Virus record (IMG/VR): IMGVR_UViG_3300023202_000247
Coordinates: 1 to 64,000 of that record
Length of the DNA stretch: 64,000 bases
Direction: 5' to 3' (one strand)
In this document: in pieces, positions 1-64,000 of the stretch
Position numbering within the stretch: the first letter of the stretch is position 1
Layout of the letters: each line of letters starts with the position of its first letter
The notes under the pieces: model-generated
What the model saw: only the letters and a program-made list of their open reading frames with translations
What the model was told of the DNA's origin: nothing
The model's database searches: none
Program-made: the position numbers and the translations under genes

Positions 1-630
1 AAATGTGCCGTATCCTTATTCTCTTATTTATTCTATCCAAATGTGCCGTATCCTTTAATTATGGTGGCCCCTTCTTTTATAAATGTGCCGTATCCTTATT
101 CTCTTATTTATTCTATCCAAATGTGTCGTATCCTTTAATTATGGTGGCCCCTTCTTTTATAAATGTGCCGTATCCTTATTCTCTTATTTATTCTATCCAA
201 ATGTGTCGTATCCTTTAATTATGGTGGCCCCTTCTTTTATAAATGTGCCGTATCCTTATTCTCTTATTTATTCTATCCAAATGTGTCGTATCCTTTAATT
301 ATGGTGGCCCCTTCTTTTATAAATGTGCCGTATCCTTATTCTCTTATTTATTCTATCCAAATGTGTCGTATCCTTTAATTATGGTGGCCCCTTCTTTTAT
401 AAATGTGCCGTATCCTTATTCTCTTATTTATTCTATCCAAATGTGTCGTATCCTTTAATTATGGTGGCCCCTTCTTTTATAAATGTGCCGTATCCTTATT
501 CTCTTATTTATTCTATCCAAATGTGCCGTATCCTTTAATTATGGTGGCCCCTTCTTTTATAAATGTGCCGTATCCTTATTCTCTTATTTATTCTATCCAA
601 ATGTGCCGTATCCTTTAATTATGGTGGCCC
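1..630. repeat. 80-bp tandem repeat, about 7.9 copies (cut by the window edge); each unit is a 38-bp plus a 42-bp subunit sharing the 17-bp core AAATGTGYCGTATCCTT
   Basis: Unit starts at 1, 81, 161 ... 561; second core at 39, 119 ... 599; only a C/T variant differs between copies. Confidence 0.98.
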
Positions 631-1075
631 CGCGGGTGCGCGCTGTCAACTCCCATACCCCCTTAGCTTTTCCACCTATCAACCCCTTCTGCGTTTCATC
701 GTGACACATTCTCCGAAACTGTTTCAACAATGAATCAAAAGAAAAACCAAAAACTAAAAAGCTTGCAGAAACTATTATTCTACTTTTCTTTTCCTTTTTC
801 GCAAAACATACACTTGGCATGCCAATTGCTACGCACGCTATGCGCGCAGGATAGGTAGGTTCTGACCCCATCTTAGACCGGTCGGCCGAATTAAAAAAAA
901 GATTGGAACCCTTAGGGTGCGGCCCCGTATTCAGTACAAGCCCGGCGAAAAACCGGGCCCCGGTTCTCTGAAAACCTAACGCATGTTCTGTCGCCGCACT
1001 TTCTAGGCTAGTCCCGGAAAGTTTCGCAGAAACCCGGAGTTACCGGCCTCTGCGGAAAAAAGTCAGCCTTACCGG

Positions 1076-1103
1076 TTGACGCGGCGGAACGCGTGATTAG
1101 GTT
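1076..1103 (+). promoter_or_regulatory. Putative sigma70-type promoter (TTGACG ... TAGGTT) at the start of the structured non-coding region
   Basis: TTGACG, 16-bp spacer, TAGGTT; resembles the promoter-like sequence at 57922-57950 (shared TTGACGC and CGTGATTAG). Confidence 0.45.
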
Positions 1104-1104
1104 C

Positions 1105-2350
1105 CTAATGGGTCGCAACGGCCCCCCGGCGAAAGCCGGGATGATCATTGAAAACAGAATACCTCGCAAGCGGTAAGCCCCGGCTTGCGAGTAGAATCCT
1201 AAAAGGTTCCCATTAGTTTGGGAGCGCAGATTAGGACGTAATTCACGGGGCGGCCGATCTTCGGCCTAATATGTTACCGCGCTCTAAGTGTGCCGTAAGG
1301 GCGCTTATCGCGGTAATGGTATCACACACCGGATCTATAGGGTCAATCAAGTTAACTTCGAACCCTCTGAACCGGCGGATCTTGTCACGCTGTGAAGTGT
1401 TGCACGGTCCCGGGGCGAAAGCTTTGGTTAAGTGGTATCGCAGTTTTACCGGGTAACCGGGACCACATAGTTTTCGTGACTATAGCCAACCTGCATTAGT
1501 AGGGAAACTGTAATGGTTAATAAGTGGCCTAACTCTGTGAATTACGCTAGTCCCGAATTGGGATAAAAGCTCTAATGTCTAGCTCGAGACACTAGTACTT
1601 AGGCGGCTCCTAGTCGTCCGAACCGTCAATCAGGTTTTACCTCGAACGGTTGTGCGCACCTGTCTACGCCGATACCAAGGTTTGACAGTGTTGCAAGGGT
1701 AATGCTCGGTTTTCTACCACTAGCTAGGATGTTACCAGCGGGCCATAGGCCCGACGCGTCACACGCAAACCGTGCGTATGCGCTTTGCTGACCCGTAAAA
1801 CGGCGGTTTTGAGCGCTAAGCCTTCCCCAAAGGCTAAAGTCGGTGGTAACAGTGGAATTCTAGTGGCACAATCGCTGCGAAGCTGCTTAATGTAGTTTTT
1901 GCGGATTGTCACTGATTAACGTGTATGAGTCTGTTAGAGTTTAAAAACGGCCCTACGTATATCGTAGCGGGGCAATCCCGGACAATTGTTCGTTAATTCC
2001 CATGCATAATGCGTGGTCGAGTTATCGATTCTAATCTGTAATGTTTCAATCGGGGAGAATATCTGAGGCAATGTAGGCAGATACACAAGTCTAGCAGCGG
2101 TTATCCGTTGCGTTACGGGCTTTCCCGGCCGTCTTTTTGACGATAACGTAACAATTACGTTATTCGCCGGATCGCGTTGTGATACGCGAGACGTCTATAA
2201 AGCTACGTTGGGCATAATCGTAGGTCATAATGACTTTGCGGTTATTGTAGTTTTTGCCAAAGGTGTTTTAGTAGATTGAAACGGGGGAAGCGGCAAGCGA
2301 GATAGATGAACCGTAGTTTTTACGGGTGTAGTGTGTCTCGCTTGCTTGCT
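1105..2350 (+). ncRNA. Candidate long structured RNA, family not identified
   Basis: No convincing ORF; many stems including CCCGGC-GAAA-GCCGGG (1125-1140), CTAATGGG/CCCATTAG (1105/1209), GGCCGA/TCGGCC (1252/1261), TTACCGCG/CGCGGTAA (1274/1309) and GCAAGCGAGA/TCTCGCTTGC (2293/2336). Confidence 0.4.
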
Positions 2351-2585
2351 ACCTTGGCGGTTTGATGCAGTAATTGTAGGAATCGCGAAGATAGCAAACG
2401 TGGGTGCGGGTGGTTTTCGGAAAGAAAGTTATGCGGAAAACGCAAAGTCTTTTCAGGGATCACCCGCGCACACCAATTCCTAAACCCCCTAAAACTTCAA
2501 AGTCTTTCAGGCGATCAATGTATAATTTTTCGCCCTAAACCCCCAAAACCAGGGCGCAATTGCGCCCAAAGCAAGCGAGGTAATA

Positions 2586-2759
2586 ATGACCGCACGCAAC
2601 GCACACGCACGCAACGCACGCACGGCCCACAAGCGCGAGACGCACGACAAGCGCTCGCACTACGGGTTTTTCAATAGAATGACCAACAAGCTCGAGCGCT
2701 CGAAGCGCTTCGAGCTTGTCTGGATTGACGACATTCCGTGCATGGTCCGCGTCAGCTGA
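2586..2759 (+). CDS. Small hypothetical protein, 57 aa (MTARNAHARNARTAHK...)
   Basis: GAGGT RBS upstream and TATAAT at 2521; below the ORF-track cutoff. Confidence 0.45.
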   Translation: MTARNAHARNARTAHKRETHDKRSHYGFFNRMTNKLERSKRFELVWIDDIPCMVRVS

Positions 2760-2899
2760 GCGCTGGGAATCTGATCCGAACGTTCGAGCATCCGTCGCAT
2801 CCCGCGTCCAGGCGCAAGTGCGTCTCGACGTTGGATGCCGCGGGCATTCGAGCCCGAGCCAACAACCGGGCGGTGATCCGTCCGGTTAAGGAGAACATC

Positions 2900-3163
2900 A
2901 TGGCAAAGAAGACCACGAAGAAGACCGCAAAGAAGACCACGAAGAAGACCACGAAGATGAACGCCAAGGGACCAACCCGCGTGCCGCGCAACCGTGGCGT
3001 GAAGGCCACCCCGGTGGCAGATCGCTTCGTGTGGAAGCGGGAGTGCCCGGTAGTGGCCTTTCGTAAGGGTGATTCGGTCGAAACGGCCGAGGAGCTTCTG
3101 CTCGAGCGCCCGAATCTCGAGCGCAAGTGGGTTCCGGCGGCCGACTGCCAGCTGTCCAGCTAG
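2900..3163 (+). CDS. Hypothetical protein with a Lys/Thr-rich histone-like N-terminus (MAKKTTKKTAKK...)
   Basis: AAGGAG RBS before the ATG at 2900, inside ORF 2738-3163. Confidence 0.7.
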   Translation: MAKKTTKKTAKKTTKKTTKMNAKGPTRVPRNRGVKATPVADRFVWKRECPVVAFRKGDSVETAEELLLERPNLERKWVPAADCQLSS

Positions 3164-3168
3164 GGGGC

Positions 3169-3454
3169 GAAGGTGCGCGGCTAGTCAAACGAGCCAGTAG
3201 GCTTTTCCCGTCAAGCCAAGTCCCGCCGGGTCTCGGCTCGGGCCGTAAGGTCCGGGCCGAGATCCGTTCAGAGTCCGCGCCGAGCCAATAGGCTGGCGCG
3301 GCCGTGAGCACGCATTGATGCGTGCGAGCGAAGGTTTCAATCCATTCTGGCTAATAATGCCAGGGTTCAAAGCCCGTGTAACAATCACGGGAGGAGTGTA
3401 TCTATGACCAACCAGCAAGCAATCCGTCACATGGGCTCGCCCGATCTCGAGGTA
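3169..3454 (+). repeat. Copy 1 of a 286-bp structured leader plus first 17 codons (MTNQQAIRHMGSPDLEV)
   Basis: Identical to 4824-5109; about eight consecutive hairpins ending next to an AGGAG RBS. Confidence 0.95.
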
Positions 3455-3754
3455 ATCGAACATGCCCTCGAAGTGCACGGCTCATACGCCGAGGCCGTAG
3501 CCGCGCTGGAGTCGTGGCACCACGGGATCCTGGTGTCCGCGGGTGGCGGGTCGTACAGAGCGATCTACTGCTGCGCGCCGGAGGATATGCCGAGCGTGCT
3601 GAGCCATGCCGATTCCCGTCGGCACGCTCCGATGCTCGTGACGATCGCCCACCGAGGAGCCGCGCCACAGCACTGGGCCCAGGATCCGTCCGGCCATCGT
3701 CGCGGCGGTAGCAGGGTGATCCGGGTGCAGCGCCCGGCCGAGGTGCAGTCATGA
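3404..3754 (+). CDS. Hypothetical protein, 116 aa
   Basis: RBS GGAGGAG; shares its N-terminus with 5059-5439; stop overlaps the next ATG. Confidence 0.75.
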   Translation: MTNQQAIRHMGSPDLEVIEHALEVHGSYAEAVAALESWHHGILVSAGGGSYRAIYCCAPEDMPSVLSHADSRRHAPMLVTIAHRGAAPQHWAQDPSGHRRGGSRVIRVQRPAEVQS

Positions 3755-3927
3755 GCGCCGACACCGCGATCGTAGTCACGCGCCACCTGGCGCTGGTAGA
3801 GTACCTGCGTGAGCAGGGCCTCATCGACGAGGACACCGACGTGGTGGCCCACGTCACCGATCCGGAGCAGATTCGGGGGCTGCACGTGATAGGGCCCGTC
3901 CCACTGCACCTCGCGGCGGATCAATAG
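3751..3927 (+). pseudogene. csx16: Truncated Csx16-like (ring-nuclease-related) protein, 58 aa
   Basis: IVVTRHLALVEYL...VVAHV...IRGLHVIGPVPLHLAA matches the Csx16-type motif (TRH.A..E ... HVIG.LP.HLAA); C-terminal part missing. Confidence 0.55.
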
Positions 3928-3961
3928 GCTGATCGGAGAGTGGGCGGACGCTCACGGGCTA

Positions 3962-4168
3962 GTGAAGTTCCGGGGGTTGCTCGGGCGCACGCACGCTCTC
4001 CCGGGAGACACCGCAGCAGCGCTCGAGCTGGTGCGACTGAGCAGACTGGATCCTCCGTACGGAGGTGAGATCCAGTGGGTGGGCATGCTCGATGGGATCC
4101 CGTGCGTGCGCCTCGGGATCAAGGTTGCCGGTCACGAGCTGTACGTGTCCTTCGTGCCGGAGCGCTGA
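3962..4168 (+). CDS. Hypothetical protein, possibly 5'-truncated
   Basis: ORF track; its 3' half is duplicated at 5529-5614. Confidence 0.5.
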   Translation: MKFRGLLGRTHALPGDTAAALELVRLSRLDPPYGGEIQWVGMLDGIPCVRLGIKVAGHELYVSFVPER

Positions 4169-4275
4169 CACCCCCATCCTGCCCCGGAGCATGCTCCGGG
4201 TCGGGAGTGGCGGATTCAGCCGCTGACTGGAGGATAGAGATGAAACGGTTCCGTTTGGACCCCGATACCGGCTTT
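4083..4275 (+). repeat. Copy 1 of a 193-bp module: gene end, hairpins, RBS and MKRFRLDPDTGF start
   Basis: Near-identical to 5529-5721; includes the palindrome CCCGGAGCATGCTCCGGG. Confidence 0.93.
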
Positions 4276-4494
4276 CGGCACGTGCCGGTGGTTCCTGCCG
4301 CGGGCTGGGACGAGCAAGATGAACACGTGATGCTGCGGTGGCCGTATGTAGGCTTGCTCGAGCGCTACGAGCGCGAGCCGGTACTCATCTGCTCCGCCGC
4401 GGTCCAAACGGGCCTGTGGACTCGTGGACATGGTTGGTTCGCGGCGGGTGTGTCTGTGCGCGGGTCGAGGCGCAGTCATGAGCGCCGACCTTGA
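4240..4494 (+). CDS. Hypothetical protein starting MKRFRLDPDTGF
   Basis: GGAGGA RBS; lies in frame within ORF 4075-4494. Confidence 0.6.
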   Translation: MKRFRLDPDTGFRHVPVVPAAGWDEQDEHVMLRWPYVGLLERYEREPVLICSAAVQTGLWTRGHGWFAAGVSVRGSRRSHERRP

Positions 4495-4585
4495 GCTACT
4501 GCGCGACAACTGAGCCCGCGGGGGCGGGGCCCGAGTATCTCGGACCTCGCACCGGCTGACTCAATCGAGCCGAAAGGAGTAGACC

Positions 4586-4825
4586 ATGTACGCAGTCATC
4601 CGCAACGCCACCCGCTACACCGGGACCCAAACATTCGCCGGCCACGTCGAGAGCCGGCACGACTCGCTCGAGGATGCGCTCCGCGCGGAGGCTCGCTCAC
4701 AGCGAGCCTGCACGCGCGCGAACGGCCCCCACACCTGGCTCGATCTGAGGGTCATCGAGATCGAGTGGGACGGCGGCGAGGCCGCCCGGGGCGAATCCCG
4801 GAGTAGCGTCGACCTCCTCGACTGA
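4586..4825 (+). CDS. Hypothetical protein, 79 aa
   Basis: AAAGGAG RBS; ORF track. Confidence 0.75.
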   Translation: MYAVIRNATRYTGTQTFAGHVESRHDSLEDALRAEARSQRACTRANGPHTWLDLRVIEIEWDGGEAARGESRSSVDLLD

Positions 4826-5109
4826 AGGTGCGCGGCTAGTCAAACGAGCCAGTAGGCTTTTCCCGTCAAGCCAAGTCCCGCCGGGTCTCGGCTCGGGCCG
4901 TAAGGTCCGGGCCGAGATCCGTTCAGAGTCCGCGCCGAGCCAATAGGCTGGCGCGGCCGTGAGCACGCATTGATGCGTGCGAGCGAAGGTTTCAATCCAT
5001 TCTGGCTAATAATGCCAGGGTTCAAAGCCCGTGTAACAATCACGGGAGGAGTGTATCTATGACCAACCAGCAAGCAATCCGTCACATGGGCTCGCCCGAT
5101 CTCGAGGTA
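4824..5109 (+). repeat. Copy 2 of the 286-bp structured leader module
   Basis: Identical to 3169-3454. Confidence 0.95.
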
Positions 5110-5439
5110 CATGATCTGGCTCGTTTTTGCGAGTCAAAGGTGAAGCGCGTTCGCAAGCGTGCGCTGCACTTGGCGAGCATGCACTTGGTCGAAACCCCGA
5201 AGTGGGGTGCGGCCGAACAGCTGCTAGCCCGGCGAGTGATCCGGGGAATCCAACGGAATCAGGGTGCAAGTCTATCCGACTTGTATGCTCCGGTTCCGGC
5301 CGCGTTCGTACGGGCGTGTGCGTGGGCGCTGGCGTGCAAAGGAAGCACGCGAGGCAAGCTCGAGGGCAAGTTTAGACGAGCCCTACGTGAGAGTCAGTAC
5401 GAGCAGAGCGCGGGGAAGTCCGCGCGGAAGGCTGCGTAA
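5059..5439 (+). CDS. Hypothetical protein, 126 aa
   Basis: Same RBS and N-terminus as 3404, unrelated body. Confidence 0.7.
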   Translation: MTNQQAIRHMGSPDLEVHDLARFCESKVKRVRKRALHLASMHLVETPKWGAAEQLLARRVIRGIQRNQGASLSDLYAPVPAAFVRACAWALACKGSTRGKLEGKFRRALRESQYEQSAGKSARKAA

Positions 5440-5528
5440 GATGGGCGGATTCAAAGGAGATATGATGATAGTCACACGCCACCTGGTCGAGGTGCAGTCG
5501 TGAGCCGGCAGGAGCATCCGCACGAGGT

Positions 5529-5721
5529 GCATGGTCGACGGGGCTCCGTGTGTGCGCCTCGGGATCAAGATCGCCGGTCACGAGCTGTACGTGTCCTTCG
5601 TGCCGGAGCGCTGACACCCCCATCCTGCCCCGGAGCATGCTCCGGGTCGGGAGTGGCGGATTCAGCCGCTGACTGGAGGATAGAGATGAAACGGTTCCGT
5701 TTGGACCCCGATACCGGCTTT
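5529..5721 (+). repeat. Copy 2 of the 193-bp module
   Basis: Near-identical to 4083-4275. Confidence 0.93.
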
Positions 5722-6021
5722 GATGCAATGTTGGATTACGATGACGGCGAGCGTTGTTGGCGCGTGTCGGCGGACCTGCTCGATGATATCGAGGCCGAAG
5801 TCGCCGAGCGCATCGCCGAGGCTGTGCGCACTCTGGCCGAGCCGCTGCAAGCAACCGAGTCCAGCGATGGGGAGTGGTACGACGTTGCCACCGTGAATGC
5901 GTGCGCCGCGTGCGGTGCCCCCACGCGCTACATGGGCTGGCTCCACGGCTACGTGCAGCCGCTCTGCCTGCGGGGCTGCCCCGTGCAGGGCTGTCGCCCG
6001 CCCACCATCGAGGAATCATGA
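5686..6021 (+). CDS. Hypothetical protein starting MKRFRLDPDTGF with a C-terminal CxxC...CxxxC
   Basis: RBS; stop overlaps the ATG at 6018. Confidence 0.65.
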   Translation: MKRFRLDPDTGFDAMLDYDDGERCWRVSADLLDDIEAEVAERIAEAVRTLAEPLQATESSDGEWYDVATVNACAACGAPTRYMGWLHGYVQPLCLRGCPVQGCRPPTIEES

Positions 6022-6155
6022 AAACAATAGTAGTAACGCGCCACCCGGCGCTAGTGGAGTACATTCACGAGATCGGCCTAGCCGGTCCGGACACTAAGGT
6101 TATTCCGCATGCACAGGCTGCGGAGCGCGGCGCAACCACCATCTATTGGGCATAA
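6018..6155 (+). pseudogene. csx16: Second truncated Csx16-like protein, 45 aa (MKTIVVTRHPALVEYIHEIGL...VIPHA)
   Basis: TRHPALVEY motif; similarity is lost after PHA. Confidence 0.55.
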
Positions 6156-6162
6156 GGAAGAA

Positions 6163-8901
6163 ATGAAGATCGAAGTTTCCACGGAAGAGCATGCACGCAT
6201 CATGAAGCACGTTGCCGAGGCCCGCGTGAAGGAGCGCCGAGTCCGCGAAGCTCGCGCACGTCGACGGGAAGCTCTTCGGAAGTACCCTGGCGCAACCATC
6301 GGCGAATTGCTCGAGGCGAAGCACGCGAACCAATAGGTCGAGCGGCAGTCGCCGGGCATGAGCATCGACCAAAGCTCATGCCCGGCCGCAGCAATTCAAC
6401 CAAAAGGAAACATGACGACTTTTGCATTCTGCATTCTGATTGCCGTGGTTGCGGGTCTCACCCGTATCAGCATCGCATCATGAGCAAGCACGCACGTAAA
6501 AGACCGGTTCGAGACGGATGGTGTCGGCAGGCGCGTCGCGAGATGCACACGCTCAATCCGGCATCGAACACCGGAGCCATCTGCGAAAAGGCACGTCTTT
6601 ATGGCATGCCGACTGGTAGTGGTATGTACCGACACGTGGTCGGAACGTCCACGACGTGCAGCAAAACTGGAAAGGAGCGGGTGGTCATTACCGCCCGTCC
6701 AGCCGGCGACCCGCCAGCAAGCAAGCTGGTTTTCGCCGATGAAACCACGGATGAACGTGAAAGCAATCGTCCGAGCCTGAGTCACGTGCTGGTCGGAGCC
6801 AAGCGAAAGGTTGTCAAGCGGCGTCGCAAGCGTCGCAAGATTCTGACACCCGCACAGCGCCGTGCGCGTCGGATTGTCGAGGTGTGACATGTGCAAGTTG
6901 AAGGAGTTCGAACAGGCAAACGGCGGCCACCGCTACGACGGTCGGTGTCGTTGTCAAACGTGCGTCGACTTCGAGTTTTACTTGAAGCTTTCGATCGCAA
7001 AAGAATCCGAGCAAAAGCGCACGAAGCGCGAAAACGGAAGTCTGCTACAATGTCTTTGAGCGATGATTCGCGGCGTCAGCTGAAGTACTCGCTCGGAGAA
7101 AAGCTCGGGTTGTTTCCGGCGAAGCCCGAGCCGACTCCGCAGGACGCTCGCTCGAAGGCGGAACTGTTCGAAATTCACAGGAACGGGTTGTAGCAAAGAT
7201 GCATAGGCAACAATGCGACAAGACCGTTGCCCGACACGCACTCACCTGCCAAGACGATATCTTCTACCATGATCAGGAGTCGATCCCGTGTAGCCTCGAA
7301 TATCACCACCGCCAGCACAACGTCCAATGCCCAGCATGCGGCGAGTGGATGTGTGAATGGTATCAGGTCAACTAACGGCGCTGGTCGCCCGGAGACAAGA
7401 TGCACAAGCAACAATCTATCAATATATGGATCCCAAAGCTGCGCAAGAATGCACCTAGTAACGCTAGCGGCATGCGCGGTATCCACACCCCGTATGCAAC
7501 GCGGAAGGAGGCGCTGTCGCATACGCACTGGGCCAACCAAGCTCCGTATGCGACGGCCAAGCGCGTGACCATCTGCGACGCACTCGGGCCCGACTGGTGT
7601 AGAGACGACGCCGGGCGGGTGCTCGCACAGATCGTGCTCGACGCCGAGGATTACGGCGACGTGCTGTACGAGGTGCACCGTGAAGCCGCGCGCCTCATTG
7701 ACGAAGGTCGCAACGTCGACGCGATCCGATTGTATCTCGGGCTGTAAGGAGAAAACATGAAAGAAAACATCAAGATCAGCAGTGACGCGGGTTGGGGCGA
7801 TCTGGAGATTGGCATCAACGTCTACAGTATCAAACAGTTGACACACTGTGCTAACTCTCTCGAGCATGCTGCTTGGAAGATTCGCCAGCGAATCGACAAT
7901 ATCTCGAAGGGAAACAAGAAGCTGGACCCATACATCTACGCGGAGATTCGCAAAGAGTGTGGCGGTACGGTGTTTCACCGACGTTCAGGAAACAAATTCT
8001 ATTACGAAAACCTGGACACAAAGACCTACATCGCCACACGAGTGCGTGCGAGCGCGTCGCTCGCTGACGAATCCGACGAATATATTTTGCAGCAAGTGGA
8101 AAACGCGATGTACCGCCTGAAAAAGCAGCGCCGAATTCTCGACGAAGAAACGGCCGCGATGCGTAGGGAAGGTATTGACGTTTCGTCACTTAAAAAAATC
8201 GCGATGCTCGAATTCAACAAAGCGGGGTTTTTCCAGAATCCCGAGGATGTTGACAAACTGGTGGACGAGTACCTTTCGACGCCACTTCGAGACATGCACG
8301 TTATCGTGGCGGAAGCAGTGGAAACCCTGCGTGAACGTGGCGAGCTGTATAAAATGTCCAGTGTCTCTAAGGTTTGCAAGTACCGACCCGCCGTCGTCGT
8401 CGTCGGCGAAGACTACGCCGTTGCCAAGATCGCAATCATCAAAGAAGTCCGCCGGATCGCAAACTGTGATTTGCGTACGGCCAAGGATGCAACCGAGCGT
8501 TACATCACAGAAACGAAACTAGGTTAATGCGATGAATAACTCGGAGTGTAGGTTGTGCGGGCATGTGCATCCCGACGACTCCAAGCAGTGTCCTTTGCGT
8601 TGTTCTGCGTGTGGAGGGGAGTTGGATAGCACGGGAAACTGTGCTTTGTACTGTGTCGACGATTCTTACGGTGTTGACCGCGAAAGCGTGAAAAAGGAGG
8701 AATACGATGAATAACCTGAAAAACAGATTCGAGCGAGACATGGCGAAGGGTAGGCTGGCTCGGGCGCGCATTGCGCTGAACGATGCCGAGCGTCGTCAGA
8801 GTCTCGGAGTCGGCAATCCCTTCACGGTCGGCATGGAAGTCGAGGCGGCACGTGCGCGTCTCGGCCGGTGTCGCCGACAGCTTGCGGATCTGAGCCGATA
8901 A
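6163..8901 (+). other. Run of small hypothetical genes (about 6163-6336, 6378-6887, 7400-7747, 7757-8527, 8532-8714, 8707-8901)
   Basis: Closely packed + strand ORFs with RBSs; no family recognised. Confidence 0.6.
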
Positions 8902-8924
8902 CGTACCGCCGAAAGGAAAAGACG

Positions 8925-9518
8925 ATGGAACATCTCATGCTGATTAGCACGCCGGGCTGCGGTCGTACGATGTACGCACGGTCACTGGCCGAAGAACCAT
9001 CTGCCACGAAGTTTTTCATCGCTCGTGAGGGTGCAACGTCTACGTTGCATCGCATGGCGGGATTGCCTCCCCGAAAGGTGCTCGACGTTCCGTTCCGTGC
9101 TCCGTATCACACAGTGAGCGTGACTGGAATAACCGGCTCGCTCATCAACGGATACAATGTCCGTCCGGGTGAATTGTCACTGGCACACGGCGGCATCCTT
9201 TTGCTGGACGAGGCAGCTGAGTTTTCACGCACTGTGCTGGACCACGTGCTCACCGTACTACGTACGGGTGAAGTGGAATTGTATGGTTACAGAGGAACGC
9301 GAGTAATTCTGCCGGCCCAATTCAGGTTGGTAATTTCTACCAATCCTTGTCCGTGCGCATTCCGCACCAGCAACGTTCGCAAGTGTGTGTGTAGCGACCA
9401 ACAGTGCAAGCGGTACATGGATCGACTATCAGCTTTTCGAAACCATTGTCGGGTTGTCGAGGAGCCGGAGATTCGAGAGCGGGTTACAGCTATCAGAGGT
9501 AAAGCAAGCAATGAGTAA
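8925..9518 (+). CDS. YifB/ComM-like (Mg-chelatase family) AAA+ ATPase domain, N-terminally truncated, altered Walker A
   Basis: HLMLISTPGCGRT, PFRAPYHTVS, RPGELSLAHGGILLLDE, STNPCPC...CVC motifs. Confidence 0.85.
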   Translation: MEHLMLISTPGCGRTMYARSLAEEPSATKFFIAREGATSTLHRMAGLPPRKVLDVPFRAPYHTVSVTGITGSLINGYNVRPGELSLAHGGILLLDEAAEFSRTVLDHVLTVLRTGEVELYGYRGTRVILPAQFRLVISTNPCPCAFRTSNVRKCVCSDQQCKRYMDRLSAFRNHCRVVEEPEIRERVTAIRGKASNE

Positions 9519-12068
9519 AACAGTAGAGGGGTCGACGTGTCGGCCCGAGCGCGAGCACTTGCAGCCCGGTGTCGTGATGCGATTCCTTTGCCTGCCGTTC
9601 GCGGATTGCGTGATTGTCAAGGTCGAAAACGAAACGGTTTACTTTGCCCGTCCGTATCTATACGTTAGCGGTGCGGAGTCGATTCCGGTTCCGTTGACTG
9701 GCGTCGAACGATTCGAAGCAAGTATCGATCGTGTGCTCGAAGACGATGGCATGTTCTCCACCGTGATGTGCTACGACGGTCCGAAGAGGTTTCTGACATG
9801 ACATACATCGTACGTTTCACGCAAGAGATGGCAGTCGAGGCGGCGGATGAATCCGCCGCCGAGAAGCGAGCCGAAGCAATTGTGGATACGATGGGTACGA
9901 CCGAATTGCTCACACACATTCATTACGGACACATCAAAACCATCAACCCGAACGATGAATTGAAAAAGCTTCGAACGCTCGTGGATGAGCTCCGTCGTCG
10001 CGCTCGAATCCATGCGAGTCGAGGTTACGAAGAGTCGGCAAACCTTCTCGAAAACTTCATCACGGGAAAAGAAAGATGAGTGACGAATTCTACAAGCATT
10101 CTGGTGTGAGTCCGGATCTGGTTCTAGTTGCCGTGTATCAATACGACGATCTGGAACACGGCATGGTAACCGAGCGGCAAGAAAAGACGGTGGAGCAATG
10201 GGCGCACATGCTTGGCCCGACCGTTTTCGGTTCGCTCGAAACGCTTCACGATATCTGTGACGCAATCTGGTCGGACGAGTGTGTTTGGGTGGGCACGGCC
10301 GAGCAGCATGAGGCGATGGAGGCTGACGAGGAACGCCGCCGGCTCGAGAAGCTAGCCGGAAAGATTGCGAAGGCTGCAAAGGTTGGCGTCGATTCTCTCG
10401 CATTTCTGCGGGTGGTCGACGAGCACATTCAGCGGGCCGAGCGAGAACGAGCCGACTGGAACAGCGGCGAGATTCGCGCCGAGCAGTGGGCCGCGTGCAT
10501 GCATTCGGGCGCTGGTCAGAGTGCATACTTCGACGACTTGAATTTCGAGAACGGTAGGTATGGCTCATAACTGAACGACCTAGAAGCAATCAAGAATTGG
10601 TTGGCCGAGCAGTGTCCGTTGCTGTTCGCTCAATACAACGAGCAAAAGTCATGAGCGTCAATGTTCATTGCCGAACCAATCTCGACGTCGAGCACGAGTG
10701 TTGGCCTGAAACGTTGTGTGTTCGTCCGATGGTGGGAGACTACATCGAGTCCAAAACTCGACGAAAAGTCGACGGATACGATCGGCGACTTCGCTTGGTG
10801 GTATGTCAAGTGGAAGTCCACGAAGACTGCTGTCAAGTTGAGCTTCACCTTCCACCGGGCGAAACCATCAAACAATTCACGTCCCGCTATCGTCGCAACT
10901 ATCTCGGACGAGCCTGGTAGCGTGGAAATCGTCAAACAGAAAACCCGCCGCGGCGCTCCGTCGCGGTGGGAGTATCGAGACTACGAGATCGAATCGGCCA
11001 AGCCATACAGATACACGGTGTACGATCCCGACGGTGAGCTGCTGGACACATACATGAGTCTAGATGAAGCGGCTGACGCAATTGACATGAGTCTAGATGA
11101 AGCAGCTGACGCAATTGAGTTGCTGGACGAAGCAATCGAAGAACGGAGTTAAACATGGGAATCAAAGACGCAATGCCGGAGCGCTGGGGAGACCGGCACG
11201 AACTAACCTGTACTCGTCACTTGAACCGCCGCATGGCGGTGCGCGAGTTTCGCAAAACAAAGTGTCTCACGCTTCGAGAAGAGTGTTTTGATGACGGTGA
11301 GATCACGTTTTGTGAGACGCTAACGCTCGAGAATGATGGTAGCATTACGCTCGAGTCGTACGGTTGCCACGAGGATGAATGCTTCAAACGGAAGGTAAGC
11401 GTAAAAGAATTTCGAAAACTAATCAGTCGTCACTTCGATCGTCACGCTCGTGTATGGGTAAATGCCTACGCTGTGAACCGAATCTGCTTCAGCCCGGCTG
11501 AGGGAGGGTGTTACGCTGACATTGGCGAAGCCGTTGCCAGCGCTCCGGTGTTGGACAGGGACGGTCGACCGATGGAAGTTGCAGCGCACATGTTCGAGGC
11601 GTTGCGTGACGAATACGACGATGGTCGTAATCGTTTCAGTGTGCTCGGCGGGGCGGACTTGATTATCCGTTTCGAAAAGGAAGCGGCCGAAAATTGGCCG
11701 CAGGGACCGCTAAGGTACGAATGAAAAAGAACAAGTTCAGGAACAAGTTGCACGTGGCGCTTCGCGACTTCAACAAAGAGCAGGCGCAGAAACTGTCGGA
11801 CGAGATCCACAAGGCAGAAGAGGATGGTTACGAAACTATCCCTGTCGGAAGACTCTTTGTGGGAAACGTTGACCAATCGCATATGCAGTTGAGCAAACAA
11901 ACGCTCGAGCTGCTGGGTCAGTATGACTCGGCGGCTCGGGCGGCTCATACGAACATGGAAAGCCTCCGACAGTTTCAAAAGCCGTCGGTTGGGTTGTTCG
12001 TATGTGCATGGTTCGATCGAAATAACGGTGTTTACTCCGCATTGGAGTGGAAGCAAAAAAGGATTTAA
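9511..12068 (+). other. Run of hypothetical genes (9511-9801, 9798-10079, 10076-10570, 10649-10920, ...-11152, 11155-11724, 11721-12068)
   Basis: ATGA overlaps and close spacing. Confidence 0.65.
11052..11118. repeat. 33-bp tandem duplication encoding MSLDEAADAI twice
   Basis: Direct inspection. Confidence 0.9.
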
Positions 12069-12070
12069 AG

Positions 12071-13192
12071 ATGGCAAAGAAAAAGAAGAAGTTCGACGCT
12101 CGCGAGAAGGTGGCCGGCTACATTCTCGAGGCGATGGAAAAGCGTCTCAAGATTGTCGAGGTTGTCAATGTGCTTCGGCATCTGCACGGAGTGCCGGAGC
12201 GCGAGCAGCCCGAGGCTTTCTGGAAGAAGCCTTGGAACGCTGGTCTTCTGCCGCGCAATGCGGAGCGCGGTAACCAGTATCGTGGCGGCAATCTGTTTGC
12301 ACTGAGTTTGCTCGGCTCCACGCCGTTCTGGCTCACCTACAAGCAGGCAACCGAGCATGGTGGTGTGGTCGAGACGGGTGAGCACGGAACGCCCATCCTG
12401 TTCACGCAATTCAAGGAATACGAGAAGAAGGATGGTTCCAAGTATACCTCCTTTTTCCGTCGTTACTACTTGGTGTTCAACGTTTCGCAGTGTCGCGCTG
12501 CGACTGCCGACGATGTGGCCAAGTGGCGCAAGCATGCGGCCGAGGGTTTCGGTCGTGTGAAGAACACGGCGGTGCGTGCTCTCGAGGCTGCGAAGGCAAA
12601 GGACAGCGAAAGCGACGAGAAGGTTGCCGAGCGGATGGCAAAGAAGTGGGCGCGATTCGCGAAGAAGTTGGAAAAGCAGCAAGCGGAAGCAACCAAGCTC
12701 CGCGCAGATGTGGAGCCGATTGCTCGTGCCCAAGCCATTCACGACGGTTACGAAAACGGTCCGAAGGTGACTCACAAGGGTGAACGTGCATTCTACCGGC
12801 CCAGCAGTGACTCCATCACGCTGCCAAAGCCGGAGAAGTTCGAGACTCAGGAAGCGTATCATGCGACGCGCTTTCACGAGGAGGTTCATTCGAGCGGACA
12901 CAAGAGCCGGTTGAACCGTGAGACACTGGAAAAGACTGGTTCCTTCGGTGACCACGAATACTCGAAGGAGGAACTGGTTGCCGAATTCGGTGCAGCAATG
13001 CTTTGCAGCGAGGCTGGCATCGAGACGACTCGGGACAATTCGGTCGAGTACCTGATGAATTGGCTCGGCAAGCTCCGAAACGATCCGGTCATGCTGTACG
13101 ACGCAGCGCAGCAAGCCCAACGGGCTGTCGACCACGTTCTCGGAATCACTCACGAAAATGAGAGTGAGGACGAGAGCGAGAAGGCAGCTTGA
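12071..13192 (+). CDS. ardC: ArdC-like ssDNA-binding anti-restriction protein with zincin-like domain
   Basis: YRGGN, WLTYKQA, YLVFNVSQ, AFYRPSSDSITLP, HEEVHSSGH, YSKEELVAE motifs. Confidence 0.9.
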   Translation: MAKKKKKFDAREKVAGYILEAMEKRLKIVEVVNVLRHLHGVPEREQPEAFWKKPWNAGLLPRNAERGNQYRGGNLFALSLLGSTPFWLTYKQATEHGGVVETGEHGTPILFTQFKEYEKKDGSKYTSFFRRYYLVFNVSQCRAATADDVAKWRKHAAEGFGRVKNTAVRALEAAKAKDSESDEKVAERMAKKWARFAKKLEKQQAEATKLRADVEPIARAQAIHDGYENGPKVTHKGERAFYRPSSDSITLPKPEKFETQEAYHATRFHEEVHSSGHKSRLNRETLEKTGSFGDHEYSKEELVAEFGAAMLCSEAGIETTRDNSVEYLMNWLGKLRNDPVMLYDAAQQAQRAVDHVLGITHENESEDESEKAA

Positions 13193-13197
13193 CCAAG

Positions 13198-13233
13198 CGA
13201 CCATGGGGCGAGCTTTTGCTCGCCCCATGGTCG
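13198..13233 (+). terminator. 16-bp perfect hairpin after ardC
   Basis: CGACCATGGGGCGAGC-TTTT-GCTCGCCCCATGGTCG. Confidence 0.8.
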
Positions 13234-13460
13234 AGCGGGTGCTAAGAAGATATAAATGAGTGCACCTTCATTCAAGCAAGAAATGGAACGTCTAGGAAAC
13301 TCTTACGATAAGAGCGATGAAGACGGTTTCATGTGTATTGCAAGTGACCTATATGTATCGTGGTTTTCACACGATGCAAAGTCTTACGTTCCCCAAACGC
13401 AAAAGCATGGTTCAAATTGTGCGCTGCGTGCCAGTGCATATATTCCAGCCAAAGGATGAG

Positions 13461-13829
13461 ATGCGAAAAGAAATTTACTTCCCGGAAGCGAAGCGCCTGG
13501 GCGACTTGTTTTCCGAGGTCAAGCCATACACTGGCCAATCGCGCGTTATCAAAACGCTCACGGAAGGTGTGGATGAATGCCGCGTTCGATCCTATTGCAC
13601 CGTAACCGGTGTGAATGGTCGAGATGCGCTCGATGTGACACCTACCAAGAAAGTGCTCGACTTCATCGAGCAAAACATGCTCATCATCGAGCCGGGCACA
13701 TACTTCGAGATGGTGCAGCGTGACAACGGAGAGACGCTGGTGATGGTCAAGTACGACTCGATCATCGGCAGCCGTTGGCTCGCTGTGATTCCTTCTACGG
13801 AGGTTCCTGCATACACGAGGATGAAATGA
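13461..13829 (+). CDS. Hypothetical protein, likely paralog of 48704-49093
   Basis: PEAKRLGDLF and VMVKYDSIIGSRWLAVI resemble PEATEFSDLF and VVCSYRKMIKHVRLARI. Confidence 0.6.
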   Translation: MRKEIYFPEAKRLGDLFSEVKPYTGQSRVIKTLTEGVDECRVRSYCTVTGVNGRDALDVTPTKKVLDFIEQNMLIIEPGTYFEMVQRDNGETLVMVKYDSIIGSRWLAVIPSTEVPAYTRMK

Positions 13830-14052
13830 AGTTTGATTTCGAGTTTTTGGGTGACCTTTTGATTGCCTATCCGCTCGTCCATTCCTTTGATGAGTGGGAC
13901 GAAAACGAGTCATGATTACATTCAAGGATAATGAGGAAAAGCCCATTTACTTTGCGTTTGAGGCTGCGGATGAGTTTCGCAAGTTTTTGAGCAAAGTGGA
14001 CCATTCCTTTTTTAAAAAGGTTAAGGTTTTTCCATCCACCGATAAAGTGTGA
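13826..14052 (+). pseudogene. Internally deleted, frameshifted paralog of the N-terminal domain of 18491-19054
   Basis: LIAYPLVHS..EW then ITFKDNEEKPIYFAFEAADEFRKFLS..FFKKVKV in another frame (ATGA at 13912). Confidence 0.75.
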
Positions 14053-14073
14053 GCTTGGAAAGAGGCCCATCAA

Positions 14074-14598
14074 ATGAAAGTACCTAAGTACAGTCCGTGG
14101 GGCAAGGTTGAAACTGCACTTCAAGTAGCTGACGGTATCATGGAGATTAGCACGCCGAGCCACGGTGGTTTCAAGCTCGACCGCAAGCGCAACGCTCTCG
14201 TTCCCGCGCCGCTTCGACGCAAAGGCGGCTGGTACGAGGAAGACTGTGAATGGCCAATCGTGATTCTGGTTTTTCCGGAGCTTGCAGGGAACGAAAGTTC
14301 TGTGGAGCGTGCTCGTCGAGCCGTGAAGAACTACTTTCCGCACCAATACTCTGAGGCTTTCGGTGAGAAGGTGGGGCTCGATGAGAGCTACATTCTTCGC
14401 AGGGAAAAGTTCGAGAGAGAGTCGAAAGAAAAGATGGTTGTGTACTCTGCCATCGGAAAAGGTGATAAGGTCCACGTTCATGCGGAGCGTGCGTCGACGG
14501 GGGAACGAGCACAGTTTCTCGTTCCGAAGGATGAGTACAGAATCAAAATAGATGGCGGGTTCATCGTCGATGAGGCGAGACACGAAAAGGTCGCATAA
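14074..14598 (+). CDS. DUF7007-like protein
   Basis: SPWG, STPSHGGFKL, WYEEDCEW motifs. Confidence 0.65.
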   Translation: MKVPKYSPWGKVETALQVADGIMEISTPSHGGFKLDRKRNALVPAPLRRKGGWYEEDCEWPIVILVFPELAGNESSVERARRAVKNYFPHQYSEAFGEKVGLDESYILRREKFERESKEKMVVYSAIGKGDKVHVHAERASTGERAQFLVPKDEYRIKIDGGFIVDEARHEKVA

Positions 14599-14688
14599 AG
14601 TGGAAAAGCTCGAAGTTGGGGGAGCCATTCACGGTGTTCTCTGGAATCTCAGTGGTAGTCGCGGATACTACTCCGTGTATCGGGTAAA

Positions 14689-15956
14689 GTGATGGCTCAA
14701 ATAGTAAGATACTACCAAGACAATGTCGTCTACGAAGACGGTCCGTTTGTCGTTTGTGACCTGAACACCGGCGGCTGGAGCGGATGGCGTCTACAGGTTG
14801 AGGTGAAGGGACTTCCGCATCCAGTTGTTCCAGAAGATAGCATTTTCGATCTGGTGGAGAGTCGATATGGTTGCAGGTACATGCTCAAAAGCAACGACCG
14901 CGAACGTATCGTTGAGATGTGTGATTACATGAACAGTCTGGTCAAAGATGGCAAGATTGTTTTGGATGGCAGCTGGTGGGTACACAAACCATGAAATATC
15001 GAACGTTCTTGCGCTCAGCACGCAACTTCGAAGAATTTGCAAAGGCTTCCAAGCGCACCGTAGATGAGAACCTTACCTACGAGGAAGCTCGCAGAGCGTG
15101 TCAAAACTACAACAACAACAGAACGCGGCAACAGATTGCGCGCGGGACGAAGATGGAGTTCGAGAGCGAATGAGCACACACGTAGAGGACGAAAAGCTAT
15201 TTGACGAATCAACGATCGCAAGGGATATTCCGTCATCCGCCAACTAATCGAAACAGCCCCACAATGGCTGGAAGAGAAATGTGCAACCCTGGAAGGTGAA
15301 GTGCACGAACGCAATGATTGAACTATTCATCTTCACGGTAACTCTCGGAGTGCTCGATTGTTTCGTCGGGTACTTGGAGGCAAAAGAAACGGCACAAGTG
15401 AAAGAAAGGTTAAACAATGCAAACGTTCAAAACTCCAAGGGATAGGTTCAAGCGTATCATTTCGTGCCAATGTGGATGTGAGTTTAGCATCAAAGCGAGC
15501 GACATTCACGAGGTACGACGTGGCGGTGTTACGCAGCTATCCTATTACGGTGTGCGTTGTCCACATTGTAACCGTACCCATGAAGGGCGCGATTACGGTG
15601 AAAGGTGGCCAGAGCCATAAACAAAATGGTTTTTCGGACGTTTGCTCATGAAGGTACGTGAAGAAATCAATGAGTGATTCAAACAGAAAGGTGAATAAAT
15701 GAGAACCGCAGAAAGTAAAGTTGAAGACCCGTTCGATGAAATAATTGGCGACCTAGCAAAAGAGCTGGGCGTTTCCAAAGAATGTGCATCCAACGTGCGT
15801 TATCTGCGTTCACGTTCACGTTGGACACAAGAACTCGAGGACGAGTTGATTCGTCTTCACAAAGAAGGTAACCCGCCGAACATGAATGAGTTTGGTTGTG
15901 ACAATGGCTCGGCTCTCGAGGCTGAGCTGGAAAAAAAGTACGGAGCAAAGAAGTGA
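14689..15956 (+). other. Small hypothetical genes (14689-14994, 14991-15173, 15417-15620, 15699-15956)
   Basis: ORF track and packing. Confidence 0.6.
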
Positions 15957-16570
15957 AAAAGTTTTCAATCATCATGATGCTCATGCTCGTTGCATGTTCA
16001 TCGAAGAACGTTTCTCGTGTCGATACTGTCGATGCGGGTGGGCAAGCGGGAACCGCGGGTGAGGCAGGAGCCGCTGGTGGTAGCGCTGGTTCTGCCGGTG
16101 CTGGTGGAGCCGGTGCTGGTGGAGCCGGTGTTGGTGGAGCTGCCGGTGTTGGTGGTATTGCAGGTTTTGGAGGTTACGCAGGAACTGCTGGGACCAGCGG
16201 TTCCGGTGGTGCTGCTGGTGCTGCTGGCATGGCTGGCGCGGCTGGTGGAGCGTGTGTCCCAACGACGTGCGACGAGTTTGCCGCAGACAACGGCGGTGAG
16301 TATGCGTGCGATGTGATCGAAGATGGCTGCGGTGGCTTTCTGGATTGCGGAACGTGTCATGCTCAATCCGGCAACGCATACATGACTTGTGGAAAAAAGA
16401 ACGTGTGTGGCGGTGGATGTTCCGATGCAGGTTTGCTACCAAGCTGCCCAGATGGGCAGAAATATGCGTGGACCTGTGCAAGGCCAAAGGGCAACTACCT
16501 GCCTCACCCGAGTTGCACTTGGGATAACGTCAATCTCACTTGGTGTTGTGGTGTTCCACACGGACCATGA
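15953..16570 (+). CDS. Lipoprotein with a Gly/Ala-rich linker and a myxobacteria-type Cys-rich domain
   Basis: Signal peptide with lipobox LVAC; GAGG repeats; CVPTTC...DGCGGFLDCGTC. Confidence 0.8.
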   Translation: MKKFSIIMMLMLVACSSKNVSRVDTVDAGGQAGTAGEAGAAGGSAGSAGAGGAGAGGAGVGGAAGVGGIAGFGGYAGTAGTSGSGGAAGAAGMAGAAGGACVPTTCDEFAADNGGEYACDVIEDGCGGFLDCGTCHAQSGNAYMTCGKKNVCGGGCSDAGLLPSCPDGQKYAWTCARPKGNYLPHPSCTWDNVNLTWCCGVPHGP

Positions 16571-18477
16571 TTGTTGACGGATTCTTTGTCGTTGCATCCA
16601 TGTCCGAAGGTTTCGTAGAAAAACTACGAAACCTTCGGGCCCGAGGAATATTGCTTGGAGGTGAGGTACGTCAAACGGATGGTGACTACATCCGTGCAGT
16701 ACGCAAGCAACGTTACTCACCGGTCGTCCCAAAGATTACAAAGAAGAAAAAGAACAAAAAGAAAAAGGGAAAGTCTACACCCGAGCCGGAGTGTTCGGTT
16801 CCACCAGAGCTGCTACAAGGAATGCTTTACTTTCCATTGCTACAGATGGTTGAGCGACCATCTGAATGCGTCGGGGTGAGCGACGAACGTTGTTGTAGCT
16901 ATGGTGCGCAACAAAGGTGTGAGTGATGAGTCCGTACAGAGAAAATCCGACAAAGGATAAGGATCTTTGCATCGAATGCAAGCATTCATTTGATTGTAAC
17001 GGAACCCTGCACTGTTTGGTAAAGAAAGACACGAAACGAAAGCGTAACGCGGAATCACTTGCGCTAGAAGAGTGTTCTTACGTGCGCTACTATACTGGTA
17101 GCAAGTGTCCCAACTTCAAGCTCAAACTACAACTACTGTAGGTACATGCTCAAAAGGAGAAAACATGGGAGCAATTGTTAAATTCCTTCTGCCCGATCCG
17201 CCCGCTCCCAAAGGTGATGGTTGGAAGAAGAAGGAAGACAAGGTAGTTGAATCATTCGTGCTACGTACCTGGGAGTACGTTCTCGAAGACGATAACCTGT
17301 TAACTGTCGCTTGCATGGCAATGCGCGATTACCTGGGTAAGAAGCGTTACAGCGTTGTAGCTTGCGTAAGTCTGACAGGTAAAGAAACAATCGAAGCAGG
17401 CGAAGAACACATTCGTGTGTTTACGAAAGCGTTCGACAAAGACCGAGCCGACATCAAAAAGAACGTCAACAATACGTTCGGTTTCAATGACGGAGATGAT
17501 TGAGATGAAAAGCACGAGCAAGCAAGCTGAGAGATTGAAGATTGAAATCTCGGGTGGTGAGTACTACCAAAACATCTGGCTCACGCTAGAGGATGGTGGA
17601 AGTGGTAGTTGGACCTACGTCTGCCGTGAAGGACTCACATACATTTTCATCAAAATCATGGACATGGTGGATGCATGCGGCAAAGATATCATCGGTGACG
17701 ATAGCATTCATGCCACGGTGTCCACGGTCGACCTGTTCAATGCTTCGCCTGAAAACATTGGCGATGCTTTGAGATGCATCGGCTATGAGGATGAGCTGAA
17801 CATGTTGGAGGAAAGGGACCGTCTAATCGTTGCTCAGGCAATGATGGAGTACGGAAACCATTCTCCACTTGAACAGTTTAGTGGTCGTCCCGTTACCGAG
17901 AAAAACCTTTGGGATGGTTTCAACGAAGATAACCCCTACTTTCGCAAGGTTCGAGCAGAAGCACGACGCTTTGCCGAAACTCTTTTCGACGAAGAAACGC
18001 GCAATGAATTGCTTGACACGAAGGTGGTGAATGCCATCGGCCAAACGGCGCGAGAGTTTGCCGGTGGTATTGGATCACTTTGGAATTCTCTGCGCAAGAT
18101 CAGGGATAACCCGGAAGCAACGGACGAACAGAAGTTGCTTCTAGGTTTGTACCAAAAAGCGGAAAGAACCCTCGGTGGTCAAAAGATTCCGGAGGATTTG
18201 AGGGAAAATGAATCAGCTTCCGGATGAAGTAAAACAATTCATTACTACGTGTAATGAGAACGCGCAAAAAGCGATTGAAATTGATGATATCATCTACGTC
18301 CAAAAATGCGAAGATGGTTCATTTGAAATAAGCGATAACTACGATCGCTTTTTTAGTACTGTGTGGAAGTACACCGCTGACAAAAAGTGGATGGTGTACG
18401 ACCGAGGCGAAGAACGCTGGGATGAATATTCATTCGAACTAGCAATGGAAGATGCCTCCATTTTGATGACGGGGTGA
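16567..18477 (+). other. Hypothetical genes (about 16567-16926, 16926-17141, 17165-17503, 17505-18227, 18208-18477)
   Basis: ORF track and packing. Confidence 0.6.
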
Positions 18478-18490
18478 AAGCAGGAATAAA

Positions 18491-19054
18491 ATGGGCAGTT
18501 TTAAATTCGAGTTTCGGAACAGTAGCTTTTTGCTCGCCTATCCGCTCATCTATTCTCATGGTGAGTGGAGTCCGAGACAGGACAAAGAGAACGTTGTGCG
18601 TGTCGACTTGGATAAGGTTGACACGATTCGAACCGAGAATGTTGCCAATGGTGGTTGTGACAATTCCGTTCTGATCACATTCAAAGATGATGGCGAGGAG
18701 CCCATTTACTTTGCGTTTGAGGCTGCGGATGAGTTTCGCGAGTTTCTGAGCGAGGTAGATATTTCCTTTTTCAAAAAGGTTAAGGTTTACCCAGCATTTG
18801 GTCCTCGAAACGAGAAAGAAAGGGCCATCTTTGCATGTGAAAACCTCCGCGTTGATGTTCAGTGTGCCATTAACGAGTTGATGGTTGAGAAAGGCATCAG
18901 TCAAGAACAACTAGCAGCTCTCACAGGGTATAGCCTTTCCAAGATCAAAGCTGTCTTTAGCGATGATTGCAAGCTTTCCGTTCGCAAGCTCGGACGCATT
19001 GCTCATGCATTGGGTGTTGAATGTACCATCTCTTTCAAAGGAAAAGATCAATGA
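18491..19054 (+). CDS. Protein with a C-terminal XRE-type helix-turn-helix
   Basis: LMVEKGISQEQLAALTG...LSVRKLGRIAHALG. Confidence 0.8.
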   Translation: MGSFKFEFRNSSFLLAYPLIYSHGEWSPRQDKENVVRVDLDKVDTIRTENVANGGCDNSVLITFKDDGEEPIYFAFEAADEFREFLSEVDISFFKKVKVYPAFGPRNEKERAIFACENLRVDVQCAINELMVEKGISQEQLAALTGYSLSKIKAVFSDDCKLSVRKLGRIAHALGVECTISFKGKDQ

Positions 19055-22000
19055 ACGAATATGAGGTTATCGATCATGGCTGGGATCATTCCCAATACTT
19101 TCGTGGCTGTGGTGTAACGTACTCGGACTACGACCACTGTGCAACAGGGGTTGGTTTCTCTCCAAAGGAAGCTCTCGAAAATGCTTTGGAGCAGATGGCG
19201 ATGAGCGGTGTCGACTGGACCGAAAAGATTCTGGACGAATTGTCGGAAGAGGATGAAAGAGATTGCGAGTGCAAAGATACCGAAGAGTGCGAGCACTACC
19301 ACTACGTTTCTGTACGATGGAAGGACTCTGATGAGCAAAGCTAAGAGTGCCCTGGAGCAGAAGCACATGCAACAGAAAGCTGACGTGCGTACAGCTGAAA
19401 TCTACAAAGCTTTCCGAGATATTCAAGATGGTCCCAATCCGATGACCGATGAAGAAATCATCAAGCTGTCGAAGAAGCGACCACACTATGCTTTTCTTGC
19501 AAAGTATGCGAAGAAGGGCTGATAACATGAACAAAGACACGAACACGCTTCTTGGCGAGTTGGAAGACTTGCGATTCGGCAAGGAAAATGCCGAACGTTT
19601 TGAGGCAATCATCGACGAGTTGGTAGCGCGCGGTGTGTATAAACCCACACCGACTGCTACTACTCGTGAAGAATTCGGCAAGATGGTCAGCGGTTGGGGA
19701 GCACGTTGGCACGAGTGGACGACAGCAGGTGGTCCGCTCGAGTGTCCATCGTGCAAGGCAGACTTACGAGATTACAAAGCCGGCCCACCTTTCAAACGGG
19801 TGATTGGGTTGAGCAATCGTGATAGAATTCATACCTGGCAATGTCCGGATTGCAATCACCAATGGGCGCGACGATGAACGAAGAACAAGTATGTCCGTCA
19901 TGTAAACAAAAAGAAAAGGCTGCGTACATCAGACAACACGTTCTCGCGGAAGTGTCATGCGTTGCAAGTGAAGTAACCGAGCCTCCCATGTACGAGCCTT
20001 GGCTTTTGAGGTTTCGCTTGGGGCAAGCTTTGGTTGACGTTGAATTGGAGCCTGGTCGAATCACGGTGCTCGACGGAGTATCCAAAAGTGCTAGCCATTT
20101 CGATAGCGTTGAAGGTGCGACAGCATGTGTAGTCGGGCTGCTGAAAGATCACTCTCCTTTCAACACACGCAGGCTGTAAATGAGATTCAATCAGACAACT
20201 GGAAGGTACGAGTAAAAATGTTCACCAAAGTTTTTGTGTTCTTCTGTGTTTTCATCGTGAGCGGTGTTCTGTTCTCCGGCTGTGATACGTTGTCACGTGG
20301 TACCGGACTAACCGTTCTCAACTTCAGCATCACATGGGCATTCATGCTCGCCATTGCAACCGCATACATGTGCGTGAAAGGCGTGGGCAAGAAATGAGCG
20401 AAGAGAACGTGTTGCGTGACGAATTGCGATTGACCGCAATTCGTCTGCGCAACATCATGCAACAAAACAAAAATAATCTCTCTGCTGCGGTCAATCATCG
20501 GCTTCAAATGGAGGCAAACAAGGTTGCTGAGCTTGCGGAGAAAGTGGAAAAGCAGCTGAGCGATGTTGTCGTGGATTTTGATGATGCCATCCGTACTCAG
20601 TTTGATCCCTTCGATGGTGGTCTGTTGAATGACCCGTCCGCATACCGTCAATCACTGACGGAGTATGAGGTGTCAAAGCGGTTTCGTTTGCGACTTCGCG
20701 AACATTTGCGAGCGAACGGCTTCGAGGAAGTTGCAGAGCGAATGCCCAACCGAGACTTGGACTTGGAGTCTCAGTGCAAGGTTGATTTCGCTAGGCGGCG
20801 TCTCGAAGGGTTGGAATGTCTGGAGGAAAAGGAATGAATATCAAGTTTGGAAAGCTAAATGTTCAGATGGATCTTTCATCTCTTTCGCTGGAAGAGCTGA
20901 ATAGTGTCGATGTTCAGTTGCGTGAAGCGCGAAAGAGGGTAAGTGACAGCATCAATAGCATTCGCTATGTTTCTGACATTAAGGATCTCAACAAGTGGTT
21001 CGACTTCAGCGGCGGCAACTTCAATCGAACTGAATTGTATCGGACAATGCTCAATTTGATTGAAATGACGCTTAAAAACGAAAACCACTGTCCGAATTCC
21101 TTTTTTGCTAAGAAGATTGCAGATTTTCAATGGCTTCATTCTCGAGTCTTGGGCGTAGACTTGAGTCTAGTTGAAGCTGGAGATATTGTTGGCAGCTTCA
21201 TCAAGTAGGAACAAAGATGAAAAACTTGGTAGGTAAGAAGGTTCACATTGCTCCGGAGTCTTGTGCAAGTCAGGATTACGGAAGGTGGTTCGGTCACTCT
21301 GGTGTGGTCGAACGTAGGTCCGCCAAGAACAAGGGATACTGGGTCCGTGTAGATACGGGCACCAAGACGGAGCCTGTCATCTTCGTTCGCGAAGTTGACT
21401 TGGACTACCTGTTCGTTCCCGAAGACGAGGTGGATTACAGCGTAAATGTAACCATCGAGGAACGTGACAGTGGTTGGTTCTGGTTGACGATGGACAGCAA
21501 GTACGAGATGGGACCGTTTCGTTCACAGCAGGATGCGGACGAGAACGCAACCAAGACTGGCTTCCGTTATCGTGAGCCCAAGGAAACGTTTCGGACCGTC
21601 AATGAATCGCTGAACTGAAATACCGTGTTAGATAAACAGTGGCGAACGTTGCCAACCACAAAGGATAACTGGTCAGAAACGACCAAGATTATCGAACAGT
21701 TGAACGACAACCTAACGAAGCTTTATGGTCAGTATAAGATTGACCAGGATCGTATCGCTGAAAAGAATCAGCAGATTGAACGGCTCGAAAGCTTTGTTCG
21801 TTATGTCAACGAACACGCTGAGAAAAACCCGATGCTCAGGGAACATTTGAGTCATTGGACCGGCTGAAAACATCAACAATTTCAACAACTTGCTCCAAAC
21901 TGGAGAATAACAAATGAAGAAAGAGGTAGAGCTATGAGTAGTGATCTAAAAGATGATGTCAGAGATGAACTAGAGAACTGTATCAGGACTCTAGATGTTG

Positions 22001-22164
22001 AGGGTTTGATCGATGCTCTTGACAATCTAAAGGGGAGTTATGCTGTCCAATACATTCTCAGTGTAATGGAAGAGAATGACTTCGACATCTCTCTACTGGA
22101 TCTCTTGAAAAATGCACGAGATTCTGATGATGAAGAGGATGAAGGTGTGGAAAATGACGAATAA
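19051..22164 (+). other. Run of about 11 small hypothetical genes, several with CxxC pairs
   Basis: Overlapping start/stop codons throughout. Confidence 0.65.
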
Positions 22165-22516
22165 CAACTTTCGTGTCAAGGGTGGTGGTCGAGCAAATGC
22201 GCGGCGTACTCGTCGAGCATTCCGGATGAAGCGTCGCAACGTTGGCAAGGTGCTTGCGATGGTTGCGGGTCTCGTCGCGCTTCATTCGTCGGAGGAATTT
22301 GCCAAGGCTGAGCCTGCGAAGATGGTCGAGCCTGCTGAGCCTGCCGAGGCTGTCAAGGTGTCCGATGCTTTGGCAGAGGTTTTGGCCAAGCGTTCGTGGC
22401 AGAAGGCTGACCGCGATGTCGTGTGCAGTGAGGCAACGCGACTGGGCCTGACTGCCGCAGAGTTTGCCGAGAAGTTCGGCGTGAGCGAGCGGCGCGTCAA
22501 GAACGCTGGTGTGTAG
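22154..22516 (+). CDS. Basic protein with a possible C-terminal HTH
   Basis: Arg-rich N-terminus; GLTAAEFAEKFGVSERRV. Confidence 0.6.
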   Translation: MTNNNFRVKGGGRANARRTRRAFRMKRRNVGKVLAMVAGLVALHSSEEFAKAEPAKMVEPAEPAEAVKVSDALAEVLAKRSWQKADRDVVCSEATRLGLTAAEFAEKFGVSERRVKNAGV

Positions 22517-22519
22517 CAC

Positions 22520-22548
22520 GATGGGGCGGGGCAATGCCCCGCCCCATC
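22520..22548 (+). terminator. 14-bp perfect hairpin
   Basis: GATGGGGCGGGGCA-A-TGCCCCGCCCCATC directly after the stop codon. Confidence 0.75.
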
Positions 22549-22562
22549 CATCGGTGACAATC

Positions 22563-23450
22563 ATGGAAATAAGAGCTGACGAAAAGCTACCGATCATCGA
22601 GCAGGTGAAGCAGGTAGTCGAGCAAAAGCAAGCTATGCTCGTAGGTGGCATGCTGCTGGATATGTTTAGTGCATCGCTCGTGATGAGCATGTACGATCGG
22701 ATTGAGTCTCCCGAAGTCAAGCGAAAGTTCGAGAGTCTTCCGGTCGAACAAATGGTTCACATCTGTCTAGACATTCAGGCAAAGCAATGAAAAGTTGGAA
22801 TCCTCGCTATGTCGAGTATGCTCGTGCTCATGATGTGACTCCCGTTCAGATGCGTGCTCTGGACCAAGCACATTGGCCAGGAGGCAGAAACGCCGGCTTC
22901 ATTCTTTGGATGAATGAGCGCTGGAATGAGTTTTGCAAAAAGCATGGTCTCAAACGTCACGCAAGTGGCCCTGGTGAGACGAATGACTATCTCGACCAGG
23001 ACAAGTTCGATGAATGGCTGCCGGGTCGTGTTGATGAACTGTTGAAAGAGGGTTGATGAAAAATGGTGTACATCCTGACCGACTGCAAAGCGCCATTCGT
23101 GTGAGAGACGTTCTGAAATGAAATACACAGATGAAACCCTTGATACCTGTAGAGCTTACGATTTGAGCGTTGGTATGGAGGTTCAATTTAGACGTAAAGT
23201 ATTTAAGCTAAATGCCATTGTAGAAGAAATCAAGTCACCAGATGCACTAATAAACGCTTCCGTCAAGCGTTTTTTATATTGGGTAGATATAAATGAACTA
23301 TACCCTGTCGATTACGAAGCCGATGAAGATGAGAACAATGTCTCGTGCGGTGCAACGTGCGTCGAGTGCGGAACCATGAATGAGTACCAGCCTGCTCGAG
23401 CTGGTTACGTCTGCGGGTTATGCAAGGGTCGCAGAGCCATGTGGTGTTGA
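22563..23450 (+). other. Hypothetical genes (22563-22790, 22787-23056, 23118-23450)
   Basis: ORF track. Confidence 0.6.
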
Positions 23451-24045
23451 CGTGCTTGACTGGAACGAGTCTTATCCGAACGACTTACGAGAATGCGTAA
23501 AAACCCTTAGCCCTGAGTTTGCCAACAAACTCGGCAAAAAGTTGGGAAGCGGTTCAGACCACGTAGTCTATGAACTATGTGGCGATGAACGCAAGGTTGT
23601 ATCCGTAACGACACGGCTGGGAAGCTGCTTGCGTGGCAAGTTTTTTCTAGAAAAAGCAAGAGGTCTTAAGACAAAGCCTTCTCCACATATCGTGCGTGTA
23701 TACGACTGTGGAATCTTTGGAAAGCTGGGAGATGAGCATACCATAATCTATACGATTATGGAAAAACTGAATCCACTTGACGAATATGTGCAGAATGTTG
23801 TTGATACGGTTGTTGATATGTTGTGGGAACGCACCTATGGCAAGTGGAGTCAGCACATCAATCAGCGAGCTAACGAGTTAATCACTGAGTTATCAGCTGA
23901 AAAGCAAAAATCAGTTAGAACGTTTTTTAGGGCTTTGCGTTCATCGCACTTTCACTGTCATGACCTATGGAAAAATTACATGGCTGATGACACAGGAAAG
24001 TTGAAAGTAATTGATATCGATCAGTTACACAGGATTACCAGATGA
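23380..24045 (+). CDS. Protein kinase-like (ePK/APH fold) protein; true start probably near 23452
   Basis: LGSGSDHVVY Gly-loop, PHIVRVYD, IMEKL, HDLWKNYM, KVIDID. Confidence 0.7.
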   Translation: MSTSLLELVTSAGYARVAEPCGVDVLDWNESYPNDLRECVKTLSPEFANKLGKKLGSGSDHVVYELCGDERKVVSVTTRLGSCLRGKFFLEKARGLKTKPSPHIVRVYDCGIFGKLGDEHTIIYTIMEKLNPLDEYVQNVVDTVVDMLWERTYGKWSQHINQRANELITELSAEKQKSVRTFFRALRSSHFHCHDLWKNYMADDTGKLKVIDIDQLHRITR

Positions 24046-25907
24046 GATTTGTTTACCTAGTACGAGGAAACACTGTAGGCGTCGACACCAAGCAGTGGGT
24101 AGTGCGAGCCGCCAAGTCCGAGGAGCGAGCTGAAGAGTTTGTCGACAGACTCAACGATTGGTGCAAAGACCACAATGTCTTTGGAAACTTCAATGTTATG
24201 GCTAAGCATGAAGACATCGAAGCTTTGGCAACGAAGCCCAATCCGTTCGACCCGCATATGGAAGTTGGAGACCACGGTGTGCACTATGATGTGCAAGTGG
24301 TTGAGATGTTGGGATGACTGAACAAGAACACAGAGCATACATACAAAGTCTTCCGCGTGAAATCATGTGGAGGGGTGCAACGCTCAAGCTCAGCTGTTTA
24401 CAGGGTGGCAGTCCAGAATACATCGATCCGGACCGTCGGCTTTCCGTCCTTCAAGTTGGCGATCCCGACGTTCACCAAAGCTGGCGAGCCAGGTTCGAAG
24501 CTTCGAGCGGTTCATCGAAATTGTTCGTTTGTGGATACGGTAAGGATCCGTACGGTGCAATCCGTTCTGCTGATGGACACGCTGTCGCATTGGCAAAGCT
24601 TTTGTGATGAAAAAGTATTCGGTTCACATCGGAGACCGAGCTGGAGTTTGGGGAGTCTTCGACTATCAGACATGGGCCAACGTGCTCGTCGGCGCTGTAC
24701 AATTCGCTAGGCGTTTCGGTCGGGATAAGAAGGTCGTTGTGTTCAACAATGACATGTGCGACTATGACTGGAACGGTTTGAGCGAACGGCAAGAATACAT
24801 TTTGGAAAGATGTGGAGTGTGAAGTCATGAATAAACCATCTGTGATAAAAATTGCTTTTGCTTCAGATGGTGTCTTGCTTTGCGCTCCGGAGAGGTTGAG
24901 ATGATAACAATCAGGTTACGTCTAGGTATAACTGACTACTCTTTTGTAACTGTCGTCGCGCTAGCTTTTCAATTACTTTCGATGGCGTGTTTCATTCCGT
25001 TCGTAATGACACCAAGTGACGCTGCTTACTTTGCACTTAACGATTTCGCATTCTTAATCGCGGCCTTTTTTGCAGCAGGAGGAACAATTGCATCGGTACC
25101 AGCGTTGATCTTTCACTTGGAACTATTCAGCCAATATCAAGAGCTAAAAGAAAAGGAAAAGCTATGGAAAACGTTCAAGTGAAAACCAAGATTAAGTCCA
25201 CCAAACCATATGCCTTTCGTCTTTGGGAATCCCGACTTTACGAGCTTGTAGATGAGTACAAAAATCTGTGCGATGGCACAGAAGAACTCAAGGCTGCGCT
25301 CGAAGCCGTTAACGCAAAACGTGTGGAATGCGCCCTGCATGAGTTTGCAGGTGAGCTGGAAAATTGGAAGGATGCTCACGATAGCAATACTGAACAGTAC
25401 TATGACATTGCTGAAGATTGCAGGGTCGTACTAGAAGCAGCTTCGGATTTTTGGTTCGAGCAGACGAAAAAGACGCGACCTGCGTATCAGTATCAAGTCT
25501 TCTTTGAAGATCACGAACCGATGTTCATCACGGTTCCGTTTCTCAACGATGACGGAAAACTTGCTTATTCCTGGATCGAGCATGTTGCATCGTACCAAGG
25601 CAAAAAGGTAAAGGAGATTGTGCTCCTCGATGGCGGCCCGCTCGAACAAATCGAGATGACCAACAAGCAGTTGAGGAATATCAAAAATGATGCGTTTTTA
25701 GAGTTGGTGTTGAAAGACATGATTAACCGTGTTAAAAGTAGCATGGATGACATCGATGATTGGAGAAAGAGTAATCTGCGCAACGAACAAGAACTTCATA
25801 GTTTTTTGAAAGCGGCAAACTCCTCGCTACTCACTCTTTCTCTCATGGCTGCAAAGGGTTACGGTCAATCAGCGCAGTTTGGCCGCTTCACCAAGAATAG
25901 AACATGA
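24042..25907 (+). other. Hypothetical genes (24042-24317, 24314-24607, 24604-24822, membrane protein about 24901-25182, 25164-25907)
   Basis: ORF track and overlaps. Confidence 0.6.
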
Positions 25908-26647
25908 CACTATACAAACTCGATGAGTGGGAGCACAATGGTCGTGACGATTCCGACTGGTACGCCGTTGTCTACGACGATGAGAAAGACGACGTGTACC
26001 GCGTCGAGACTGGCACGACTCGCGCAGCCAATGCGCTAAACATCGGCCCCAAGATGCAGGAGCCAACCGAAGAAGTTTTGAAGAAGGCTGAGATTGCTTA
26101 CGCTCGCAAGCTCGTGCCAGTTGTGAAGACTCAAGAAGAAAGCCGAATTCTTTTTCCAGATCCGACGAAACTACCCAAGGGTTTGGAGCTGCGTACAACC
26201 AGACGTATACGTTTTCAGAAGCGCGAGTACGTCCACAGTGAATGTAAAAAATGTGGAGGTACTGGCAAGTGGGTCAACCCTTTCTCGCAAAAGGACGTGC
26301 GCAATTGTTTTAACTGCAATGGCACTGGGCAATATGCCAAGAGTGTTGGTGTTACGGACAAAAATGGTAAGAAAGTTTGGGTATACATCCAACCTGGCAC
26401 TGTTGTGAAGGTTCGTGATTCCAAGAGCTATGGCACATTCTATCGGAATGGTTACAATAAGCCAAATGGTTGGAATACAACTGTGAGCTTTACATTGCCT
26501 GACGGCAGTGAAGGACGAGCAAAGCTTGAAGCTTTGCGGTTGAATGAGCCGTTGCCCACGGACGAGTGGGCCGAAGAGAAAGCAATGAAACTTGCAAAGA
26601 CTCGTAACTTTTACGTTCTGTTTAGAACGGCTGGAGGGAGGCTATGA
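25904..26647 (+). CDS. Hypothetical protein with a DnaJ-type zinc finger
   Basis: CKKCGGTG and CFNCNGTG repeats. Confidence 0.75.
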   Translation: MTLYKLDEWEHNGRDDSDWYAVVYDDEKDDVYRVETGTTRAANALNIGPKMQEPTEEVLKKAEIAYARKLVPVVKTQEESRILFPDPTKLPKGLELRTTRRIRFQKREYVHSECKKCGGTGKWVNPFSQKDVRNCFNCNGTGQYAKSVGVTDKNGKKVWVYIQPGTVVKVRDSKSYGTFYRNGYNKPNGWNTTVSFTLPDGSEGRAKLEALRLNEPLPTDEWAEEKAMKLAKTRNFYVLFRTAGGRL

Positions 26648-27354
26648 GCGATAGAAACAAGCGTATCGTTGAATCGATGCAAGAGATGTTGTCCAACCAT
26701 GTGCTTATACGTGAGCATGTGTGGAATGATGACAAGCAGGCAAGCTGGGTGCTGGCTCGTGAGGGTCCGAGCGAACCCATCGAGGTAATTGCTGGCGTTG
26801 GAAATACCATCCTGATTCATGGCAACTGGCCGTTGATTCGGCTATGCTGTGAGGGTGGCAGCTGCTTCGAACGGCTCATGTGTGTAGCACATGCACGAGC
26901 CGATAAGCTCATGACGTATGCATCGTTGGGTGGTACCGAGTATGATGCTTACAATGCGAGCGAAGCAGCTGAAAAGCTCATGGAACTACGCGGTGATTAC
27001 AACGCTGATCATCAGTATGATCTTGGCAAGTTGATGGATGAAGCTATCAATCATGTTGAGATTGAAACGTCATTGTACGATTACCTACATCATAACAACT
27101 ACAGCTTCGAGCACGATACTTTTCGAGTAGTTCATGATAATCTGATTCAAGGTCAGGTAATCCTGAATCACTTGGTCAAGATATTGATTCGTCATCGTGA
27201 AGATGGTCCAGCTATTGAACATGCAGATGGATATAAATCTTGGTGGATAAATGGTACCAAACTGACAGAAGAAGAGTTTAACAATCGTTACTCATCTTGT
27301 ACCAGCAAGATTGTAGAGATTGACGGAAAACGTTACAAACTAGAAGAGGTTTGA
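26644..27354 (+). CDS. Chimeric protein: unrelated N-terminus fused to the HREDGPA-family C-terminus
   Basis: Switch at about 27190 (LIR|HREDGPA...KRYKLEEV). Confidence 0.8.
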   Translation: MSDRNKRIVESMQEMLSNHVLIREHVWNDDKQASWVLAREGPSEPIEVIAGVGNTILIHGNWPLIRLCCEGGSCFERLMCVAHARADKLMTYASLGGTEYDAYNASEAAEKLMELRGDYNADHQYDLGKLMDEAINHVEIETSLYDYLHHNNYSFEHDTFRVVHDNLIQGQVILNHLVKILIRHREDGPAIEHADGYKSWWINGTKLTEEEFNNRYSSCTSKIVEIDGKRYKLEEV

Positions 27355-27357
27355 AAA

Positions 27358-27864
27358 ATGGAAAAACTTCGAGTAGAGATTAATGATTGTGGTGACAAAA
27401 GGTATTACAAGTGGAATACGTATGAACTGCATAATCCATATGGTCCAGCAATTGAATTTGCATATGGATCTAAATCTTGGTATCTAAACGGTAAACTTCA
27501 TCGTGAAGATGGTCCAGCAATTGAATGGACAGATGGACATAAAGAGTGGTGGATAAACGGTAAAGTTCATCGTGAGGATGGTCCAGCAATTGAACATGTA
27601 GATGGAGCTAAAGAGTGGTGGATAAACGGTAAACGTCACCGAGAAGATGGCCCAGCTGTTGAATACGCAAATGGATCTAAATTTTGGTATGTAAACAGTA
27701 AACGTCATCGTGAAGATGGTCCAGCAATTGAATGGGCAGATGGACATAAAGAGTGGTATCTAAACGGTGTCGAATTGACAGAAAAAGAGTTCAACAATCG
27801 TCACTCTTGCGCTGGTAAAGTTGTAGAGATTGACGGAAAACGTTACAAGCTAGAAGAGGTTTGA
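27358..27864 (+). CDS. HREDGPA 23-aa-repeat protein, 5 units
   Basis: Conserved MEKLRVEI N-cap and VEIDGKRYKLEEV C-cap. Confidence 0.92.
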   Translation: MEKLRVEINDCGDKRYYKWNTYELHNPYGPAIEFAYGSKSWYLNGKLHREDGPAIEWTDGHKEWWINGKVHREDGPAIEHVDGAKEWWINGKRHREDGPAVEYANGSKFWYVNSKRHREDGPAIEWADGHKEWYLNGVELTEKEFNNRHSCAGKVVEIDGKRYKLEEV

Positions 27865-27867
27865 AAA

Positions 27868-28236
27868 ATGGAAAAGCTTCGAGTAGAGATTAAAGATTGT
27901 GGTACCAAGAGATACTACAAGTGGGATACGGATGAACTGCATAATCCGTATGGTCCAGCTGTTGAATATGCAGATGGAGATAAAGTTTGGTATCTAAACG
28001 GTAAACGTCATCGTGAAGATGGTCCAGCTGTTGAAGATGCAGATGGAGATAAATCTTGGTGGATAAACGGTAAACGTCACCGAGAAGATGGTCCAGCAAT
28101 TGAATATGCAGATGGAGATAAAGAATGGTGGGTAAACGGTGTCGAATTGACAGAAAAAGAGTTTCACAATCGTCACTCTTGTACCAGCAAGATTGTAGAG
28201 ATTGATGGAAAACGTTACAAACTAGAAGAGGTTTGA
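27868..28236 (+). CDS. HREDGPA repeat protein, 3 units
   Basis: Paralog of 27358. Confidence 0.92.
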   Translation: MEKLRVEIKDCGTKRYYKWDTDELHNPYGPAVEYADGDKVWYLNGKRHREDGPAVEDADGDKSWWINGKRHREDGPAIEYADGDKEWWVNGVELTEKEFHNRHSCTSKIVEIDGKRYKLEEV

Positions 28237-28239
28237 AAA

Positions 28240-28677
28240 ATGGAAAAACTTCGAGTAGAGATTGACCATCATGGTAACAATAGATACTACAAGTGGGATA
28301 CGGATGAACTGCATAATCCATATGGTCCAGCTGTTGAATATGCAGATGGAGATAAAGTTTGGTATCTAAACGGTAAACGTCATCGTGAAGCTGGTCCAGC
28401 TGTTGAATGGGAAGATGGAGATAAAGAGTGGTGGATAAATGGTAAACGTCACCGAGAAAATGGTCCAGCAATTGAACATGTAGATGGATCTAAATTTTGG
28501 TATATAAACAATAAACTTCATCGTGAAGATGGTCCAGCAATTGAATATGCAGATGGAGATAAAGAATGGTGGGTAAACGGTGTCGAATTGACAGAAAAAG
28601 AGTTTCACAATCGTCACTCTTATGCTGGCAAAGTTGTAGAGATTGACGGAAAACGTTACAAACTAGAAGAGGTTTGA
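28240..28677 (+). CDS. HREDGPA repeat protein, 4 units
   Basis: Paralog of 27358. Confidence 0.92.
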   Translation: MEKLRVEIDHHGNNRYYKWDTDELHNPYGPAVEYADGDKVWYLNGKRHREAGPAVEWEDGDKEWWINGKRHRENGPAIEHVDGSKFWYINNKLHREDGPAIEYADGDKEWWVNGVELTEKEFHNRHSYAGKVVEIDGKRYKLEEV

Positions 28678-28680
28678 AAT

Positions 28681-28980
28681 ATGGAAAAGCTTCGAGTAGA
28701 GATTAATGATTGTGGTGACAAGAGGTATTACAAGTGGGATACGGATGAGTATCATAATCCATATGGTCCTGCTATTGAACGTGCAAATGGAACTAAATGT
28801 TGGTATGTAAACGATAAGCGTCATCGTGAAGATGGCCCTGCTATTGAATTTGCAAATGGACATAAAGAGTGGTATCTAAACGGTGTCGAATTGACAGAAA
28901 AAGAGTTCAACAATCGTCACTATTGCGCTGGTAAAGTTGTAGAGATTGACGGAAAACGCTATAAACTAGAAGAGGTTTGA
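28681..28980 (+). CDS. HREDGPA repeat protein, 2 units
   Basis: Paralog of 27358. Confidence 0.92.
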   Translation: MEKLRVEINDCGDKRYYKWDTDEYHNPYGPAIERANGTKCWYVNDKRHREDGPAIEFANGHKEWYLNGVELTEKEFNNRHYCAGKVVEIDGKRYKLEEV

Positions 28981-30626
28981 GAACAAGAGATGATGCTAAT
29001 CAGGTTGTAATATGAAAAAAGAAGCTGACGATTACGATCATATCATTTTCGTCAATCTGCCCGGTAATGGGGGAACGATTCGAAGGTTTTTCTGGACCGG
29101 AAAAGATTGGTCGGAAAAGTTTGAAGATGCAATGGCATATCCGAAATACAGCGGGGGCTTGCGAGCCCTCTTCGATATTCCCGAGGAAAAAATCCAGGAA
29201 ATTTGCGTTTCAAAAGATGATGGGCAAATCGTAGCTAGTGCACTTACTACACCTAGACATCATATGAAGCTTTCCCACTTTGGGCTTTGGGATCCATTCA
29301 AGGATAAGCCCAGTGAATTCGAGGAAGATAACAGAAACACGTACAAATTCAAGGAAGAGTAAGTGAAAGCAGCAGAAGACGATTACAACTGTAAACACAC
29401 GAATAAGAACCGTCCCTTCAATTCCGTGTTTGACACATTGGGTGAAGGGTATATCGTCCTACGTGATTGTCTCGATTGTCACTCGACTTTGACCGAGCCG
29501 ATGCCAACGGATGTGCGTGACTGTTTAGAGTTATTGCGAGAAGCATGTAGACTATACAAAAAGCCTTACCATCTTTACTGGTGGGAAGCTACGCTCATGG
29601 TGCGGGCAACTGGTGACGTGACGTATTCAGACGCCATTGCTCAAACAATCATGAAGATGCGAAAGGAATCAAATGCGTAAAAAATGCGAGCCTAATTGTG
29701 ATCTTGATAACCTGGAGGATAGGGAGATGAGTGATATCGAATATGTGAGCTGGTATCGTGAGGGAGAGCATGGCTGCATCGTTGCTGTGCTGACGGGCAT
29801 GCCGGAGCAGAATGTCCGTGTGGGCATCGGGGACACGTGCCTCGAGGCATATGAGGCGCTCCAGGGCACCGCGATCCAGTGCACGGGTCGTGACTGCGGT
29901 GAGGCAGCCGCGCTCGAGTGGGCAGTCGGTGCGGGCTGGTGCGAGTCGGGACTTGATGAGTACGAGCCGGACCCGGACGAATTGACCGTGGGCGACGACG
30001 ACGACGATGATGACACGATTGCCGCGACCATCCACGAGCACGGCAACGGCCTGGTAGACGTGGGAGACCACGTCGCCGGCAACGACGGCGAGCTGTACGA
30101 GGTGGTCGAGACTGGCGGGATCCATTGTAGCCCGAGCGGCAGCGGCGGTGGCAACTACATGCATGGCCGTGTACGGCTCGCCGATTGGGATGATTTGACG
30201 GAAGAAGAGGCGGAATACGTGACGTGCTCAGCCGAGGTGCAGTCATGAGCGCCGTCAAGGAATTCGAAGTCAAGGTCTATGACTGTGACCCGAACGATAA
30301 CGGCGGCGGCGAGTGGCCCGAGAGCTATTCAGTACGCTGCGCCCCGGAGGATGCGGAACACATGGCGGCCCTCGAGCTGGAGTATCTCGCGCAAGACCTC
30401 GGCGGCGTGTCCGACTACGCGCCGGGCCAGACTATCTACGCACTCGTTTTCGTGCCCGGGGACGTGCGCCAGGTATCACATGTGCTGACTGCTGAGGATC
30501 TCGGGATCAACAGTTGAGAAATTGAAGGTTCTTTTGCAATGATTGAGCTGTTTGGTGCGCAAACGAAAAAGCAGTTTCGCGAGTATTATTACAGCTGACA
30601 CTCGAGACGGAGATGAAAGATGAACG

Positions 30627-30841
30627 ACGATCTAACCTGGCACACCCGACCCGTTGATGCGGGTCAGATAATTCACGAAGAATACGCCGCAGACGGGGAT
30701 TGGCTTTACTGCCGCTCAACTGACCGCAGCGACGGCGAGGTCACCTATTACCGGGTGGCTTGGGATGCCGTAGAGGTAACCGGTGAGTTTGAACCATGGA
30801 ACGGCCGGGTCGGTGCGATTATCGACGATGAGGATTGGGAG
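30627..30841 (+). repeat. Copy 1 of a 215-bp coding duplication (DAGQIIHEEYAADGDWLY...)
   Basis: Near-identical to 32104-32318. Confidence 0.9.
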
Positions 30842-32103
30842 AGTTTTGATCCGGCCAACTACGTCGTGCGTACGATTGTGAGCGACAACGGCATCACGTA
30901 TGAGGTACTGGCCGACGGCACAATGCGGCTGGTTAACTTTCTCGAGGCTGGAATCGAGTTGGAATGAAAAAGCTTACGTACGAGCAACGCATCAACCTTT
31001 ACGATGCGTTGCGAAAGGAAGGATGGCGCACGCCTGACAAAGAAACTCATGAATCTCACATGCAAGTCCGCATGGAAGGTTTGACTCATGAACTGCTTCA
31101 TATCGTAGACGTGCTCGGGCCAAAGATTTTTGAGCGAAAGGGTTTGAAAAGCCCAGATTTTGTAATTGGTACGGTTAAGAAAGCTTATCCTGACCCACCA
31201 AGGAAAAGTCACTACGAAATCAGTGGTGCTAGAGAGCTTTTTCAGAATCTTCCTTGCACCTACACAGCAAACTATCCGGGGGATAGAGCAGAAGTTCGTG
31301 TAAGTTCCGCTACGGTTCTCGTCCTGAAGCACTTTGGATTCAATGTCAAACGTAGCTTCAAACATAGTGTTTATAACAAGGTCTTGTTCAATATCAAGAT
31401 GAACTTGACAAGTCCGAATTACAAGATGAACGCTCAGTATATGGTCGATATGTGTATGGATCATCCTCGTGTTCGAGAGATGGCTGCACAAACGATTGAA
31501 TACTACGAAAGGTTTGTATAAGTGGCCAAGAACCTTTCTGAGCTTTGTAATGAATGGGAAAGACGAGCCGCGGCACTCCTATCAAACCCGGAAGCCTCTT
31601 CACATGACAAAGAGCTTGGGAGATGGCTCGCAAGTTTTGTGCAAGGAATACAAGGCGGCAGTGTGATTAGTCATGTTGCCGTTGCCATAAGGTATAGTCT
31701 GCATGAGACTACAAAACAAGCAGCTCATGAGTGCTTGAAAGAATACTGTGCTATACGCAGGCAGCGAAAAGGATAAATAGATGACTGAGAAAATGACCAG
31801 CTACGACGTTCCAATTGTTCACCACGCAGCATTGACCCTCAGCGAAACCGCTCCCAATAACCACGATGACCGCTACGGCGTGCTTGGCTGGCTCAACGAC
31901 GGTCGCGCTGTGGTGGCTGGGCTCATCGGTCGCTCACTATGGGACGAGCTGGAGGCAGACGACTATGTGATCGAGTATCAGACGTGCCTCCCGTGCGAGC
32001 ATGATCATCCGGACGCGATGGAGGTCGAGGGCGCATACAGTACGTACTGGGTTCGCTGGGACGACCGCTGACACAGAGTAATTGATTGACACCAAGATGA
32101 CTA

Positions 32104-32318
32104 ACGATCTAAAATGGTACACTCGACCCGTTGATGCGGGTCAGATCATCCACGAAGAGTACGCCGCAGACGGGGATTGGCTCTACTGCCGCTCGACCGA
32201 CCGTAGCGACGGCGAGGTCACCTATTACCGGGTGGCTTGGGATGCCGTGGAGGTGACCGGCGACTTCGAGCCCTGGAACGGCCGGGTCGGCGCGATTATC
32301 GACGATGAGGATTGGGAG
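32104..32318 (+). repeat. Copy 2 of the coding duplication
   Basis: Near-identical to 30627-30841. Confidence 0.9.
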
Positions 32319-32451
32319 TTATTTAACCCGAAAAAAGAGTAAGCAATGAATCATAAGTTTAGAATGGTTTCGGTCTTTTGCGCACATGCCATCGGGTCCG
32401 TGTATGACCACATTCGCGAGTACACTCAAAAGCTGGTTCAATCGAGACCTG

Positions 32452-32487
32452 GTAACAAAGAATGCTGTGCTCCTAAAAGTCACAGAC
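32452..32487 (+). CRISPR. Solitary CRISPR repeat, type B (GTAACAAAGAATGCTGTGCTCCTAAAAGTCACAGAC)
   Basis: 36 bp; aligns without gaps to the array repeat at 44040; stem CTGTG/CACAG. Confidence 0.85.
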
Positions 32488-33550
32488 CTGCCATGGATTC
32501 AATTGGCATGCCTCCCGTAAACGTGTACATGCTTCGTCGTCGTAAGAATTACGAGCTACCGAACTGAAGATAAAATAAGAGATTACATTTGCATATGTGG
32601 CAATTGTGACCACGAGTGGAAACAATCTGGAAATATTGACACTTTAAAGGTTTCATGCTCCGAGTGTTTTGATGACGATGATATCGCTTGGCACGAACTG
32701 GAAGATGAAGAGTTTGACAAGACAGTAAACCATTTAGCAGAAGAAATCGAAGGGATTTATGCGCCAGGCGAGCTTTATAACTACGTACAAGACGCTCTAA
32801 TGGAGGAAGCTGCTAAAAAAGCAAAAAGCATTAGATACCAGCAGGATAAACAGCTCGAAGCTCTTGTAAGAGTAAAAGGAAGTGAGTGGGTTAGAAAAAA
32901 TCTAATTCATCCATGGCGCTAACGTTATCGGGCCATATGGCCCGATAAATGGCCCGATACAATTTTGGAATGAGGAAATGGACGATGGCGGGCACAACTT
33001 GGAAAGCAGCATGAGCAGTCACATCTGTTGTCCAGCACAAACCGTAGAGAAAGCTTGTCTCAAAGCTCGCGATGTTTTGGAGCAAAAGCATGAGCAAATT
33101 CTAAAAGAAGGTAAAAACAGGGTAACCAAAGCGGAGGCATCATTGCTACGCTTTTTACGGTAAAGTTCTCGAAAGCGTTCAAAGCCGAAGTGGTGGCGTC
33201 CTTGGATTCCCGCACGATTCAAGCGAGAACCTGACAAACTATCTCTTCGTGAGATGTTGAGACCCAATTGACAGTTGGATCTTTGATTCGTGTGTAAGTG
33301 ACTACATTTTGTATGAACGATATGTATTGCTTGGACGTGCAAAAGAAACCATGCTGCCCGTTTCCTACTCTTATTACGATGACGTGGAAGAGCTGGAACG
33401 CTTGATTAACTTGTGCAACGTTAGCACTGGTGAAATTTTTCTCACCGGTGAAGATTTGAAACTTATCGGCGATTTCCTAGAATCAAGTCCATATCGATGA
33501 TAACAATAGAAAGAAAGGAGGAGGTTATGTATTAACCTCAACAAAGGAGC

Positions 33551-34009
33551 GTGGCCTTGTCCACGAAGAAACTCAGCCGTACGGTCAACGAACGAGGCCG
33601 TAACAAAGGAAACAAAGCTAGGCGTCGTCAGTCCAACAGACGTAACAGACAGCAGGCCAACGTGTTCTTGCGCCAATGCGCACTGGACCCCGACTTGTTC
33701 TCGGAAAAGCCGCTACCAAAACGGGAGCCGGTCCTCAAAGAGTGCGGGGCAAACATGGGACCCTTGTGTCGCTGGATAAACAAGAACATCCAAGGGCTCA
33801 GCTACGATGAGAAACGTGGCCGAGTATTGCAGGCATTCGAGAGAACGAATAGCTTGCGCATCATGTTCGTGTTAATCGATTGCTTAGAAGATGATATAGC
33901 ATTCACGTTGTTTTGCGGATACGAATCCACATACTGGCTATATCCCAAACACACAATCTGGAATAAGAAAAACTATCTTTGCCGAAACCGAACGCCCTGG
34001 AAAGGATAG
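33551..34009 (+). CDS. Arg-rich hypothetical protein, 152 aa
   Basis: AAGGAG RBS and GTG start. Confidence 0.7.
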   Translation: MALSTKKLSRTVNERGRNKGNKARRRQSNRRNRQQANVFLRQCALDPDLFSEKPLPKREPVLKECGANMGPLCRWINKNIQGLSYDEKRGRVLQAFERTNSLRIMFVLIDCLEDDIAFTLFCGYESTYWLYPKHTIWNKKNYLCRNRTPWKG

Positions 34010-34016
34010 TTTCCCT

Positions 34017-34253
34017 TATCACGACCGACCCGCTGGTCGAATGTCTCCGTTGTGTCACGGTTGCCGCAGTGCGTCACAACAAAACGTAGACACAACTGTT
34101 ACACAACGGAGACAAAAGTCGTTACCAGCCAGCGGGCCGGCGTGATATATTCCTTTTCTACCACTCGGCTCGCTATTCGCTCGCCTCGTAACTACTATAA
34201 CAACTCTGATCATATATTGATCGATCTGTAGCTACGAAGACGAGCGTAGCGAG
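34017..34253. other. Non-coding region with nested inverted repeats (origin-like or structured RNA)
   Basis: TGTCTCCGTTGTGT/ACACAACGGAGACA (34042/34101), CCCGCTGG/CCAGCGGG (34029/34129), CTCGCTA/TAGCGAG (34169/34247). Confidence 0.6.
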
Positions 34254-34358
34254 TCTGAGTAGCTTGCAGGTTTTCATTTGATTACATTACCTGATAGTGT
34301 TTTTAACATGGGTAGTTATCATAAAAGGTAATTATGGTGGCAGCCCGCGCTCATAATT

Positions 34359-34392
34359 TTACAAGGATGCTGTGCTCCTAAAAGTCAAGAGC
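34359..34392 (+). CRISPR. Solitary type B repeat with a degenerate 3' end
   Basis: TTACAAGGATGCTGTGCTCCTAAAAGTCAAGAGC, 32 nt upstream of ORF 34425. Confidence 0.75.
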
Positions 34393-34424
34393 TGAACAAG
34401 AACGTATGGATGAAAGAGTAAACA

Positions 34425-34799
34425 ATGCATAAATTTCTCAAGGATATGGAGCAAAGTGGCGACCTACTCCTCTTTAAGCAAAAACAGATGCATCTAAATG
34501 AAGGTCCGACATTCTTTGGCAAGTCATTAACTGAGCGATGCTGTGGTACCAATTCATTTTTGACGGTGCGCTACTCATTCTTCACGTTAGAAATTCGTCA
34601 AGCTTATGACGTAGAAAACGTAAAGAAGAGTTTTACGCCTGTTAGGTGGGAATTGCGTTTCGAAGGTGGTCATGAAATCGACTGGGGTATGGCAGAGACC
34701 GTTGTAGATGCCATCGAAGATGCAGAGTCTGCGTTGCGAAAACGAGTAAAAGAATTCGTAGATATCGTTACGCTTTCTAAGAACGTTTCTAATGATTGA
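34425..34799 (+). CDS. Hypothetical protein, 124 aa
   Basis: ORF track; preceded by a type B repeat. Confidence 0.75.
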   Translation: MHKFLKDMEQSGDLLLFKQKQMHLNEGPTFFGKSLTERCCGTNSFLTVRYSFFTLEIRQAYDVENVKKSFTPVRWELRFEGGHEIDWGMAETVVDAIEDAESALRKRVKEFVDIVTLSKNVSND

Positions 34800-34893
34800 T
34801 AATTTACAACATGTCCAAGAATACGAGGGAATCCACAATGATCTAATGATTGATAATTTACAACATGTCCAAGAATACGAGGGAATCCACAAT
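34788..34893. repeat. 54-bp tandem duplication (could encode MIDNLQHVQEYEGIHN twice)
   Basis: Direct inspection. Confidence 0.9.
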
Positions 34894-34956
34894 AAATAAA
34901 CCACTGGAATAACTGGTCTGGTAGCATTCCGGCCAAACTAAACGATAGGAAAAGAA

Positions 34957-35265
34957 ATGAATAGGCTCAAAGAAGACTCCTACAAAGATGCAGCTGCTCT
35001 CATTCGTATGTACAAAAAGTACGATGATGAACGGTTCTTGACCCAAGCAGCTTTTGTGCTGAGTACCACAAACGAATACGGTGTTGAGTTGTCTACGGTG
35101 ATTGCCATGTCGGAGCTGGATGCTGTCAAGGTTAATCATCAAAACCTGATGAAGTTGCACGAGTTCAAGGCTGATGGCCAAAAGGATCCTGTGCCGCTCA
35201 AATGGTGGGTATCAAACTTGTGTGAACTTGACAATCTGTTAAATCATCGAAACTATAATGCCTGA
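34957..35265 (+). CDS. Hypothetical protein, 102 aa
   Basis: ORF track. Confidence 0.7.
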   Translation: MNRLKEDSYKDAAALIRMYKKYDDERFLTQAAFVLSTTNEYGVELSTVIAMSELDAVKVNHQNLMKLHEFKADGQKDPVPLKWWVSNLCELDNLLNHRNYNA

Positions 35266-36517
35266 AAGATTTTTCAATATATTCGAGTACGAATCTTCCA
35301 GTTTAGATGATAACTGTATCATTTATCATGACGTAACGTTTATAAATGACGTTACACAGATCAAAGCTGGAACGAAATTTAGTCAGTGTGCTTTTCAAGT
35401 TGCATCTGGCAGACTAGTAGTTAGTGACGGTCGCACGGTAAATCTCGAGTACTATCAAGAGTTTCTTCGAGAACGCAACCGCTGTGATAAGTGCGGCGGT
35501 CCGGTTGAGCTTCAAAGCAATCTGAAACAATCTTTTTGTATTGACTCTCTATCTAACAATCCTGGTAAAGCATATAATCGTGAATGGATGAGCATTCCAC
35601 ACTGGTGGGAGTATGAGTGGTGTCACAAATGTGAAAGTATATCGGAGAGTGACAAAAAAGAAGTTATGGTTAAGCTCAGGCAAAATTTGAAGCGCTGCAA
35701 GATCGCAGAGAATATCTTGGGCATCTGTGAACGTGGCCATTATCATACACATGGTGGACAACATGTAAAACTAGAAATCAATAAGTCTCCAGATGTAGTT
35801 GCTCATAAAGGTTTCGATTACAAGCCGTTGCTCCATACCCCTCAGTTGAGTGTAAACAACGAAACAACGCAAAACGCCATCTTTCGTTTACATGAAAAAT
35901 ACCCAGAGGCAAGTATCGTTGCGCTGAACTTTGCATCAGCTAAGCGTCCGGGTGGTGGCTTCCTCGAAGGTTCCATGGCGCAAGAGGAAGACTTGTGTTA
36001 TAGTTCAACACTATACGCATCTCTTCGCAATGCTAGTTCGTTTTACGAGATGAATGCTGAAAGCAGGCTGATTTGTGGTCATCCATATAATGCTGGACTT
36101 TACGAAAACGTACTAGCCATTAGTCGCAACGTTGCCTTTATCAAAAATAATGCATATGGAGTTTTTACCAGGCCAACATACGTAGATGTGGTTACATGTG
36201 CCGCACCGAACGCAAACGAATTCTTCAGACTCTATGAGCGTGCTGATAAAGATGGCCAATCAATTTTAGAAGAGGTGTTGGACAAGCGTATTCGTTTCAT
36301 GCTACATGAAATTGGTCCACGGTATGACATTCTCATCTTGGGAGCATGGGGCTGTGGTGTGTTTGGAAATGACCCGCACTTTGTTGCGCGACTGTTCAAA
36401 CAGAACTTGCAAATGGATTTCTGCGAGAAGGTGAAGCTTGCACACTTTCCCGTGTATGACAGGGAACCTGGCTCTAAGACATTCAACACATTTAAAAAGG
36501 TTCTACAGTATGTTTGA
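35258..36517 (+). CDS. TIGR02452-family macrodomain (bacterial PARG-like ADP-ribose glycohydrolase) with an extra N-terminal region
   Basis: LNFASAKRPGGGF...AQEEDLC and ILGAWGCGVFGNDP. Confidence 0.9.
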   Translation: MPERFFNIFEYESSSLDDNCIIYHDVTFINDVTQIKAGTKFSQCAFQVASGRLVVSDGRTVNLEYYQEFLRERNRCDKCGGPVELQSNLKQSFCIDSLSNNPGKAYNREWMSIPHWWEYEWCHKCESISESDKKEVMVKLRQNLKRCKIAENILGICERGHYHTHGGQHVKLEINKSPDVVAHKGFDYKPLLHTPQLSVNNETTQNAIFRLHEKYPEASIVALNFASAKRPGGGFLEGSMAQEEDLCYSSTLYASLRNASSFYEMNAESRLICGHPYNAGLYENVLAISRNVAFIKNNAYGVFTRPTYVDVVTCAAPNANEFFRLYERADKDGQSILEEVLDKRIRFMLHEIGPRYDILILGAWGCGVFGNDPHFVARLFKQNLQMDFCEKVKLAHFPVYDREPGSKTFNTFKKVLQYV

Positions 36518-38476
36518 TAAGCTTGCTCCATTTGGAGCTGCGCAGGTCCATACGGACCAGTATCTGCGCTGGTGTCGACGTGAATTGTCGATGAGTCATA
36601 AAGAATACGAAAGCTGTGGAGAGATCAACGCAACCGGGCTTGCAGAGGCATGTGCTCAGGAGCTTGAAGCATATGTAGATTTTGAAGAATTCAAAATCTA
36701 GCCGGAAGTGTTTGATGCTGCCGCAGAAGCTGCGCTCGAATGGGAGCGAGCTGTAATCAAAGGAGATAATTAAATGCTACATTTCAATCTACCAACTACT
36801 CGCGAGCGTGCTGACTGGGGCTGTTATGGCCGTGGAGTTAGCGAGCAATACCGTCTCGTTGCCATCGAAGATGATGATACGATTCGTGCATGGGATTATG
36901 TTGGTGAAACTTACAGCGTGCATCACGATCTGAGTGATGCAGAGTGCGAAGAGATCAGGCGTATGGCTGTGCTTGTACGTAATGGCAAGTACTATACGGC
37001 TGGCGGCTTCCTCATAAGGAAAGATGAACAAGCGGCGTAAAGCAACCATCATCAAGGTTCTCGAGTCGGCATCTGTACGTATTCAGACGGCTCCGAAAAC
37101 AGCTGCGTGGATGCTTACACATCCCGAGTCTTTGCATGATGAAGCAAAGGTTCGGGATGTGGCCATACAGTATAGTGAGCCATGGATTGGACAACCATTT
37201 ATCGTGGTAGATGTTGAGTATGAGTAAAAAATCTGAAGAAAACGATATGCTCAATGTGAGCGAGAACACTGAACTGATTGGAAGGTAATTAGGTGAGGTT
37301 CAAATGGGAAATAAATTCGCGACTTATTCTTTGGTAGCGGTTCATTCCCGTGAAGCTGGCCAAGTCAGCGGCATGTGGGTGCAGGACCATGTTGGAACTC
37401 TGGACACTGCTAAGAAAGCTGCTGCCCGAACTGAAACTGTGAACGGGAACGTAAAGATCGCAGTGGTTTTCGGAGTCAACAAGACTGGCCCGATGCCGAG
37501 TTATCACGAATGTTTGGTGGAGCTGTGATGGTCATCATATCTTTTCTCACAGGCTATTGTCTATTTTCCTATGTTGCAGCCGGCTTGATTGCAAACAAGC
37601 GTGTCGGAGGCCAAGAAGCCAAAGTTATGTTTGGAGATGTAATGGTTGGTATTCTGTGGCCGTTGTGGATTTCGTTAGCCTGCTTTAAGGCTTTGTATCT
37701 TTTCGCATGTTGGTTGCCCAATGCATTTGTAAGACTTTACAAATGGTCTGTTGTATCTGGTAGTACTGTAAAGACATCGTTGCTTGCAGCAATTTCAATG
37801 TCACTCGGACTTGAGTCTGAGAAAAAGGATGATGTACGAGAGCATGGTGCTTATCGTACATGCGCAAGGGTCGAACTTCTAGAAGTGGACAATGATTATG
37901 ACTACATCGATCGTCCGCTTCTGATTCCAACAGAGGTGAATTGGGATTGGGACTACTCATACGGTGACTGCGAAGATGATGAAGATGGATTTTACGATGA
38001 AAAGTTTCAAAACATGCTGGATGAAAGCCCCGCCATCAAGATGGCAAAGTTTCGAGACGTGATGAATGATGATGGCTAAGCCGATACGATTCGTTGTAAT
38101 CCTACCATCGTTGCTTTTTACATTGAGTGCGTTTATCCTGCTTTGGGTGGCCACTCGAGGTTCGGTGTTTGAGGCGATTGTTTTTCTCATAGCATCGCTC
38201 TTCCATTTCTTTGCAGCTTACAAGTTCTACCTTTACATGGATATGAAAGATGCTCCGTTACCAAAGCGCAAGGAGCATCCGGGTCCATTGGTTGCGTTGG
38301 TATATCCCAATGCATTTCCAAATGTTGACCGGGAAAAACTTCAAGAACATATCAAAGAGTGTTTGCCATGCAGACTCTTTGTTGAAAGCGAATGTGAGAA
38401 CAATCCTCATCGCGATGCGACTCGCGATGAATTGCGTGAAATCTGGGAACGAAGAATAAATAAAGAAACGGAGTAA
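36510..38476 (+). other. Small hypothetical genes, including two membrane proteins (37528-38079, 38066-38476)
   Basis: ORF track; hydrophobic segments. Confidence 0.6.
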
Positions 38477-38573
38477 AAAGTGACTAAAAGGATTTCTTGC
38501 AGTGTTCAAAAAGCTTTCGCATAGTGACCAGCAAAAGGTTTTGAACTCCATTTGAAACAAAAGAGTCGTATAG

Positions 38574-39359
38574 ATGGAAAAGTTACGAGTAGAGATTAAT
38601 TGTCGTGGTAACAAGATGTATTACAAGTGGGATACGGATGAACTGCATAATCCGTATGGTCCAGCTGTTGAATACGCAAATGGAACTAAATATTGGTATC
38701 TAAACGGTAAACATCACAGAGATGATGGCCCAGCTGTTGAATATGCAAATGGAGCTAAAGAGTGGTGGATAAACGATAAGCGTCATCGTGAGGATGGTCC
38801 AGCTGTTGAAGGTGCAAATGGACATAAAGAGTGGTATCTAAACAATAAACTTCATCGTGAAGATGGTCCAGCTGTTGAAGGTGCAAATGGACATAAAGAT
38901 TGGTATCTAAATAGTAAACGTCACCGAGAAGATGGTCCAGCTGTTGAATATGCAAATGGATATAAATCTTGGTGGATAAATGGTAAACGTCACCGAGAAG
39001 ATGGTCCAGCTATTGAATATGCAGATGGATATAAAGATTGGTATGTAAACGGCAAGCTTCATCGTGAAAATGGTCCAGCTGTTGAATTTGCAAATGGACA
39101 TAAAGAATGGTATCTAAACGGTAAACTTCATCGTAAAGATGGTCCAGCAATTGAAAATGCAAATGGACGTAAAGAGTGGTGGGTAAACGGAAAGCTTCAT
39201 CGTGAGGATGGTCCAGCTGTTGAATATGCAAATGGAGATAAATGTTGGTATGTAAATGGTACCAAACTGACAGAAGAAGAGTTCAACAGTCGTCACTCAT
39301 CTTGTACCAGCAAGATTGTTAAGATTGACGGAAAACGCTACAAGTTAGAAGAGATTTGA
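38574..39359 (+). CDS. HREDGPA repeat protein, 9 units
   Basis: Same caps and 23-aa period as array 1. Confidence 0.92.
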   Translation: MEKLRVEINCRGNKMYYKWDTDELHNPYGPAVEYANGTKYWYLNGKHHRDDGPAVEYANGAKEWWINDKRHREDGPAVEGANGHKEWYLNNKLHREDGPAVEGANGHKDWYLNSKRHREDGPAVEYANGYKSWWINGKRHREDGPAIEYADGYKDWYVNGKLHRENGPAVEFANGHKEWYLNGKLHRKDGPAIENANGRKEWWVNGKLHREDGPAVEYANGDKCWYVNGTKLTEEEFNSRHSSCTSKIVKIDGKRYKLEEI

Positions 39360-39802
39360 AAATGGAAAAGATAAGATTAGAGATTAATTGTCGTGGTGAC
39401 AAGAAGTATTACAAGTGGGATACGGATGAGTATCATAATCCATATGGTCCAGCTGTTGAATACGAAAATGGAGATAAATATTGGTATTTAAACGATAAGT
39501 GTCACCGAGAAGATGGTCCAGCTGTTGAACATGCAGATGGGCGTAAAGCTTGGTATCTAAACGGAAATCGTCACCGAGAAGATGGTCCAGCTGTTGAATA
39601 TACAAGTGGGGATAAAGAGTGGTGGGTAAATGGGGTACTTCACCGAGAAGATGGTCCGGCAATTGAAGGTGCAGATGGACGTAAATCTTGGTATGTAAAC
39701 GGTACCAAACTGACAAAAGAAGAATTCAACAGTCGTCACTCATCTTGTACCAGCAAGATTGTGGAGATTGACGGAAAACGTTACAAGCTAGAAGAAGTTT
39801 GA
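39356..39802 (+). CDS. HREDGPA repeat protein, 4 units
   Basis: Paralog. Confidence 0.92.
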   Translation: MKMEKIRLEINCRGDKKYYKWDTDEYHNPYGPAVEYENGDKYWYLNDKCHREDGPAVEHADGRKAWYLNGNRHREDGPAVEYTSGDKEWWVNGVLHREDGPAIEGADGRKSWYVNGTKLTKEEFNSRHSSCTSKIVEIDGKRYKLEEV

Positions 39803-40314
39803 GCATGGAAAAGCTAAGATTAGAGATTGACTGTGATGGTACAAAAAAGTATTACAAGTGGGATATGGATGAACTGCATAATCCATATGGTCCAGCTGTT
39901 GAATACGAAAATGGAGATAAATATTGGTATCTAAACGATAAGCTTCACCGAGAAGATGGTCCAGCTGTTGAACATGCAGATGGAAATAAATCTTGGTATC
40001 TAAACGGTAAACTTCATCGTGAGGGTGGTCCAGCTGTTGAAAATGCAAATGGAGATAAAGAGTGGTGGGTAAACGTAAAGCTTCATCGTGAGGATGGTCC
40101 AGCAGTTGAACATGTAGATGGATCTAAATTTTGGTATGTAAACAACAAGCTTCACCGAGATGATGGTCCAGCTGTTGAATATGCAAATGGAACTAAATGT
40201 TGGTATGTAAACGGTACCAAACTGACAAAAGAAGAATTCAACAGTCGTCACTCATCTTGTACCAGCAAGATTGTGGAGATTGACGGAAAACGTTACAAGC
40301 TAGAAGAGATTTGA
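39799..40314 (+). CDS. HREDGPA repeat protein, 5 units
   Basis: Paralog. Confidence 0.92.
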   Translation: MSMEKLRLEIDCDGTKKYYKWDMDELHNPYGPAVEYENGDKYWYLNDKLHREDGPAVEHADGNKSWYLNGKLHREGGPAVENANGDKEWWVNVKLHREDGPAVEHVDGSKFWYVNNKLHRDDGPAVEYANGTKCWYVNGTKLTKEEFNSRHSSCTSKIVEIDGKRYKLEEI

Positions 40315-40685
40315 AAATGGAAAAGCTAAGATTAGAGATTAATTGTCGTGGTGACAAGAAGTATTACAAGTGGGATACGTGTGAACTGCATAATCCATAT
40401 GGTCCAGCAATTGAATTTGCTGGAGATAAATATTGGTATCTAAACGATAAGTGTCATCGAAAAGATGGTCCAGCAATTGAATTTGTAAATGGAACCAAAT
40501 CTTGGTGGATAAACAATAAACTTCATCGGGAAGATGGTCCAGCAATTGAATGGGCAAATGGATCTAAATATTGGTATGTAAACGGTGTCGAATTGACAGA
40601 GGCAGAGTTCAACAATCGTCACTCATCTTGTGCTGGTAAAGTTGTAGAAATTGACGGAAAACGTTACAAACTAGAAGAGATTTGA
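40311..40685 (+). CDS. HREDGPA repeat protein, 3 units
   Basis: Paralog. Confidence 0.92.
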   Translation: MKMEKLRLEINCRGDKKYYKWDTCELHNPYGPAIEFAGDKYWYLNDKCHRKDGPAIEFVNGTKSWWINNKLHREDGPAIEWANGSKYWYVNGVELTEAEFNNRHSSCAGKVVEIDGKRYKLEEI

Positions 40686-41254
40686 AAATGGAAAAGCTAA
40701 GATTAGAGATTAACCATCATGGTGACAAGAGGTATTACAAGTGGGATACGGATGAACTGCATAATCCGTATGGTCCATCTGTTGAATACAAAAATGGATC
40801 TAAATATTGGTATGTAAACGGCAAGCTTCATCGTGAAAATGGTCCAGCTATTGAATTTGCAAGTGGGCGTAAAGATTGGTATGTAAACGGCAAGCTTCAT
40901 CGTGAAAATAGTCCAGCTATTGAATTTGCAAATGGACATAAAGAATGGTATGTAAACGGTAAACTTCATCGTGAAGATGGTCCAGCACCGGCTGACTCAA
41001 TCACGAGCTGGAACATTCGGGAAGATGATGGTTCGAATCCATCACGGCCGGTCATGCACAAATTGCATAAATTGTTAATATCATTGTGGTTTTTGATGCT
41101 CGTACTCATATGTGTGGGTGACCATGTGTATGAGTATCACGAGTGTAAAAGTATCGAGCAGCGTAGTAAGTTCTCCGTGATAAACGGATGTGAAGTAAAT
41201 GTGGGTGGAACGTGGGTTCCACGGCAAGCGTGGGGTGGTGATAAAAATGAATGA
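40682..41254 (+). CDS. Chimeric ORF: HREDGPA N-terminal part read through into a 66-aa membrane-protein ORF (ATG 41054)
   Basis: Repeat breaks at GPA|PADS (about 40987); MHKLHKLLISLWFL... follows. Confidence 0.7.
   Translation: MKMEKLRLEINHHGDKRYYKWDTDELHNPYGPSVEYKNGSKYWYVNGKLHRENGPAIEFASGRKDWYVNGKLHRENSPAIEFANGHKEWYVNGKLHREDGPAPADSITSWNIREDDGSNPSRPVMHKLHKLLISLWFLMLVLICVGDHVYEYHECKSIEQRSKFSVINGCEVNVGGTWVPRQAWGGDKNE
40986..41054 (+). tRNA. Degenerate tRNA-like element (not a functional tRNA call)
   Basis: GATGG-TTCGAAT-CCATC T-arm, ACCGGC/GCCGGT acceptor-like stem, CTC-AATCAC-GAG D-arm-like; no credible anticodon arm or CCA. Confidence 0.35.
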
Positions 41255-41370
41255 AGAAAAATATGTTGACTATGATGAGGATACCAATTGCTATGGTATC
41301 TTTGCTGTAGAGCGAGACTTTTGTTTCGCATTGTTCACGGACGAAAAAACTGCCAAGCAGTACATGAAGG

Positions 41371-41916
41371 ATGCATACGGACAAGATTGTTGATTATATC
41401 AACAGCCGTTTGATAAGTATTCAAAAGAAGTACAACTTTCCTCCGAACGTCAAGTTGCGTGACGTTCCAGATAATAAAGATGCAATAAAACATTATCATC
41501 AATTCAAAGAATTGGTGAGGTTAATTGAAAAAACGAATCTCGACGTTGATATTCCGTATGACGAGAGTGGTGAGTCGCCCACAGAAAAGTTTGTGAAGCT
41601 CACTCAACGTGATGTATTCGTTTACTTCTGCCAAGAAGGCTTCTCCACAACTTGGAAGATTGGATACTCAACCCAATCATTTCGAAGAATAAAAGCAGTG
41701 CAGACTGGCAATCCGAACGATTTGCACTTGCGCTATGAGGTGCCTGGTTCCTTTGACCTAGAGCAAAGCCTTCATAGGTATCTGAAGAACTTTAGAATCA
41801 AGGGTCGGTCGAAGGAGTGGTTCGACCTTGACCCTGCAATGGTTGAGAACATTGTTAAACGCCTGAAAAATGGCGAAGATTTTTATACACAAAAGGCTTT
41901 GAAAAATGAAACGTAA
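41371..41916 (+). CDS. GIY-YIG (T5orf172/MUG113-like) domain protein
   Basis: VYFCQEG...WKIGYS...IKAVQTGNP...LEQSLHRYL...EWF. Confidence 0.85.
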   Translation: MHTDKIVDYINSRLISIQKKYNFPPNVKLRDVPDNKDAIKHYHQFKELVRLIEKTNLDVDIPYDESGESPTEKFVKLTQRDVFVYFCQEGFSTTWKIGYSTQSFRRIKAVQTGNPNDLHLRYEVPGSFDLEQSLHRYLKNFRIKGRSKEWFDLDPAMVENIVKRLKNGEDFYTQKALKNET

Positions 41917-43921
41917 GACTTCATCGTTGCCTACGCGAATTTACACATATGGCATCGTAAGTATGGATACAGATAGTCATAGCATCATCATGGAGCAGTT
42001 GTTCGAAGGCAACAAAGTTCGTAATCAACTTGTTGCTCTCGAGCGTGAGCGACGCGCAAAGTTTCGCACGCTTCGCTCCGAGGTTGCTCCGCAGCTCGCT
42101 GTTCTCGAGATGGAAAAAGACGGTATCGTATCCCTATACGATGATGCACTTGTCCAGTTGAAGAAGCTCAAGCGTACTGAGCGTGATGGTTCGGCAGAGC
42201 TTGATGTTTTGAATGGTGTGAAAAAGAAACTAGCCATAGTCAAAGAACGTCTGAAGAAGATGCGGCAAGAGGTTGATGACGAGCACTTCAAGCCTGGTAA
42301 AATCGCTTTCAAGAAAGAGTACAAGAAAAGGGTTGAAGATTACAAGGCTCAAGATGAAAACGGTAACTGCGGGCCACATATCCAAGCACGTATCAAAAAA
42401 GAATTGCGTGAAGAGTTTCGTGCCGATTGCAAGTACTCTAGTTGGTTGAAGAGTGACGAGATTCAGGAGTGGTTCGAGTCAGAGTTCAAGCGCATCAAGA
42501 ATGAGAGTCCTTGTTACCCTGGTACCAAGGCTGCTGTATCTGATGCAGCTATGAAGTCATTTAGTGACTCTATGGTTGATCCAGCATTCAAACCTTTTGA
42601 TGGTGGTCGAGTCGAGCGTCAGCTGTTAGAGGCGGTAAAAGGAAAGTATATTGCTGCCATTCCAGAACGAATCATGTCTGGAGAGCTACGTAACATTTGC
42701 ATCACGCCGGTAATGCCAAAACTCAGCAATGGTGGAGAATATCAGGCAAAAATCAGATTGGCCAATGATGTTTACGTAACTGTAAACTTCATCATGCATC
42801 GACCATTGCCTCAAGACTCGTCCGCAAAGTTTGTTCGCGTTCTCGCAAAACGAGTTGGAAATCATTTCAAGTTCGAGTTACAATTTGTAATCGAGTTTGA
42901 TTTGCCCGATCGTCAAACTACTGATAGCTTGATTGCTCTCGACATTGGTTGGCGAGTGCTAGATGATGGTAGTTTCTTGGTTGCTACGTCATGGGATGGT
43001 AAAGAAACGAAACAGTTGAAGTTGCCATCCGAACTTGCAAGTATCAACGCACGATGTGTAGAGCTTCTTGGTTATGCTGATAAGCATCTTGATAATATCA
43101 AGGTGTTTGCTGGTGAACACAAGGAAGACATTGCCAAGGTAATTGGTGATCGTATGGATCTTTCACACATTCACAAGTGGCGCTCGTCAAAAAAGATGCG
43201 CAAACTAACAAACATCTTTGTGCAAGATGTACTTGATGAGCGTGTCCATGAACTATGGAGGTCTTGGAAAAAGCATCGTGGGTTCAACAAAACTAAGGGT
43301 CAAACTTGGTCTCAGTGGAGGGCTTTGCGAAAGACACCACCAAAGGATCTGTATGATAAGCCAGACATCATCTTTGCGTGGGCATCTAGCCTTGATTTGA
43401 GTAATGATGAGTGCATTGCTGTGTGTTTGGAATGGTGGCGTCGTAAGGATATTCACCTGACTGACTATGCACGGAATACTCAGCATCGTTTGTTCTTGCG
43501 TCGTCGCGAAATCTTCCGAGTTTTTGCAAGTCAGATTGCTAAAAAGTATGATACTTTGGTAATTGCAAAGCTCAATCGCTCCAAGCTAGCAGAAAAGCCC
43601 AAGGCGGATAAGGACCGACGTACCAAGCATGACGAGAACACAAATAGTGTGCGTCAGTTTGTTGGGCCTTCCATTCTAGTACAAGCATGTAAGGAAGCGT
43701 TCCGAGGCTCCGTTGTGGAGCTTTCTGGCGTGAAGAATCTTCATCACAACTGTGGAGGCAAGCCTAAGACTGAACACAAGATTCAAAATGTCTTGTGTGG
43801 TAAGTGTGAAAAAATGTTTAACCATGATTTGAATTACGCAAAGGTATTGTATCATCGCGGTAGCGAGCGGTCCGGTGGTGCCGCAGGTACCGGCAGCGCT
43901 CGTAAAAGTGCAAGTGCGTGA
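41906..43921 (+). CDS. cas12m: Type V CRISPR effector, Cas12m (V-M, formerly V-U1)-like, probably DNase-inactive
   Basis: RIYTYG N-terminus, MHRPLP, RuvC-I LDIGWR, RuvC-II position LVIAKLN without an acidic residue, CGKC zinc ribbon, RuvC-III HDLNYA; immediately followed by leader and repeats. Confidence 0.8.
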   Translation: MKRKTSSLPTRIYTYGIVSMDTDSHSIIMEQLFEGNKVRNQLVALERERRAKFRTLRSEVAPQLAVLEMEKDGIVSLYDDALVQLKKLKRTERDGSAELDVLNGVKKKLAIVKERLKKMRQEVDDEHFKPGKIAFKKEYKKRVEDYKAQDENGNCGPHIQARIKKELREEFRADCKYSSWLKSDEIQEWFESEFKRIKNESPCYPGTKAAVSDAAMKSFSDSMVDPAFKPFDGGRVERQLLEAVKGKYIAAIPERIMSGELRNICITPVMPKLSNGGEYQAKIRLANDVYVTVNFIMHRPLPQDSSAKFVRVLAKRVGNHFKFELQFVIEFDLPDRQTTDSLIALDIGWRVLDDGSFLVATSWDGKETKQLKLPSELASINARCVELLGYADKHLDNIKVFAGEHKEDIAKVIGDRMDLSHIHKWRSSKKMRKLTNIFVQDVLDERVHELWRSWKKHRGFNKTKGQTWSQWRALRKTPPKDLYDKPDIIFAWASSLDLSNDECIAVCLEWWRRKDIHLTDYARNTQHRLFLRRREIFRVFASQIAKKYDTLVIAKLNRSKLAEKPKADKDRRTKHDENTNSVRQFVGPSILVQACKEAFRGSVVELSGVKNLHHNCGGKPKTEHKIQNVLCGKCEKMFNHDLNYAKVLYHRGSERSGGAAGTGSARKSASA

Positions 43922-44039
43922 TTTCATTGCTAAAGATGTAGAATGAGAAAATAATTTTGCAAGTTGTTATAATAATAATTTGCAACCTCTTGCAAAACAA
44001 CCCGTAACCATTTGAAATCATTGATGATTTCAAATGGGG
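43899..44039 (+). promoter_or_regulatory. CRISPR leader copy 1 with an extended -10 promoter (TGTTATAAT, 43965-43973) and a 14-bp palindrome
   Basis: CCATTTGAAATCAT-TG-ATGATTTCAAATGG directly before repeat 1; duplicated at 44526-44686. Confidence 0.8.
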
Positions 44040-44183
44040 GTAACAAAGGATGCTACGCTCCTTAAAGTTGTAGACGATTGGTTGGGAGTGGAGTCGCTAC
44101 GTCGAGCCAGGTAACAAAGGATGCTACGCTCCTTAAAGTCACAGACAAACTCAAAGAATGCTGTGCTCCTAAAAGTCACAGAC
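44040..44183 (+). CRISPR. Mini-array 1: type A repeat, 35-nt spacer, A/B hybrid repeat (44111-44146), type B repeat (44148-44183)
   Basis: Direct inspection. Confidence 0.9.
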
Positions 44184-44213
44184 AAAAGAATAACGAAACG
44201 GAAAGAGTAAAGA

Positions 44214-44519
44214 ATGAAGAAGAGTAACGAAACGAATTTTTCATCAGCATATTTCCACATTTACAATGGTGGAATGTCAATTTCTATCGTCAAAATATCT
44301 GAAGGTGATACCTTAGAATTTAGATTGAGAATTGCAAACTCAATTTTCGGAGCAGCGTTTAGTCATGAATTTCCGTTGCCTCCACCAAAGGGGTTGCGTT
44401 GGATTGCAAAATCCTTTGAAAGTTTGGCTGATTATATAGAGAAAGAATCAGCCAATGGTCATAACAGTATTTCTCCATTTGAGACCATCCAGATAAATGG
44501 TAGCGAATCTAAGCTTTAA
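44214..44519 (+). CDS. Hypothetical protein, 101 aa, embedded in the CRISPR locus
   Basis: ATG 30 nt after a type B repeat; stop just before leader copy 2. Confidence 0.7.
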   Translation: MKKSNETNFSSAYFHIYNGGMSISIVKISEGDTLEFRLRIANSIFGAAFSHEFPLPPPKGLRWIAKSFESLADYIEKESANGHNSISPFETIQINGSESKL

Positions 44520-44525
44520 AGGACT

Positions 44526-44686
44526 CTCGCAAAAGTGCAAGTGCGTGATTTCATTGCAATCGGAGACAGCATGCCCCTAAAGATGTAGACTGAAAAAATA
44601 ATTTTGCAAGTTGTTATAATAATAATCTGCAACCACTCGCAAAACAACCCGTAACCATTTGAAATCATTGATGATTTCAAATGGGG
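44526..44686 (+). promoter_or_regulatory. CRISPR leader copy 2
   Basis: Near-identical to leader 1 with a 20-nt insertion; TGTTATAAT at 44612-44620. Confidence 0.8.
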
Positions 44687-45377
44687 GTAACAAAGGATGC
44701 TACGCTCCTTAAAGTTGTAGACGACGATAGCCGCTGCAGTGTGCACTGAATACGCAAGTAACAAAGGATGCTACGCTCCTTAAAGTTGTAGACAAATCGC
44801 CCGGCCAGACAGGGAGCTGGCGAAGTTGGTCGAGCCGGTGTAACAAAGGATGCTACCCTCCTTAAAGTTGTAGACTATTCTTACAATGTGCATCTGAGCA
44901 TTATTTACAAGTAACAAAGGATGCTACGCTCCTTAAAGTTGTAGATTAGGACTGATTGTGGTGAAGCAGAAAGAAGGTAACAAAGGATGCTACGCTCCTT
45001 AAAGTTGTAGACTAGACAGCTCGCCGAGCGATCCGAAGTTGGTCGAGCCGGTGTAACAAAGGATGCTACCCTCCTTAAAGTTGTAGACTATTCTTACAAT
45101 GTGCATCTGAGCATTATTTACAAGTAACAAAGGATGCTACGCTCCTTAAAGTTGTAGATTAGGACTGATTGTGGTGAAGCAGAAAGAAGGTAACAAAGGA
45201 TGCTACGCTCCTTAAAGTTGTAGACTAGACCGCGGCACCGCGTGTGACGCTCCTCATGTAATAAAGGATGCTACGCTCCTTAAAGTTGTAGACAGGGGAC
45301 GAGCCGTGAGCGGCTCGTAATAAAGGATGTAGACAGCCACAGCCATAGCCAATGGATGCCACGCTCCTTAAAGTTGT
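44687..45377 (+). CRISPR. Main array, repeat GTAACAAAGGATGCTACGCTCCTTAAAGTTGTAGAC
   Basis: Full repeats at 44687, 44758, 44840, 44911, 44977, 45053, 45124, 45190, 45258; degenerate repeats at 45317 and about 45354; spacers 23-46 nt. Confidence 0.97.
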
Positions 45378-45566
45378 TGTAAAAATGTACCTGGGGTGCG
45401 CCTATATAAAGTAACAGTAATAAAATGTCACCAAAACCATGGACCATTGAAGGTATAATAATTTCTGCAAGGAATGATTTGGCTTTAGGTAAGACACCAA
45501 GTGGTGGGCCACTTACAATCATAGCCGCAAGCATACTTGCCAAACAATATAGTCCACGAAAGCAAG

Positions 45567-46016
45567 AGTATGGAAGCAACGGAAAGCAACGATTCGCTGT
45601 ATACATTCCAGCAAAAAACAAATGATGTAGATGCCAACCCGCGAGCCGCCCGAGCTTTCGTCTCGAGACTGGCGCGTGACGATGAAATGGCGTATGATTG
45701 GCTTGTGAAAGGTGAGGTGGGTACCTCCTCGCCTCGTGAACGTTTCATAGCAATTGTAGCGATGGCACGTCAGGACCAAGGGTTTGACGAAGAGTACTCA
45801 GAGGTTGAGCTTCATCATGACATTCTGTCTGAAGGTATTGACTTATTCTCGCTGATCCCTGTGCTTGCAATCAGATACATCATGTATCTGCTGGACAATC
45901 CTGATATGTTAGAGTTCTACAGACGGATTGATGATTTCAAGCTAAAAGCATTCTCATTGCATGTCAAACGTAATGGAATCAAACCATGTCAAGCGGGCCT
46001 TATCGTCGTAGGTTAA
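45567..46016 (+). CDS. Hypothetical protein
   Basis: ORF track (in-frame ATG after a GAG-containing RBS-like motif). Confidence 0.65.
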   Translation, partial: SMEATESNDSLYTFQQKTNDVDANPRAARAFVSRLARDDEMAYDWLVKGEVGTSSPRERFIAIVAMARQDQGFDEEYSEVELHHDILSEGIDLFSLIPVLAIRYIMYLLDNPDMLEFYRRIDDFKLKAFSLHVKRNGIKPCQAGLIVVG

Positions 46017-46447
46017 GGTCCCAAAAGCATCAGGGTAGTGTTGTTTTTATCGCAATGGATGGCTTACATGTGATTGAGAGCTTCTTTGGAGGTATAAGAT
46101 AAATGCAGAAAATCATAGGCAAAGTGTTGTTCGTTGGCAAACCCGGTTACATTCTATCATTTGTGACAATCTCACTGATGTGTTACATGTCATATGTAGC
46201 TGGTAAAATTGTCAGGGTGACAAATGAGCAAGTATCGTAGAAGTGCAGAACCTCCGGATATCCGCAAGTGATGAGCAATTTCAAGTATAAAGTCACCAAA
46301 GTTGGTGATCAATGCTTTGTTAAATATCTTTTCCTTTTGCGCGGCACATGGGTGAGCATGGGTGGGTGCATATGTGCCGAAGCAGAAATTGAAAAACGAC
46401 TCCAGCGTTTCGTCGAAGATGTAATAGATGCAGCTAATGGATAAAAA

Positions 46448-47152
46448 ATGACCTCTACAGTAGATATTCCCCAGACCGTTCTCGATAAGATTCAAGGTCT
46501 CCTCAACATGACGGAGGCCAATGGTTGCTCGGAAGCAGAGGCGGCCAATGCTGCGGCAGCTGCCAGCGCTTTGATGCTCAAGCATCGTATTGAGCGAGCT
46601 GAACTTGATAAAGATGAAAAACCCGAGTTAATTGAGGTTATCATTGATTTTGGGTTCAAGCGAACAACCAGTTGGAAGTTTCATTTGCTTGGTCAGATTG
46701 CGAGGTTAAACGGTTGTTTTATTGTTTTTGATTCTCAAAGGCTTGGAAATAGTGGAGCTTACTCTGCTTATGGTCGAAGTGAAAACATCGTAATTGTGCG
46801 ATGGTTGTACAAATATCTCGTTGAGAACATCGAAAGGCTTGCTAAAGAGCAAAAGCCTGGTGGCATGAGTCGTGGCGAGGGCAAACGTTGGAACAATAGT
46901 TTCAAGCTTGGAGCCAGTGATCGTATCTCCAATCGATTGCAAGAAGAGCATGACCGAGAAAAGCAGCGTAATGTTAGTGAGACCGCGCTCGTAAAAGTTG
47001 AATCTGAGTTTGATGAAGCAAAGTATTTTGCCACACAACTTTGTGGTAAACTTACCTTTACTAACAAAACACACTGTGTTGATATGAATGCTTATGAAAA
47101 GGGTCAACAGGCAGGAAACAAGGTTTCCCTAAACAAACCACTGCAATCATGA
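46448..47152 (+). CDS. DUF2786-domain protein
   Basis: LDKIQGLLNMTEANGCSEAEAANAAAAASALMLKH N-terminus; NSFKLGASDRI. Confidence 0.8.
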   Translation: MTSTVDIPQTVLDKIQGLLNMTEANGCSEAEAANAAAAASALMLKHRIERAELDKDEKPELIEVIIDFGFKRTTSWKFHLLGQIARLNGCFIVFDSQRLGNSGAYSAYGRSENIVIVRWLYKYLVENIERLAKEQKPGGMSRGEGKRWNNSFKLGASDRISNRLQEEHDREKQRNVSETALVKVESEFDEAKYFATQLCGKLTFTNKTHCVDMNAYEKGQQAGNKVSLNKPLQS

Positions 47153-50100
47153 GATACGAATACAAAACAACTATTAATTATACTTATCATCTTGAAACAA
47201 TGATAACACCTGTTAAACCAAATGATGAAAGTAATTGGGAGTGTGTAAATGTTAGCATTTCCCGTTCAGGTGTATTTGTTTACTTAGCGTGGCTCTGGCG
47301 CAGACGTATCGACGAATCAACGAGTCCTTATCGTAGTAGCGGTGGTCAGTTTGATGATGATTCCTGTGAACAATTCGGGGATAAATAAAGCATGATGAAT
47401 AACAAAGAAAAGGAGATGATGCGTATCCTTGATGCAATCGCATTGCACGTGGCAGCCATGGAGGATACACAAACAATTAAACCTGAAGACGCAGAGTTTT
47501 TGAAAAACTTTGTTACTGAGGGTTTAAGTCTACTGGGTGTTGACTTAGAACTTAGAGTTTTAGCTGAAATTGCTAAGCAACACACAACTACAACACCAGA
47601 AGATATTCAACAGAGAATGAAAGAGGCAGCTGAAATCGTTGCCAAAGCTCGAAAAAACCCGGTGATAAGGTATAGGATGACTTTCAGGGAAGCTGTTCAA
47701 AATCGTGACGCAGTCAACTGCGGACGATATGTAGATGTATTTCGTAGCAACGGTATGAAATACGATGATGTATTCAAGCGTGTACAAGCGATTGACCCAA
47801 CAGTTACTCTTGCTGAGTGGGAAACGCTAATGGATGAAGCTGACAATGAAAAAGAATAGTACTGACAAGCCCGTGCCCAATGCTCGTCCGATGGTAATTG
47901 GAGAGCACAGGTTTTGGTTCGAGATTGGTAAGCGTAAGCTCAATGTGTGGGAACCAGATGGCGAGCGTACTGCTTTCAATCTCAGCGAGGTAGTTGAGCG
48001 TAGTCAATATGATATTGATGAAGGTCGCTACGATGGTACTGATGATGGTATGATCAAGCCATCTGATGTGTCTAAGTTTATCCGCAAGATGTATGCAGGT
48101 AAGTACAAGATGCCTGCTGAGAAAAAGAAGAGTGGGGAGTTTGTCCTCGAGGTTGACTGGGCAAAAGTGTGGGATACCAAGCGCAAGGCTGAAATTCTCG
48201 AGAAAAATCCTGGCACATCTATGTTCAAGATTAACATCATCACCAGTATTGAGATTTATTTGCAAGTATGTGGATGGGAGAATGTTAGGTGTAATGGTCT
48301 CGGAAGCTTGTGGAAGCATCCAAAGCTCAGCAATGAACACAGTTGGCAAACTGCGTTCTTCGTTGCTATAACTGATGACAAAGAAATTCCGCTAGTGTAA
48401 ATATGCTGAAAATTCAAGGTAGTTTATTGGGTGAGCAAATTATTACGGAGCAGGGGTGGGGCCGTAAAAACTTGTACCCAGAAATCAAGCATAAGAATAA
48501 AGCTGGTGATAAATGCGTGGTGCGCATCAAAGGGCAACAGGCATGGATTGACAAAAGGCTTCAGTTCTCACCAACTATGTACTATCTCATGACGCTCGAA
48601 TCTGATGGTGGATATCCTCCGAAGGTTGTGCTCGAAGAAATCGAGCGCAAAAAATCAGGGCGACACTGGCGTCAGGTATTCAACGAGATGAAAGCGAAAT
48701 GTGATGAGCAATAATATCCTAGCAATGCCAGAAGCTACGGAGTTTTCGGATCTATTCAAGTATGCAACGTTAGAGGAGTTGCCTCCAATCATGTGGGGTC
48801 ACAGACGCAACGTTAAGTTTGGACGCATCTGTGAGGTTAACATTGCTGGTTGTGCTCGGAGCATGTATGTATCACCCAACGATGCGCTACTCGAAACACT
48901 AAAGCGAAATGTGTTTGCCATTTATGACGAAACCTATTTTCGTATCGTAAATGAAAACAAAATCAGTGGTCGACGCAGTGTCAAAACCAACAAAGCTTAC
49001 GTTGTTTGCTCGTACCGAAAGATGATTAAGCATGTGCGATTGGCACGCATTGACATATCGAGTGTGCCTCATCCAAAAATCGGTGGTAAATGAGTAACAG
49101 TCCGTATCGAAGAGACCCACGGCCAATCGAGCCAAAGGTTGGTTGGTTCAGCCGAATCTTTCGGGCGATAAGGAAATATGAGATGAGCAACAACCTTGCA
49201 AATACTTTACAATTTACAGTGGCAGCAATAGTATTTACATTTTCATTTTGCTTTATCGTCTTTCACGTACAAAATTGTTTGGTTTCCAAAGGGGAGCGAG
49301 GTTGTGTTTCCAAGGCTTACGATATAGAACAGTATCGTAAAAATTATTATACACTAGAGTGTAAGCACTCACAACAAAAGATTATCTCCAAAGAAATTAA
49401 CGGAGTAAAATACTTAGTTTGTGAATGTCAAGATATGAAAGGAGATGCCGGTGTCCAAGAAAAGCAAGACGAGCAAGTTCCTTGAGGATACTTCTGCATT
49501 CATTGCCAAAATGTTGGATAACGAGTCCTTTTTGCATGACTACGCAGAAAAGCGTACCAATGCTACCGAGCCGTTAACTGATGTCAAGCATAGTCCATTC
49601 AAGACTGGTGTGGAGGTTGCGGCAGATATGGGTGACCCGCAGTGGAGTAAGCGATGATTGTAACAGTTGAAGTTACCGACCGTGCCATTGCATCTACGCT
49701 AGTTACGGCCTTCGAAACTGGGAGCTGGTGTGAGCCTGGAAAGGTTCATGATCATGTTGGTGAAAACAATCCAGCTTTCAAAGGATTTCCATGGTATGCT
49801 GCTTGGCCAGTTGCTGTGGTCTTTTTGAACGAGGATGATTTCTCGGAAAAAGAATTTCTTCTAAATGAGGTCAAGATTCGACATGGGCTCAAATTGATGC
49901 TCGAAAAGAGTCCCAGCCATTTTGCTGACGTTGCCATGGGCGATGCGGATGTTGACGTTGCAGATTTGTTTTTGCAGTACTGTGTCTTTGAAGAAGAGAA
50001 GTACGCTTGAGCGTTTTCATAAATCATTGTAATGACGGCTCCCATCTTTGGATATGTTTTACCAACAGAATGTTGGCGGACGAGTATATGTCCAAACGTG

Positions 50101-51434
50101 GGGGCGCATACACCATACGGGAGGGTGTGGGGTTTGATCCTAAATGGATTGAAACCGAAAAGAAACTACGAAGGAGTTGCTAATGGCATCTGCTGATATT
50201 ATCAGGTTTCCCGACAAGCCAAGTAAAAAGCTCAGCGCTATCGATATGATGTCGCTAGCTCAAGAAATCGTCGAGCATGTGTTTGACGACTCAACGTTGG
50301 TTGAGCATCATGATGGCGATGGTGATCCGACGATTTACATCGATACATATACATGTGTCTATTGCAATGGTGATACATATTACGCTGCATCTACTGACCC
50401 TGATGGTTACTTCACCAAAGACGATGAAGCATTTGATAGTTTCAATGACGCCATGCGGGCTGCGCTCGTGTTGGTTGTTCAGAAACGCTTTGCTGAATAC
50501 CTAGAAGAGTTTCCGTGAAATATGTTGGCTCATGGGGAATCGTTGCGCCTGTTGATGATATATGCAATATCTTCTTTAAAAGAAAGAAGGATGGTGCCTA
50601 TGTATATGTGTACACAGGTAAGAAGTCCATGAGCTATGAGTTTTTCTTTAGTGTCGAGCCTGGGACGATGCTCATGTCTGTGCGTGATGTGCTAGACACA
50701 TCTACGGTCAATGAGTTGTTGTCCATAACGAACAACATGTTGCGCGAAGAATTCGTCAACAAAAAGTTGCGTCCCAGGTTCGTCATGAATATATCAGCCG
50801 AAGAATGGTTGAGCAAAGATTCACAGGGCATTATGCTCGGGTTGAAAGCTCTGGGTATTGATGCTGTAGTTGAACGCGAAGTGTTTGAGTCACAACAGCA
50901 AGGCTATGAGATATCCAGGGCGGATTTGTTTGGGGAATTGAGTAAATGGAACATTTAACTTCAAAGTTGATGGCCAATTGTTTACCAGAACCCGATCATA
51001 GTGATCGATAAGGTATAAAAATGGAACGTTTAAGCGAAGAAGATGCTGATAAGCGTTTGAAGTTTGATTCCGACCTTGTAAAGTATCGTTCGGAACTAGA
51101 AGACGCAGTTGAAACATATAACAATGCTTGTAAGGAAGCGCGAAAGACCCTTGTAAAAGAAATTTCTCGTTATAATCAAGTCGTCAATGATGCAAACTCT
51201 TTCATTGAAGACCAGCATGATGCTATGAAAGCATACTATCACAATCAAAGTGCTTCTTGGAAAGAATCTGATGAAGGAGATGAGTATTTTGATTGGATGG
51301 CTCAGTGGAACGTGAGTCTACAAGATTGTTTAGAACCAGATGAACGATATGAGTTGGGCATTGATGATATTCTTGATGCTTTTGATGGCGAAGAACACAT
51401 CATGTCAAACCTAGACGACAGCCCTGGCTATTAA
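47149..51434 (+). other. Run of about 12 hypothetical genes
   Basis: ORF track and overlaps; 48704-49093 resembles 13461-13829. Confidence 0.65.
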
Positions 51435-51446
51435 ATAAGGTACAAA

Positions 51447-53645
51447 ATGAGATTTCAAAAGCCTGAAAGTACTGTAATTAGCGCAAGTACTCCTGAAAAA
51501 GTTTCGGAGTTTGGAATTCGTAAGAAGGATATGGTATTCGTCTTGTCGATTTTGCGCGACAAGATGTACTCCGATCCTATGGGAGCGATCTGTCGAGAGA
51601 TTGCATGCAATGCTCGTGACGCTCATCGCGAAGCTGGCATTCCCGATACTCCAATCGAGATTTATCTGCCGAGCGCAACCAGTCCACACATCGAGTTTGT
51701 CGACTTTGGGCCTGGAATCAATCCCACGCGCATGGAAGATATTTTCATCAACTATGGTGCAAGTACCAAGCGTAAGAGCAACCAACAGACTGGTGGCTTT
51801 GGCCTGGGCGCAAAGACTCCGTTTGCGTACACGGATACGTTTAGCGTTGTTACGGTTTGGAACGGTAAGAAGCGCGAGTATACGGCATTCATTGATGATA
51901 GCCGCCACGGTTTGCTACATCTCGTTCGTACGTCTGATACGGATGAACCCACTGGTACTCGTATTATCGTTCCAGTTACTCCGTACGACAACGATCGTTT
52001 CATTACAAAGGCAGTGAAAGCAACCAAATACTGGAGTGTAAAGCCAAAATTCCACGGGCTTTCCAAGCACGTTGTCAGCGATGAGCCGTTGGCGGTACTG
52101 CTAGAGGACGAAGACTATATTATCTTCGACAACAACAAGACCTTATCATCGGATAAGTTTGCACTCGTAGATGAAATTCCATATGATTTCAAGATTCACG
52201 ATGTAATCGAAGATAGTGAGGAGCTTCAACACCTCAAATTCAAGCACATGTGTCTCAAGTTTAACACCGGTGAAGTCATCATGACTCCCAACCGTGAGAG
52301 CTTGCAGCTCGATGATTATACGAAAAAGAGCCTTCTCAAAAAACTGGTTGCTGTTAACGAAAAGCTTGTCAAGCAAGCTTTTGAAAAAGTTGATCGGCAA
52401 CAGTATCTCGATGATGCTGAATATGCTTTGATGGGTGCTGGGACCATCATTGGTACAAAGAATATTCCAGATGAATATTTCTGGAATGATGTCAAGCTTC
52501 GCTGTTCGACCATGCGTAAGGCTGGCAAGCTTGATGAGATGCAAATCATCAAGTATTTTTGGAAAACTCGTCGCAGTGGCCAATACATCGAGTCTGATAC
52601 AGTTAGCCATCTAGAATTGGATTGTAAGATTATCGTCGATCACAATTGGGAGATTGATGATGATGGCAAGCGCAAGTTCTTGCATGGACGCAATACGATT
52701 ACTCGATACGTCCGTCATTACATGCAAAAGGTTGCGGGCGGTGCATCTTTTGATGATGTTTATTATGTCGTCCGATTCCACAACGATGCGACTGAGCAAA
52801 AGTGGCTTGACCAAATCAAGTATCTAAACCCAGCAAACGTTATTGACTTTGCAAATTTGCCCAAGCCTCCGCGCAAGCGTGGTGGTAGTCGCCGCCACGT
52901 TGAACGTGGTAGTATCGATGCGTATTGTCTCAATAGGTACTATCTTGGTAATTATGACCATGATAGGTACTTGAAGCCGGAAATCATCGAAAAAGATGGA
53001 GAAGGTGTTTACATCATTTCATTTAGCAAGTCGAAGCGTCATTTTGGCGCAGGTGATTTGAAGATTGATTCCATCTTTAGCCTGCCACTAGCACTGAAGT
53101 CTTTCTATGAAAGTGTGACTGGTGAATCTCTAAAGATTCACGTTGTGTCCAAGCGCTTCGAGAAGACTCTCGGTGACGACTGGGTTCGCCTCGACGATTT
53201 CATCAAGGAAAACGTCGAGGACTTGTTTGACAAGGTCGATGTGCGCATGGCAAACACGCATGCTAAAGTCAAACGCTTTCAACGAACTCTCGAGGACAGG
53301 GACCTCGAAGTCGCTATGGAGCTTGATAAAGAGTTTGCTGCATTCTTGGAAAAAATCAAGGATATTAAAGCACCACCGTTTATCAAACTAATTGCAGAGT
53401 CTGTGGGTTTCGATCTGGAATCCTATGGTCGTGACGAGGAATTGTGCAAAGAGGCCGAGCGTTTCAAGCATTATTTCTTGTTAGATGGTTATTATGGAAA
53501 AAAGCGTCGAGACATTATCAATCTTATGATTGATTACAGACGCTTGAAAGATTTGGAAAAAGACGGTGGTCTCTCTGAGACCGAGGAAAACGAAAATGTT
53601 CAGCTTAACGCTGACGAGTTGCAACAATTGAACGAAGCAGTCTAA
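51447..53645 (+). CDS. rIIA: RIIA-like protein (GHKL/HSP90-type ATPase N-terminus)
   Basis: REIACNARDAH, DFGPGI, TGGFGLGAK; adjacent to rIIB. Confidence 0.88.
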   Translation: MRFQKPESTVISASTPEKVSEFGIRKKDMVFVLSILRDKMYSDPMGAICREIACNARDAHREAGIPDTPIEIYLPSATSPHIEFVDFGPGINPTRMEDIFINYGASTKRKSNQQTGGFGLGAKTPFAYTDTFSVVTVWNGKKREYTAFIDDSRHGLLHLVRTSDTDEPTGTRIIVPVTPYDNDRFITKAVKATKYWSVKPKFHGLSKHVVSDEPLAVLLEDEDYIIFDNNKTLSSDKFALVDEIPYDFKIHDVIEDSEELQHLKFKHMCLKFNTGEVIMTPNRESLQLDDYTKKSLLKKLVAVNEKLVKQAFEKVDRQQYLDDAEYALMGAGTIIGTKNIPDEYFWNDVKLRCSTMRKAGKLDEMQIIKYFWKTRRSGQYIESDTVSHLELDCKIIVDHNWEIDDDGKRKFLHGRNTITRYVRHYMQKVAGGASFDDVYYVVRFHNDATEQKWLDQIKYLNPANVIDFANLPKPPRKRGGSRRHVERGSIDAYCLNRYYLGNYDHDRYLKPEIIEKDGEGVYIISFSKSKRHFGAGDLKIDSIFSLPLALKSFYESVTGESLKIHVVSKRFEKTLGDDWVRLDDFIKENVEDLFDKVDVRMANTHAKVKRFQRTLEDRDLEVAMELDKEFAAFLEKIKDIKAPPFIKLIAESVGFDLESYGRDEELCKEAERFKHYFLLDGYYGKKRRDIINLMIDYRRLKDLEKDGGLSETEENENVQLNADELQQLNEAV

Positions 53646-54553
53646 TGGGAAAAATTACAGCACATACTTTGACCAAGCAATCATTTACGGTTTCTTGGGT
53701 TGATGACGACGACAAGTCGCGCTTTCGCACCATCAATGCGGATGACCCCGTGTATGAGAAATGTAAGGAAGCACTAAAAGACGGTGACGAAGAGTTGATT
53801 CTCAAGCTTCTTTATGAAGTTGAGAATAAGGTTAAGGCATCGATTGATAAAACGTTGGCAGCTGGCGTAGAGCTGGTTGAGGGTCGCTACGTCACTATCG
53901 ATGGTGAGACTGTTGGCCAAGAGTTGAGCAAGCGTATCATGGATCTTGCCGAGGAAGGGCTTCCATTTGATGCGATGGTTGAGTTCTGGCGAAACCTTTC
54001 CGAGAACCCATCGTTCCGTGCGGTGACTGGGCTGTTCAGGTTCTTGGAGACCAATCACTTCCCCATTACACCCGATGGACATTTCATTGCGTGGAAGGGA
54101 ATCGGTAGTAACTTCAAGGATCTTCACTCTAACACTATGGATAATAGTGTCGGGGCGGTTGTAAAGATGCCGCGCAATCATGTGAACGAAGATCCGAACG
54201 TCGCATGTGCAACAGGCTTGCATGTTGCAAGTCACGAGTACGCCACTGAAAACTATGGTGGCGCTGTCGTTGTCGAGGTTAAGGTCAATCCCAAGAACGT
54301 CGTTGCAGTCCCGTACGACCATAATTCTGAGAAGCTTCGCGCTTGTGAGTATAAGGTTGTGCGTGTCGCTCGTGAACCCATCATGGATCAGGTCTTTGAC
54401 GATAACGCTCTCGATAATGAGACTCGCGTTGTTGACATTGACAATGATTATGATGATGACGATGACGAGGATTATAACCCCGGCGTTTCACACGTTAGTC
54501 CTTATAATGATTACGAGGATGATGAGGATGACGATGATGACGATGATTGGTGA
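53645..54553 (+). CDS. rIIB: RIIB-like protein with an acidic tail
   Basis: FLETNHFPITPDGHFIAWKGI, CATGLHVAS, VNPKNVVAVPYD. Confidence 0.88.
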   Translation: MGKITAHTLTKQSFTVSWVDDDDKSRFRTINADDPVYEKCKEALKDGDEELILKLLYEVENKVKASIDKTLAAGVELVEGRYVTIDGETVGQELSKRIMDLAEEGLPFDAMVEFWRNLSENPSFRAVTGLFRFLETNHFPITPDGHFIAWKGIGSNFKDLHSNTMDNSVGAVVKMPRNHVNEDPNVACATGLHVASHEYATENYGGAVVVEVKVNPKNVVAVPYDHNSEKLRACEYKVVRVAREPIMDQVFDDNALDNETRVVDIDNDYDDDDDEDYNPGVSHVSPYNDYEDDEDDDDDDDW

Positions 54554-54678
54554 GGTGTAGAGATTTGGGTTAATGCCCTGCTTGATGCAGATGATTCTCT
54601 TCAAACTCTTTATGATGTCTTGGCTCGTGTAGCCTGCTTGCGTAGTGGCGAAACATGGTGTTCAGATAAATAAATCTC

Positions 54679-55497
54679 ATGTCCCGCATCAATGAGTATG
54701 TAGGTCCGAAAGAGAGCGTCCGCAAGGACGCTCTTTTTCGTTATACCTCTGACAAATGGCTTGCCCAAGAAAAGCATGATGGTGTTTGGGCATTGATTTC
54801 AACCGATGAGTATGGCAAGATTGAATCCATCATATCTCGTACGGGTTTGCAGCATCCCGACGAGTACACACGTGGATTCATCGGTCTCGGTATCGGACTC
54901 ACATCTAGCAAGCTCGTTGCAGAGCTAGAGGCCGGAACGCAAGCTGCAACGAAACGTTTCAAGCGTAATGGTTATCGTAAGATTTGGTTCTTTGATGTCA
55001 TTCAGTTGCTCGGAAAAGATATTCATGAGCTAAGCCTGGAACAACGTCTTCACCTACTAAAGAGAGCATTACCATCTTCTCGAAACTTTTCCATCGTAAG
55101 AACTTCAAACTCTAACCTAGAGCAGTTCTATGACGAAGTTATGGCTGCCGGTGGTGAAGGAATCGTTCTCAAACAAAAAGATAGCAAGTACATTTCCGAA
55201 TATTCCAGTGGTAAAACCACCAAGTGGGTGCGCTGTAAACCTACGAATACACTGGACTTTTTCGTCATGGGTACTGGGTTGACGGAAAGTCGTGTACCGA
55301 ATTTGGAGCTTGGCCTTTACAAGAATGGTAAGCTGTGTTATGTTCAGTCGCTCACGGTCCCGAAGGGTTATCGAGCGAAGGAGCTGGTTGGCAAGGTAAT
55401 CGAGTGTGTCGGAGACGTGCAGATGGACTCGGGAGCGCTGAGACATGCACGTTTCAAAAGAGTGAGAAATGACAAAAATCCCGAAGCATGCACGTAG
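54679..55497 (+). CDS. lig: Minimal ATP-dependent DNA ligase
   Basis: Motif I QEKHDG, motif IV EGIVLK, motif V region KWVRCKP, C-terminal OB fold. Confidence 0.9.
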   Translation: MSRINEYVGPKESVRKDALFRYTSDKWLAQEKHDGVWALISTDEYGKIESIISRTGLQHPDEYTRGFIGLGIGLTSSKLVAELEAGTQAATKRFKRNGYRKIWFFDVIQLLGKDIHELSLEQRLHLLKRALPSSRNFSIVRTSNSNLEQFYDEVMAAGGEGIVLKQKDSKYISEYSSGKTTKWVRCKPTNTLDFFVMGTGLTESRVPNLELGLYKNGKLCYVQSLTVPKGYRAKELVGKVIECVGDVQMDSGALRHARFKRVRNDKNPEACT

Positions 55498-55741
55498 TTT
55501 GATTGTTACATATGAGTCGACACGTGCTCTTGGTCTTCCATGGAATCCATTGGCAGCCAGACGTGCACAAATGCAAGTCTGCGATGCTGTGGATAGTATG
55601 CGAAAGTATCAAAGCTTGCTCAATTCTAACGAAGAATTCGTAAAAGTTTGGGCAGTTCAAAAAGAACTTATTGATCGATACGTAGTTGAACTCCAACTAA
55701 TCAAAGATCCAAAGGTAGAGTTGAAAAATGAAAAGTACTAA
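55469..55741 (+). CDS. Hypothetical protein, 90 aa
   Basis: Overlaps lig and ku. Confidence 0.65.
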   Translation: MTKIPKHARSLIVTYESTRALGLPWNPLAARRAQMQVCDAVDSMRKYQSLLNSNEEFVKVWAVQKELIDRYVVELQLIKDPKVELKNEKY

Positions 55742-56597
55742 GAAGAGTGGTGCTCCGCGTGCAACTGGTAGTGCGGTCATTTCGTTCGGAATGGTTTCCA
55801 TTCCCGTCAAGCTGTATACTTCTACGAAAGATGAGAGTGTTCGTTTTAACATGATCAACCCTGCAACGCACAATCGTTGCAAGCAGAAGATTGTGGATGC
55901 GGTGACCGAGGAAGAGGTTAATCGCAACGAAACTCTCAAAGGTTTCGAGTATCAGAAAGATAACATCGTTACCTTCACCAAAGAAGAATTGGAAAAGCTC
56001 TCGGCATCTCAAGACAAGATGGTTGAGATTACCGAGTTCGTCAACAGCGATGACATCGATCCTGTTTACTTCTCCAAGAGTTACTATCTTGGTGCAGACA
56101 AGGGTGGAGATAAGCCTTACGCATTGCTGACCGAGGTAATGCGACGCACTGGTCGCGTAGCTATTGGTCGCTGGTATACTCGTGGCCAGGGACGATTGGT
56201 TCTGCTTGCACCATACGGTGAAGGATTGATTCTTCACCAGCTATGGTATGCTAATGAGGTTCGAGGCTGTGAGCACATTGCTCCAGAAGCTACGGTTTCT
56301 GAACAAGAAATTGCTCTTGCTGAGAAGCTTGTGGCCACGCTTGCCAGTGATGAGTTCGATGCAACCAAGTATCGTGACGAGTATGGTGACCGTGTGCGTG
56401 AGAGTGCGGAGTTGAAGGCTGCTGGTGGTGAGATTGCAACCCCGCAGGTCGAGAACAAAACCAATGTTACCGACCTGTTTGCTGCTCTCAACGCTAGTCT
56501 CGATAAGGTTGAGACCAAGGAAACGAAGGCAACTAAGAAAAAGGCTGCAAAGAAGACCGCACGTAAGCGCTCAACGAAAAAGAAGGCTTCGTCATAA
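55728..56597 (+). CDS. ku: Ku (NHEJ DNA end-binding) protein
   Basis: ISFGMVSIPVKLY, IDPVYFSKSYYL, DKPYALL, basic C-terminal tail. Confidence 0.95.
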   Translation: MKSTKKSGAPRATGSAVISFGMVSIPVKLYTSTKDESVRFNMINPATHNRCKQKIVDAVTEEEVNRNETLKGFEYQKDNIVTFTKEELEKLSASQDKMVEITEFVNSDDIDPVYFSKSYYLGADKGGDKPYALLTEVMRRTGRVAIGRWYTRGQGRLVLLAPYGEGLILHQLWYANEVRGCEHIAPEATVSEQEIALAEKLVATLASDEFDATKYRDEYGDRVRESAELKAAGGEIATPQVENKTNVTDLFAALNASLDKVETKETKATKKKAAKKTARKRSTKKKASS

Positions 56598-57071
56598 TAG
56601 GAGAAAAACGGTTTGAGGTATCGGCCGACATGCGCGACTGCACAGTATCATTGAATTTGAGGAAGAAAACAATGAAAAAGTTTTTCAAAATGGACGAACG
56701 TACACGTCTGGAGGATTGAAAAATGGAAGAGCAGAATCATATGACAAACGAAGAAAATCAACAATGGTGGGACAAATACGAATATATTCAAAAGCACCAT
56801 GCTTTGATGTGTCAAATTCCATTTGAAAAACGCAAGGTTGGCGACCTCACCGTTTTTCAGTTTAAGGAAATGATTGCTCCGGTTATTCGTCTACATGCAT
56901 TTGTTGCTTGTTTTGTGAGTACGTTTTTCATGGTACTACTTATTTTGTTCTGCTTGGCCTGAACGACGTTTGATTCCTCGGAAAGCCCGGAATCGCGATT
57001 ACGCCAATATACCGTACGCTCGCAAATATGGACTATGAAAAAGAATAGTTAGCAAAGAAAGCAATGGTTGG

Positions 57072-57482
57072 GTGAATCTAAACTTTAAATTCTCCGAAGA
57101 CATTGAAGAGGAGAATAGAGGTTTTATTTGTCATAAGCTCTCGGTCGTAGCAAACGACCGAGAGCTTGGCTATATCAAAGTAAGCTACATTCCAAGCTCA
57201 GTTTACAGAACGTGCTATGCATCTGCGCTCGATTATGCAGTTAAGCATGCTGGTTGGCATATGGATGATAGATTCTACGACCTTGCGACTGTTTCCTATT
57301 CGAGAGTATATGAAGAGTTTCAACGAAAAGGTATTGCTACAGCTATGTATCTTGAGATGGCCCGACAGCTCAAGAAAAGGTACTATATCAAGCTAAGAGC
57401 TAGTGCTCTTTGGGAATCCTTCAAAGAAAAGGGCTTGACAAAAACCTGGGAAGGATTTACAATACTGAATCCTTTAGAATAA
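57072..57482 (+). CDS. GNAT-like acetyltransferase
   Basis: VYEEFQRKGIATAMY acetyl-CoA motif A. Confidence 0.65.
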   Translation: MNLNFKFSEDIEEENRGFICHKLSVVANDRELGYIKVSYIPSSVYRTCYASALDYAVKHAGWHMDDRFYDLATVSYSRVYEEFQRKGIATAMYLEMARQLKKRYYIKLRASALWESFKEKGLTKTWEGFTILNPLE

Positions 57483-57492
57483 GGAGAGTCGA

Positions 57493-57792
57493 ATGCTTCC
57501 GGACGAACAAAGACTGCTAGATTTCTTCAACAACAAGTCAAAACCATTCGACCCAGCGTCTGATGGGCCGACCATTGGTCATCCAAATGGATACAATCCG
57601 AAAGATATTTGTCTAGCATCTGATCAATGGTTGGAGGAGTCTCACGATTAGTGGGCCTTTCCTTTGCCGGAAAGGTCGACGTTTAACCCGTCGGCTCCGG
57701 TTCTCACCGAGACTTGCGTTGCTTTGATCAACCGCAATTCGCTTTACAGCATGTTTGATCGGATGATGCAGTTTTACTTTCGGAACACTTAG
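57493..57792 (+). pseudogene. OGFr-N-like (opioid growth factor receptor conserved region) pseudogene
   Basis: DQWLEESHD*WAFPLPERSTFNPSAPVLT resembles WLE..HDYIQWLFPL.E.S.FNP.APVLT; in-frame TAG at 57649. Confidence 0.6.
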
Positions 57793-57882
57793 GTCACAGA
57801 CAAGTATCGTAGTTAGATGGAGCCTCAGTGGTAACGCAGAACGTGAGACGAGGCTGTCACTGCATTTGATCTACGAAGAATT

Positions 57883-57992
57883 TTTACAAAGGATGCTGTG
57901 CTCCTAAAAGTCACAGACGGCTTGACGCCGCCAGAATTCGTGATTAGCATGATGTTTCATCACAAAGGATGCTGTGCTCCTAAGTCACAGAC
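57883..57992 (+). CRISPR. Mini-array of two type B repeats (57883-57918, about 57958-57992) around a spacer of about 40 nt
   Basis: Direct inspection; the second repeat has a 2-nt deletion in the loop; a further 3'-end remnant GTCACAGAC lies at 57793-57801. Confidence 0.85.
57922..57950 (+). promoter_or_regulatory. sigma70-type promoter occupying the mini-array spacer
   Basis: TTGACG, exactly 17 bp, TAGCAT; predicted start site about 57957, at the 5' end of the second repeat. Confidence 0.65.
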
Positions 57993-58049
57993 GCTCATCG
58001 AAACAACGGACCCCTGTAACCTTCTCGAAAACAAGAAAGACCTGGAAAA

Positions 58050-58556
58050 ATGAGTAACCAAACCAAGCAAGCCTACACTTCGCATGACGCCGCCAAGATC
58101 CTGGGTGTGAGCAATAGCTCCGTGCTCAAGTGGATTGACGACGAAAAGCTCGCAGCCTACCGTACCCCTGGTGGTCACCGGCGCATCAAGCCCGAGGATC
58201 TTCGTGCGTTCGCTGCCGAGTATGAGATGCCGTTTGCTGCCGGCGACGCTGGCGAGGGCAAGGTATTCTTCCTGGGCAAGCGTCTGCCCAAGAGCCTGAA
58301 GGATTACGACACCCAGAAGTTCTCGCCGAGTGACATGGTCAAAACGATCGTGGCCATCGCTTCCGAGAAGCCTGCGGTTGTCGTGCAGGCCGAGGGTGAC
58401 AATGCCGAGAGCGTACTCGAGGCAATTCAGGAGAGCAGTGCGGGTTCCCGCTACGTTCTCGTGGCCGAGGAGAACGAGGAGAACGCGGCCCTGCTCAAGA
58501 GCGTGAAGAAGCTCGGCGGCGAGGTTGTGGCCTCTCTGAAGGATCTCGAGCTGTAA
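58050..58556 (+). CDS. Excisionase-type HTH (HTH_17/MerR-like) regulator with a degenerate receiver-like C-terminus
   Basis: YTSHDAAKILGVSNSSVLKWID...AYRTPGGHRRI. Confidence 0.85.
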   Translation: MSNQTKQAYTSHDAAKILGVSNSSVLKWIDDEKLAAYRTPGGHRRIKPEDLRAFAAEYEMPFAAGDAGEGKVFFLGKRLPKSLKDYDTQKFSPSDMVKTIVAIASEKPAVVVQAEGDNAESVLEAIQESSAGSRYVLVAEENEENAALLKSVKKLGGEVVASLKDLEL

Positions 58557-58582
58557 TAGCTAAACGATTCTCCTGACGATGA

Positions 58583-58611
58583 CATCCCGCATGCATAATG
58601 CATGCGGGATG
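58583..58611 (+). terminator. 14-bp perfect hairpin
   Basis: CATCCCGCATGCAT-A-ATGCATGCGGGATG. Confidence 0.7.
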
Positions 58612-59783
58612 CTCGCGTTTATACGTTGGTACATTTTATGTATCAACATATGAGCATGAGCGTGTTCACGTCCAAAAACCCAATTGAAAATATCGAAACA
58701 ATATTTTGTGAGAAAGGAGCGTATGAATACCCATTGACCAAAATCATTTTGGACAGGTACTCAAAAGCAAATGTTATCGACGTTGATTCTCACAATAACA
58801 TACCAGATGTTTATGACGACCCAGATAACGTCAAATATTGGAACAAGATAAAAGCTCATACACTAGTGCTTGGCATCAAGAAAAGTGTTAGTGCTAGGCC
58901 CAATTGCAGAAGTACTGATTGGATTGCGCCAAGCTTCTCAAATGGATGTGCGCTGGCCTGTTCGTATTGCTATGTTGTGCGACGAAAAGGATATGCAAAC
59001 CCAATTACATTGTTTGTAAACGTCGAACGCATCAAGAAATATTTGCGCGGCCATAGTAAGCGCCGAGGTCCAAAGGTTTTGACACCGGAAAATGCTCAAA
59101 CGGACACGATTTACTGGACATATGATATAGGCGAGAATTGTGATGTGAGCGTTGATGCTTTGCTAAGCGATACGCCTCGCGAGATTGTTCAGTTCTTTCG
59201 CGATGAGATGCCTCACGGCAAAGCCTCGTTTGCAACCAAGTATGTTAACCGTAGCATGCTTGATTATGATCCCGGAAGAAAAACGAGAATCAGATTTTCT
59301 ATGATGCCTCAAAAACCTTCCAAGGTTGTTGATGTACGCACGTCTTCGATTAAAGATCGTATTAATGCAATTAATGATTTTCACCGCGCCGGCTACGAAG
59401 TTCATTTAAACTTTTCTCCTGTCATCATCTACGACGGTTGGGAAAGGGATTACGTGGAGTTGTTTGAGCAAATCAATGACTGCACAAACAATGCTGTAAA
59501 GAAACAGCTCAAGTGTGAGGTCATTTTTCTTACCCATAATGAAAAGCTTCATGAGTTAAACATGAAGTGGCATCCCAAAGCTGAGCGTGAGTACCTGTAT
59601 AGGTATAAAAATGTTGATGGTAAGAATAAGTTTGGGCTCCCCGTGTTACAACAACGTAAGTTGAGCCAAAACGGTATGTGGAATTTGAGATATAAAAATA
59701 ATCACAAGAAAGCTGGTGTACAGACTTTTCGTGATTTGCTCGATTCTCATATGGGCTACTGTAACATACGTTACATTTTTTAG
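58602..59783 (+). CDS. splB: Spore photoproduct lyase-family radical SAM protein (start probably a downstream Met)
   Basis: NGCALACSYCY CxxxCxxC motif, YDIGENCD, FATKYVN, RIRFSMMP. Confidence 0.85.
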   Translation: MRDARVYTLVHFMYQHMSMSVFTSKNPIENIETIFCEKGAYEYPLTKIILDRYSKANVIDVDSHNNIPDVYDDPDNVKYWNKIKAHTLVLGIKKSVSARPNCRSTDWIAPSFSNGCALACSYCYVVRRKGYANPITLFVNVERIKKYLRGHSKRRGPKVLTPENAQTDTIYWTYDIGENCDVSVDALLSDTPREIVQFFRDEMPHGKASFATKYVNRSMLDYDPGRKTRIRFSMMPQKPSKVVDVRTSSIKDRINAINDFHRAGYEVHLNFSPVIIYDGWERDYVELFEQINDCTNNAVKKQLKCEVIFLTHNEKLHELNMKWHPKAEREYLYRYKNVDGKNKFGLPVLQQRKLSQNGMWNLRYKNNHKKAGVQTFRDLLDSHMGYCNIRYIF

Positions 59784-59790
59784 GAGAATA

Positions 59791-61335
59791 ATGTCTATTG
59801 AAAAACAAATGTTGAATGCGTTCAAGCATGCTTGTCTTCTCTACGAAGGCACGCCGGTTGTTTGGTCGCTGTTCAGCGGTGGACGTGCTAAACTGCTCGT
59901 GTTCGACCGAGACACACGTAAGATCATCTACCGTAGTAAATGGTATGATGATGTGTCTACATGTCTGAGAAACTTTAACCGTAAGAAAGTCAAACGTGCA
60001 AGAAAATCAGCTTGACATTAGAACATCTCGTGTGGATAATGACAACTACATAGTAGAGTTTCTTTCCGGGGATTCTATTGAATGGGCAGCTGACAATATC
60101 AAGAACGGTGTTTGGTCAAAGAACGGCTATAGACTTTACTTGGAGTCTCAATATTATGACCATCTCATTTATGAGTTGGAAGATCAAGAGTTTGAGATAG
60201 AGGAAGAGGAATATTACGATGAAACTGACGATTGATAGAAGCAAGTGGTGGCGTGGTAACGGTTCTCGAGACTCAGCGCTTTCAAACAAAGCGAAAAAGA
60301 TGTGTTGCCTTGGATTCCTTTCACTTGCCTGCGGGTATAGCGAGGAAGACATCCGGGGCCTCAAGACAATTGAGCATCTTGTTGAGAACCTGGCCAATGA
60401 TAGTTGCAATCCCGAAGATTGGGAAAGGGTATGTAAACGACTGCCCGAGAAAATTCGTCCAGACTTGGTAAAAGATACGATGCCAAACATCGATGTTCCA
60501 ATGGAGGAGCGCCTTGCAGGTAACGTTGATGATGTTATTATTGAGATTACATCTGAAGATGTTGATTTGGTACAAAAGCTTTATTCTCTAAATGATGATC
60601 CCATCGGCTGGGAACACTTCGATATGGATGAATTCAATGTCTTGTCCAGCGAGGAGAAAGAAGAATACAAAGGGAAACTTCGTGAAAAGTTGTTGACCGA
60701 GACATTTGCAGAAGCTGGAGTTGAAGTTGAGTTCATTGGATGAAACGAAAAAAGGGGAGGCAGCTAAAACCAAAACGCTTCGAAACGATGGAGCAGGCTA
60801 AGGGTTTCATTCTTGGTGTTAAGTTTGCATCAGATATGTATGGTCTTCCCATTATCACAAGTGGAATGCCGTTCATGAGAGGCTACGAGTTTTACGTAAA
60901 CATTTGGAGAGAAGATGTCTGAAACAATTATCATGATTGTTGTGCTTGGTGTATCATCTAGTACAATGGATGTTCAGAGTGTTGATGTTTTGAACGATTC
61001 GCCACCCACCACAATTGATCACAAACACTTCATTGAGGTTTCCGATGATGACTACGAACAAGAATAAGCTCGAGAAGATGTGTGATTTTCTCATCACACA
61101 CACGTCTCTGGGTGATTACGTTGTTCTTAGAAGTGCTTACTCTGAAAGTAAACGAATCAACCGAGAGCTTCAAGCAAAGCTGCTCGAAAAACCAGTTGAC
61201 AAAACTGTCACGAGTGCTTATAGAGAACCTGTCAAGAACTACGACGGGCTTTTCACGAAGCTCAAAGGGTTCGCTGCGCGATTGCCTTCCTCATATCGTC
61301 ACGAGCTGGTGGATATTCTCAAAGAAGAGAGATAA
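59791..61335 (+). other. Small hypothetical genes (about 59791-60015, 59996-60235, 60219-60743, 60740-60922, ...-61335)
   Basis: ORF track and overlaps. Confidence 0.6.
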
Positions 61336-61338
61336 AAC

Positions 61339-62169
61339 ATGTCAGATGTCAATGAAAACTTTGCCGCCTATTTTTCCGCAACCGATGTTGCCATGCTTCA
61401 GGAGTTCATCGATGAGCACTTGACCAAATGTAACATGACTGCTAAGGAAATCTACGAGAAGTTCAAGGATAAGACTACACATACTCTTACCGAGGCTGTG
61501 TTTCGTAATGCCCTTGGTAGCAACGTCCGGTGTGGTTACATCGTTGGTGTGGAGGGTCGTCGGCGCGTAGGATACGTGCCCGTACCTCGCGAAACTCCCA
61601 AGGAAAAGCCTGACTGGCATGGTGATAAACGCCAAGGTCGTGGCGGTCGTGGCAAAAAGAAGACTGTCAAACCCGAGCCTGCCAAGCCTGCCAAGCCTGC
61701 CAAGCCTGCCAAGGCCAACACGGTTGAACCGTCCAAGAATGAAGATGAGCATGATGAAAGCCTCGAGGCCGAGGAGACTTTGCATGCCGAGCCAGAGGTA
61801 AAGAAAGAGCTACCCAAGCGTGAACAAAAGCCGCTTCCCCAACCTCAAAAGTATAAAGGGTATCATCGATACTTGTGGGTTCGTAACCGTATGTATAAGG
61901 TTCCGTATTCCCGAGCATCCGATGTGTCCCTGACGATTACCAAGGTCATGAATTGTAAGCAAGATGCTGAAGGTAATATCACTTACAAGGGAAAGACTTG
62001 GAAGTGTGATGACGAAGATATCTTCAAGCGCATGATCACTACGCTTTGGAGTGGAAGCTTCGTTGCTGCTTGCGCTCCCGTTGTTGACGACGGAACTGGT
62101 GTTGCAGTTGAGCTGAGAATTGATAGTGGACAAACACACGTCCAGCTTGATCAAAAGCTTGTTTCGTAG
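61339..62169 (+). CDS. Hypothetical protein with a PAK-repeat linker
   Basis: 9-bp GCCAAGCCT tandem at about 61678-61714. Confidence 0.75.
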   Translation: MSDVNENFAAYFSATDVAMLQEFIDEHLTKCNMTAKEIYEKFKDKTTHTLTEAVFRNALGSNVRCGYIVGVEGRRRVGYVPVPRETPKEKPDWHGDKRQGRGGRGKKKTVKPEPAKPAKPAKPAKANTVEPSKNEDEHDESLEAEETLHAEPEVKKELPKREQKPLPQPQKYKGYHRYLWVRNRMYKVPYSRASDVSLTITKVMNCKQDAEGNITYKGKTWKCDDEDIFKRMITTLWSGSFVAACAPVVDDGTGVAVELRIDSGQTHVQLDQKLVS

Positions 62170-62297
62170 CTGGTGGCCTGCGTATGTTACTGGAGGAGGT
62201 GTCATTCTGTATGTAAAGATACTTACAGGTGGCACCTTCTTCGTAACATTAGCAATGCTTGCAGCATTTACATTACTAATAATAGCAGTAGCAATAT

Positions 62298-63827
62298 ATG
62301 ACATACGCAAGTAAGCTGCCCATGCAGGGTAAGTTCAAGCGCAAGAGAAAGCCCAAGCCATTCAAGAAAGCAGAGCGTGACAATTTAACTTGGAGTGATC
62401 ATCAAGAGGCAATCTTCGATGAGGTTGTTGATGGTGACGAACACATCGTGGTTCTGGCCGGTCCCGGAGCTGGCAAAACCGCAACCATCGTGGAGGCACA
62501 ACATCGCTTGCCCGCACACATGCGTGACAGTATGCTTTTCACCGCCTTCAACGCCTCCGTTGCTGCAAAGTTGGGCAAGAAAATTCCTGCTGATTGTAAA
62601 ACTCATCATGCGGTGGGGTTTGCGTGTGTCAAAAGACACTGGGGTTCGACGTATAACATCGGAGGTTACGGTACCGTTGATGCTTACAACGATGCATTGA
62701 AGCAGCTTGCGGCCAAACATGTGGGCGAAAAGAATCCAAAGCTGATTGAGAATCTAATCAGGGCTTTGGATCTTTGCAAGGTTCAGTTGGCTGAAGACTT
62801 TGACGAGATTGACGATGTAATCATTCGTCATGGCATCCCACTCTGCGATATGAACTCCAAGTCTTTTGCAGAGGTTGTGCTTTCTATGATGGAACGCACT
62901 CGAGAAAGTCCTCTCACTCGCAAGGGTAAGAACGTAATCAGCTTCACGGATATGATTTGGCTTCCGTATGTACACGGATGGCAACCAAAGAAGTATGACT
63001 ACGTGTTCGTGGACGAGGCTCAAGACTTGTCCGAGTGTCGTACCAACTTGCTCATGAAGTCTCTCAATCATGGTGGACGTATGCTTGCAGCGGGAGACAT
63101 ACATCAAGCAATATACAGCTTTGCCGGAGCATCAGTAGATTCGCTCAACGGTTTGATTCGGACTCTCGAGGCACGTTCCTTGCCATTGTCCATCTCGTAT
63201 CGTTGCGCTGTCAATATCGTTGAGCATGCAAAGCGCATCAATCCTACAATTGAGGCAGCGCCAGGTGCAATTGATGGTATCGTTGAAACATTCGAAGGTG
63301 AAGACATTCTAGATAAAGTAAAGTCTGGTGATGCCATTCTTTCGCGTAGCAACTACCCTCTAGTTCGTCTGTGCTTTCAGTTGATTCGCAAGGGTTTCAA
63401 AGCGAATATTCAAGGCCGAGACATCGGCAATCGTTTGCTTTGGCGTATCGAATGTTGGGAACCGTCCAATGTGAATGAATTGTTTCGTATCATTCAAAAT
63501 TGGCGGGATGGAATGGTTGATTACCTGGAATCCTTGAACATTGATACGTCGGGTGTATTCGATGAAGCTAATTGTATCGAGGAATTCGCAAGTAACTGTG
63601 ATACGTTGACAGAGGTGCGTGAGCGCATCAAAGAGTTTTTCAGTGATGATGATGCTCAAGTCAAACTCAGCAGCGTGCACAAGGCCAAGGGTTTGGAATG
63701 GGATAGCGTCATCATGTTGGGAAAGACTTTCAAACCCGACCGTGGGCTCGAAGAGTTAAACATCGAGTATGTGGCAATCACACGTGCCAAGCGTGAGTTG
63801 AAAATTGCAGAAGGGAAGCTACCGTGA
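62298..63827 (+). CDS. uvrD: UvrD/Rep-like superfamily 1 helicase
   Basis: AGPGAGKT, VDEAQD, GDIHQAIYSFAGA, SYRC, HKAKGLEW, YVAITRAK. Confidence 0.93.
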   Translation: MTYASKLPMQGKFKRKRKPKPFKKAERDNLTWSDHQEAIFDEVVDGDEHIVVLAGPGAGKTATIVEAQHRLPAHMRDSMLFTAFNASVAAKLGKKIPADCKTHHAVGFACVKRHWGSTYNIGGYGTVDAYNDALKQLAAKHVGEKNPKLIENLIRALDLCKVQLAEDFDEIDDVIIRHGIPLCDMNSKSFAEVVLSMMERTRESPLTRKGKNVISFTDMIWLPYVHGWQPKKYDYVFVDEAQDLSECRTNLLMKSLNHGGRMLAAGDIHQAIYSFAGASVDSLNGLIRTLEARSLPLSISYRCAVNIVEHAKRINPTIEAAPGAIDGIVETFEGEDILDKVKSGDAILSRSNYPLVRLCFQLIRKGFKANIQGRDIGNRLLWRIECWEPSNVNELFRIIQNWRDGMVDYLESLNIDTSGVFDEANCIEEFASNCDTLTEVRERIKEFFSDDDAQVKLSSVHKAKGLEWDSVIMLGKTFKPDRGLEELNIEYVAITRAKRELKIAEGKLP

Positions 63828-64000
63828 AAGATTTTGAAAAAATTATGTTGTTCATTGGAATAGCATGTGTGCTTATGGTACTTGGACTCTTGTTCTTTTT
63901 GCCAACCGATATGTGGACGGGTGCAAGGGGAATAGGAGCGTCGCTCACATTCATTATAAGCATTCCGCTTGTGATGGTTTCACTCGGCAGGAATTTTTTG

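Follow-up and report, generated by a model that had tools for sequence, protein, structure and literature searches.

The analysed window comprises positions 1 to 64,000 (64,000 nt) of the IMG/VR record IMGVR_UViG_3300023202_000247, a 321,461-bp contig (about 75% complete) of a jumbo phage from Namib salt-pan mats. Between a likely replication origin and the first rightward genes lies a conserved region of about 1.35 kb that codes for no protein but appears to fold into an elaborate multi-domain RNA matching no known RNA family. The features of the locus, in window coordinates, are as follows.

1..631 (no strand assigned): iteron-like array at the strand-switch point, with 7.9 copies of an 80-bp tandem repeat found with TRF; each unit carries two copies of a 15-mer (AAATGTGYCGTATCC), 16 in all. 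Flanking context, not part of the RNA.
640..870 (no strand assigned): AT-rich block, 87-96% identical between the two lineages described below, with a leftward promoter-like site (TTGCGA-16-TAGAAT, 804 to 777 on the - strand).
1076..1103 (+): promoter-like block P2 (TTGACG, 16-nt spacer, TAGGTT), with the predicted start near 1110.
1110..2473 (+): the candidate structured RNA as a whole, about 1,360 nt in this strain; the 5' end is inferred from the promoter, and the 3' end was placed only between about 2396 and 2473.
1111..1225 (+): 5' hairpin cluster (1111-1123; GAAA-capped 1125-1140; an 11-bp hairpin at 1163-1191; 1206-1225), 93% identical to lineage B; z -4.2 in the window lineage and -3.1 in B.
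1237..1546 (+): subdomain I, closed by helix 1237-1248/1535-1546 (1 compensatory and 2 single consistent changes) and containing helix 1318-1325/1432-1439 (1 compensatory, 3 single) and GNRA hairpins at 1295, 1392, 1417 and 1453; lineage B carries here an extra 18-nt duplicated GAAA-hairpin unit and a 25-nt insertion.
1567..1942 (+): subdomain II, closed by a 20-bp two-part helix (1567-1592 with 1921-1942) that is invariant between lineages and so has no covariation evidence; inner helices 1630-1645, 1653-1695, 1730-1736/1845-1851 and 1819-1835 carry 6 compensatory changes.
1883..1991 (+): most conserved core, 109 nt with a single substitution (at 1920) between lineages, including conserved unpaired strands (1910-1919, 1943-1952, 1981-1989) and hairpins 1953-1967 and 1968-1980 (GCAA-containing loop).
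2043..2282 (+): domain III, 86 pairs in 13 helices, closed by a long interrupted helix (2043-2078 with 2193-2282); the best-supported domain.
2292..2473 (+): three long 3' hairpins (2292-2346, 2347-2396 and 2400-2473), with -38.4 kcal/mol and z -6.0 for 2396-2476; a 36-nt apical hairpin insertion after 2328 is present in strain L031 and in lineage B but absent here.
2443..2548 (+): a unit duplicated 55 nt apart (three copies of its core in lineage B) that carries the small palindrome AAAGTCTTT, plus a conserved -10 TATAAT at 2519-2524; a candidate separate, operator-controlled promoter (P3) for the first genes, inferred only.
2552..2567 (+): GC-rich palindromic hairpin (GGGCGC AATT GCGCCC) just upstream of the first ribosome-binding site, with one compensatory change in lineage B.
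2586..2759 (+): first gene, a 57-aa arginine/lysine-rich protein with no family, conserved with the RNA in both lineages (76-80% identity).
2900..3163 (+): second gene, an 87-aa protein with a lysine-rich N-terminal tail and no family, conserved with the RNA in both lineages (72-77% identity).

Coding capacity was examined first. Window 872-2737 contains no ORF of 70 aa or more on either strand and is the largest such gap in the whole contig (1,866 nt; the next internal gap is 542 nt). TAA, TAG and TGA each occur 4-20 times in each of the six frames of 632-2585, and substitutions against the relative show no codon periodicity (58/64/56, P 0.75), so that coding under the standard code or a reassigned stop was rejected. 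The 92-aa ORF called at 593-871(-) is probably spurious and conserved only because the DNA is, as its only relative is 89% identical, more than the real neighbouring proteins. The initial annotation had described about 2 kb without a credible ORF, GNRA-capped hairpins and nested longer-range stems starting behind a sigma70-like promoter, and this observation was confirmed; its limits of 1076-2350 are slightly short on the 3' side, conserved helices continuing to about 2473.

Relatives were sought by several routes. A blastn search of 640-2600 against GenBank phages gave no match. Searches of IMG/VR for relatives of neighbouring proteins found none with the AAA protein alone, the 116-aa protein or the 379-aa AAA protein of lineage B. 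An alignment of AAA relatives found 16 distant loci (34-42% identity), none of which carries the RNA by nhmmer, blastn or the covariance model. Exact-pattern scans with conserved RNA cores gave 0 hits in two scans of viral contigs, 0 hits and then 2 chance hits in two scans of metagenome contigs, and 0 hits in one scan of genome contigs; cluster look-ups gave no further variants. One diverged relative was recovered, lineage B (Logan contig L035), with 72-80% protein identity in the neighbouring genes; it also occurs in runs SRR28370465/67, SRR28027657 and SRR28089850, and its sequence was obtained from runs other than SRR28370465. Only these two lineages exist in the data searched. Lineage B has the same architecture: leftward genes, repeats, about 2.3 kb without genes, then the 81-aa homologue. 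The copy number and sequence of the tandem repeats differ in the sister strain L013 and in lineage B, and several assemblies break there. Searches of genome contigs with the spore-photoproduct-lyase-like protein to infer the host found nothing.

The noncoding stretch is 87-97% identical between the lineages (per 100 nt), against 67-68% at third codon positions of the adjacent genes. Identity rises from 0.67-0.76 upstream of P2 to 0.93 just downstream of it. All three strain-level SNP positions fall in unpaired bases. Indels are whole apical hairpins, and loops swap to GNRA; for example, UUUUU becomes GUAA at 2134 and AUA becomes GUAA at 1745.

Folding energy no better than that of shuffled sequence had been named in advance as grounds for rejecting a structured RNA, and the comparison favoured structure. 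From the promoter block to about 2473 the + strand MFE was -500.6 kcal/mol, against a mean of -419.5 +/- 9.5 in dinucleotide-preserving shuffles (z -8.5), and the - strand gave -400.0 kcal/mol (z -3.5). The corresponding values for lineage B were -583.1 (z about -15.7) and -456.6 (z -5.3). Sliding 200-nt windows gave z of -2 to -6 for most of 900-2600, although other intergenic stretches of this early region (3200-3400 and 4800-5000) are also very hairpin-rich, and strong local folding is partly a regional habit. GNRA loops GAAA 1131, GUGA 1392, GAAA 1417 and GUAA 1453 have stems of 4 bp or more, that is 4 against 1.3 expected in dinucleotide shuffles (P 0.04), with none on the - strand; GUAA 1295 and GCAA 1972 appear in the consensus fold. 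The enrichment is real but modest.

Covariation, the other criterion set beforehand, was assessed on a structure predicted from the window sequence alone. Fourteen pairs changed on both sides and stayed paired (permutation null 2.5) and 2 double changes were broken; broken pairs totalled 29 against 64 in the null (P<2e-4). Single changes were kept 37:27 on the + strand and 17:48 on the - strand (Fisher P 3.4e-4), so that wobble-compatible changes favour the + strand; the 27 of 64 single changes that break pairs indicate that the single-sequence MFE model is wrong in places. A coding control showed no such excess. The consensus fold has 19 compensatory and 36 single-consistent pairs in 68 helices, and 64 G.U pairs out of 462. 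In domain III, covariance model R1 and pair counts gave 100% of cells paired and 8 pairs changed on both sides (shuffles 2.7 +/- 1.4, 0 of 500; slid controls 0-2); its helix 2043-2071 with 2254-2282, a predicted long-range nested stem, carries 4 compensatory changes. With two lineages every covariation event lies on one branch, which precluded an R-scape-type test. The two longest-range helices (1226-1236/2029-2039 and 1567-1592/1921-1942) are invariant and thus unsupported by covariation, and an 11-bp match at that range could be chance. At least three domains of 240-380 nt are real units.

The window copy of the promoter is only 8/12 to consensus and fell below the threshold of the scan. The block is conserved, however, and is duplicated in L013 and in lineage B, which carry a second, upstream copy (P1, TTGACA-16-TAGATT) missing from the window strain; the lineage B copy is 10/12 and was called. 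Similar TTGACA-N16/17-TAGATT sites recur on the gene strand elsewhere in the genome, and no phage RNA polymerase was found in the contig. The host is unknown, and these observations leave the assignment as a sigma70-type promoter undecided. No + strand terminator-like site, as would mark the 3' end of an independent ncRNA gene, was found between 1110 and 2586; a classic terminator at 2430-2458 was rejected, and the weak candidate in lineage B (hairpin plus CUUUUC) is buried in a longer stem.

No Rfam 15 family matched, these including rRNA, tmRNA, RNase P, 6S, group I/II introns, riboswitches and the large ornate classes presumed to be included, GOLLD, ROOL, OLE, HEARO, raiA and phi29 pRNA. 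There were 0 matches at gathering score over the whole 64-kb window, and at E up to 10 only noise appeared (17-25 bits against thresholds of 36-110) in the window lineage and in lineage B, with no shared hit except a 25-nt CRISPR-repeat-like chance match outside the RNA. A retroelement template of the retron, DGR or reverse-transcriptase-associated ncRNA array kind was rejected, as no RVT_1 match was found in the contig, although this absence is not absolute given its incompleteness. A CRISPR array was rejected because the 80-bp units have no spacers, and a DnaA box in the AT-rich block because the one 8/9 match, read by eye, is not conserved in lineage B. The 57-aa and 87-aa proteins gave no hit in Pfam (including at E up to 10), PHROGs or the ESM Atlas; their AlphaFold models were poor (pLDDT 67 and 47) and no fold search was run.

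Window ~1110 to ~2400-2470 (+ strand) is therefore best explained as the template of a new, kilobase-scale (about 1.3-1.4 kb), multi-domain structured RNA in a divergent control region. The initial annotation's proposal of an undescribed large ncRNA, or several smaller ones, behind a promoter is supported. In the proposed mechanism, host RNA polymerase would start at P2 (P1 plus P2 in relatives) and make this RNA first; it would fold into the 5' cluster, subdomains I and II, domain III and the three 3' hairpins, with selection acting on the fold and the almost invariant core and not on any reading frame. As a working guess, it would act as a folded RNA in its own right, a stable scaffold or decoy made at the onset of infection, and may work with the two small basic proteins encoded immediately downstream. 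The absence of coding, conservation above neutral, excess folding energy, strand asymmetry and compensatory changes were shown, whereas the promoter and 5' end, one transcript rather than several, trans action and the protein partners are inferences, function and partners resting on position and co-conservation only. No expression data were examined, and the existence, ends and abundance of a transcript, a further test named at the outset, were not addressed; BioProject PRJNA943124, from Namib salt-pan mats, holds DNA only. Confidence in a conserved + strand RNA structure is high, a single large RNA acting in trans is tentative, and the explanation as a whole is held as somewhat more likely than not.

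The strongest alternative, considered possible but unlikely, is a giant cis-acting leader, in which the stretch would be the 5' untranslated part of the rightward early operon mRNA and would stabilise the message or control transcription elongation or translation (an anti-termination or RNase-shield type of role). In its favour, strand and orientation match the genes, no intrinsic terminator precedes the first start codon at 2586 in either lineage, conservation runs without a break up to the ribosome-binding site, and later intergenic spacers of the operon are packed with very stable hairpins. However, a 1.4-kb leader with multi-way junctions and a near-invariant core would to our knowledge be without precedent in size, the conserved TATAAT flanked by repeated small palindromes looks like a separate, regulated promoter for the genes, and the last conserved hairpin does not cover the ribosome-binding site.

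Less likely still is an origin-associated transcript that would prime or activate DNA replication, for example through a persistent RNA-DNA hybrid as with plasmid ColE1 RNA II, its fold being needed for that step. The RNA sits beside the iteron-like repeats and AT-rich block, at the exact point where gene orientation and GC skew change sign (positive over all 321 kb to the right, negative in the 8 kb to the left in lineage B). The origin is itself an inference, which leaves location at an origin undecided; moreover, transcription runs away from the repeats and AT-rich block, gene orientation alone can explain the skew switch, and no antisense regulator or RNase H-type site can be recognised.

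A string of independent local elements (several small RNAs, processing or stability hairpins, or protein-bound DNA palindromes at an origin or control region) without global architecture was also considered improbable. Most predicted pairs are local (364 of 465 span under 100 nt), the two longest-range helices lack covariation, GNRA enrichment is modest and indels are modular hairpins. Against this, helices spanning 120-310 nt carry compensatory changes (4 in 2043-2071/2254-2282, and 1 each in 1237-1248/1535-1546, 1318-1325/1432-1439 and 1730-1736/1845-1851), wobble-compatible changes favour the + strand, which DNA palindromes would not do, and no internal promoter or terminator was found on the + strand. 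A decayed or recoded gene, or functionless sequence folding as a by-product of composition, is suggested only by GC content (about 50% against a genome mean of 40.6%, with 60-70% in the neighbouring early region) and is largely refuted by the stop codons, the lack of codon periodicity, conservation above neighbouring genes, the dinucleotide-preserving shuffles and the compensatory changes, which are absent from the coding control.

Several systems were compared. GOLLD and ROOL, large 'ornate' structured RNAs often carried by phages and prophages, form homo-oligomeric cages by cryo-EM (PMC12286853); like them the element is phage-borne, long and non-coding, with many helices and multi-way junctions, GNRA-type loops, strongly conserved unpaired nucleotides and unknown function. 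It fits the large 'ornate' structured ncRNAs as a descriptive kind in its long stretch without coding capacity, its conservation above neutral sites of neighbouring genes and its multi-helix structure supported by compensatory changes, the last from only two lineages; a discrete, stable transcript was not examined. It is roughly 1.35-1.45 kb, against about 800 nt for GOLLD and about 580 nt for ROOL, and sits at the head of an early operon beside a putative origin rather than near tRNA genes; oligomerisation was not assayed. OLE RNA is likewise a large conserved structured RNA with small partner proteins (Oap) encoded nearby, but there is no homology, the partnership here is only a positional inference, and OLE is cellular (extremophilic Firmicutes). 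ColE1 RNA II is a structured replication primer; like it the element would be a structured transcript made from a promoter next to an origin-like region, whose fold matters more than its sequence, but it is more than twice as long, is transcribed away from the repeats and AT-rich block and has no recognisable RNA I-like antisense partner, and the origin is not demonstrated. The phi29 pRNA, a packaging RNA encoded at the genome's left end and made from an early promoter, is similarly a phage structural RNA at the very start of the early region, but is about 170 nt and matches its own Rfam family, and no link to packaging is evident here. Candidate structured RNAs mined comparatively from the same IMG/VR collection (PMC10690425) are 30-151 nt long and needed at least three distinct IMG/VR regions; this element is ten times longer and showed no second copy there in four scans (two RNA-core patterns and two neighbouring proteins), so that screen could not have found it.

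A bolder reading is not excluded, though it is considered unlikely: the element would be the founding member of a new class of kilobase-scale, autonomously folding phage RNA, the largest structured RNA known from a phage outside rRNA-like or intron classes. It would act as an RNA machine or assembly (a ribozyme, a multimeric RNA cage, or the core of an RNP with the two adjacent basic proteins), made as the very first product of infection to take over or shield against the host.

Large structured RNAs of unknown function are rare and have repeatedly revealed new biology, as with the ribosome, RNase P, group II introns and, recently, the cage-forming GOLLD/ROOL RNAs. At about 1.35-1.45 kb this element would be among the largest non-ribosomal, non-intron structured RNAs proposed in any bacterial or phage genome, and it shows that surveys limited to short motifs or to families with many members miss such elements. 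It is directly testable, because the sequence folds strongly and the domains are delimited. In the proposed view it would be the first thing transcribed rightward from the central control and origin-like region of a 320-kb phage, and it is more conserved than the proteins around it, so the phage evidently needs it.

The 321,461-bp IMG/VR virus record that begins with the 64-kb window (GC 40.6%, about 75% complete by CheckV) comes from JGI sample 3300023202, one of the Namib Desert salt-pan metagenomes (bioRxiv 10.1101/2022.02.18.481119). Every credible gene in the contig is on the + strand, and the host was not identified. Pfam searches showed phage-type functions, namely an rIIA-like ATPase, Ku, ArdC, a UvrD-like helicase and a PARG-like protein, and the nearest GenBank phage protein hit was only 37% identical. 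No phage RNA polymerase was found in the contig; a weak sigma70 region-2-like match (21.7 bits, below the cut-off) was seen at genome 309545-309685 in a 224-aa frame, a possible phage sigma factor for later genes. Elsewhere in the window, two arrays of genes at 27190-28884 and 38656-40986 are built from 69-bp (23-aa) repeats of the MORN type, some of which hold in-frame stops between adjacent short ORFs, and tandem repeats of 213 bp and 66 bp at 44758-45230 fill a 515-nt ORF-free gap, another possible regulatory or RNA element.

The stretch without credible ORFs described in the initial annotation was confirmed. From 872 to 2737 there is no ORF of 70 aa or more on either strand, which is the largest such gap in the contig (1,866 nt; the next is 542 nt), and all three stop codons occur many times in all six frames. 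The first genes with good ribosome-binding sites start at 2586 (57 aa), 2900 (87 aa) and 3404. The GNRA-capped hairpins that had been pointed out are present, with 4 having stems of 4 bp or more against 1.3 expected (P 0.04) and none on the opposite strand. The promoter-like site that had been named is TTGACG-16-TAGGTT at 1076-1103, which is too weak for the threshold of the promoter scan.

RNA folding of 1076-2350 gave −500.6 kcal/mol on the + strand and −400.0 kcal/mol on the − strand. Folding no better than that of dinucleotide-shuffled controls had been specified in advance as an outcome that would count against a structured RNA; the shuffles gave −419.5 ± 9.5 (z −8.5) for the + strand and −357.4 ± 12.2 (z −3.5) for the − strand. 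MFE models of more than 1 kb are imperfect, and the full-length z-scores rest on 14–20 shuffles. In 200-nt windows, the + strand z was −2 to −6 across most of 900-2600, whereas coding sequence at 3400-4700 was near 0. The intergenic spacers at 3200-3400 and 4800-5000 have exceptionally stable hairpin clusters (z −7.2 and −6.4 on the + strand), including a long GUAA-capped hairpin, and may be processing or stability elements of the early operon or further small structured RNAs. The 100 kcal/mol difference between the strands fits the 64 G.U pairs among 462 in the consensus fold.

DNA searches in GenBank phages and IMG/VR returned no match. Word searches with the small neighbouring proteins found one diverged lineage (lineage B) in Logan assemblies, through a 57-aa protein at 80% identity (P0025), an 81-aa protein at 72% (P0022) and a product of the ORF at 593-871(−) at 89% (P0026), and the DNA was taken from their contigs. 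Contig L035 (11,070 bp) spans the whole region, and L034 and L036 are identical pieces of it. Near-identical sister strains of the window lineage (L013/L030, L031, L032 and L033) were also recovered. The 92-aa ORF at 593-871(−), called by the JGI pipeline, overlaps an AT-rich conserved block, and its only relative in about 15 billion proteins is the 89% identical product, more conserved than the real neighbouring proteins; the conservation is probably at the DNA level and the ORF is probably spurious. The widest-spread marker found for this phage group is a small (197-aa) Mg-chelatase/ComM-like AAA protein at 8925-9518, conserved at 59–76% identity in several short metagenome contigs (relatives P0002-P0009).

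In these contigs the genome continues to the left of the repeats with genes on the opposite strand, and the start of the window is therefore an assembly break and not a genome end. GC skew is positive over all 321 kb and negative in the 8 kb to the left in lineage B. The locus is thus a divergent control region, and plausibly an origin. From left to right it contains the repeat array, the AT-rich block, which is 87–96% identical between lineages and holds a leftward promoter-like site, the rightward promoter block, the structured stretch and then the early genes. The array at 1-631 consists of 7.9 copies of an 80-bp tandem repeat, each with two copies of a 15-mer (16 copies in the window), and is iteron-like; its counterparts lie in L013 (reverse) and at L035:2757-3847. 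Repeat number and sequence differ between strains and lineages, several independent assemblies break here, and the array lies exactly where gene orientation and GC skew switch sign, which makes it a candidate replication origin. Strain L013 and lineage B carry a second, better promoter copy (TTGACA-16-TAGATT, 10/12) about 130 nt upstream, and the hairpin between the two copies differs by a compensatory A-U to G-C change. The same TTGACA-N16/17-TAGATT pattern recurs on the gene strand at 71.8, 81.8 and 116.0 kb (genome 71822, 81752 and 115961, + strand), where sites of the form TTGACA-N16/17-(G)TTAGATT resemble the promoter block in front of the RNA, a possible phage promoter class with a TAGATT −10 element.

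On the right of the locus, the first rightward early genes (window 2600-13000) are 60–70% GC, and the content falls steadily to about 40% by 70 kb, whereas the leftward genes in lineage B are 35–40% GC. No explanation was found for this gradient; contiguity is supported by several independent assemblies. The early region also holds a variable cassette at 3164-5058, a stretch of roughly 1.9 kb that is absent from sister strains L013 and L031 and replaced by other small genes in L003, in which a Cas_VVA1548-like ORF that is 58 aa in the window (3751-3927) is 174 aa.

The window lineage and lineage B align over window 599-3154. Identity per 100 nt is 0.67–0.76 just upstream of the promoter, jumps to 0.93 at 1100-1199 and stays at 0.84–0.97 to the first gene, except in one indel-rich window. 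The two adjacent genes are 76–78% identical at the nucleotide level and only 67–68% at third codon positions. A 109-nt core (1883-1991) has one substitution, and substitutions show no three-base periodicity (58/64/56). The noncoding stretch is therefore under stronger constraint than the proteins beside it.

Covariation had likewise been set beforehand as a test of the RNA reading. To avoid circularity, the MFE structure was predicted from the window sequence alone (1100-2420), and the effect of the lineage B substitutions on it was then counted.

Table. Pairs of the single-sequence MFE structure, classified by the lineage B substitutions.
Unchanged: 369
Single change, pair kept: 37
Single change, pair broken: 27
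Double change, pair kept: 14
Double change, pair broken: 2

Permuting substitutions among columns of the same base (5,000 times) gave 2.5 ± 1.5 kept double changes and about 64 broken pairs, against 29 broken pairs observed, and neither observed value was reached once. All these comparisons rest on only two lineages. The same procedure on the − strand gave 17 kept and 48 broken single changes (Fisher P 3.4e-4 for the strand contrast), which points to RNA on the + strand rather than DNA palindromes. The same test on the adjacent coding stretch 2586-3154 showed no excess, with 2 kept double changes against 1.9 expected (P 0.58). RNAalifold on both sequences gave 465 pairs in 68 helices, with 19 compensatory and 36 single-consistent pairs. 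For domain III (2043-2282), a covariance model was built and pairs were counted, giving 86 pairs in 13 helices, all paired in all sequences; eight pairs changed on both sides, against 2.7 ± 1.4 in shuffles (0 of 500) and 0–2 with slid partners. The three strain-level SNP positions all lie in unpaired bases. Length differences are whole apical hairpins, namely a 36-nt module after 2328, shared by strain L031 and lineage B, and 18-, 25- and 17-nt modules in lineage B, and two loops change to GNRA in lineage B. The lineage B homologue folds at −583.1 kcal/mol (z about −15.7 with 14 shuffles), against −456.6 kcal/mol on the other strand.

The consensus model of the + strand was read as follows.
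1111-1225, +, 5′ hairpin cluster
1226-1236/2029-2039, +, predicted closing helix, invariant and so unsupported
1237-1546, +, subdomain I
1567-1942, +, subdomain II
1953-2028, +, two small conserved hairpins and a 15-bp hairpin
2043-2282, +, domain III
2292-2473, +, three long hairpins

No intrinsic terminator was found on the + strand before the first gene in either lineage. Between 2443 and 2548 lies a repeated unit with a small palindrome (AAAGTCTTT; two copies in the window lineage, three in B) and a conserved TATAAT at 2519-2524, and the 3′ end of the RNA was therefore placed only loosely, at 2396-2473. The proposal in the initial annotation of an undescribed large noncoding RNA, or several smaller ones, was supported by these data. 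Helices spanning 120–310 nt with compensatory changes show that at least three units of 240–380 nt are real, while their union in one molecule is not shown, and there is no transcript evidence, no reads having been examined; that the repeated unit at 2443-2548 is a possible separate, operator-controlled promoter for the genes is inference.

No Rfam 15 model reached its threshold anywhere in the window, and permissive scans of both lineages gave only noise. There is no reverse transcriptase in the contig, which is about 75% complete. In kind, the element most resembles the phage-associated ornate RNAs GOLLD and ROOL (PMC12286853), with which it shares no detectable homology and than which it is considerably longer. 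The large IMG/VR motif survey covers only 30–151-nt motifs seen in three or more regions, and no paper describing this element was found.

Of the other readings considered, a giant cis-acting leader of the early operon is the main rival, possible but less likely than the reading preferred here; an origin-associated primer or activator transcript is doubtful, and a string of independent local elements is the least likely of the three. Function was not assayed. If the element is a structured RNA, the reading tentatively adopted is that of an early, host-polymerase-made RNA that would act through its fold as a scaffold or decoy, possibly with the two co-conserved small basic proteins.

Follow-up and report, generated by a model that had tools for sequence, protein, structure and literature searches.

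What can single CRISPR repeats do for a phage when they stand outside its array? The question is raised by a 321-kb phage contig from IMG/VR (IMGVR_UViG_3300023202_000247), of which bases 1-64000 form the window analysed here. About a dozen stray repeats are found on this contig, besides an array and a cas12m-like gene. We propose that these solo repeats may be fragments of Cas12m arrays which sit on their own protospacers and could act as guides against relatives lacking the repeat, a reading to which we assign a probability of roughly one half.

Repeat types and organization of the array

With up to three mismatches allowed, the 36-nt array repeat (A) has 11 matches (expectation from shuffled sequences, 0), one at 44040 and ten within 44687-45293. 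The window contains the second type (B) at five sites and, in one more case, as an A/B hybrid, and six more copies lie further along the contig at about 72.6, 108.1, 108.7 and 117 kb; all B copies on the contig are on the plus strand. The B positions named in the first-pass annotation of this DNA are real: the core is exact at 32462, 44158 and 57893, the copy at 57959 has a loop deletion and that at 34358 is without its 3' arm. The same annotation had suggested a covariance model of A and B together. Run on both strands with filters off, this model recovered exactly the known copies and, in addition, two decayed repeats at the end of the array (45317 and 45346); no copy was detected on the minus strand, in agreement with the uniform orientation claimed before. 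The hybrid, the splitting of the array and the six B copies outside the window had been missed at that stage. The array and its neighbourhood comprise:

41371-41916, plus strand, gene with a T5orf172/MUG113 domain (Pfam PF13455, 1.5e-12; PF10544, 1e-11), overlapping the start of cas12m
41906-43921, plus strand, cas12m-like gene, 671 aa (phmmer against PDB; alignment with nine homologues)
43922-44039, plus strand, array leader, copy 1 (read from the sequence, aligned)
44040-44075, plus strand, A repeat opening a mini-array (repeat search, covariance model)
44076-44110, plus strand, 35-nt spacer after the first A repeat
44111-44146, plus strand, A/B hybrid repeat (A 5' arm, B 3' arm), stem broken
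44148-44183, plus strand, B repeat, second unit of an AAA-separated doublet; ATG of the 101-aa ORF 30 nt downstream
44214-44519, plus strand, 101-aa ORF inside the array, no family match
44524-44686, plus strand, repetition of the final ~25 nt of cas12m with the leader (copy 2; aligned)
44687-45381, plus strand, main A array, ten repeats with spacers of 30-46 nt

The array is split by the 101-aa ORF and the duplicated leader. Leader copy 1 contains a 30-nt perfect palindrome (44008-44037), conserved in the relative L008, and a decayed repeat (about 44557-44590) lies within copy 2. The main array shows an internal segmental duplication of 213 nt and closes with the two decayed repeats mentioned above. 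Judged by its two arms, the hybrid at 44111-44146 is a recombination joint of the two repeat types.

The phage Cas12m and the repeat fold

The product of the cas12m-like gene matched the Cas12m chain 23vw_A in PDB at 1.2e-24, followed by 8pm4_A (deposited as 'Transposase', 1.5e-07) and UnCas12m4a 23vu_A (3.6e-07). The zinc-finger cysteines are retained. In the RuvC triad, motif I provides D346 and motif III D641, whereas motif II (LVIAKLN) has A at a position occupied by E or R in the nine aligned homologues. The RuvC site is therefore probably dead and the protein probably unable to cut DNA, which bears out the earlier suspicion of an inactive Cas12 and places it with the Cas12m kind. No adaptation genes were seen beside cas12m. 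Its pairing with the T5orf172/MUG113 gene recurs in the same order in L008, which is 86% identical. A preprint of 2026 named its own case the first phage Cas12m; we found 28 phage-borne Cas12m loci in IMG/VR.

The A-to-B changes fall into one 5-bp stem (AU to GC, CG to UA and GU to GC), and stem covariation extends over six variants from four phage lineages. The changes are compensatory, as had been noticed in the first-pass annotation, and its proposal of selection on an RNA fold is supported by the pairing of 98.6% of cells, compared with 25-46% when the partner is slid. The B stem is the stronger one. A 26-nt core is identical in nine B copies, whose 5' ends and flanks are all different, and the conserved part reaches from about 31 nt before the 3' end to the final C. 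In the crRNA of Cas12m2, positions -36 to -30 are disordered and the rest of the scaffold is ordered; the protein reads the G:A pair and C(-1), and the stem is held via the backbone. The conserved span of the B copies matches this ordered scaffold, which we count in favour of Cas12m guide units.

Solo repeats and their repeat-less alleles

The solo repeats and the sites associated with them in the window are:

32452-32487, plus strand, B repeat, in-frame 36-nt insert in a 73-aa ORF (32346-32567)
34358-34391, plus strand, decayed B repeat lacking the 3' arm; ATG of a 124-aa ORF (34425-34799) 33 nt downstream
36712-36731, plus strand, TTG PAM (36712-36714) and protospacer, repeat-less allele of the D-repeat site of strain L086
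57791-57801, plus strand, 3' remnant of a B repeat (only 10-11 nt), opening a B mini-array
57883-57918, plus strand, B repeat of the mini-array (exact core, covariance model)
57919-57958, plus strand, 40-nt spacer, homologous to L087 2632-2671, where TTT precedes
57959-57992, plus strand, B' repeat (B lacking 2 nt of the loop); L087 is homologous again from 57993 on
58050-58556, plus strand, HTH_17 DNA-binding gene, 168 aa (Pfam PF12728, 6e-12)

The B repeat at 32452 is absent in the relative L092, where the homologous flank follows TTG, and the decayed copy at 34358-34391 is unchanged in the strains L086 and L089. A further type, D, was found as a solo repeat in the sibling strain L086, where it is preceded by leader-like sequence; it resembles the array repeat of L008. 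Its flank matches the window in 17/17 protospacer positions and 60/60 overall, beside TTG, and the repeat-less site in the window lies 43 nt upstream of an ORF (36774-37040). The D unit thus has a perfect, PAM-flanked target in a present-day strain.

In the mini-array at 57791-57992, the 40-nt piece and the downstream flank are collinear with two PAM-flanked sites of L087/L090, 437 nt apart. The 40-nt spacer agrees with L087 in 15 of its first 17 nt; the corresponding segment there covers the end of an OGFr_N-like gene and the start of a 320-aa HTH gene, of which the HTH_17 gene of the window is the 3' half. At the joint matching 57993, L087 has TTG, and about 400 nt of its gene are missing in the window. 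The remnant and the 81-nt spacer that follows it (57802-57882) recur at locus L003 (72.5 kb on the contig) with a 34-nt inner segment (57845-57878) inverted, so that this module including B is present at two loci (57791-57918 and L003). The B-AAA-B doublet is present at three (44111-44183 and twice in L005). Solo copies come and go among strains of 99% identity.

Placement at gene starts, as described initially, applies to part of the copies. Those ending at 34391, 44183 and 57992 lie 30-57 nt ahead of start codons, and the copy at 57883-57918 belongs to the same mini-array as the last of these, 74 nt farther upstream; together with L003 and the first L005 doublet, this makes five loci at which a start codon follows the end of the last repeat by 11-57 nt. 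However, the copy at 32452 is inside an ORF and two copies are located at gene-truncating junctions. The placement is partly a by-product, as several copies mark deletions by which genes were truncated.

The site of each joint was determined by comparison with strains and with a relative lineage of 82-91% identity. At seven junctions, the 60 nt following the repeat were locally aligned with the repeat-less allele. The alignment started at guide base 1, the first base after the repeat, in 7/7 cases, and in six of the seven alleles positions -3 and -2 are occupied by TT (four TTG, two TTT; binomial P(>=6 of 7) = 6.9e-7 at a background TT frequency of 0.069). Shifting the test window by 1-6 bases left only 0-2 of 7 with TT. 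The exception is the B copy of L007 compared with L148, which has ATC. The motif 5'-TTN is the PAM of Cas12m2 and GoCas12m (PMC10442227, PMC11013384), and at the joint the carrier has the repeat end GAC in its place. From these junctions and the TTG/TTT of the repeat-less alleles we infer that the solo repeats are array-type guide units on their own protospacers, the carrier copy being without PAM and the repeat-less alleles targetable by the rule of characterised Cas12m. The left joints are irregular, deleting or replacing sequence, and produced a gene remnant without start codon, a truncated HTH gene and an OGFr_N remnant.

Single guide units had been one of the functions suggested for B. 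This holds with respect to their form, a solo repeat followed by a PAM-compatible guide, but the targets are repeat-less alleles in related phages and not other genes of the phage itself: no second target was found in the 85 kb examined, which leaves the suggested regulation of the phage's own genes without support. Two of the guides were searched in all of IMG/VR, with no real target. Towards the 82-91% lineage, 11-16 of the first 17 guide bases are identical, no better than the surrounding DNA, and most B units may therefore be relics rather than active guides against this lineage.

A possible mechanism and its alternatives

The proposed reading covers type B on the contig, type D in the sibling strain and B in the relative lineage. 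Each solo copy keeps the part of the repeat held by Cas12m in the mature crRNA and stops exactly at the repeat/spacer boundary, so that the native phage sequence that follows could play the role of the spacer. The transcribed unit would be loaded on the DNA-binding, non-cutting Cas12m and bind, in a co-infecting relative, the allele that lacks the repeat, where it could silence by blocking transcription or replication; with GAC in place of TTG/TTT, the carrier's own copy would be ignored. Most likely, the units would have arisen when a spacer of a phage-borne array crossed over with its protospacer in a related genome, another joint, of irregular form, being made on the left. Such an origin would account for solo types that differ from the resident array type A, B and D being derived from arrays of sibling lineages, and the A/B hybrid at 44111 shows that repeat types recombine. 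For phages and bacterial arrays, recombination of spacers with protospacers is on record (Varble 2019 and Watson 2018, cited in the review PMC8616872). On the other side, the first unit of each doublet is without a usable guide, an array made of B repeats was found nowhere in the collections searched, and modules repeated at several loci are easier to reconcile with gene conversion or a mobile unit than with separate crossovers from arrays. As no adaptation genes were seen beside cas12m, this reading also does not explain the source of the original spacers.

The same junctions and PAM evidence would also be left behind if the solo repeats were inert scars of spacer-protospacer recombination with no present function, for example in recombinants that escaped the Cas12m of a rival phage through loss of the PAM. 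The decay of two copies (34358, 57959), the truncation of genes by the insertions and guides conserved no better than adjoining DNA fit this explanation. Scars, however, would hardly keep an identical 26-nt core in nine copies with differing 5' ends and flanks, be co-oriented with transcription in every case, and accompany a cognate Cas12m with its fold-defining positions kept, nor would they be expected to include a D unit with a perfect target in a co-occurring strain; we regard pure scars as unlikely but worth serious consideration. In TnpB/IS200-IS605 elements, to which Cas12m traces its ancestry, the guide RNA scaffold ends at the right end of the element and the empty-site flank serves as guide. 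The solo repeats could accordingly mark the right-hand termini of a small mobile unit inserting beside TTK, as identical modules occur at several loci (the doublet 44111-44183 and the two in L005; 57791-57918 and L003), TTK adjoins the right-hand joint of the empty allele in a TAM-like manner, and the B repeat at 32452 is a nearly clean in-frame insert of 36 nt. We consider this improbable: a conserved left end is absent, the motif is not kept at the left joint, the majority of events replaced or deleted sequence instead of inserting it, no Y1 transposase turned up in the vicinity of the locus, and the piece between B and B' is, with 40 nt, of spacer size.

Binding or cutting of the B hairpin by Cas12m in mRNA leaders, with an effect on downstream stability or translation, would agree with the sense orientation of all copies, the distance of 11-57 nt to a start codon at the five loci, and the ability of Cas12m to process RNA repeats without need of RuvC (PMC11013384). 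Such cis tags are slightly less probable again, because TTN exactly at the joint of repeat-less alleles is left unexplained; moreover, one copy is within an ORF, one precedes a gene remnant without start codon, others are at gene-truncating junctions, a terminator hairpin separates one copy from the next gene, and copies are gained and lost among 99%-identical strains. The idea of RNA anti-CRISPR decoys, directed against a host type V system in the first-pass annotation or, alternatively, soaking up the Cas12m of a rival phage, has the doublets with a spacer of merely 3 nt on its side, as well as a B stem unlike that of the resident array and stronger than it, and solitary repeat units act in this way in other phages (PMC10651486). 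However, no array of A or B type exists in 185,579 GTDB species genomes, the JGI metagenome collection or other IMG/VR contigs, the cognate effector is encoded by the phage itself, and the PAM rule has no place in this explanation, which we judge very improbable.

Relation to known systems

Some viruses carry mini-CRISPR arrays that are used in conflicts with related viruses (Medvedeva 2019, Faure 2019; summary in PMC11656645). These resemble the proposed guide units in that short arrays or single units in a viral genome have spacers matching close relatives and leave the carrier untargeted. As far as that summary goes, they use host-copied repeats and borrow host Cas proteins, whereas the present phage brings its own Cas12m, its units are scattered over 85 kb, and each sits on the locus it matches, with the downstream sequence of the carrier as 'spacer'. 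The crossovers of Varble 2019 and Watson 2018, as related in PMC8616872, likewise join array to phage DNA at the repeat/spacer boundary within about 35 bp of spacer/protospacer homology; the cases given there concern host arrays and transducing particles, and that account mentions neither recombination of this kind between two phages nor stable guide units dispersed through phage genomes as its outcome.

Standalone repeat-like elements in CRISPR-cas loci, such as SRUs upstream of cas12a, CreR-type elements and scaRNA-type mini-arrays (Shmakov 2023, PMC10120712), are also single repeats or two-repeat units outside the main array, often degenerate, read by the resident effector and thought to stem from repeat recombination. 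They are located in or beside the cas locus and have spacers partly complementary to a promoter of the same genome, while most of the present copies are 7-73 kb away from cas12m and no target was found in their own genome, within the 85 kb examined. Racrs (PMC10651486) are phage-encoded solitary CRISPR repeats, too, but mimic host repeats and lack a functional guide; in the present case, a host array was not detected, the effector is phage-encoded and 6/7 flanks are PAM-compatible guides. With the omega-RNA of TnpB/IS200-IS605 the solo units share a scaffold that ends at the boundary of the variable segment, the adjoining flank as guide and a motif at the empty site, but no transposase, conserved ends or clean insertions were seen.

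The effector family itself is that of type V-M (Cas12m2, GoCas12m, MsCas12m; PMC10442227, PMC11013384), with a repeat of 36 nt, a 3' stem closed by G:A, a final C in the repeat, a TTN PAM (here deduced from repeat-less alleles) and no adaptation module. Effectors of this type bind DNA without cutting, and the phage Cas12m probably behaves likewise. It differs from them by its phage-borne location, by two insertions in its 671 aa and by a D-A-D triad that is not among the published ones. In another Cas12m phage (L055), a solo repeat is located about 90 nt upstream of cas12m.

Repeat types and their copies

The array beside cas12m is built from a 36-nt repeat (A), for which 11 matches were obtained at ≤3 mismatches and none was expected in shuffled sequence. 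The second type is B, and its copies in the window, together with an A/B hybrid, are the following, all on the plus strand:

32462: exact B core
34358-34391: B with a decayed 3′ arm
44111-44146: hybrid, with the 5′ arm of A, the 3′ arm of B and a broken stem
44158: exact B core
57791-57801: 3′ remnant of B
57893: exact B core
57959-57992: B minus two loop bases (B′)

A covariance model that combined A and B and assumed a 7-bp structure was run with filters off on both strands. It returned exactly the known copies and two decayed repeats at the end of the array, with none on the minus strand. The observation of an A and a B repeat in the first-pass annotation was thus confirmed by direct matching and by the model. 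The stem is CUACG/UGUAG in A and CUGUG/CACAG in B, which amounts to two fully compensatory pairs and one GU-to-GC change. Of the cells in the stem 98.6% are paired, and displacing the partner by 1-3 columns lowers this to 25-46%. The earlier claim that the two types covary therefore stands, with a 5-bp stem and three covarying A/B pairs. Covariation extends across six repeat variants: the stem of D, the solo repeat of the sibling strain L086, is paired (CCACG/UGUGG), as are a variant in the Cas12m phage L049 (CUCGG/CCGAG) and two variants in contig 3300037149_000121 (CUCAG/UUGAG and CUCAA/UUGAG). The first repeat of the relative L008 starts with CCAUG. For A the minimum-energy structure is an alternative fold, AAGGA/UCCUU, which was rejected as B copies with GAATG cannot form it. 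Also rejected was a reading of B as a sigma-70 promoter (TTTACA, 16 nt, TAAAAG), which the promoter scan did not report and which only three copies contain.

The order at the array is leader, A, spacer, hybrid, AAA, B, a 101-aa ORF, a second cas12m-end/leader copy and an array of ten repeats. The second leader copy includes the last ~25 nt of cas12m, and the ten-repeat array holds a 213-nt segmental duplication. The hybrid is a crossover product, and the repeat types do recombine. Outside the window, the same contig carries one B at ~72.6 kb, B-AAA-B doublets at ~108.1 and ~108.7 kb and, at ~117 kb, a decayed A-like repeat followed by 12 nt, B, and then 29 nt and a terminator-like hairpin. In total there are 11 B units and the hybrid, spread over 32-117 kb. 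Some modules recur, namely the doublet (three loci) and the sequence of remnant, 81-nt spacer and B (two loci). Between the two loci of the latter module a 34-nt inner segment of the spacer is inverted, with 2 mismatches (window 57845-57878 and positions 170-203 of L003, the part of the contig at ~72.6 kb); in the orientation of the window, pairing of this segment with the 5′ portion of the spacer is possible. When IMG/VR was scanned with exact and degenerate patterns, this contig alone was returned.

Directly before the first repeat, both leader copies contain a 30-nt perfect palindrome (44008-44037, 44655-44684), which is largely kept in an 86%-identical relative (L008, ~3059-3088) and may be an operator or an RNA hairpin.

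The Cas12m effector and the crRNA handle

A phmmer comparison of the 671-aa protein (ORF 41906-43921) with the PDB gave the Cas12m chain 23vw_A (1.2e-24), followed by 8pm4_A (deposited as 'Transposase', 1.5e-07) and UnCas12m4a 23vu_A (3.6e-07); Cas12m2 is among the weaker matches. Neither Pfam nor PHROG offered a family. The sequence points to the features of a V-M effector, a RuvC fold with an inserted zinc-finger (TNB) domain. When aligned with nine homologues, D346 (DIGWR, motif I) and the zinc-finger residues C616, C631 and C634 are invariant and D641 of motif III is conserved. Motif II has an alanine (LVIAKLN versus LVIEDFDL) where eight of the nine homologues have E, and this alanine is common to the 86%-identical relative P0002. 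Published Cas12m proteins bind DNA without cutting it even with D-E-D, process their own pre-crRNA independently of RuvC, and have T- or C-rich PAMs, 5′-TTN in the case of Cas12m2 and GoCas12m (PMC10442227, PMC11013384). Given the exchange in motif II and the non-cutting behaviour of published Cas12m, the description of this Cas12 as probably dead in the first-pass annotation appears reasonable as far as the sequence goes. No cas1, cas2 or cas4 was detected among the neighbouring ORFs scanned, which comprise T5orf172, unknowns and DUF7168/DUF2786. A second Cas12m, possibly cognate to B, was sought on the contig and not found.

In the Cas12m2 repeat, nucleotides -36 to -30 are disordered; the protein recognises a G:A pair and the terminal C by their bases and holds the stem via its backbone. 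The B copies vary in their first 5-7 nt (GTAAC, TTTAC, AACTC, ATCAC, GCAAT); from ~-31 onward there is one variable position, and G13, A35 and C36 are retained, as in Cas12m2. All B copies compared end in ...CACAGAC, and the sequence beyond is unrelated. The differences between A and B sit on pairs that Cas12m2 touches through the backbone alone, and we infer from this that a single Cas12m could use both types. The type V-M repeat feature is present (36 nt, a 3′ scaffold stem closed by G:A, and a terminal C); by its predicted effector, its repeat and its inferred PAM, the system is a member of type V-M.

Junctions with repeat-less alleles

Relatives were found via cluster look-ups and contig look-ups. 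They comprise near-identical strains (99-100%; L085, L086, L088, L089, L091, L150) and a lineage at 82-91% identity, represented by Logan assemblies (L008, L087, L090, L092, L093, L148, L149). The near-identical strains have the same B copies as the window and, at this degree of identity, give no power for detecting purifying selection on B; strain L086 has the extra solo D repeat, which is absent from the window. The relative lineage lacks B at the 73-aa ORF (32346-32567), at the HTH locus and at the loci near 108 and 117 kb (L005 and L007), and has its own B-type repeat at the start of contig L148.

For seven junctions, the 60 nt after the repeat were aligned to the repeat-less allele. The local alignment starts at flank base 1 in 7/7, and the three bases that precede this point in the repeat-less alleles are TTG, TTG, TTT, TTG, TTG, TTT and ATC. 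TTG or TTT thus occupies positions -3 to -1 in six of seven alleles at a background TT frequency of 0.069 (P(≥6/7) = 6.9e-7), and when the tested position is moved by 1-6 bases in either direction the count is 0-2/7. The identities over the first 17 bases are 11, 17, 15, 14, 15, 16 and 16. The closest correspondence is that of the D unit of L086 to the window at 36715 (17/17, 60/60 overall), with TTG at 36712-36714 and the target 43 nt upstream of the ORF 36774-37040. The spacer 57919-57958 matches the relatives L087/L090 at 15/17 beside TTT, and the other unit flanks match relatives at 11-16/17. Each solo repeat is thus a crRNA-handle unit, and homology to the empty alleles breaks off exactly at its 3′ end, the point at which these alleles have a Cas12m PAM. 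Indirectly, the junctions are consistent with a 5′-TTN PAM for this phage's Cas12m.

The left-hand joints are irregular; all differ, and deletions are involved. At the HTH locus, the window retains part of an OGFr_N-like gene at 75% identity (ORF 57493-57651), followed by the remnant, the spacer, B, a 40-nt piece, B′ and then sequence corresponding to L087 from 3069 onward. The 40-nt piece equals L087 2632-2671, which spans the end of the OGFr_N-like gene and the beginning of an HTH gene of 320 aa; ~400 nt of the latter are missing in the window, where the product has 168 aa. The second doublet near 108 kb occupies the place of 1.6 kb with three genes in L148 and is followed by the 3′ end of a 248-aa gene without a start codon. 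B at 32452, with ~19 nt on its left, replaces ~22 nt of the relative's ORF, the frame being kept. In L086, the sequence upstream of the D unit resembles the array leader. The placement at gene starts described in the first-pass annotation holds for some copies and is in part explained by joints that truncated genes; in part it may reflect original targets that were close to promoters and 5′ ends. In L087, the first of the sites at the HTH locus overlaps a promoter-like TTGACG, 17 nt, TAAGAT, 30 nt before the start codon. For the genes downstream of B copies no family other than HTH_17 was obtained.

A 3-nt deletion at the 5′ edge of B (L085 3640-3643 compared with window 32449-32452) is the sole difference between L085 and the window within 311 nt aligned (window 32330-32640). 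On L148 (1-100), which begins inside the repeat, the B-type repeat abuts a sequence resembling the part of a tRNA-Lys(UUU) from D-loop to 3′ end, and it looks as if it had been joined inside the tRNA gene.

Proposed origin and possible function of the solo repeats

The first-pass annotation had suggested that the B copies could be guides for regulation by the phage's own Cas12m, tags on mRNA leaders or decoys against a host system. Its finding is real, and the meaning best supported here is a different one. We favour, at a probability of about 0.5, an origin from the array of a sibling lineage combined with a present role against relatives. Crossing-over between an array spacer of the sibling lineage and its protospacer would create a solo unit, and the second joint would form irregularly on the left; a review describes such spacer-protospacer crossing-over for bacterial arrays and phages (PMC8616872). 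The carrier has the end of the repeat in place of the PAM, so that its own locus would be exempt. Transcribed along with the surrounding genes, the unit would provide a guide that matches the unmarked allele when a relative co-infects the cell, and the non-cutting Cas12m bound to this allele would block transcription or replication. All guides are sense-oriented, and pairing would thus be with the template strand. Guide-less units are only the first units of each doublet.

Most of the remaining probability belongs to the same origin without any present function, in favour of which there are the decayed copies and the fact that the guides have drifted as much as their surroundings. That the repeats move as units of their own is a reading we keep alive: identical modules recur at several loci, and this is the main loose end of the analysis. 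Such a unit would here lack a transposase, a conserved left end and a clean insertion. IS200/IS605-TnpB elements have conserved left and right ends and TnpA and insert 3′ of a fixed motif that is retained at the left end, whereas the left joints described here all differ and carry deletions, and no transposase family was found among the neighbours scanned. We consider it rather improbable that the units act as a Cas12m-based allele drive, in which the unit RNA would direct the non-cutting Cas12m to a co-infecting relative's repeat-less allele and a stalled fork or R-loop would trigger recombination by which the repeat and linked DNA are copied into that genome. If this were true, a CRISPR effector would still follow a selfish homing logic inherited from TnpB, its ancestor, and one drive after another would have left its trace in the dispersed repeats.

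Searches for targets elsewhere were made at several levels. No second guide targets were found in the 85 kb of the carrier contig searched. Partial complementarity to the downstream gene had seemed plausible on inspection in two cases, the spacer after 57918 with 58085 and the flank after 44183 with 44220; both were discarded as chance matches, with a blastn-short E of ~0.5 and without TTN. In IMG/VR, 17-mers of the guide at ~117 kb and of the spacer at 57919 returned only self or chance sites without TTN. A 17-mer of the 81-nt spacer occurs in 54 contigs of an unrelated group (mostly 50-100-kb phage contigs), all in one conserved gene and with divergence after base 17, and was dismissed as a coincidence that had been multiplied. 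For the array spacers, no protospacers were found among 50,697 phage records and 72,556 plasmids, nor on the contigs of the relatives. Scans of genome and metagenome contigs for host or other arrays with these repeats gave chance single matches in coding DNA, and no array with repeats identical to those of the phage was present in the GTDB species genomes.

Comparison with known systems

Two readings have so far been given to standalone repeats of viruses, decoys and mini-arrays that rely on Cas proteins of the host. The idea of RNA anti-CRISPR decoys probably does not apply here, since the genome and metagenome contigs scanned contained no host array and the flanks can serve as guides (six of seven PAM-compatible with the repeat-less allele). 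The viral mini-arrays of inter-virus conflict are similar in that the spacers match related viruses and not the carrier. However, they copy host repeats and use host Cas proteins, whereas the repeats of this phage are of its own Cas12m type, its own effector would be used, and the units sit on their own targets. The standalone regulatory repeats (PMC10120712) are also resembled, but CreR, scaRNA and the SRU upstream of cas12a lie in the cas locus and have a guide with partial complementarity to a promoter of their own genome. The copies described here are found from 9.5 kb upstream to 73 kb downstream of cas12m, and no target was found in the 85 kb of the own contig searched.

Solo repeats outside an array also occur in the Cas12m phages L044, L049/L050 and L055, so the phenomenon is not peculiar to this genome. 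At L049/L050 5381-5486, a solo repeat identical to the array repeat is followed by ~38 nt and a decayed copy on the opposite strand, a convergent pair with one 'spacer'. The metagenome of this phage also contains L055 (3300023202_000205), a second Cas12m phage, whose cas12m is flanked by arrays on either side. Its solo repeat, at 9861-9896 and with 2 mismatches, precedes the cas12m start by ~90 nt, as at cas12a loci. The arrays of L056 mix two compensatory repeat variants. A 2026 preprint presented the Cas12m of a myxophage as the first in phage; we found 28 Cas12m loci in IMG/VR, and phage Cas12m is hence widespread.

A homologous repeat (AAGGATGCTCAGCTCCTTA...) forms arrays of 48 and 5 repeats on contig 3300037149_000121, flanking two ORFs of 673 and 648 aa. 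Neither ORF matches a solved structure; the second is faintly Cas12m-like and apparently ends after RuvC motif II. The features of this contig lie at:

L079 2862-3173
L079 3235-5256
L072 53-1999
L072 2136-5467

A single intergenic repeat-like element in an unrelated 24.6-kb viral contig (L071 9318-9355) lies between a terminator hairpin and a hairpin with RBS and ATG, like the copy at ~117 kb; this resemblance may be due to chance.

The finding is more interesting than an ordinary phage array, and its new part is the junction rule with its implications, not the solo repeats per se. A phage-borne, probably nuclease-dead Cas12m is combined with repeats that are fused to phage genes at PAM-adjacent positions; 'self' would be marked by removal of the PAM, and the unmarked allele of relatives would be left targetable. 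If the units are active, they offer a simple locus-by-locus discrimination against sibling strains and a natural case of guide RNAs within ordinary transcripts. If they are relics, they form a readable record of inter-phage CRISPR attacks from which phages escaped by recombining with the array of the attacker. In both cases, sequence alone would yield, through the junctions, the PAM of a Cas12m not characterised before, and phage arrays without adaptation genes are seen to evolve via recombination. A, B and D are matched handle variants with which it can be asked what Cas12m reads in a crRNA.

Further features of the genome

The Cas12-like ORF 41906-43921 recurs at 100% identity at 41906-43918 of IMG/VR contig IMGVR_UViG_3300023202_000247 (321,461 bp). 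The window is thus the initial 64 kb of this very large phage genome, which none of the deposited phages resembles; Rfam and tRNA scans of the window were empty. At the very start of the contig (1-631) there is an 80-nt tandem repeat with 7.9 copies at 99% identity, which may be the genome terminus or an assembly edge. Blocks of a MORN-type 69-nt repeat are found at 27190-28884, at 38574-41254 and at 2209-3093 of L005, one of them directly upstream of the T5orf172-cas12m pair. They show higher-order units of ~441-443 nt, and the units are successive ORFs of ~146-190 aa, each shifted by -1 in frame and with a TTGA overlap with the preceding stop.

The zinc-ribbon ORF 32521-32922 (CxC...CxxC) has 133 open codons without ATG, GTG or TTG before codon 94. 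Its counterpart in L092 has an ordinary ATG start (MNDFVCICGNC), and the ORF is either a pseudogene or has an unusual start. The regions 53645-56597, 58602-59783 and 35258-36517 code for rIIB-like, ATP-dependent DNA ligase (adjoining Ku), radical SAM and PARG-like proteins, the radical SAM enzyme being of the spore-photoproduct-lyase type. The ligase and Ku make up an end-joining pair, and end joining by the phage could explain the irregular left-hand joints of the solo repeats. The RtcB RNA ligase of this phage has 800 aa with an intein-like insert (L007 3379-5781), and that of the relative lineage (L148, 13708 onward) has 468 aa without it.

What the first reader, a model, noticed from the sequence alone, without database searches (positions are those of the whole stretch)
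34359..44216. Type B repeat plus a shared ribosome-binding tail forms a common 5' leader on two unrelated genes
Seen: B at 34359-34392 and B at 44148-44183 each end 30-32 nt before an ATG (34425 and 44214), and both leaders finish with GAAAGAGTAAA(C/G)AATG. The downstream proteins show no similarity. The 20-25 nt after the repeat, which would be the guide, reach or overlap the RBS region. Inference: Cas12m loading or cleavage could sequester or expose the RBS (translational control), or repeat+RBS works as a recombination cassette head for gene capture.
Basis: partly seen in the sequence, partly recalled or inferred. Interest (0 to 1): 0.68.

Follow-up and report, generated by a model that had tools for sequence, protein, structure and literature searches.

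The report
Stray CRISPR repeats heading phage genes
A giant phage that carries its own DNA-binding Cas12m also has at least a dozen stray copies of a variant CRISPR repeat just upstream of small genes; the two leaders flagged here are two of them, joined by recombination at the repeat, and whether Cas12m controls these genes through the repeats is untested.

Summary
A variant ("B") of the phage's type V-M CRISPR repeat ends 32 and 30 nt before the ATGs at 34425 and 44214. Both leaders end in the same 11-mer, found nowhere else in the window, and the two proteins are unrelated.

- **Family:** at least 12 co-oriented B copies (single, doubled, one mini-array) lie between 32 and 117 kb of a 321-kb jumbo phage that encodes a Cas12m lacking the RuvC-II glutamate.
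- **RNA handle:** B keeps the crRNA stem through compensatory changes relative to the array repeat A. The 34357 copy has lost that stem, and the 44148 copy has a weakened pseudoknot.
- **Shared tail:** it is a near-consensus ribosome-binding region for this genome, and its exact identity is strain-specific.
- **Mosaic leaders:** a hybrid A/B repeat, a duplicated CRISPR leader and a relative whose ORF101 homologue has no B show that B cores are recombination hubs. One event placed ORF101 inside the CRISPR locus.
- **Other phages:** other Cas12m phages show repeats abutting genes, distant single repeats and a gene inside an array.

Best guess: these are Cas12m handles in 5' UTRs that allow processing and damping of translation. 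Decoy RNAs and neutral recombination scars remain live rivals. I rate it a new variant of viral solitary repeat units.

The parts
41906..43921 (+). cas12m (671 aa), type V-M effector; RuvC-I D346 and RuvC-III D641 are present, RuvC-II Glu is replaced by Ala554
   Evidence: PDB 23vw Cas12m E 1.2e-24; PADLOC Cas12u1 E 1.8e-47; catalytic columns
43930..44039 (+). CRISPR leader, copy 1
   Evidence: 43930-44077 is 97% identical to 44577-44724 (family D13); sequence
44040..44110 (+). Type A repeat (44040-44075) plus a 35-nt spacer: the mini-array
44111..44146 (+). A/B hybrid repeat (A 5' half, B 3' tail); stem S2 is reduced to 2 bp; read as a recombination junction
44148..44183 (+). Type B repeat heading ORF101; S2 is intact and S1 is weakened by G>A at 44157 in this strain
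44184..44213 (+). 5' UTR of ORF101, with SD-like GAAAGAG at 44201-44207; 44186-44202 is a diverged copy of codons 3-8 of the ORF
44214..44519 (+). ORF101, a real protein-coding gene of unknown function embedded in the CRISPR locus
   Evidence: dN/dS 0.11 and dS 0.82 against P0019; no Pfam, PHROG, NCBIfam or PADLOC hit
44530..44686 (+). Second copy of the last ~30 nt of cas12m (including the stop codon) plus CRISPR leader, copy 2
44687..45386 (+). Main type A CRISPR array (about 10 repeats; spacer content differs between strains)
34357..34392 (+). Degenerate type B repeat heading ORF124 (core 34363-34387 intact; 1-nt deletion; S2 stem lost)
   Evidence: the 5' flank is homologous to the L002/57883 subfamily
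34393..34424 (+). 5' UTR of ORF124, with SD-like GAAAGAG at 34412-34418
34425..34799 (+). ORF124, an orphan protein (only identical copies found)
32452..32487 (+). Type B repeat with an A-like 5' end, lying inside or after the doubtful ORF 32346-32567
57793..57992 (+). B mini-array: repeat-tail fragment 57793-57801, B 57883-57918, 40-nt spacer, then B with a 2-nt deletion at 57959-57992
58050..58556 (+). ORF168, an excisionase/MerR-type HTH protein, starting 57 nt after the last B

Best explanation
What it is (well supported). The two leaders belong to a family of at least 12 co-oriented copies of a variant ('B') type V-M CRISPR repeat. The copies are scattered over about 85 kb of a 321-kb jumbo phage that carries its own Cas12m, which lacks the RuvC-II glutamate, and a separate array of type A repeats. 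B keeps the stem that characterises Cas12m crRNA handles through compensatory base changes, so it is an RNA handle rather than a random DNA repeat. B cores serve as homologous-recombination hubs, and that history produced the observed features:
- a hybrid A/B repeat;
- a duplicated CRISPR leader;
- capture of ORF101 into the CRISPR locus;
- mosaic 5' leaders.
The RBS tail shared by ORF124 and ORF101 is a near-consensus initiation region that the two leaders share through this mosaicism. It is not a guide.

How it works (inferred).
1. B-led genes are transcribed with a Cas12m handle in their 5' UTR. ORF101 is necessarily transcribed from the CRISPR leader promoter.
2. Cas12m, which processes its own pre-crRNA upstream of the handle, would cut the transcript there.
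3. It would then stay bound to the handle plus the next ~20 nt, which reach the Shine-Dalgarno or start region (ATG at +12 to +35 in four of five B-led genes in this phage, +58 in the fifth).
4. Cas12m occupancy would therefore define the mRNA 5' end and damp translation of a set of small accessory genes.
The 34357 copy has lost the handle stem and has probably escaped this control.
For: Effector: Cas12m is identified with a D-A-D RuvC triad. Published Cas12m proteins bind DNA without cutting, use a single 50-60 nt crRNA with a stem plus pseudoknot handle, and self-process within the repeat (PMC10442227, PMC11013384).

Handle fold:
- A and B differ by compensatory changes in the stem that ends 2 nt before the repeat end (CTACG:TGTAG versus CTGTG:CACAG).
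- The same anchored stem, with unrelated sequences, occurs in 13 of the 14 other phage V-M repeats checked.
- It is broken in the hybrid 44111 and in 34357.

Distribution: there are 12 B copies, all on the + strand (0.5^11 if orientation were random).

Placement: in five large intergenic regions (164-415 nt) the last B lies 11-57 nt from the next ATG (Fisher p = 0.017).

Conservation: a relative diverged by dS 0.82 keeps 19 nt of B and its 5' flank unchanged at a contig end.

Recombination:
- hybrid repeat, duplicated leader and duplicated cas12m 3' end;
- mosaic ORF124 leader;
- no B before ORF101 in the relative.

Other Cas12m phages:
- terminal repeats lie 22-38 nt from the next start (L016, L017, L018, L028, L042);
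- a variant single repeat 4 kb from the array lies 22 nt before a gene and covers its RBS (L016);
- a 65-aa ORF sits inside an array (L020).

Strain variation: all 3 SNPs in 2.8 kb between two strains fall in the 66-nt B plus leader.
Against: - There are no RNA or protein data, and no natural precedent for a crRNA-mRNA fusion used in cis.
- The two flagged copies are the least intact handles: S2 is lost at 34357 and S1 is weakened at 44148.
- ORF101 exists without B in a relative, so B is dispensable for the gene.
- Repeat-to-start distances vary from 11 to 57 nt, so the geometry is not fixed.
- Spacer-less doublets are not obviously needed for cis control.
- It is unknown whether this Cas12m accepts B as well as A.
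- Closeness to start codons is partly forced by compact phage genomes.
- Free-RNA folding shows no link between repeat and RBS (z-scores about 0).
Confidence: 0.4

Rival explanations
1. RNA anti-CRISPR (Racr-like) decoys. The B units would be transcribed as guide-less repeat mimics that load and neutralise a rival type V-M effector, either from the host or from a competing related phage, whose array uses B-type repeats. The small ORFs behind them would be co-transcribed anti-defence genes, as in the published acrIC5-racrIC1 bicistron.
For: - Solitary repeat units are common in viruses, often sit just downstream of promoters, cluster with acr genes and can share a transcript with one (PMC10651486).
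- B differs from the phage's own array repeat A.
- Spacer-less doublets (44111/44148 and two in L004) and a B followed by a terminator (L006) need no guide.
- There are many copies.
- B-type units are also present in a relative whose own array repeat is a third type.
- The downstream ORFs are small orphans.
Against: - No array with B-type repeats exists in 185,579 species-representative genomes or in the metagenome collection. The host is unknown, so this is weak evidence.
- The nucleotides conserved between A, B and the relative's repeat suggest the phage's own Cas12m would be titrated too.
- The phage carries its own effector, unlike defined solitary repeat units.
- The 57.9-kb unit has a normal 40-nt spacer.
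Confidence: 0.25
2. Neutral scars. B units would be leftovers of an older or fragmented array, spread and homogenised by repeat-repeat recombination and gene conversion. They would lie next to start codons only because intergenic space is short, and the shared tail would simply be the genome's preferred ribosome-binding region. Nothing acts through them today.
For: - Clear recombination footprints: hybrid repeat, duplicated leader, duplicated array block 44821-45020 = 45034-45233, and a remnant of ORF65 after the last repeat in L020.
- The tail is near-consensus, and B-less genes match it 14/16.
- The 34357 and 57959 copies are decaying.
- ORF101 works without B in a relative.
Against: - Nine of the 12 copies keep a perfect 27-nt core across 85 kb.
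- B is unchanged in a relative at dS 0.82 (0.5^19 under neutrality).
- The stem is maintained by compensatory change.
- All copies are co-oriented with transcription.
- B is placed non-randomly at the 3' end of long intergenic regions (p = 0.017).
- The same layout recurs in unrelated Cas12m phages.
Confidence: 0.2
3. Hard-wired regulatory crRNAs. Each B plus the ~20 nt after it would be a fixed guide that sends the binding-only Cas12m to a DNA target (a host gene, a competitor phage or the phage's own promoters) for CRISPRi-like silencing. The B variant would mark these guides as a separate class, as atypical repeats do in CRISPR-associated transposons.
For: - Cas12m silences by binding, and the RuvC-II Glu is missing here.
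- L006 has B + 31 nt + terminator, and 57883 has a 40-nt spacer.
- crRNA-like regulators are known (10.1101/2024.12.27.630466).
Against: - No target with <=3-4 mismatches was found in the 85 kb of this genome that I could read. The only near matches are at chance level: 17/20 at 55535, and 15/18 in the 80-nt terminal repeat.
- There are no exact 20-mers elsewhere in IMG/VR.
- Doublets have no guide.
- For gene-leading copies the 'guide' is simply the UTR.
Confidence: 0.1
4. A dedicated gene-capture system in which the B repeat plus RBS is an evolved cassette head, analogous to integron attC/attI, that recruits and expresses new genes.
For: Two unrelated genes share the head; ORF101 was moved into the CRISPR locus; ORF153 in L004 is flanked by B doublets on both sides.
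Against: - No site-specific recombinase is associated with the B units.
- The junctions look like ordinary homologous recombination within the core.
- The heads differ in 5' flank, spacing and RBS among members.
- Only two of about nine heads share the tail.
Confidence: 0.05

Closest known systems
Viral solitary repeat units (SRUs) and RNA anti-CRISPRs (Racr), Camara-Wilpert et al. 2023 (PMC10651486)
   Same: Single CRISPR-repeat copies in intergenic regions of a virus, in the sense orientation, sometimes on one transcript with a small gene. Type V examples exist.
   Different: Here the virus encodes its own effector and array of the same subtype. The stray repeats are a distinct stem variant of that array's repeat. 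Several are spacer-less doublets or lie next to arrays. No host array with this repeat is known, and inhibition is untested.
Type V-M CRISPR-Cas12m (MmCas12m2, GoCas12m; PMC10442227, PMC11013384)
   Same: Effector family, a 36-nt repeat with stem plus pseudoknot ending ...GAC, a single self-processed crRNA, and an incomplete RuvC triad.
   Different: Phage-borne and only 22-30% identical to other members. A gene lies inside the CRISPR locus, and dispersed repeat copies lie in 5' UTRs.
crRNA-like regulatory RNAs (CreA/CreR, crlRNA, tracr-L); 10.1101/2024.12.27.630466 and own knowledge
   Same: A lone repeat-like unit with a fixed downstream sequence that uses the resident effector for regulation rather than immunity.
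   Different: Those act in trans on a promoter through partial complementarity next to a PAM. No such target was found here, and many copies sit directly on the RBS of the next gene.
Atypical-repeat guides of CRISPR-associated transposons (own knowledge: Petassi 2020; Saito 2021)
   Same: Two repeat classes within one system, with the variant class attached to fixed, non-immune guides.
   Different: No transposon is involved, and the variant class here is dispersed and mostly lacks recognisable guides.
Phage T4 RegB/RegA shut-off of early mRNAs, and synthetic Csy4/Cas12a crRNA-mRNA transcripts (own knowledge)
   Same: A functional analogy for the proposed mechanism: a phage-encoded RNA-binding or RNA-cutting protein acting at or near Shine-Dalgarno regions of a gene set, with a repeat used as an RNA-processing site on an mRNA.
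   Different: There is no homology, and the natural use of a CRISPR effector in this way is not documented.

Membership tests
Type V-M (Cas12m) CRISPR repeat | Occurs with a Cas12m effector gene | tested here: met
   cas12m at 41906-43921. The patterns used found no second Cas12m-like gene in this contig.
Type V-M (Cas12m) CRISPR repeat | 36-nt unit with a handle stem anchored 2 nt before the 3' end, plus pseudoknot stem S1, kept by covariation | tested here: met
   A has CTACG:TGTAG and B has CTGTG:CACAG. The same anchored stem with other sequences occurs in 13 of the 14 other phage V-M repeats checked. It is lost in 34357 and in hybrid 44111.
Type V-M (Cas12m) CRISPR repeat | Arranged in an array with spacers of about 30-40 nt | tested here: not met
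   This holds only for A (44687-45386) and for one B pair (57883/57959, 40-nt spacer). The other B copies are single or are doublets with a 1-nt gap.
Type V-M (Cas12m) CRISPR repeat | Bound and processed by the cognate Cas12m | not testable with these tools
   Needs biochemistry; the complex predictor takes no RNA.
Solitary repeat unit / Racr | Repeat copy in an intergenic region of a virus, with no other repeat within 100 bp | tested here: inconclusive
   Met for 34357, 32452 and L002. Not met for 44148, the L004 doublets, L006 or 57883/57959.
Solitary repeat unit / Racr | Not associated with cas genes on the element | tested here: not met
   The phage encodes Cas12m and an array.
Solitary repeat unit / Racr | Mimics (>=90% identity) the CRISPR repeat of the host's system | tested here: inconclusive
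   No genome or metagenome contig in the collections carries the repeat. The host is unknown.
Solitary repeat unit / Racr | Expressed as a small RNA that inhibits CRISPR interference | not testable with these tools
   Needs expression and interference assays.
crRNA-like regulatory RNA (CreA/crlRNA type) | The downstream 'guide' matches a promoter or target next to a PAM | tested here: not met
   No match with <=3-4 mismatches beyond chance in the window plus L002/L004/L006, and none in IMG/VR for two guides. About 235 kb of the genome and the host could not be searched.
Integron-like gene cassette | Site-specific recombinase and attC-type structured sites at cassette ends | tested here: not met
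   Pfam finds no integrase among the nine ORFs scanned around the two leaders and cas12m, and ORF168 is an HTH protein only. B is a direct repeat, not an attC-like inverted repeat, and the junctions lie inside the repeat core.

The most novel reading that the evidence does not exclude
Cas12m handles embedded in 5' UTRs would make the CRISPR effector a post-transcriptional regulator of a regulon of phage accessory genes. Natural crRNA-mRNA fusions would be cut free by Cas12m and then held at the ribosome-binding site, so that the effector level times or limits their translation. This design would recur in divergent jumbo-phage V-M systems (L016, L018, L020).
Probability: 0.2. Interest if true: 0.85.

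Novelty: new variant of a known kind. Interest (0 to 1): 0.55.

Why it matters
Solitary CRISPR repeats in viruses are currently read as decoys against host immunity. Here they belong to the virus's own Cas12m system, keep the handle fold, sit on the 5' UTRs of genes, and mark places where genes were shuffled, including one gene now inside the CRISPR locus.

If Cas12m acts on these transcripts, a CRISPR effector would be working as an RNA-level gene regulator. That would also provide a ready-made natural design for coupling guide and mRNA expression. If it does not, the locus is still a clear example of CRISPR repeats driving gene mosaicism in a phage genome.

In either case, in vitro processing assays and reporter assays would settle the question.

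Tried and rejected
- **Free-RNA switch:** folding both leaders and four others gave no structure linking repeat and RBS (z from -1.0 to +0.3). Rejected.
- **B as a sigma-70 promoter:** the scans list no promoter within B. The TTTACA...TAAAAG seen by eye lacks the -10 T. Rejected.
- **Self-targets of B-linked guides:** only 17/20 at 55535 and 15/18 in the 80-nt terminal repeat, both at chance level.
- **Protospacers elsewhere:** exact 20-mers of two B guides occur only in this contig. The array of strain L010 gave only weak leader hits against 50,697 phage records, and the cas12m-array region has no DNA match there.
- **B- or A-type repeats in cellular genomes or the metagenome collection:** none in four scans. 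That collection evidently lacks the source samples too.
- **Function of the B-led proteins:**
  - No Pfam, PHROG, NCBIfam or PADLOC hit.
  - ORF124 has no homologues.
  - An exhaustive search with ORF101 found only faint matches to repeated stretches in giant proteins.
  - The AlphaFold model of ORF101 has pLDDT 46 and is unusable.
- **Complex prediction, Cas12m + ORF101:** no verdict. This is not evidence either way.
- **Rfam and tRNA scans of the window:** nothing found.
- **Gene conversion from the ORF124 leader as the source of the strain SNPs:** only one of the two tail SNPs fits, so it is not supported.
- **Homology of the RBS tail with the relative's upstream region:** only the common AAGAGTA motif is shared. 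Too weak to claim.

Full report
**Source and setting.** The window is the first 64 kb of IMGVR_UViG_3300023202_000247, a 321,461-bp phage contig, and window coordinates equal contig coordinates. Genes run almost entirely on the + strand. ORF 41906-43921 (671 aa) is a Cas12m:
- PDB 23vw 'CRISPR-associated DNA-binding protein Cas12m', E 1.2e-24;
- PADLOC Cas12u1, E 1.8e-47.

In an alignment of 12 relatives, RuvC-I D346 and RuvC-III D641 are kept, but the RuvC-II glutamate is Ala554. Characterised Cas12m proteins bind DNA without cutting, use one self-processed crRNA of 50-60 nt, and have a stem plus pseudoknot handle (PMC10442227, PMC11013384).

- The B core lies at 34363-34387 and 44157-44178. 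The repeat ends 32 nt and 30 nt before the ATGs at 34425 and 44214.
- GAAAGAGTAAA occurs only at these two places in the window.
- The two proteins share no detectable similarity.
- The 13 nt before the two start codons are 12/13 identical. This is the top non-paralogous pair of 6555, and a position-weight model expects about 0.04 such pairs.

**Three qualifications.**
1. The tail is a near-consensus initiation region for this genome. AAGAG is the commonest upstream 5-mer. The two tails rank 2nd and 11th of 97, and genes at 32346 and 15417 match 14/16 with no B upstream.
2. Strain L012 has GAATGAG in place of GAAAGAG, so the exact identity is strain-specific.
3. The 34357 copy is degenerate (see the next section).

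**B is a real repeat variant that keeps the handle fold.** The array repeat A and variant B differ mainly at two blocks that pair with each other: CTACG:TGTAG in A and CTGTG:CACAG in B.
- A stem anchored 2 nt before the repeat's 3' end, with quite different sequences, is found in 13 of the 14 other phage Cas12m repeats I collected (L016-L043), so the fold is conserved by covariation.
- The hybrid repeat at 44111-44146 (A 5' half, B 3' half) and the 34357 copy (tail GTCAAGAGC plus a 1-nt deletion) keep only 2 bp of it.
- The 44148 copy has an intact stem but a G>A change at 44157 that weakens the pseudoknot stem S1. Strain L012 and most other copies have G there.

**The family.** Exact-core and profile searches give these B copies, all on the + strand:

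| Location | Feature |
|---|---|
| 32452 | single B |
| 34357 | degenerate single B |
| 44148 | B, directly after the hybrid repeat |
| 57883 and 57959 | pair with a 40-nt spacer, preceded by a repeat-tail fragment at 57793 |
| L002 (contig 72.6 kb) | single B, outside the window |
| L004 (108.1 and 108.7 kb) | two spacer-less B-B doublets flanking a 153-aa ORF |
| L006 (117.0 kb) | B, 12 nt after an A-like repeat, followed by 31 nt and a terminator hairpin |

- Five B units or clusters are followed by a start codon 11-57 nt later. In those 164-415-nt intergenic regions, such closeness has a combined p of 0.017.
- The 5' flanks define subfamilies: AAACTC (doublets, 44148), AATTTTTAC (57883, L002, 34357), and others.

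**Recombination history.**
- ORF101 lies between two 97%-identical copies of the CRISPR leader (43930-44077 and 44577-44724). The second copy is preceded by a duplicate of the last ~30 nt of cas12m.
- Upstream of ORF101 the order is leader, A repeat, 35-nt spacer, A/B hybrid, 1 nt, then B. This is what a crossover between an array repeat and the first unit of a B-B doublet would leave.
- ORF101 is a real gene: against its only homologue (P0019, 83% identity, on L014), dN/dS is 0.11 and dS is 0.82, and homology stops at the gene ends.
- In that relative the gene follows another ORF with no B in front, while a B start (19 nt identical, including the AAACTC flank) lies 260 nt downstream at the contig end.
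- The ORF124 leader is a mosaic. Its 5' flank plus core matches L002 (57 nt, 86%). From the core to 3 nt before the ATG it matches the ORF101 leader (61 nt, 80%).

B cores are therefore recombination hubs, and the shared 'head' is best read as a product of that history.

**Signs of constraint or selection.**
- Nine of the 12 copies keep a perfect 27-nt core over 85 kb.
- B is unchanged in a relative whose neighbouring gene shows about 50% synonymous differences.
- The relative's own array begins with a third stem variant, GATGCCATG..., so array repeats turn over while B persists.
- Between strain L012 and the window there are only 3 SNPs in 2819 nt, and all three lie in the 66 nt of B plus leader. 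The probability is 1e-5, or 1e-3 if conditioned on the first SNP.

**Other Cas12m phages.** A profile search found 27 further viral loci. Together with loci reached through protein look-ups, they show:
- terminal repeats 22-38 nt from the next start codon (L016, L017, L028, L042), and 28 nt before cas12m itself in L018;
- in L016, a variant single repeat 4 kb from the array, 22 nt before a 126-aa ORF and covering its TAGGAG;
- further distant single repeats in L020, L027 and L033;
- in L020, a 65-aa ORF inside the array, with a remnant of its 3' end after the last repeat;
- very short 'spacers' of 7-18 nt near array ends.

Part of this is expected from compact genomes, but the distant single copies and the array-embedded genes repeat what is seen here.

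**Mechanism.**
- *Shown:* the architecture, the fold conservation, the recombination footprints, and the fact that ORF101 has only the CRISPR leader promoter region and repeats upstream of it.
- *Inferred:* Cas12m cuts such transcripts upstream of the handle and stays on the handle plus about 20 nt, overlapping the SD or start region, and so sets the 5' end and damps translation.

I put this at about 0.4 as a whole: roughly 0.8 for the descriptive part and 0.3 for the cis-regulatory part. The rivals are:

| Rival | Probability | Main point |
|---|---|---|
| Racr-like decoys against another V-M effector | 0.25 | Fits doublets, B differing from A, and small orphan ORFs, but no B-type array exists anywhere I could search |
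| Neutral recombination scars | 0.2 | |
| Hard-wired CRISPRi guides | 0.1 | No targets found |
| Dedicated capture system | 0.05 | |

**Classification.** The closest known kind is the viral solitary repeat unit/Racr (PMC10651486). Membership fails on 'not associated with cas genes' and is open on 'mimics the host repeat'. It is not an integron-like system, and no CreA/crlRNA-type target was found. I rate it a new variant of a known kind, of moderate interest.

Noticed in passing
window 57843-57876 versus L002:172-205 (contig ~72.6 kb): Two paralogous modules share the layout repeat-tail fragment GGTCACAGAC + 43 conserved nt + ~34 nt + AATTTTTAC + B. The ~34-nt middle segment is inverted between them: 31/34 identical as reverse complement, 14/34 direct. 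The breakpoints fall in the palindromic ACGT and AATT.
   Followed up: partly
window 44148-44213 versus L012: All 3 SNPs that separate two strains over 2.8 kb (cas12m identical) fall in the B repeat and ORF101 leader (44157, 44200, 44204). This is either a mutation or conversion hot spot or tuning of expression.
   Followed up: partly
window 44186-44202 versus 44220-44236; L014:1691-1728: The ORF101 leader contains a diverged copy of the gene's own codons 3-8. The relative has a different 19-nt tandem duplication (ATGAAGAAGAGTAGTGAGA twice) at the same junction.
   Followed up: partly
window 44687-45386; L010:4168-5224: The main array has an exact internal duplication of three repeat-spacer units (44821-45020 = 45034-45233). 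Strain L010 carries about nine extra spacers, so array content varies between near-identical strains. No cas1 or cas2 gene is among the annotated genes within 10 kb either side of cas12m.
   Followed up: partly
window 1-780: An 80-nt tandem repeat, about nine copies at 99-100% identity, lies at the very start of the contig. It may be a genome terminus feature or an assembly effect.
   Followed up: no
window ~2000-8000: An island of 57-64% G+C in a ~45% genome, with internal exact duplicates (3169-3454 = 4824-5109; 4083-4275 ~ 5529-5721).
   Followed up: no
window 27300-29000 and 38570-41250; L004:2209-3093: Families of small paralogous genes built from 69-nt (23-aa, MORN-like) repeats. Strain L009 lacks 1533 nt at 39064.
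   Followed up: no
window 41371-41916: A T5orf172/MUG113-domain gene overlaps the start of cas12m. It is conserved in the same position in the relative L013.
   Followed up: no
L018:8841-9963; L020:2887-3260: In another phage the whole array lies upstream of cas12m and ends 28 nt before its ATG. In a second phage a 65-aa ORF sits between two array repeats, with a remnant of its own 3' end after the last repeat.
   Followed up: partly
L013:3092-3121: The relative with an 86%-identical Cas12m starts its array with a third stem variant of the repeat (GATGCCATG...). The handle stem therefore changes quickly between close relatives.
   Followed up: partly
window 35258-36517: A microbial-type poly(ADP-ribose) glycohydrolase domain protein (PF10021, E 4e-28) lies 460 nt downstream of ORF124. 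It is a possible counter-defence gene.
   Followed up: no

Follow-up and report, generated by a model that had tools for sequence, protein, structure and literature searches.

Organization of the locus and its viral setting

The locus lies in the window, that is, the first 64,000 nt of the virus record IMGVR_UViG_3300023202_000247; the complete record spans 321,461 bp and represents a jumbo phage. The record is classed as viral in IMG/VR, and CheckV estimates its completeness at 75%, so that the missing part could carry genes. The hallmark Pfam profiles Terminase_6N and Phage_sheath_1 gave no match, so that the record is taken as viral on the basis of IMG/VR and CheckV, PHROG matches, and gp5-like features. 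A search of the INPHARED phages revealed no close relative of the locus, and a single-protein scan of IMG/VR for close relatives of the locus also returned nothing. Relatives of the effector itself were observed in at least 15 viral loci of IMG/VR, and locus L018 proved to be the same phage from another sample, with 99.99% identity. When the window and 40 kb spanning complex repeat regions were searched against Rfam, no family was matched.

As seen in Table 1, a T5orf172/MUG113-domain gene precedes the effector gene, which is followed by two leader copies and two CRISPR arrays. The 671-aa open reading frame of the effector is exactly where the original prediction had placed it. A leader and an array were said to follow at once, and the first array repeat indeed starts 119 nt past the effector stop codon, but there are two arrays instead of one, with a 101-aa ORF between them. 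Leader 1 contains a 13-bp hairpin at positions 44008 to 44037 (-20.4 kcal/mol, z -5.3) that adjoins the first repeat and a promoter-like site at positions 43927 to 43955, the latter being a consensus match only. In array 1, the A-type repeat (44040-44075) and the A/B hybrid repeat (44111-44146) are followed, 1 base after the hybrid, by a B-type repeat (44148-44183). The 101-aa ORF gave no match in Pfam, PHROG, or PADLOC. Beyond it, the last 23 nt of the effector gene and the leader are duplicated (43899-44077 matches 44526-44724), which includes a second copy of the hairpin at positions 44655 to 44684. Moreover, array 2 harbors an internal 213-bp tandem duplication, in which 200 nt are identical (44821-45020 and 45034-45233), and pieces of this array were present in four metagenome runs.

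Table 1. Features of the effector locus and of nearby scattered repeats (positions are those of the window)
Feature	Position	Strand	Remark
Solitary B-type repeat	32452..32487	+	106 nt into a short ORF, seemingly interrupted
Degenerate B-type repeat	34357..34392	+	32 nt 5' of the ATG of ORF 34425-34799
T5orf172/MUG113-domain gene, 181 aa	41371..41916	+	Pfam MUG113 E 1.5e-12, T5orf172 E 1e-11
Cas12m-family (type V-M) effector gene, 671 aa	41906..43921	+	RuvC triad D346 / A554 / D641
Leader 1	43922..44039	+	Sequence read
Array 1: A-type repeat, 35-nt spacer, A/B hybrid repeat, B-type repeat	44040..44183	+	
101-aa ORF between the two leader copies	44214..44519	+	Starts 30 nt past the B-type repeat
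Duplicated effector 3' end and leader 2	44526..44686	+	Repeat families D5, D8
Array 2: ten 36-nt A-type repeats, truncated repeat, degenerate terminal repeat	44687..45381	+	
Self-targeting spacer, copy 1	44876..44910	+	
Self-targeting spacer, copy 2	45089..45123	+	Product of the tandem duplication
Mini-array: B-type repeat, 40-nt spacer, B-type repeat with 2-nt deletion	57883..57992	+	

The lack of cas1, cas2, and cas4 in the window was borne out, and Cas1 and Cas2 had no match in the whole 321,461-bp record either. The sole match to a Cas4 Pfam profile lies outside the window, at genome positions 161454 to 161915 and 117 kb from the arrays, and its score as a generic PD-(D/E)XK nuclease is far higher. 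The accompanying idea that adaptation machinery is borrowed from the host found no support, as the repeat pattern occurs in 0 of 185,579 species genomes. Even with the helix positions left free, the pattern matched nothing in the viral, species-genome, and metagenome collections. Additionally, no anti-repeat (up to 12 mismatches in 36) was detected on the opposite strand genome-wide, nor on either strand, suggesting that, as in Cas12m, the system has no tracrRNA.

The effector belongs to the Cas12m family

The identity of the effector was evaluated by sequence, profile, and structure comparisons. In PADLOC, the top profile was Cas12u1, i.e., V-U1 (Cas12m), with an E-value of 1.8e-47, and phmmer aligned the protein to the solved Cas12m chain 23vw_A with an E-value of 1.2e-24. 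Significant sequence matches in the PDB were restricted to Cas12m chains. Pfam and NCBIfam gave no useful match, the strongest TnpB profile of NCBIfam reaching merely an E-value of 0.0036. The AlphaFold2 (AF2) model, with a pLDDT of 82, has long helices across residues 22 to 149, and its best Foldseek matches were the Cas12m structures 8pm4 (TM 0.70) and 8hhl (TM 0.67). Cas12f chains reached at most 0.49, and TnpB 8h1j had a TMt of 0.61 but a TMq of only 0.35. Cas12m thus ranked well ahead of both Cas12f and TnpB, and the model agrees with the fold of the family, which comprises a WED domain, a REC domain with a coiled-coil insertion, a RuvC domain, and a zinc-ribbon TNB domain. Overall, sequence, profile, and predicted fold confirm that the proposed Cas12m-like effector is part of the Cas12m family (type V-M, formerly V-U1).

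The effector gene is single copy in the genome by tblastn, and an origin as a TnpB or IS200-IS605 element was rejected because of this single copy, the CRISPR arrays in place of an omega-RNA, and the phage-conserved context of the locus. No second effector that could serve the B-type repeats was found in the genome or in a 113-kb sister contig.

A RuvC triad without the catalytic Glu

The three RuvC motifs were located as LDIGWR (D346), VIAKLN (A554), and HDLNYA (D641). In the phmmer alignment to 23vw_A, D346 and D641 stand opposite the RuvC-I and RuvC-III Asp residues, and the RuvC-II Glu of 23vw_A (VLEEF) stands opposite the Ala in VIAKL. The same triad columns were recovered in MAFFT alignments of 12 and of about 150 homologues, so that both methods place Ala at the RuvC-II position. 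An orthologue with 86% identity (P0002) retains the D-A-D triad, and the dN/dS between the two proteins is 0.11 at a dS of 0.74, indicating purifying selection.

The broken triad is therefore real, but less special than the original prediction implied, as varied triads occur among the nearest relatives. Among about 150 cluster representatives, we counted DED (47), NED (35), NDD (8), NAD (6), and DAD (5), and the RuvC-II Glu position is occupied by Ala, Asn, Gly, Arg, Ser, Thr, Gln, Pro, or Val in many of them. A degraded triad is normal for Cas12m. Published Cas12m proteins with DED, HDD, and NDD triads bound DNA and none cut it (PMC11013384), and crRNA processing by Cas12m is independent of RuvC (PMC11013384, PMC10442227). 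Judging from its sequence and family, the phage effector is expected to bind DNA without cutting it.

A conserved T5orf172 partner gene

The 3' end of the T5orf172/MUG113 gene overlaps the start of the effector gene by 11 nt. The same gene lies directly 5' of the effector in L014, L015, L020, L022/L023, L024, and L025, and an overlap of the two reading frames was observed in seven members of the subclade. The effector thus falls in a viral subclade in which it sits directly behind a T5orf172-domain gene and ahead of short CRISPR arrays, and the T5orf172/MUG113 gene is a conserved partner of this subclade. Comparison with the L014 orthologue gave a dN/dS of 0.11, and residues Y85, W95, K96, G98, S100, R106, N114, and E149 of the partner protein are invariant. 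In Pfam, T5orf172 is placed among the GIY-YIG nucleases. The PHROG relatives of the protein are annotated as homing endonucleases, and its AF2 model yielded no nuclease fold and no significant match in the PDB (best Foldseek E-value, 0.12).

The repeat handle and its copies across the genome

Among seven repeat types, the handle helix formed by positions 14 to 18 and 30 to 34 was paired in 100% of cells, with double changes in 4/5 pairs, and its covariation score was 0.75 versus 0.22 in shuffles. A second helix was weaker, with 69% paired. This pattern of covariation suggests that the 5' handle of the repeat forms a pseudoknot or stem, as in Cas12m.

We also observed 15 repeat copies at 10 loci outside the main arrays, one of which adjoins array 1, all of them on the plus strand, which is the coding strand. 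None of the 15 copies overlaps an ORF of at least 100 aa, though such ORFs make up 86% of the genome (P ~2e-9). Eight copies end 11 to 78 nt 5' of an ATG. Ten copies share an identical 27-nt core, which corresponds to the structured handle, and the 5' 9 nt are variable. The scattered copies are B-type, whereas the main array is A-type, the difference being in the handle helix. The mini-array ends 57 nt 5' of a gene for an HTH_17/MerR-like regulator (58050-58556), and the genes 3' of the scattered repeats include this HTH regulator, an RtcB ligase, a transglycosylase, and several unknowns, with no evident theme. When the 40 nt 3' of each repeat were compared with the phage's own genome by blastn-short, only chance-level matches of 13 to 18 nt were obtained.

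Similar copies were seen in relatives. In L022, the strand of the copies switches wherever that of the genes does, and the ATG of an HSP20 gene follows one copy at a distance of 5 nt; in L025 and L027, copies lie 5 nt and 56 nt before an ATG, respectively. Moreover, L030 carries the same terminal doublet, with a compensatory change, within its own array. The repeats also mark junctions of duplication and rearrangement: the ORF at 108243 to 108704 is flanked by identical 81-nt direct repeats, each made of two B-type copies, and a variant contig in run X4 joins a repeat to rearranged flanks.

A duplicated spacer matches the phage's own genome

One spacer, present twice in array 2, matches genome positions 260195 to 260161 over 35/35 bases, with a chance expectation of ~5e-16. 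The target lies near the 3' end of a gp5/gpV-like (baseplate-)spike gene, in the coding region and not in a promoter, and 174 nt ahead of an HNH endonuclease gene, within six large co-oriented ORFs. The spike gene is putative, since it had no Pfam or PHROG match and its assignment comes only from language-model neighbors and weak structural neighbors. The crRNA of this spacer would pair with the non-template strand, and a promoter scan around the target gave no more sites than in shuffles. Spacer and target are on one contig, and run X1 was roughly consistent with similar depth at the two, the value of ~235x referring to the array flanks only; the target sequence is also in the second IMG/VR assembly of the phage (L018). 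Two seeming extra self-matches in the X4 contig were rejected, as they stem from a rearranged solitary repeat and not from array spacers.

The 5' flank of the target, the only known protospacer, is TTTTATC. Cas12m proteins are characterized by a T- or C-rich 5' PAM. The published 5'-TTN at positions -3 to -1 is not fitted by this flank, and a missing PAM could prevent self-binding. A search for self-targets in relatives, within ~10 kb either side of each effector, showed that L027 has its own perfect self-match (36/36), and the two self-targets have opposite strand orientations relative to their genes.

Five of the seven distinct spacers have a GC content of 54 to 66% versus 40.6% for the genome, suggesting an origin elsewhere than in the phage genome. 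The other spacers yielded no target in a host or competitor among INPHARED phages, IMG/VR, metagenomes, and species genomes. Five spacer seeds were searched in IMG/VR and one each in metagenomes and species genomes, and the sole match was that of the self-matching spacer to L018, the same phage. The spacer search that had been called for thus identified one target, in the phage itself, and the other spacers had no match. Of the CRISPR interference roles proposed, self-regulation is directly supported by this perfect match, but silencing of host or competitor genes gained no target.

A probable binding-only effector proposed to act on the phage itself

A perfect self-target would not be tolerable for a cutting enzyme, from which we infer that the effector does not cut. 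Taken together, we favor, with a probability of roughly 0.6, a binding-only effector that the phage directs, at least in part, at its own genome and transcripts. By analogy with the family, the effector would load crRNAs through the repeat pseudoknot as 5' handle, would free them from longer transcripts by a RuvC-independent activity, and would bind PAM-flanked double-stranded DNA tightly without cleavage, blocking transcription or replication. The self-matching crRNA might then place a roadblock close to where the spike gene ends, ahead of the HNH endonuclease gene. Furthermore, the repeat scaffolds 11 to 78 nt before about ten other start codons may allow the effector to bind or cut mRNA leaders and set their stability or translation, assuming that A-type and B-type repeats are both recognized by the one protein. 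The remaining GC-rich spacers are probably directed at hosts or rival phages.

In a broader and more tentative form, a family of large phages might use a Cas12m-type effector and its T5orf172 partner as a controller of their own gene expression, with scaffolds in mRNA leaders causing transcripts to be cut or clamped and self-spacers placing roadblocks on their own structural genes; such a CRISPR system would be regulatory and not immune. We regard this form as possible, at less than even odds.

Alternatively, the system could serve solely to attack rival phages or the host, with DNA binding as the means of superinfection exclusion or host silencing. The match to the phage's own genome would then be incidental, the spacer deriving from the spike gene of a close relative and the phage's own copy being spared by its non-PAM flank or by harmless binding. 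The high GC content of most spacers and a flank outside the published TTN PAM are consistent with this, and CRISPR systems of huge phages without adaptation genes were reported to be directed at host genes and at genes for structural proteins of other phages (PMC7162821). Nevertheless, no spacer matched a phage, plasmid-free genome, or metagenome record searched, and the only spacer with a known target is the self-matching one, which is duplicated. An independent relative, L027, also has a perfect self-match, and the scaffolds ahead of genes are left unexplained, which makes a pure weapon rather unlikely.

The scattered repeats might also be recombination scars or hot spots devoid of RNA function, through which small gene cassettes move between related phages by homologous exchange, with repeats left behind at the cassette borders. 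In T4-type phages, promoter and stem-loop cassettes are shuffled by homologous exchange. Several arrangements agree with such a role, namely, the ORF between the 81-nt direct repeats, the 101-aa ORF between the duplicated leaders, the 213-bp tandem duplication of array 2, the rearranged flanks in the X4 contig, and the repeat at position 32452 that interrupts a short ORF. Scars, however, should decay and show no strand preference, yet the 27-nt core is identical in 10 copies, the orientation of the repeats tracks that of the genes even at the strand switches of L022, and the core has changed in a compensatory manner. As the sole explanation, scars therefore seem unlikely to us; the two readings are not mutually exclusive, and some repeats may be scars.

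It is doubtful that the B-type repeats are RNA anti-CRISPRs (Racr-type), decoys for a Cas12m-type effector of a host or rival that are unrelated to the phage's own protein. Solitary viral repeat units do inhibit type I-F, I-E, I-C, and V-A systems (PMC10651486), the handle helix of the B-type copies differs from that of the repeat in the phage array, and many copies would supply a high decoy dose. But Racr typically occur without cas genes (PMC10651486), whereas this phage and L022, L025, and L027 encode a cognate effector on the same genome, and the repeat pattern is absent from the prokaryotic genomes, metagenomes, and other viral records searched. In addition, array 1 of the phage itself has a B-type repeat physically attached to it, and the array of L030 holds the same terminal doublet with a compensatory change.

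Finally, it is highly improbable that the system still cuts DNA, with another acidic residue replacing the Glu or the co-translated T5orf172 protein serving as a nuclease in trans: the partner gene is conserved, overlaps the effector gene in seven loci, and encodes invariant Tyr, Arg, and Glu residues and a protein with homing endonucleases among its annotated relatives, but with a perfect target on the phage's own genome, cutting would be lethal, the many residues at the Glu position of relatives point to relaxed selection on catalysis, and the partner model has no nuclease fold in the PDB.

Significance and relationship to known systems

Cas12m is a natural "dead" Cas12 under development for base editing, epigenome editing, and genetic circuits, and its biology is known from few bacterial examples. 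The locus described here and the 15 viral loci in IMG/VR show that large phages harbor a wide supply of compact Cas12m-type binders that differ in handle and triad, and the T5orf172 protein may be a new accessory component of type V-M systems. Genomic evidence that such an effector does not cut in vivo is seldom as direct as this perfect self-match, which also points to viral self-regulation by CRISPR. Binding or processing of the handle copies in leaders, if it takes place, would represent a new coupling of a Cas protein to post-transcriptional control, and the A, B, and C types of repeat would be available at once as orthogonal scaffold variants. Should the controller reading hold, it would be a natural counterpart of synthetic gene insulation by Cas RNA processing.

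Like TldR (nuclease-dead TnpB) and Cas12k, the effector is predicted to be a RuvC-inactivated, RNA-guided DNA binder derived from TnpB, but TldR has no CRISPR array and Cas12k is Tn7-linked, neither of which applies to the phage protein. In crlRNA, CreA of CreTA, and the long-form tracrRNA of Cas9, a degenerate repeat and a pseudo-spacer lead a Cas effector to repression instead of cutting. Guides of this kind carry a partial match to a promoter elsewhere, whereas the sequence after the scattered repeats matches the genome at chance level only, so the copies were not assigned to this class. They resemble Racr in being single CRISPR-repeat copies in a viral genome, and Racr are transcribed as Cas-binding small RNAs (PMC10651486). 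Racr, however, mimic host repeats and are unlinked to cas (PMC10651486), whereas the effector that matches the copies is encoded by the same phage, the copies stand in putative mRNA leaders, and the pattern is found in no prokaryotic genome; solitary repeats are present, but membership in Racr was rejected.

Closer to this locus are the "dCas14"/V-U systems of huge phages, which share compact arrays, the lack of adaptation genes, and a missing catalytic residue and have been read as repressors (PMC7162821). Their proposed target is a host gene (PMC7162821), whereas the only identifiable target here is the phage itself. MvCas12m, from the myxophage lineage MV-1, is a protein of 610 aa with an intact DED triad for which no protospacer was found (bioRxiv 10.64898/2026.09.14.751636). 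Like the phage effector, it is encoded by a phage beside an array, without cas1, cas2, cas4, or a tracrRNA, but its report describes no partner gene, self-target, or scattered repeats. The claim of that report to the first phage Cas12m is not borne out, as at least 15 viral loci in IMG/VR carry relatives of the effector described here.

Overall, the best counterparts are the Cas12m/type V-M proteins (MmCas12m2, GoCas12m, and PmCas12m; 8hhl, 8pm4, and 23vw), with which the phage effector shares the fold, the domain order, a single effector adjacent to an array, the lack of a tracrRNA, a pseudoknotted 5' handle, and a degraded RuvC triad; a DNA-binding instead of a cutting mode is expected as well. 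Its identity to the solved Cas12m proteins is 13 to 17% over the Foldseek alignments (8pm4, Cas12m2 chains), it is 60 to 90 aa longer, and its D-A-D triad is absent from the published types HEK/HQK, HDD, DED/NED, DND, and NDD. Unlike them, it comes from a jumbo phage, has a T5orf172 gene as its partner, and is accompanied by a self-matching spacer and by copies of its handle across the genome.

The effector belongs to the Cas12m family

The window forms the first 64 kb of a linear, single-contig record of 321,461 bp (CheckV completeness in IMG/VR, 75%), in which the + strand carries about 91% of the ORFs of at least 100 aa. The ORF at 41906-43921 (+) encodes a 671-aa protein, the effector. Pfam returned zero matches and NCBIfam only a weak TnpB match. 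The top PADLOC model was Cas12u1 (E 1.8e-47), an older name for Cas12m, and a phmmer search against PDB sequences matched Cas12m chains only, with 23vw_A at the top (E 1.2e-24). As seen with Foldseek, an AF2 model built from 12 homologues (pLDDT 82) was closest to Cas12m 8pm4 (TM 0.70) and 8hhl (TM 0.67); Cas12f chains reached at most 0.49, and TnpB 8h1j gave a TMt of 0.61 but a TMq of 0.35. The effector is therefore a member of the Cas12m family, as originally predicted. Exhaustive phmmer searching of 1.8 billion cluster representatives recovered 2,424 relatives at E ≤1e-3, 105 of them at E ≤1e-30.

The three RuvC motifs named in the original prediction are all present. Aligned with 23vw_A by HMMER, and likewise in MAFFT alignments, the protein places D346 and D641 opposite the RuvC-I and RuvC-III Asp and A554 in the RuvC-II Glu column. 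An orthologue with 86% identity (P0002) likewise has a D-A-D triad, and the dN/dS of 0.11 between the two, at a dS of 0.74, indicates purifying selection and thus a functional protein, as opposed to a gene in decay. The triads of the approximately 150 best relatives were DED (47), NED (35), NDD (8), NAD (6), DAD (5), NGD (5), and many singletons. This variety agrees with the literature, in which variable triads define Cas12m clades (PMC10442227) and a "gradual inactivation" is seen across the subtype (PMC10691335). Therefore, the loss of the Glu is real, yet it is typical of the family.

Arrays and adaptation genes

The predicted leader and array were found 3' of the effector, with two arrays instead of one. 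The 118-nt leader begins directly after the effector stop and closes with a highly stable 13-bp hairpin (-20.4 kcal/mol, z -5.3). Bits of both arrays were found in four DNA metagenome runs of a single study. The distal end of array 2 (45288-45345), with a truncated repeat inside, varies between samples by a 5-nt insertion and a 3-nt deletion. Adaptation genes, noted as missing from the window, are also missing from the whole record as assembled, which contains neither Cas1 nor Cas2. Its sole Cas4-Pfam match lies 117 kb away from the arrays, at genome position 161454-161915 (1501-1962 of L019, a piece of the same genome), and belongs to the generic PD-(D/E)XK nucleases, being barely over the Cas4 cut-off (28.5 bits) versus an E of 2.5e-18 for PDDEXK_1. 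No anti-repeat was found by the genome scan.

Coordinates of arrays, scattered repeat copies, and associated elements (window numbering unless marked "genome")
Feature	Position	Strand	Description
Array 1	44040-44183		One A-type repeat, one 35-nt spacer, hybrid repeat; 1 base on, B-type repeat
101-aa ORF			Begins 30 nt past the B-type repeat of array 1
Duplication	43899-44077, matching 44526-44724		Last 23 nt of effector plus leader; second copy after 101-aa ORF
Array 2	44687-45381		Ten A-type repeats; spacers 30-46 nt; internal 213-bp tandem duplication
Single copies	32452, 34357; genome 72131, 72284, 72649, 171961	+	Genome scan
Mini-array	57883/57959	+	Genome scan
Back-to-back doublets	44111/44148; genome 108136/108173, 108716/108753	+	37-nt period
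C-type/B-type pair	genome 116986/117033	+	
AAGTATCGTAG copies	46231, 57803; genome 72058, 72170, 72251, 72569, 79767	+	11-nt motif

Covarying handles lie outside large ORFs

Of the 36 repeat positions, 7 distinguish the A type from the B type; 5 of these lie in two short segments that are still complementary. A third repeat type occurs at genome 116986. The three types were aligned with repeats from the arrays of four relatives. In this alignment of the handle, the structured crRNA part of the repeat, helix 14-18:30-34 is paired throughout, with double-sided changes at four of its five pairs and a covariation score of 0.75 versus 0.22 for shuffles and ≤0.20 when the partner columns were slid. 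A second helix, 7-11:20-24, was weaker. Together, the two are predicted to form a pseudoknot such as that reported for the Cas12m2 crRNA (PMC10442227).

A mismatch-tolerant genome scan found 15 more repeat copies at 10 loci, exclusively on the + strand, with the copy at 44148 abutting array 1. None overlaps an ORF of at least 100 aa, though such ORFs span 86% of the genome (P about 2e-9 for 10 loci). For eight copies, the ATG of the next ORF is 11, 13, 28, 30, 32, 34, 57, or 78 nt away, and the products encoded 3' of copies are, among others, an HTH_17/MerR-like regulator, an RtcB ligase carrying a LAGLIDADG insert, a transglycosylase, and several small proteins of unknown function. The 27-nt structured part of the handle is identical across 10 copies; variation falls in the first 9 nt, and the equivalent stretch in Cas12m2 is cut off or disordered (PMC10442227). 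Sequences 3' of the scattered repeats matched nothing beyond chance elsewhere in the genome (blastn-short). We propose that handle copies would let the effector use selected mRNAs as substrates or as ligands.

The scattered copies may also be recombination scars, as favored by the duplications, by a bracketed ORF, and by a rearranged contig. The bracketed ORF (genome 108243-108704; 153 aa) lies between identical 81-nt direct repeats (genome 108128-108788; 4128-4788 of the genome piece L003), each consisting of GATGAAGA and two B-type repeats set back to back, and because of this bracketing it looks like an excisable cassette. The low-depth contig, from metagenome run X4 and placed at 44757-44789, has an A-like repeat between sequence 36714-36733 and the reverse complement of 32536-32561; the contig is seemingly a rearranged strain variant in which the repeat lies about 60 nt 5' of ORF 36774-37040. 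The scar and functional readings are compatible and can both be true. Alternatively, the copies may be decoys of the Racr type (solitary repeat units acting as RNA anti-CRISPRs).

Other elements accompany the copies. At genome 116986-119549 (L003 12986-15546), the C-type/B-type pair and a GC-rich hairpin lie 5' of the RtcB RNA ligase gene, whose LAGLIDADG insert is intein-like. The motif AAGTATCGTAG occurs seven times, only on the + strand, and most copies directly follow degenerate repeat 3' ends. Base pairing is possible between the copy at 72058 and the motif's complement at genome 71944, and the motif region had no match in Rfam. The 34-nt segment from the motif to the next B repeat is inverted at 57846-57879 relative to genome 72612-72645.

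Contexts of relatives were obtained from exact-protein look-ups and one IMG/VR scan, and the effector family is widespread among large viral contigs, with 15 loci in IMG/VR (contigs of ≤406 kb). Relatives, too, have handle copies 5' of genes. In L015, a PP-loop ATPase gene starts 22 nt after the end of a two-repeat mini-array. In L022, copies within a block of minus-strand genes are likewise on the minus strand, and an HSP20 ATG follows one of them at a distance of 5 nt. A copy also precedes an ATG by 5 nt in L025, where the other helix shows compensatory changes, and by 56 nt in L027. The array of L030 terminates in a similar back-to-back doublet with compensatory changes. L029 (8486-8706) and L033 (11783-13110) have 5 to >18 diverged handles, 46-50 nt apart with spacers of about 10 nt and compensatory changes from copy to copy; such arrays would appear to specify scaffolds instead of guides.

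A spacer matches the phage's own genome

The spacer at 44876-44910, present again at 45089-45123, is identical to genome 260195-260161 (35/35), the sole match when all spacers were compared with the genome by blastn-short; the chance expectation for such a match is about 5e-16. The target corresponds to codons 619-630 of a 682-aa ORF (258306-260354, +) in a run of large same-direction ORFs, 159 nt 5' of its stop and 174 nt 5' of an HNH/EndoVII-like ORF. On the protospacer strand, the sequence 5' of the site is TTTTATC, and the crRNA would base-pair with the + (coding) strand. Pfam and PHROG searches of the 682-aa protein gave no match; language-model and structural comparisons place it near gp5 OB-domain and gpV baseplate-spike proteins, a lead only toward a gp5/gpV-type spike. 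The same target is present in L018, a second IMG/VR assembly of this phage (99.99% identity). In run X1, the array flanks are at ~235x, and the summed spacer depth roughly fits an added target contig, assuming that its depth is similar. In L027, whose effector triad is DED, a spacer matches a small repetitive ORF 11 kb off (36/36).

These observations suggest that the phage tolerates effector binding at its own spike-like gene and probably makes use of it. Alternatively, the system may serve purely as a weapon against competitors, in which case the self-match would be incidental and lack a PAM. Six non-self spacer seeds (five different spacers) had no match in phage, viral, metagenome, and species-genome collections. 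The GC content of five of the seven distinct spacers is 54-66%, versus 40.6% for the genome.

The HNH/endonuclease VII-like ORF (260369-261283; 16369-17283 of the genome piece L010) is free-standing and directly 3' of the self-targeted gene, and a link between it and a roadblock at the target is possible.

A conserved partner gene and relation to known systems

A T5orf172/MUG113 gene lies directly 5' of the effector in the window, L014, L015, L020, L022/L023, L024, and L025. It overlaps the effector start in the window, L014, L020, and L024, abuts it in L022/L023, and leaves a short gap in L015 and L025. Effectors at these loci are 30-35% identical to that of the window (86% in L014), and the gene is missing beside more distant effector relatives. 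The system may retain DNA cutting, possibly via this partner. Cas12m proteins of the DED, HDD, and NDD types all bind and none cut, and their pre-crRNA processing is independent of RuvC (PMC11013384). As a family member, the effector would be expected to process crRNA and to bind DNA in a PAM-dependent manner without cutting it.

Directly 5' of the pair, window 38574-41254 holds five tandem paralogous genes composed of MORN-type repeats (YANGxKxWYLNGKLHREDGPA). In L025, the closest IMG/VR relative, long repeated units of about 104-300 nt flank the pair on both sides and may resemble these genes. Window 2700-6100 has a GC content of 59-64% (genome, 40.6%), duplicated segments, and few clean genes; its ORFs overlap on both strands, and those at 3404 and 5059 begin with the same N-terminal peptide.

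The literature searched holds no report of a T5orf172-Cas12m pairing, which PMC10691335 does not mention, of phage Cas12m systems with self-matching spacers, or of handle copies before phage genes with the effector on the same genome. Type V-U systems of huge phages lacking adaptation genes have been known since 2020, including a "dCas14" taken as a repressor (PMC7162821). The phage Cas12m of a 2026 preprint (bioRxiv 10.64898/2026.09.14.751636) differs from the present effector in that its triad is intact and no targets are known for it.
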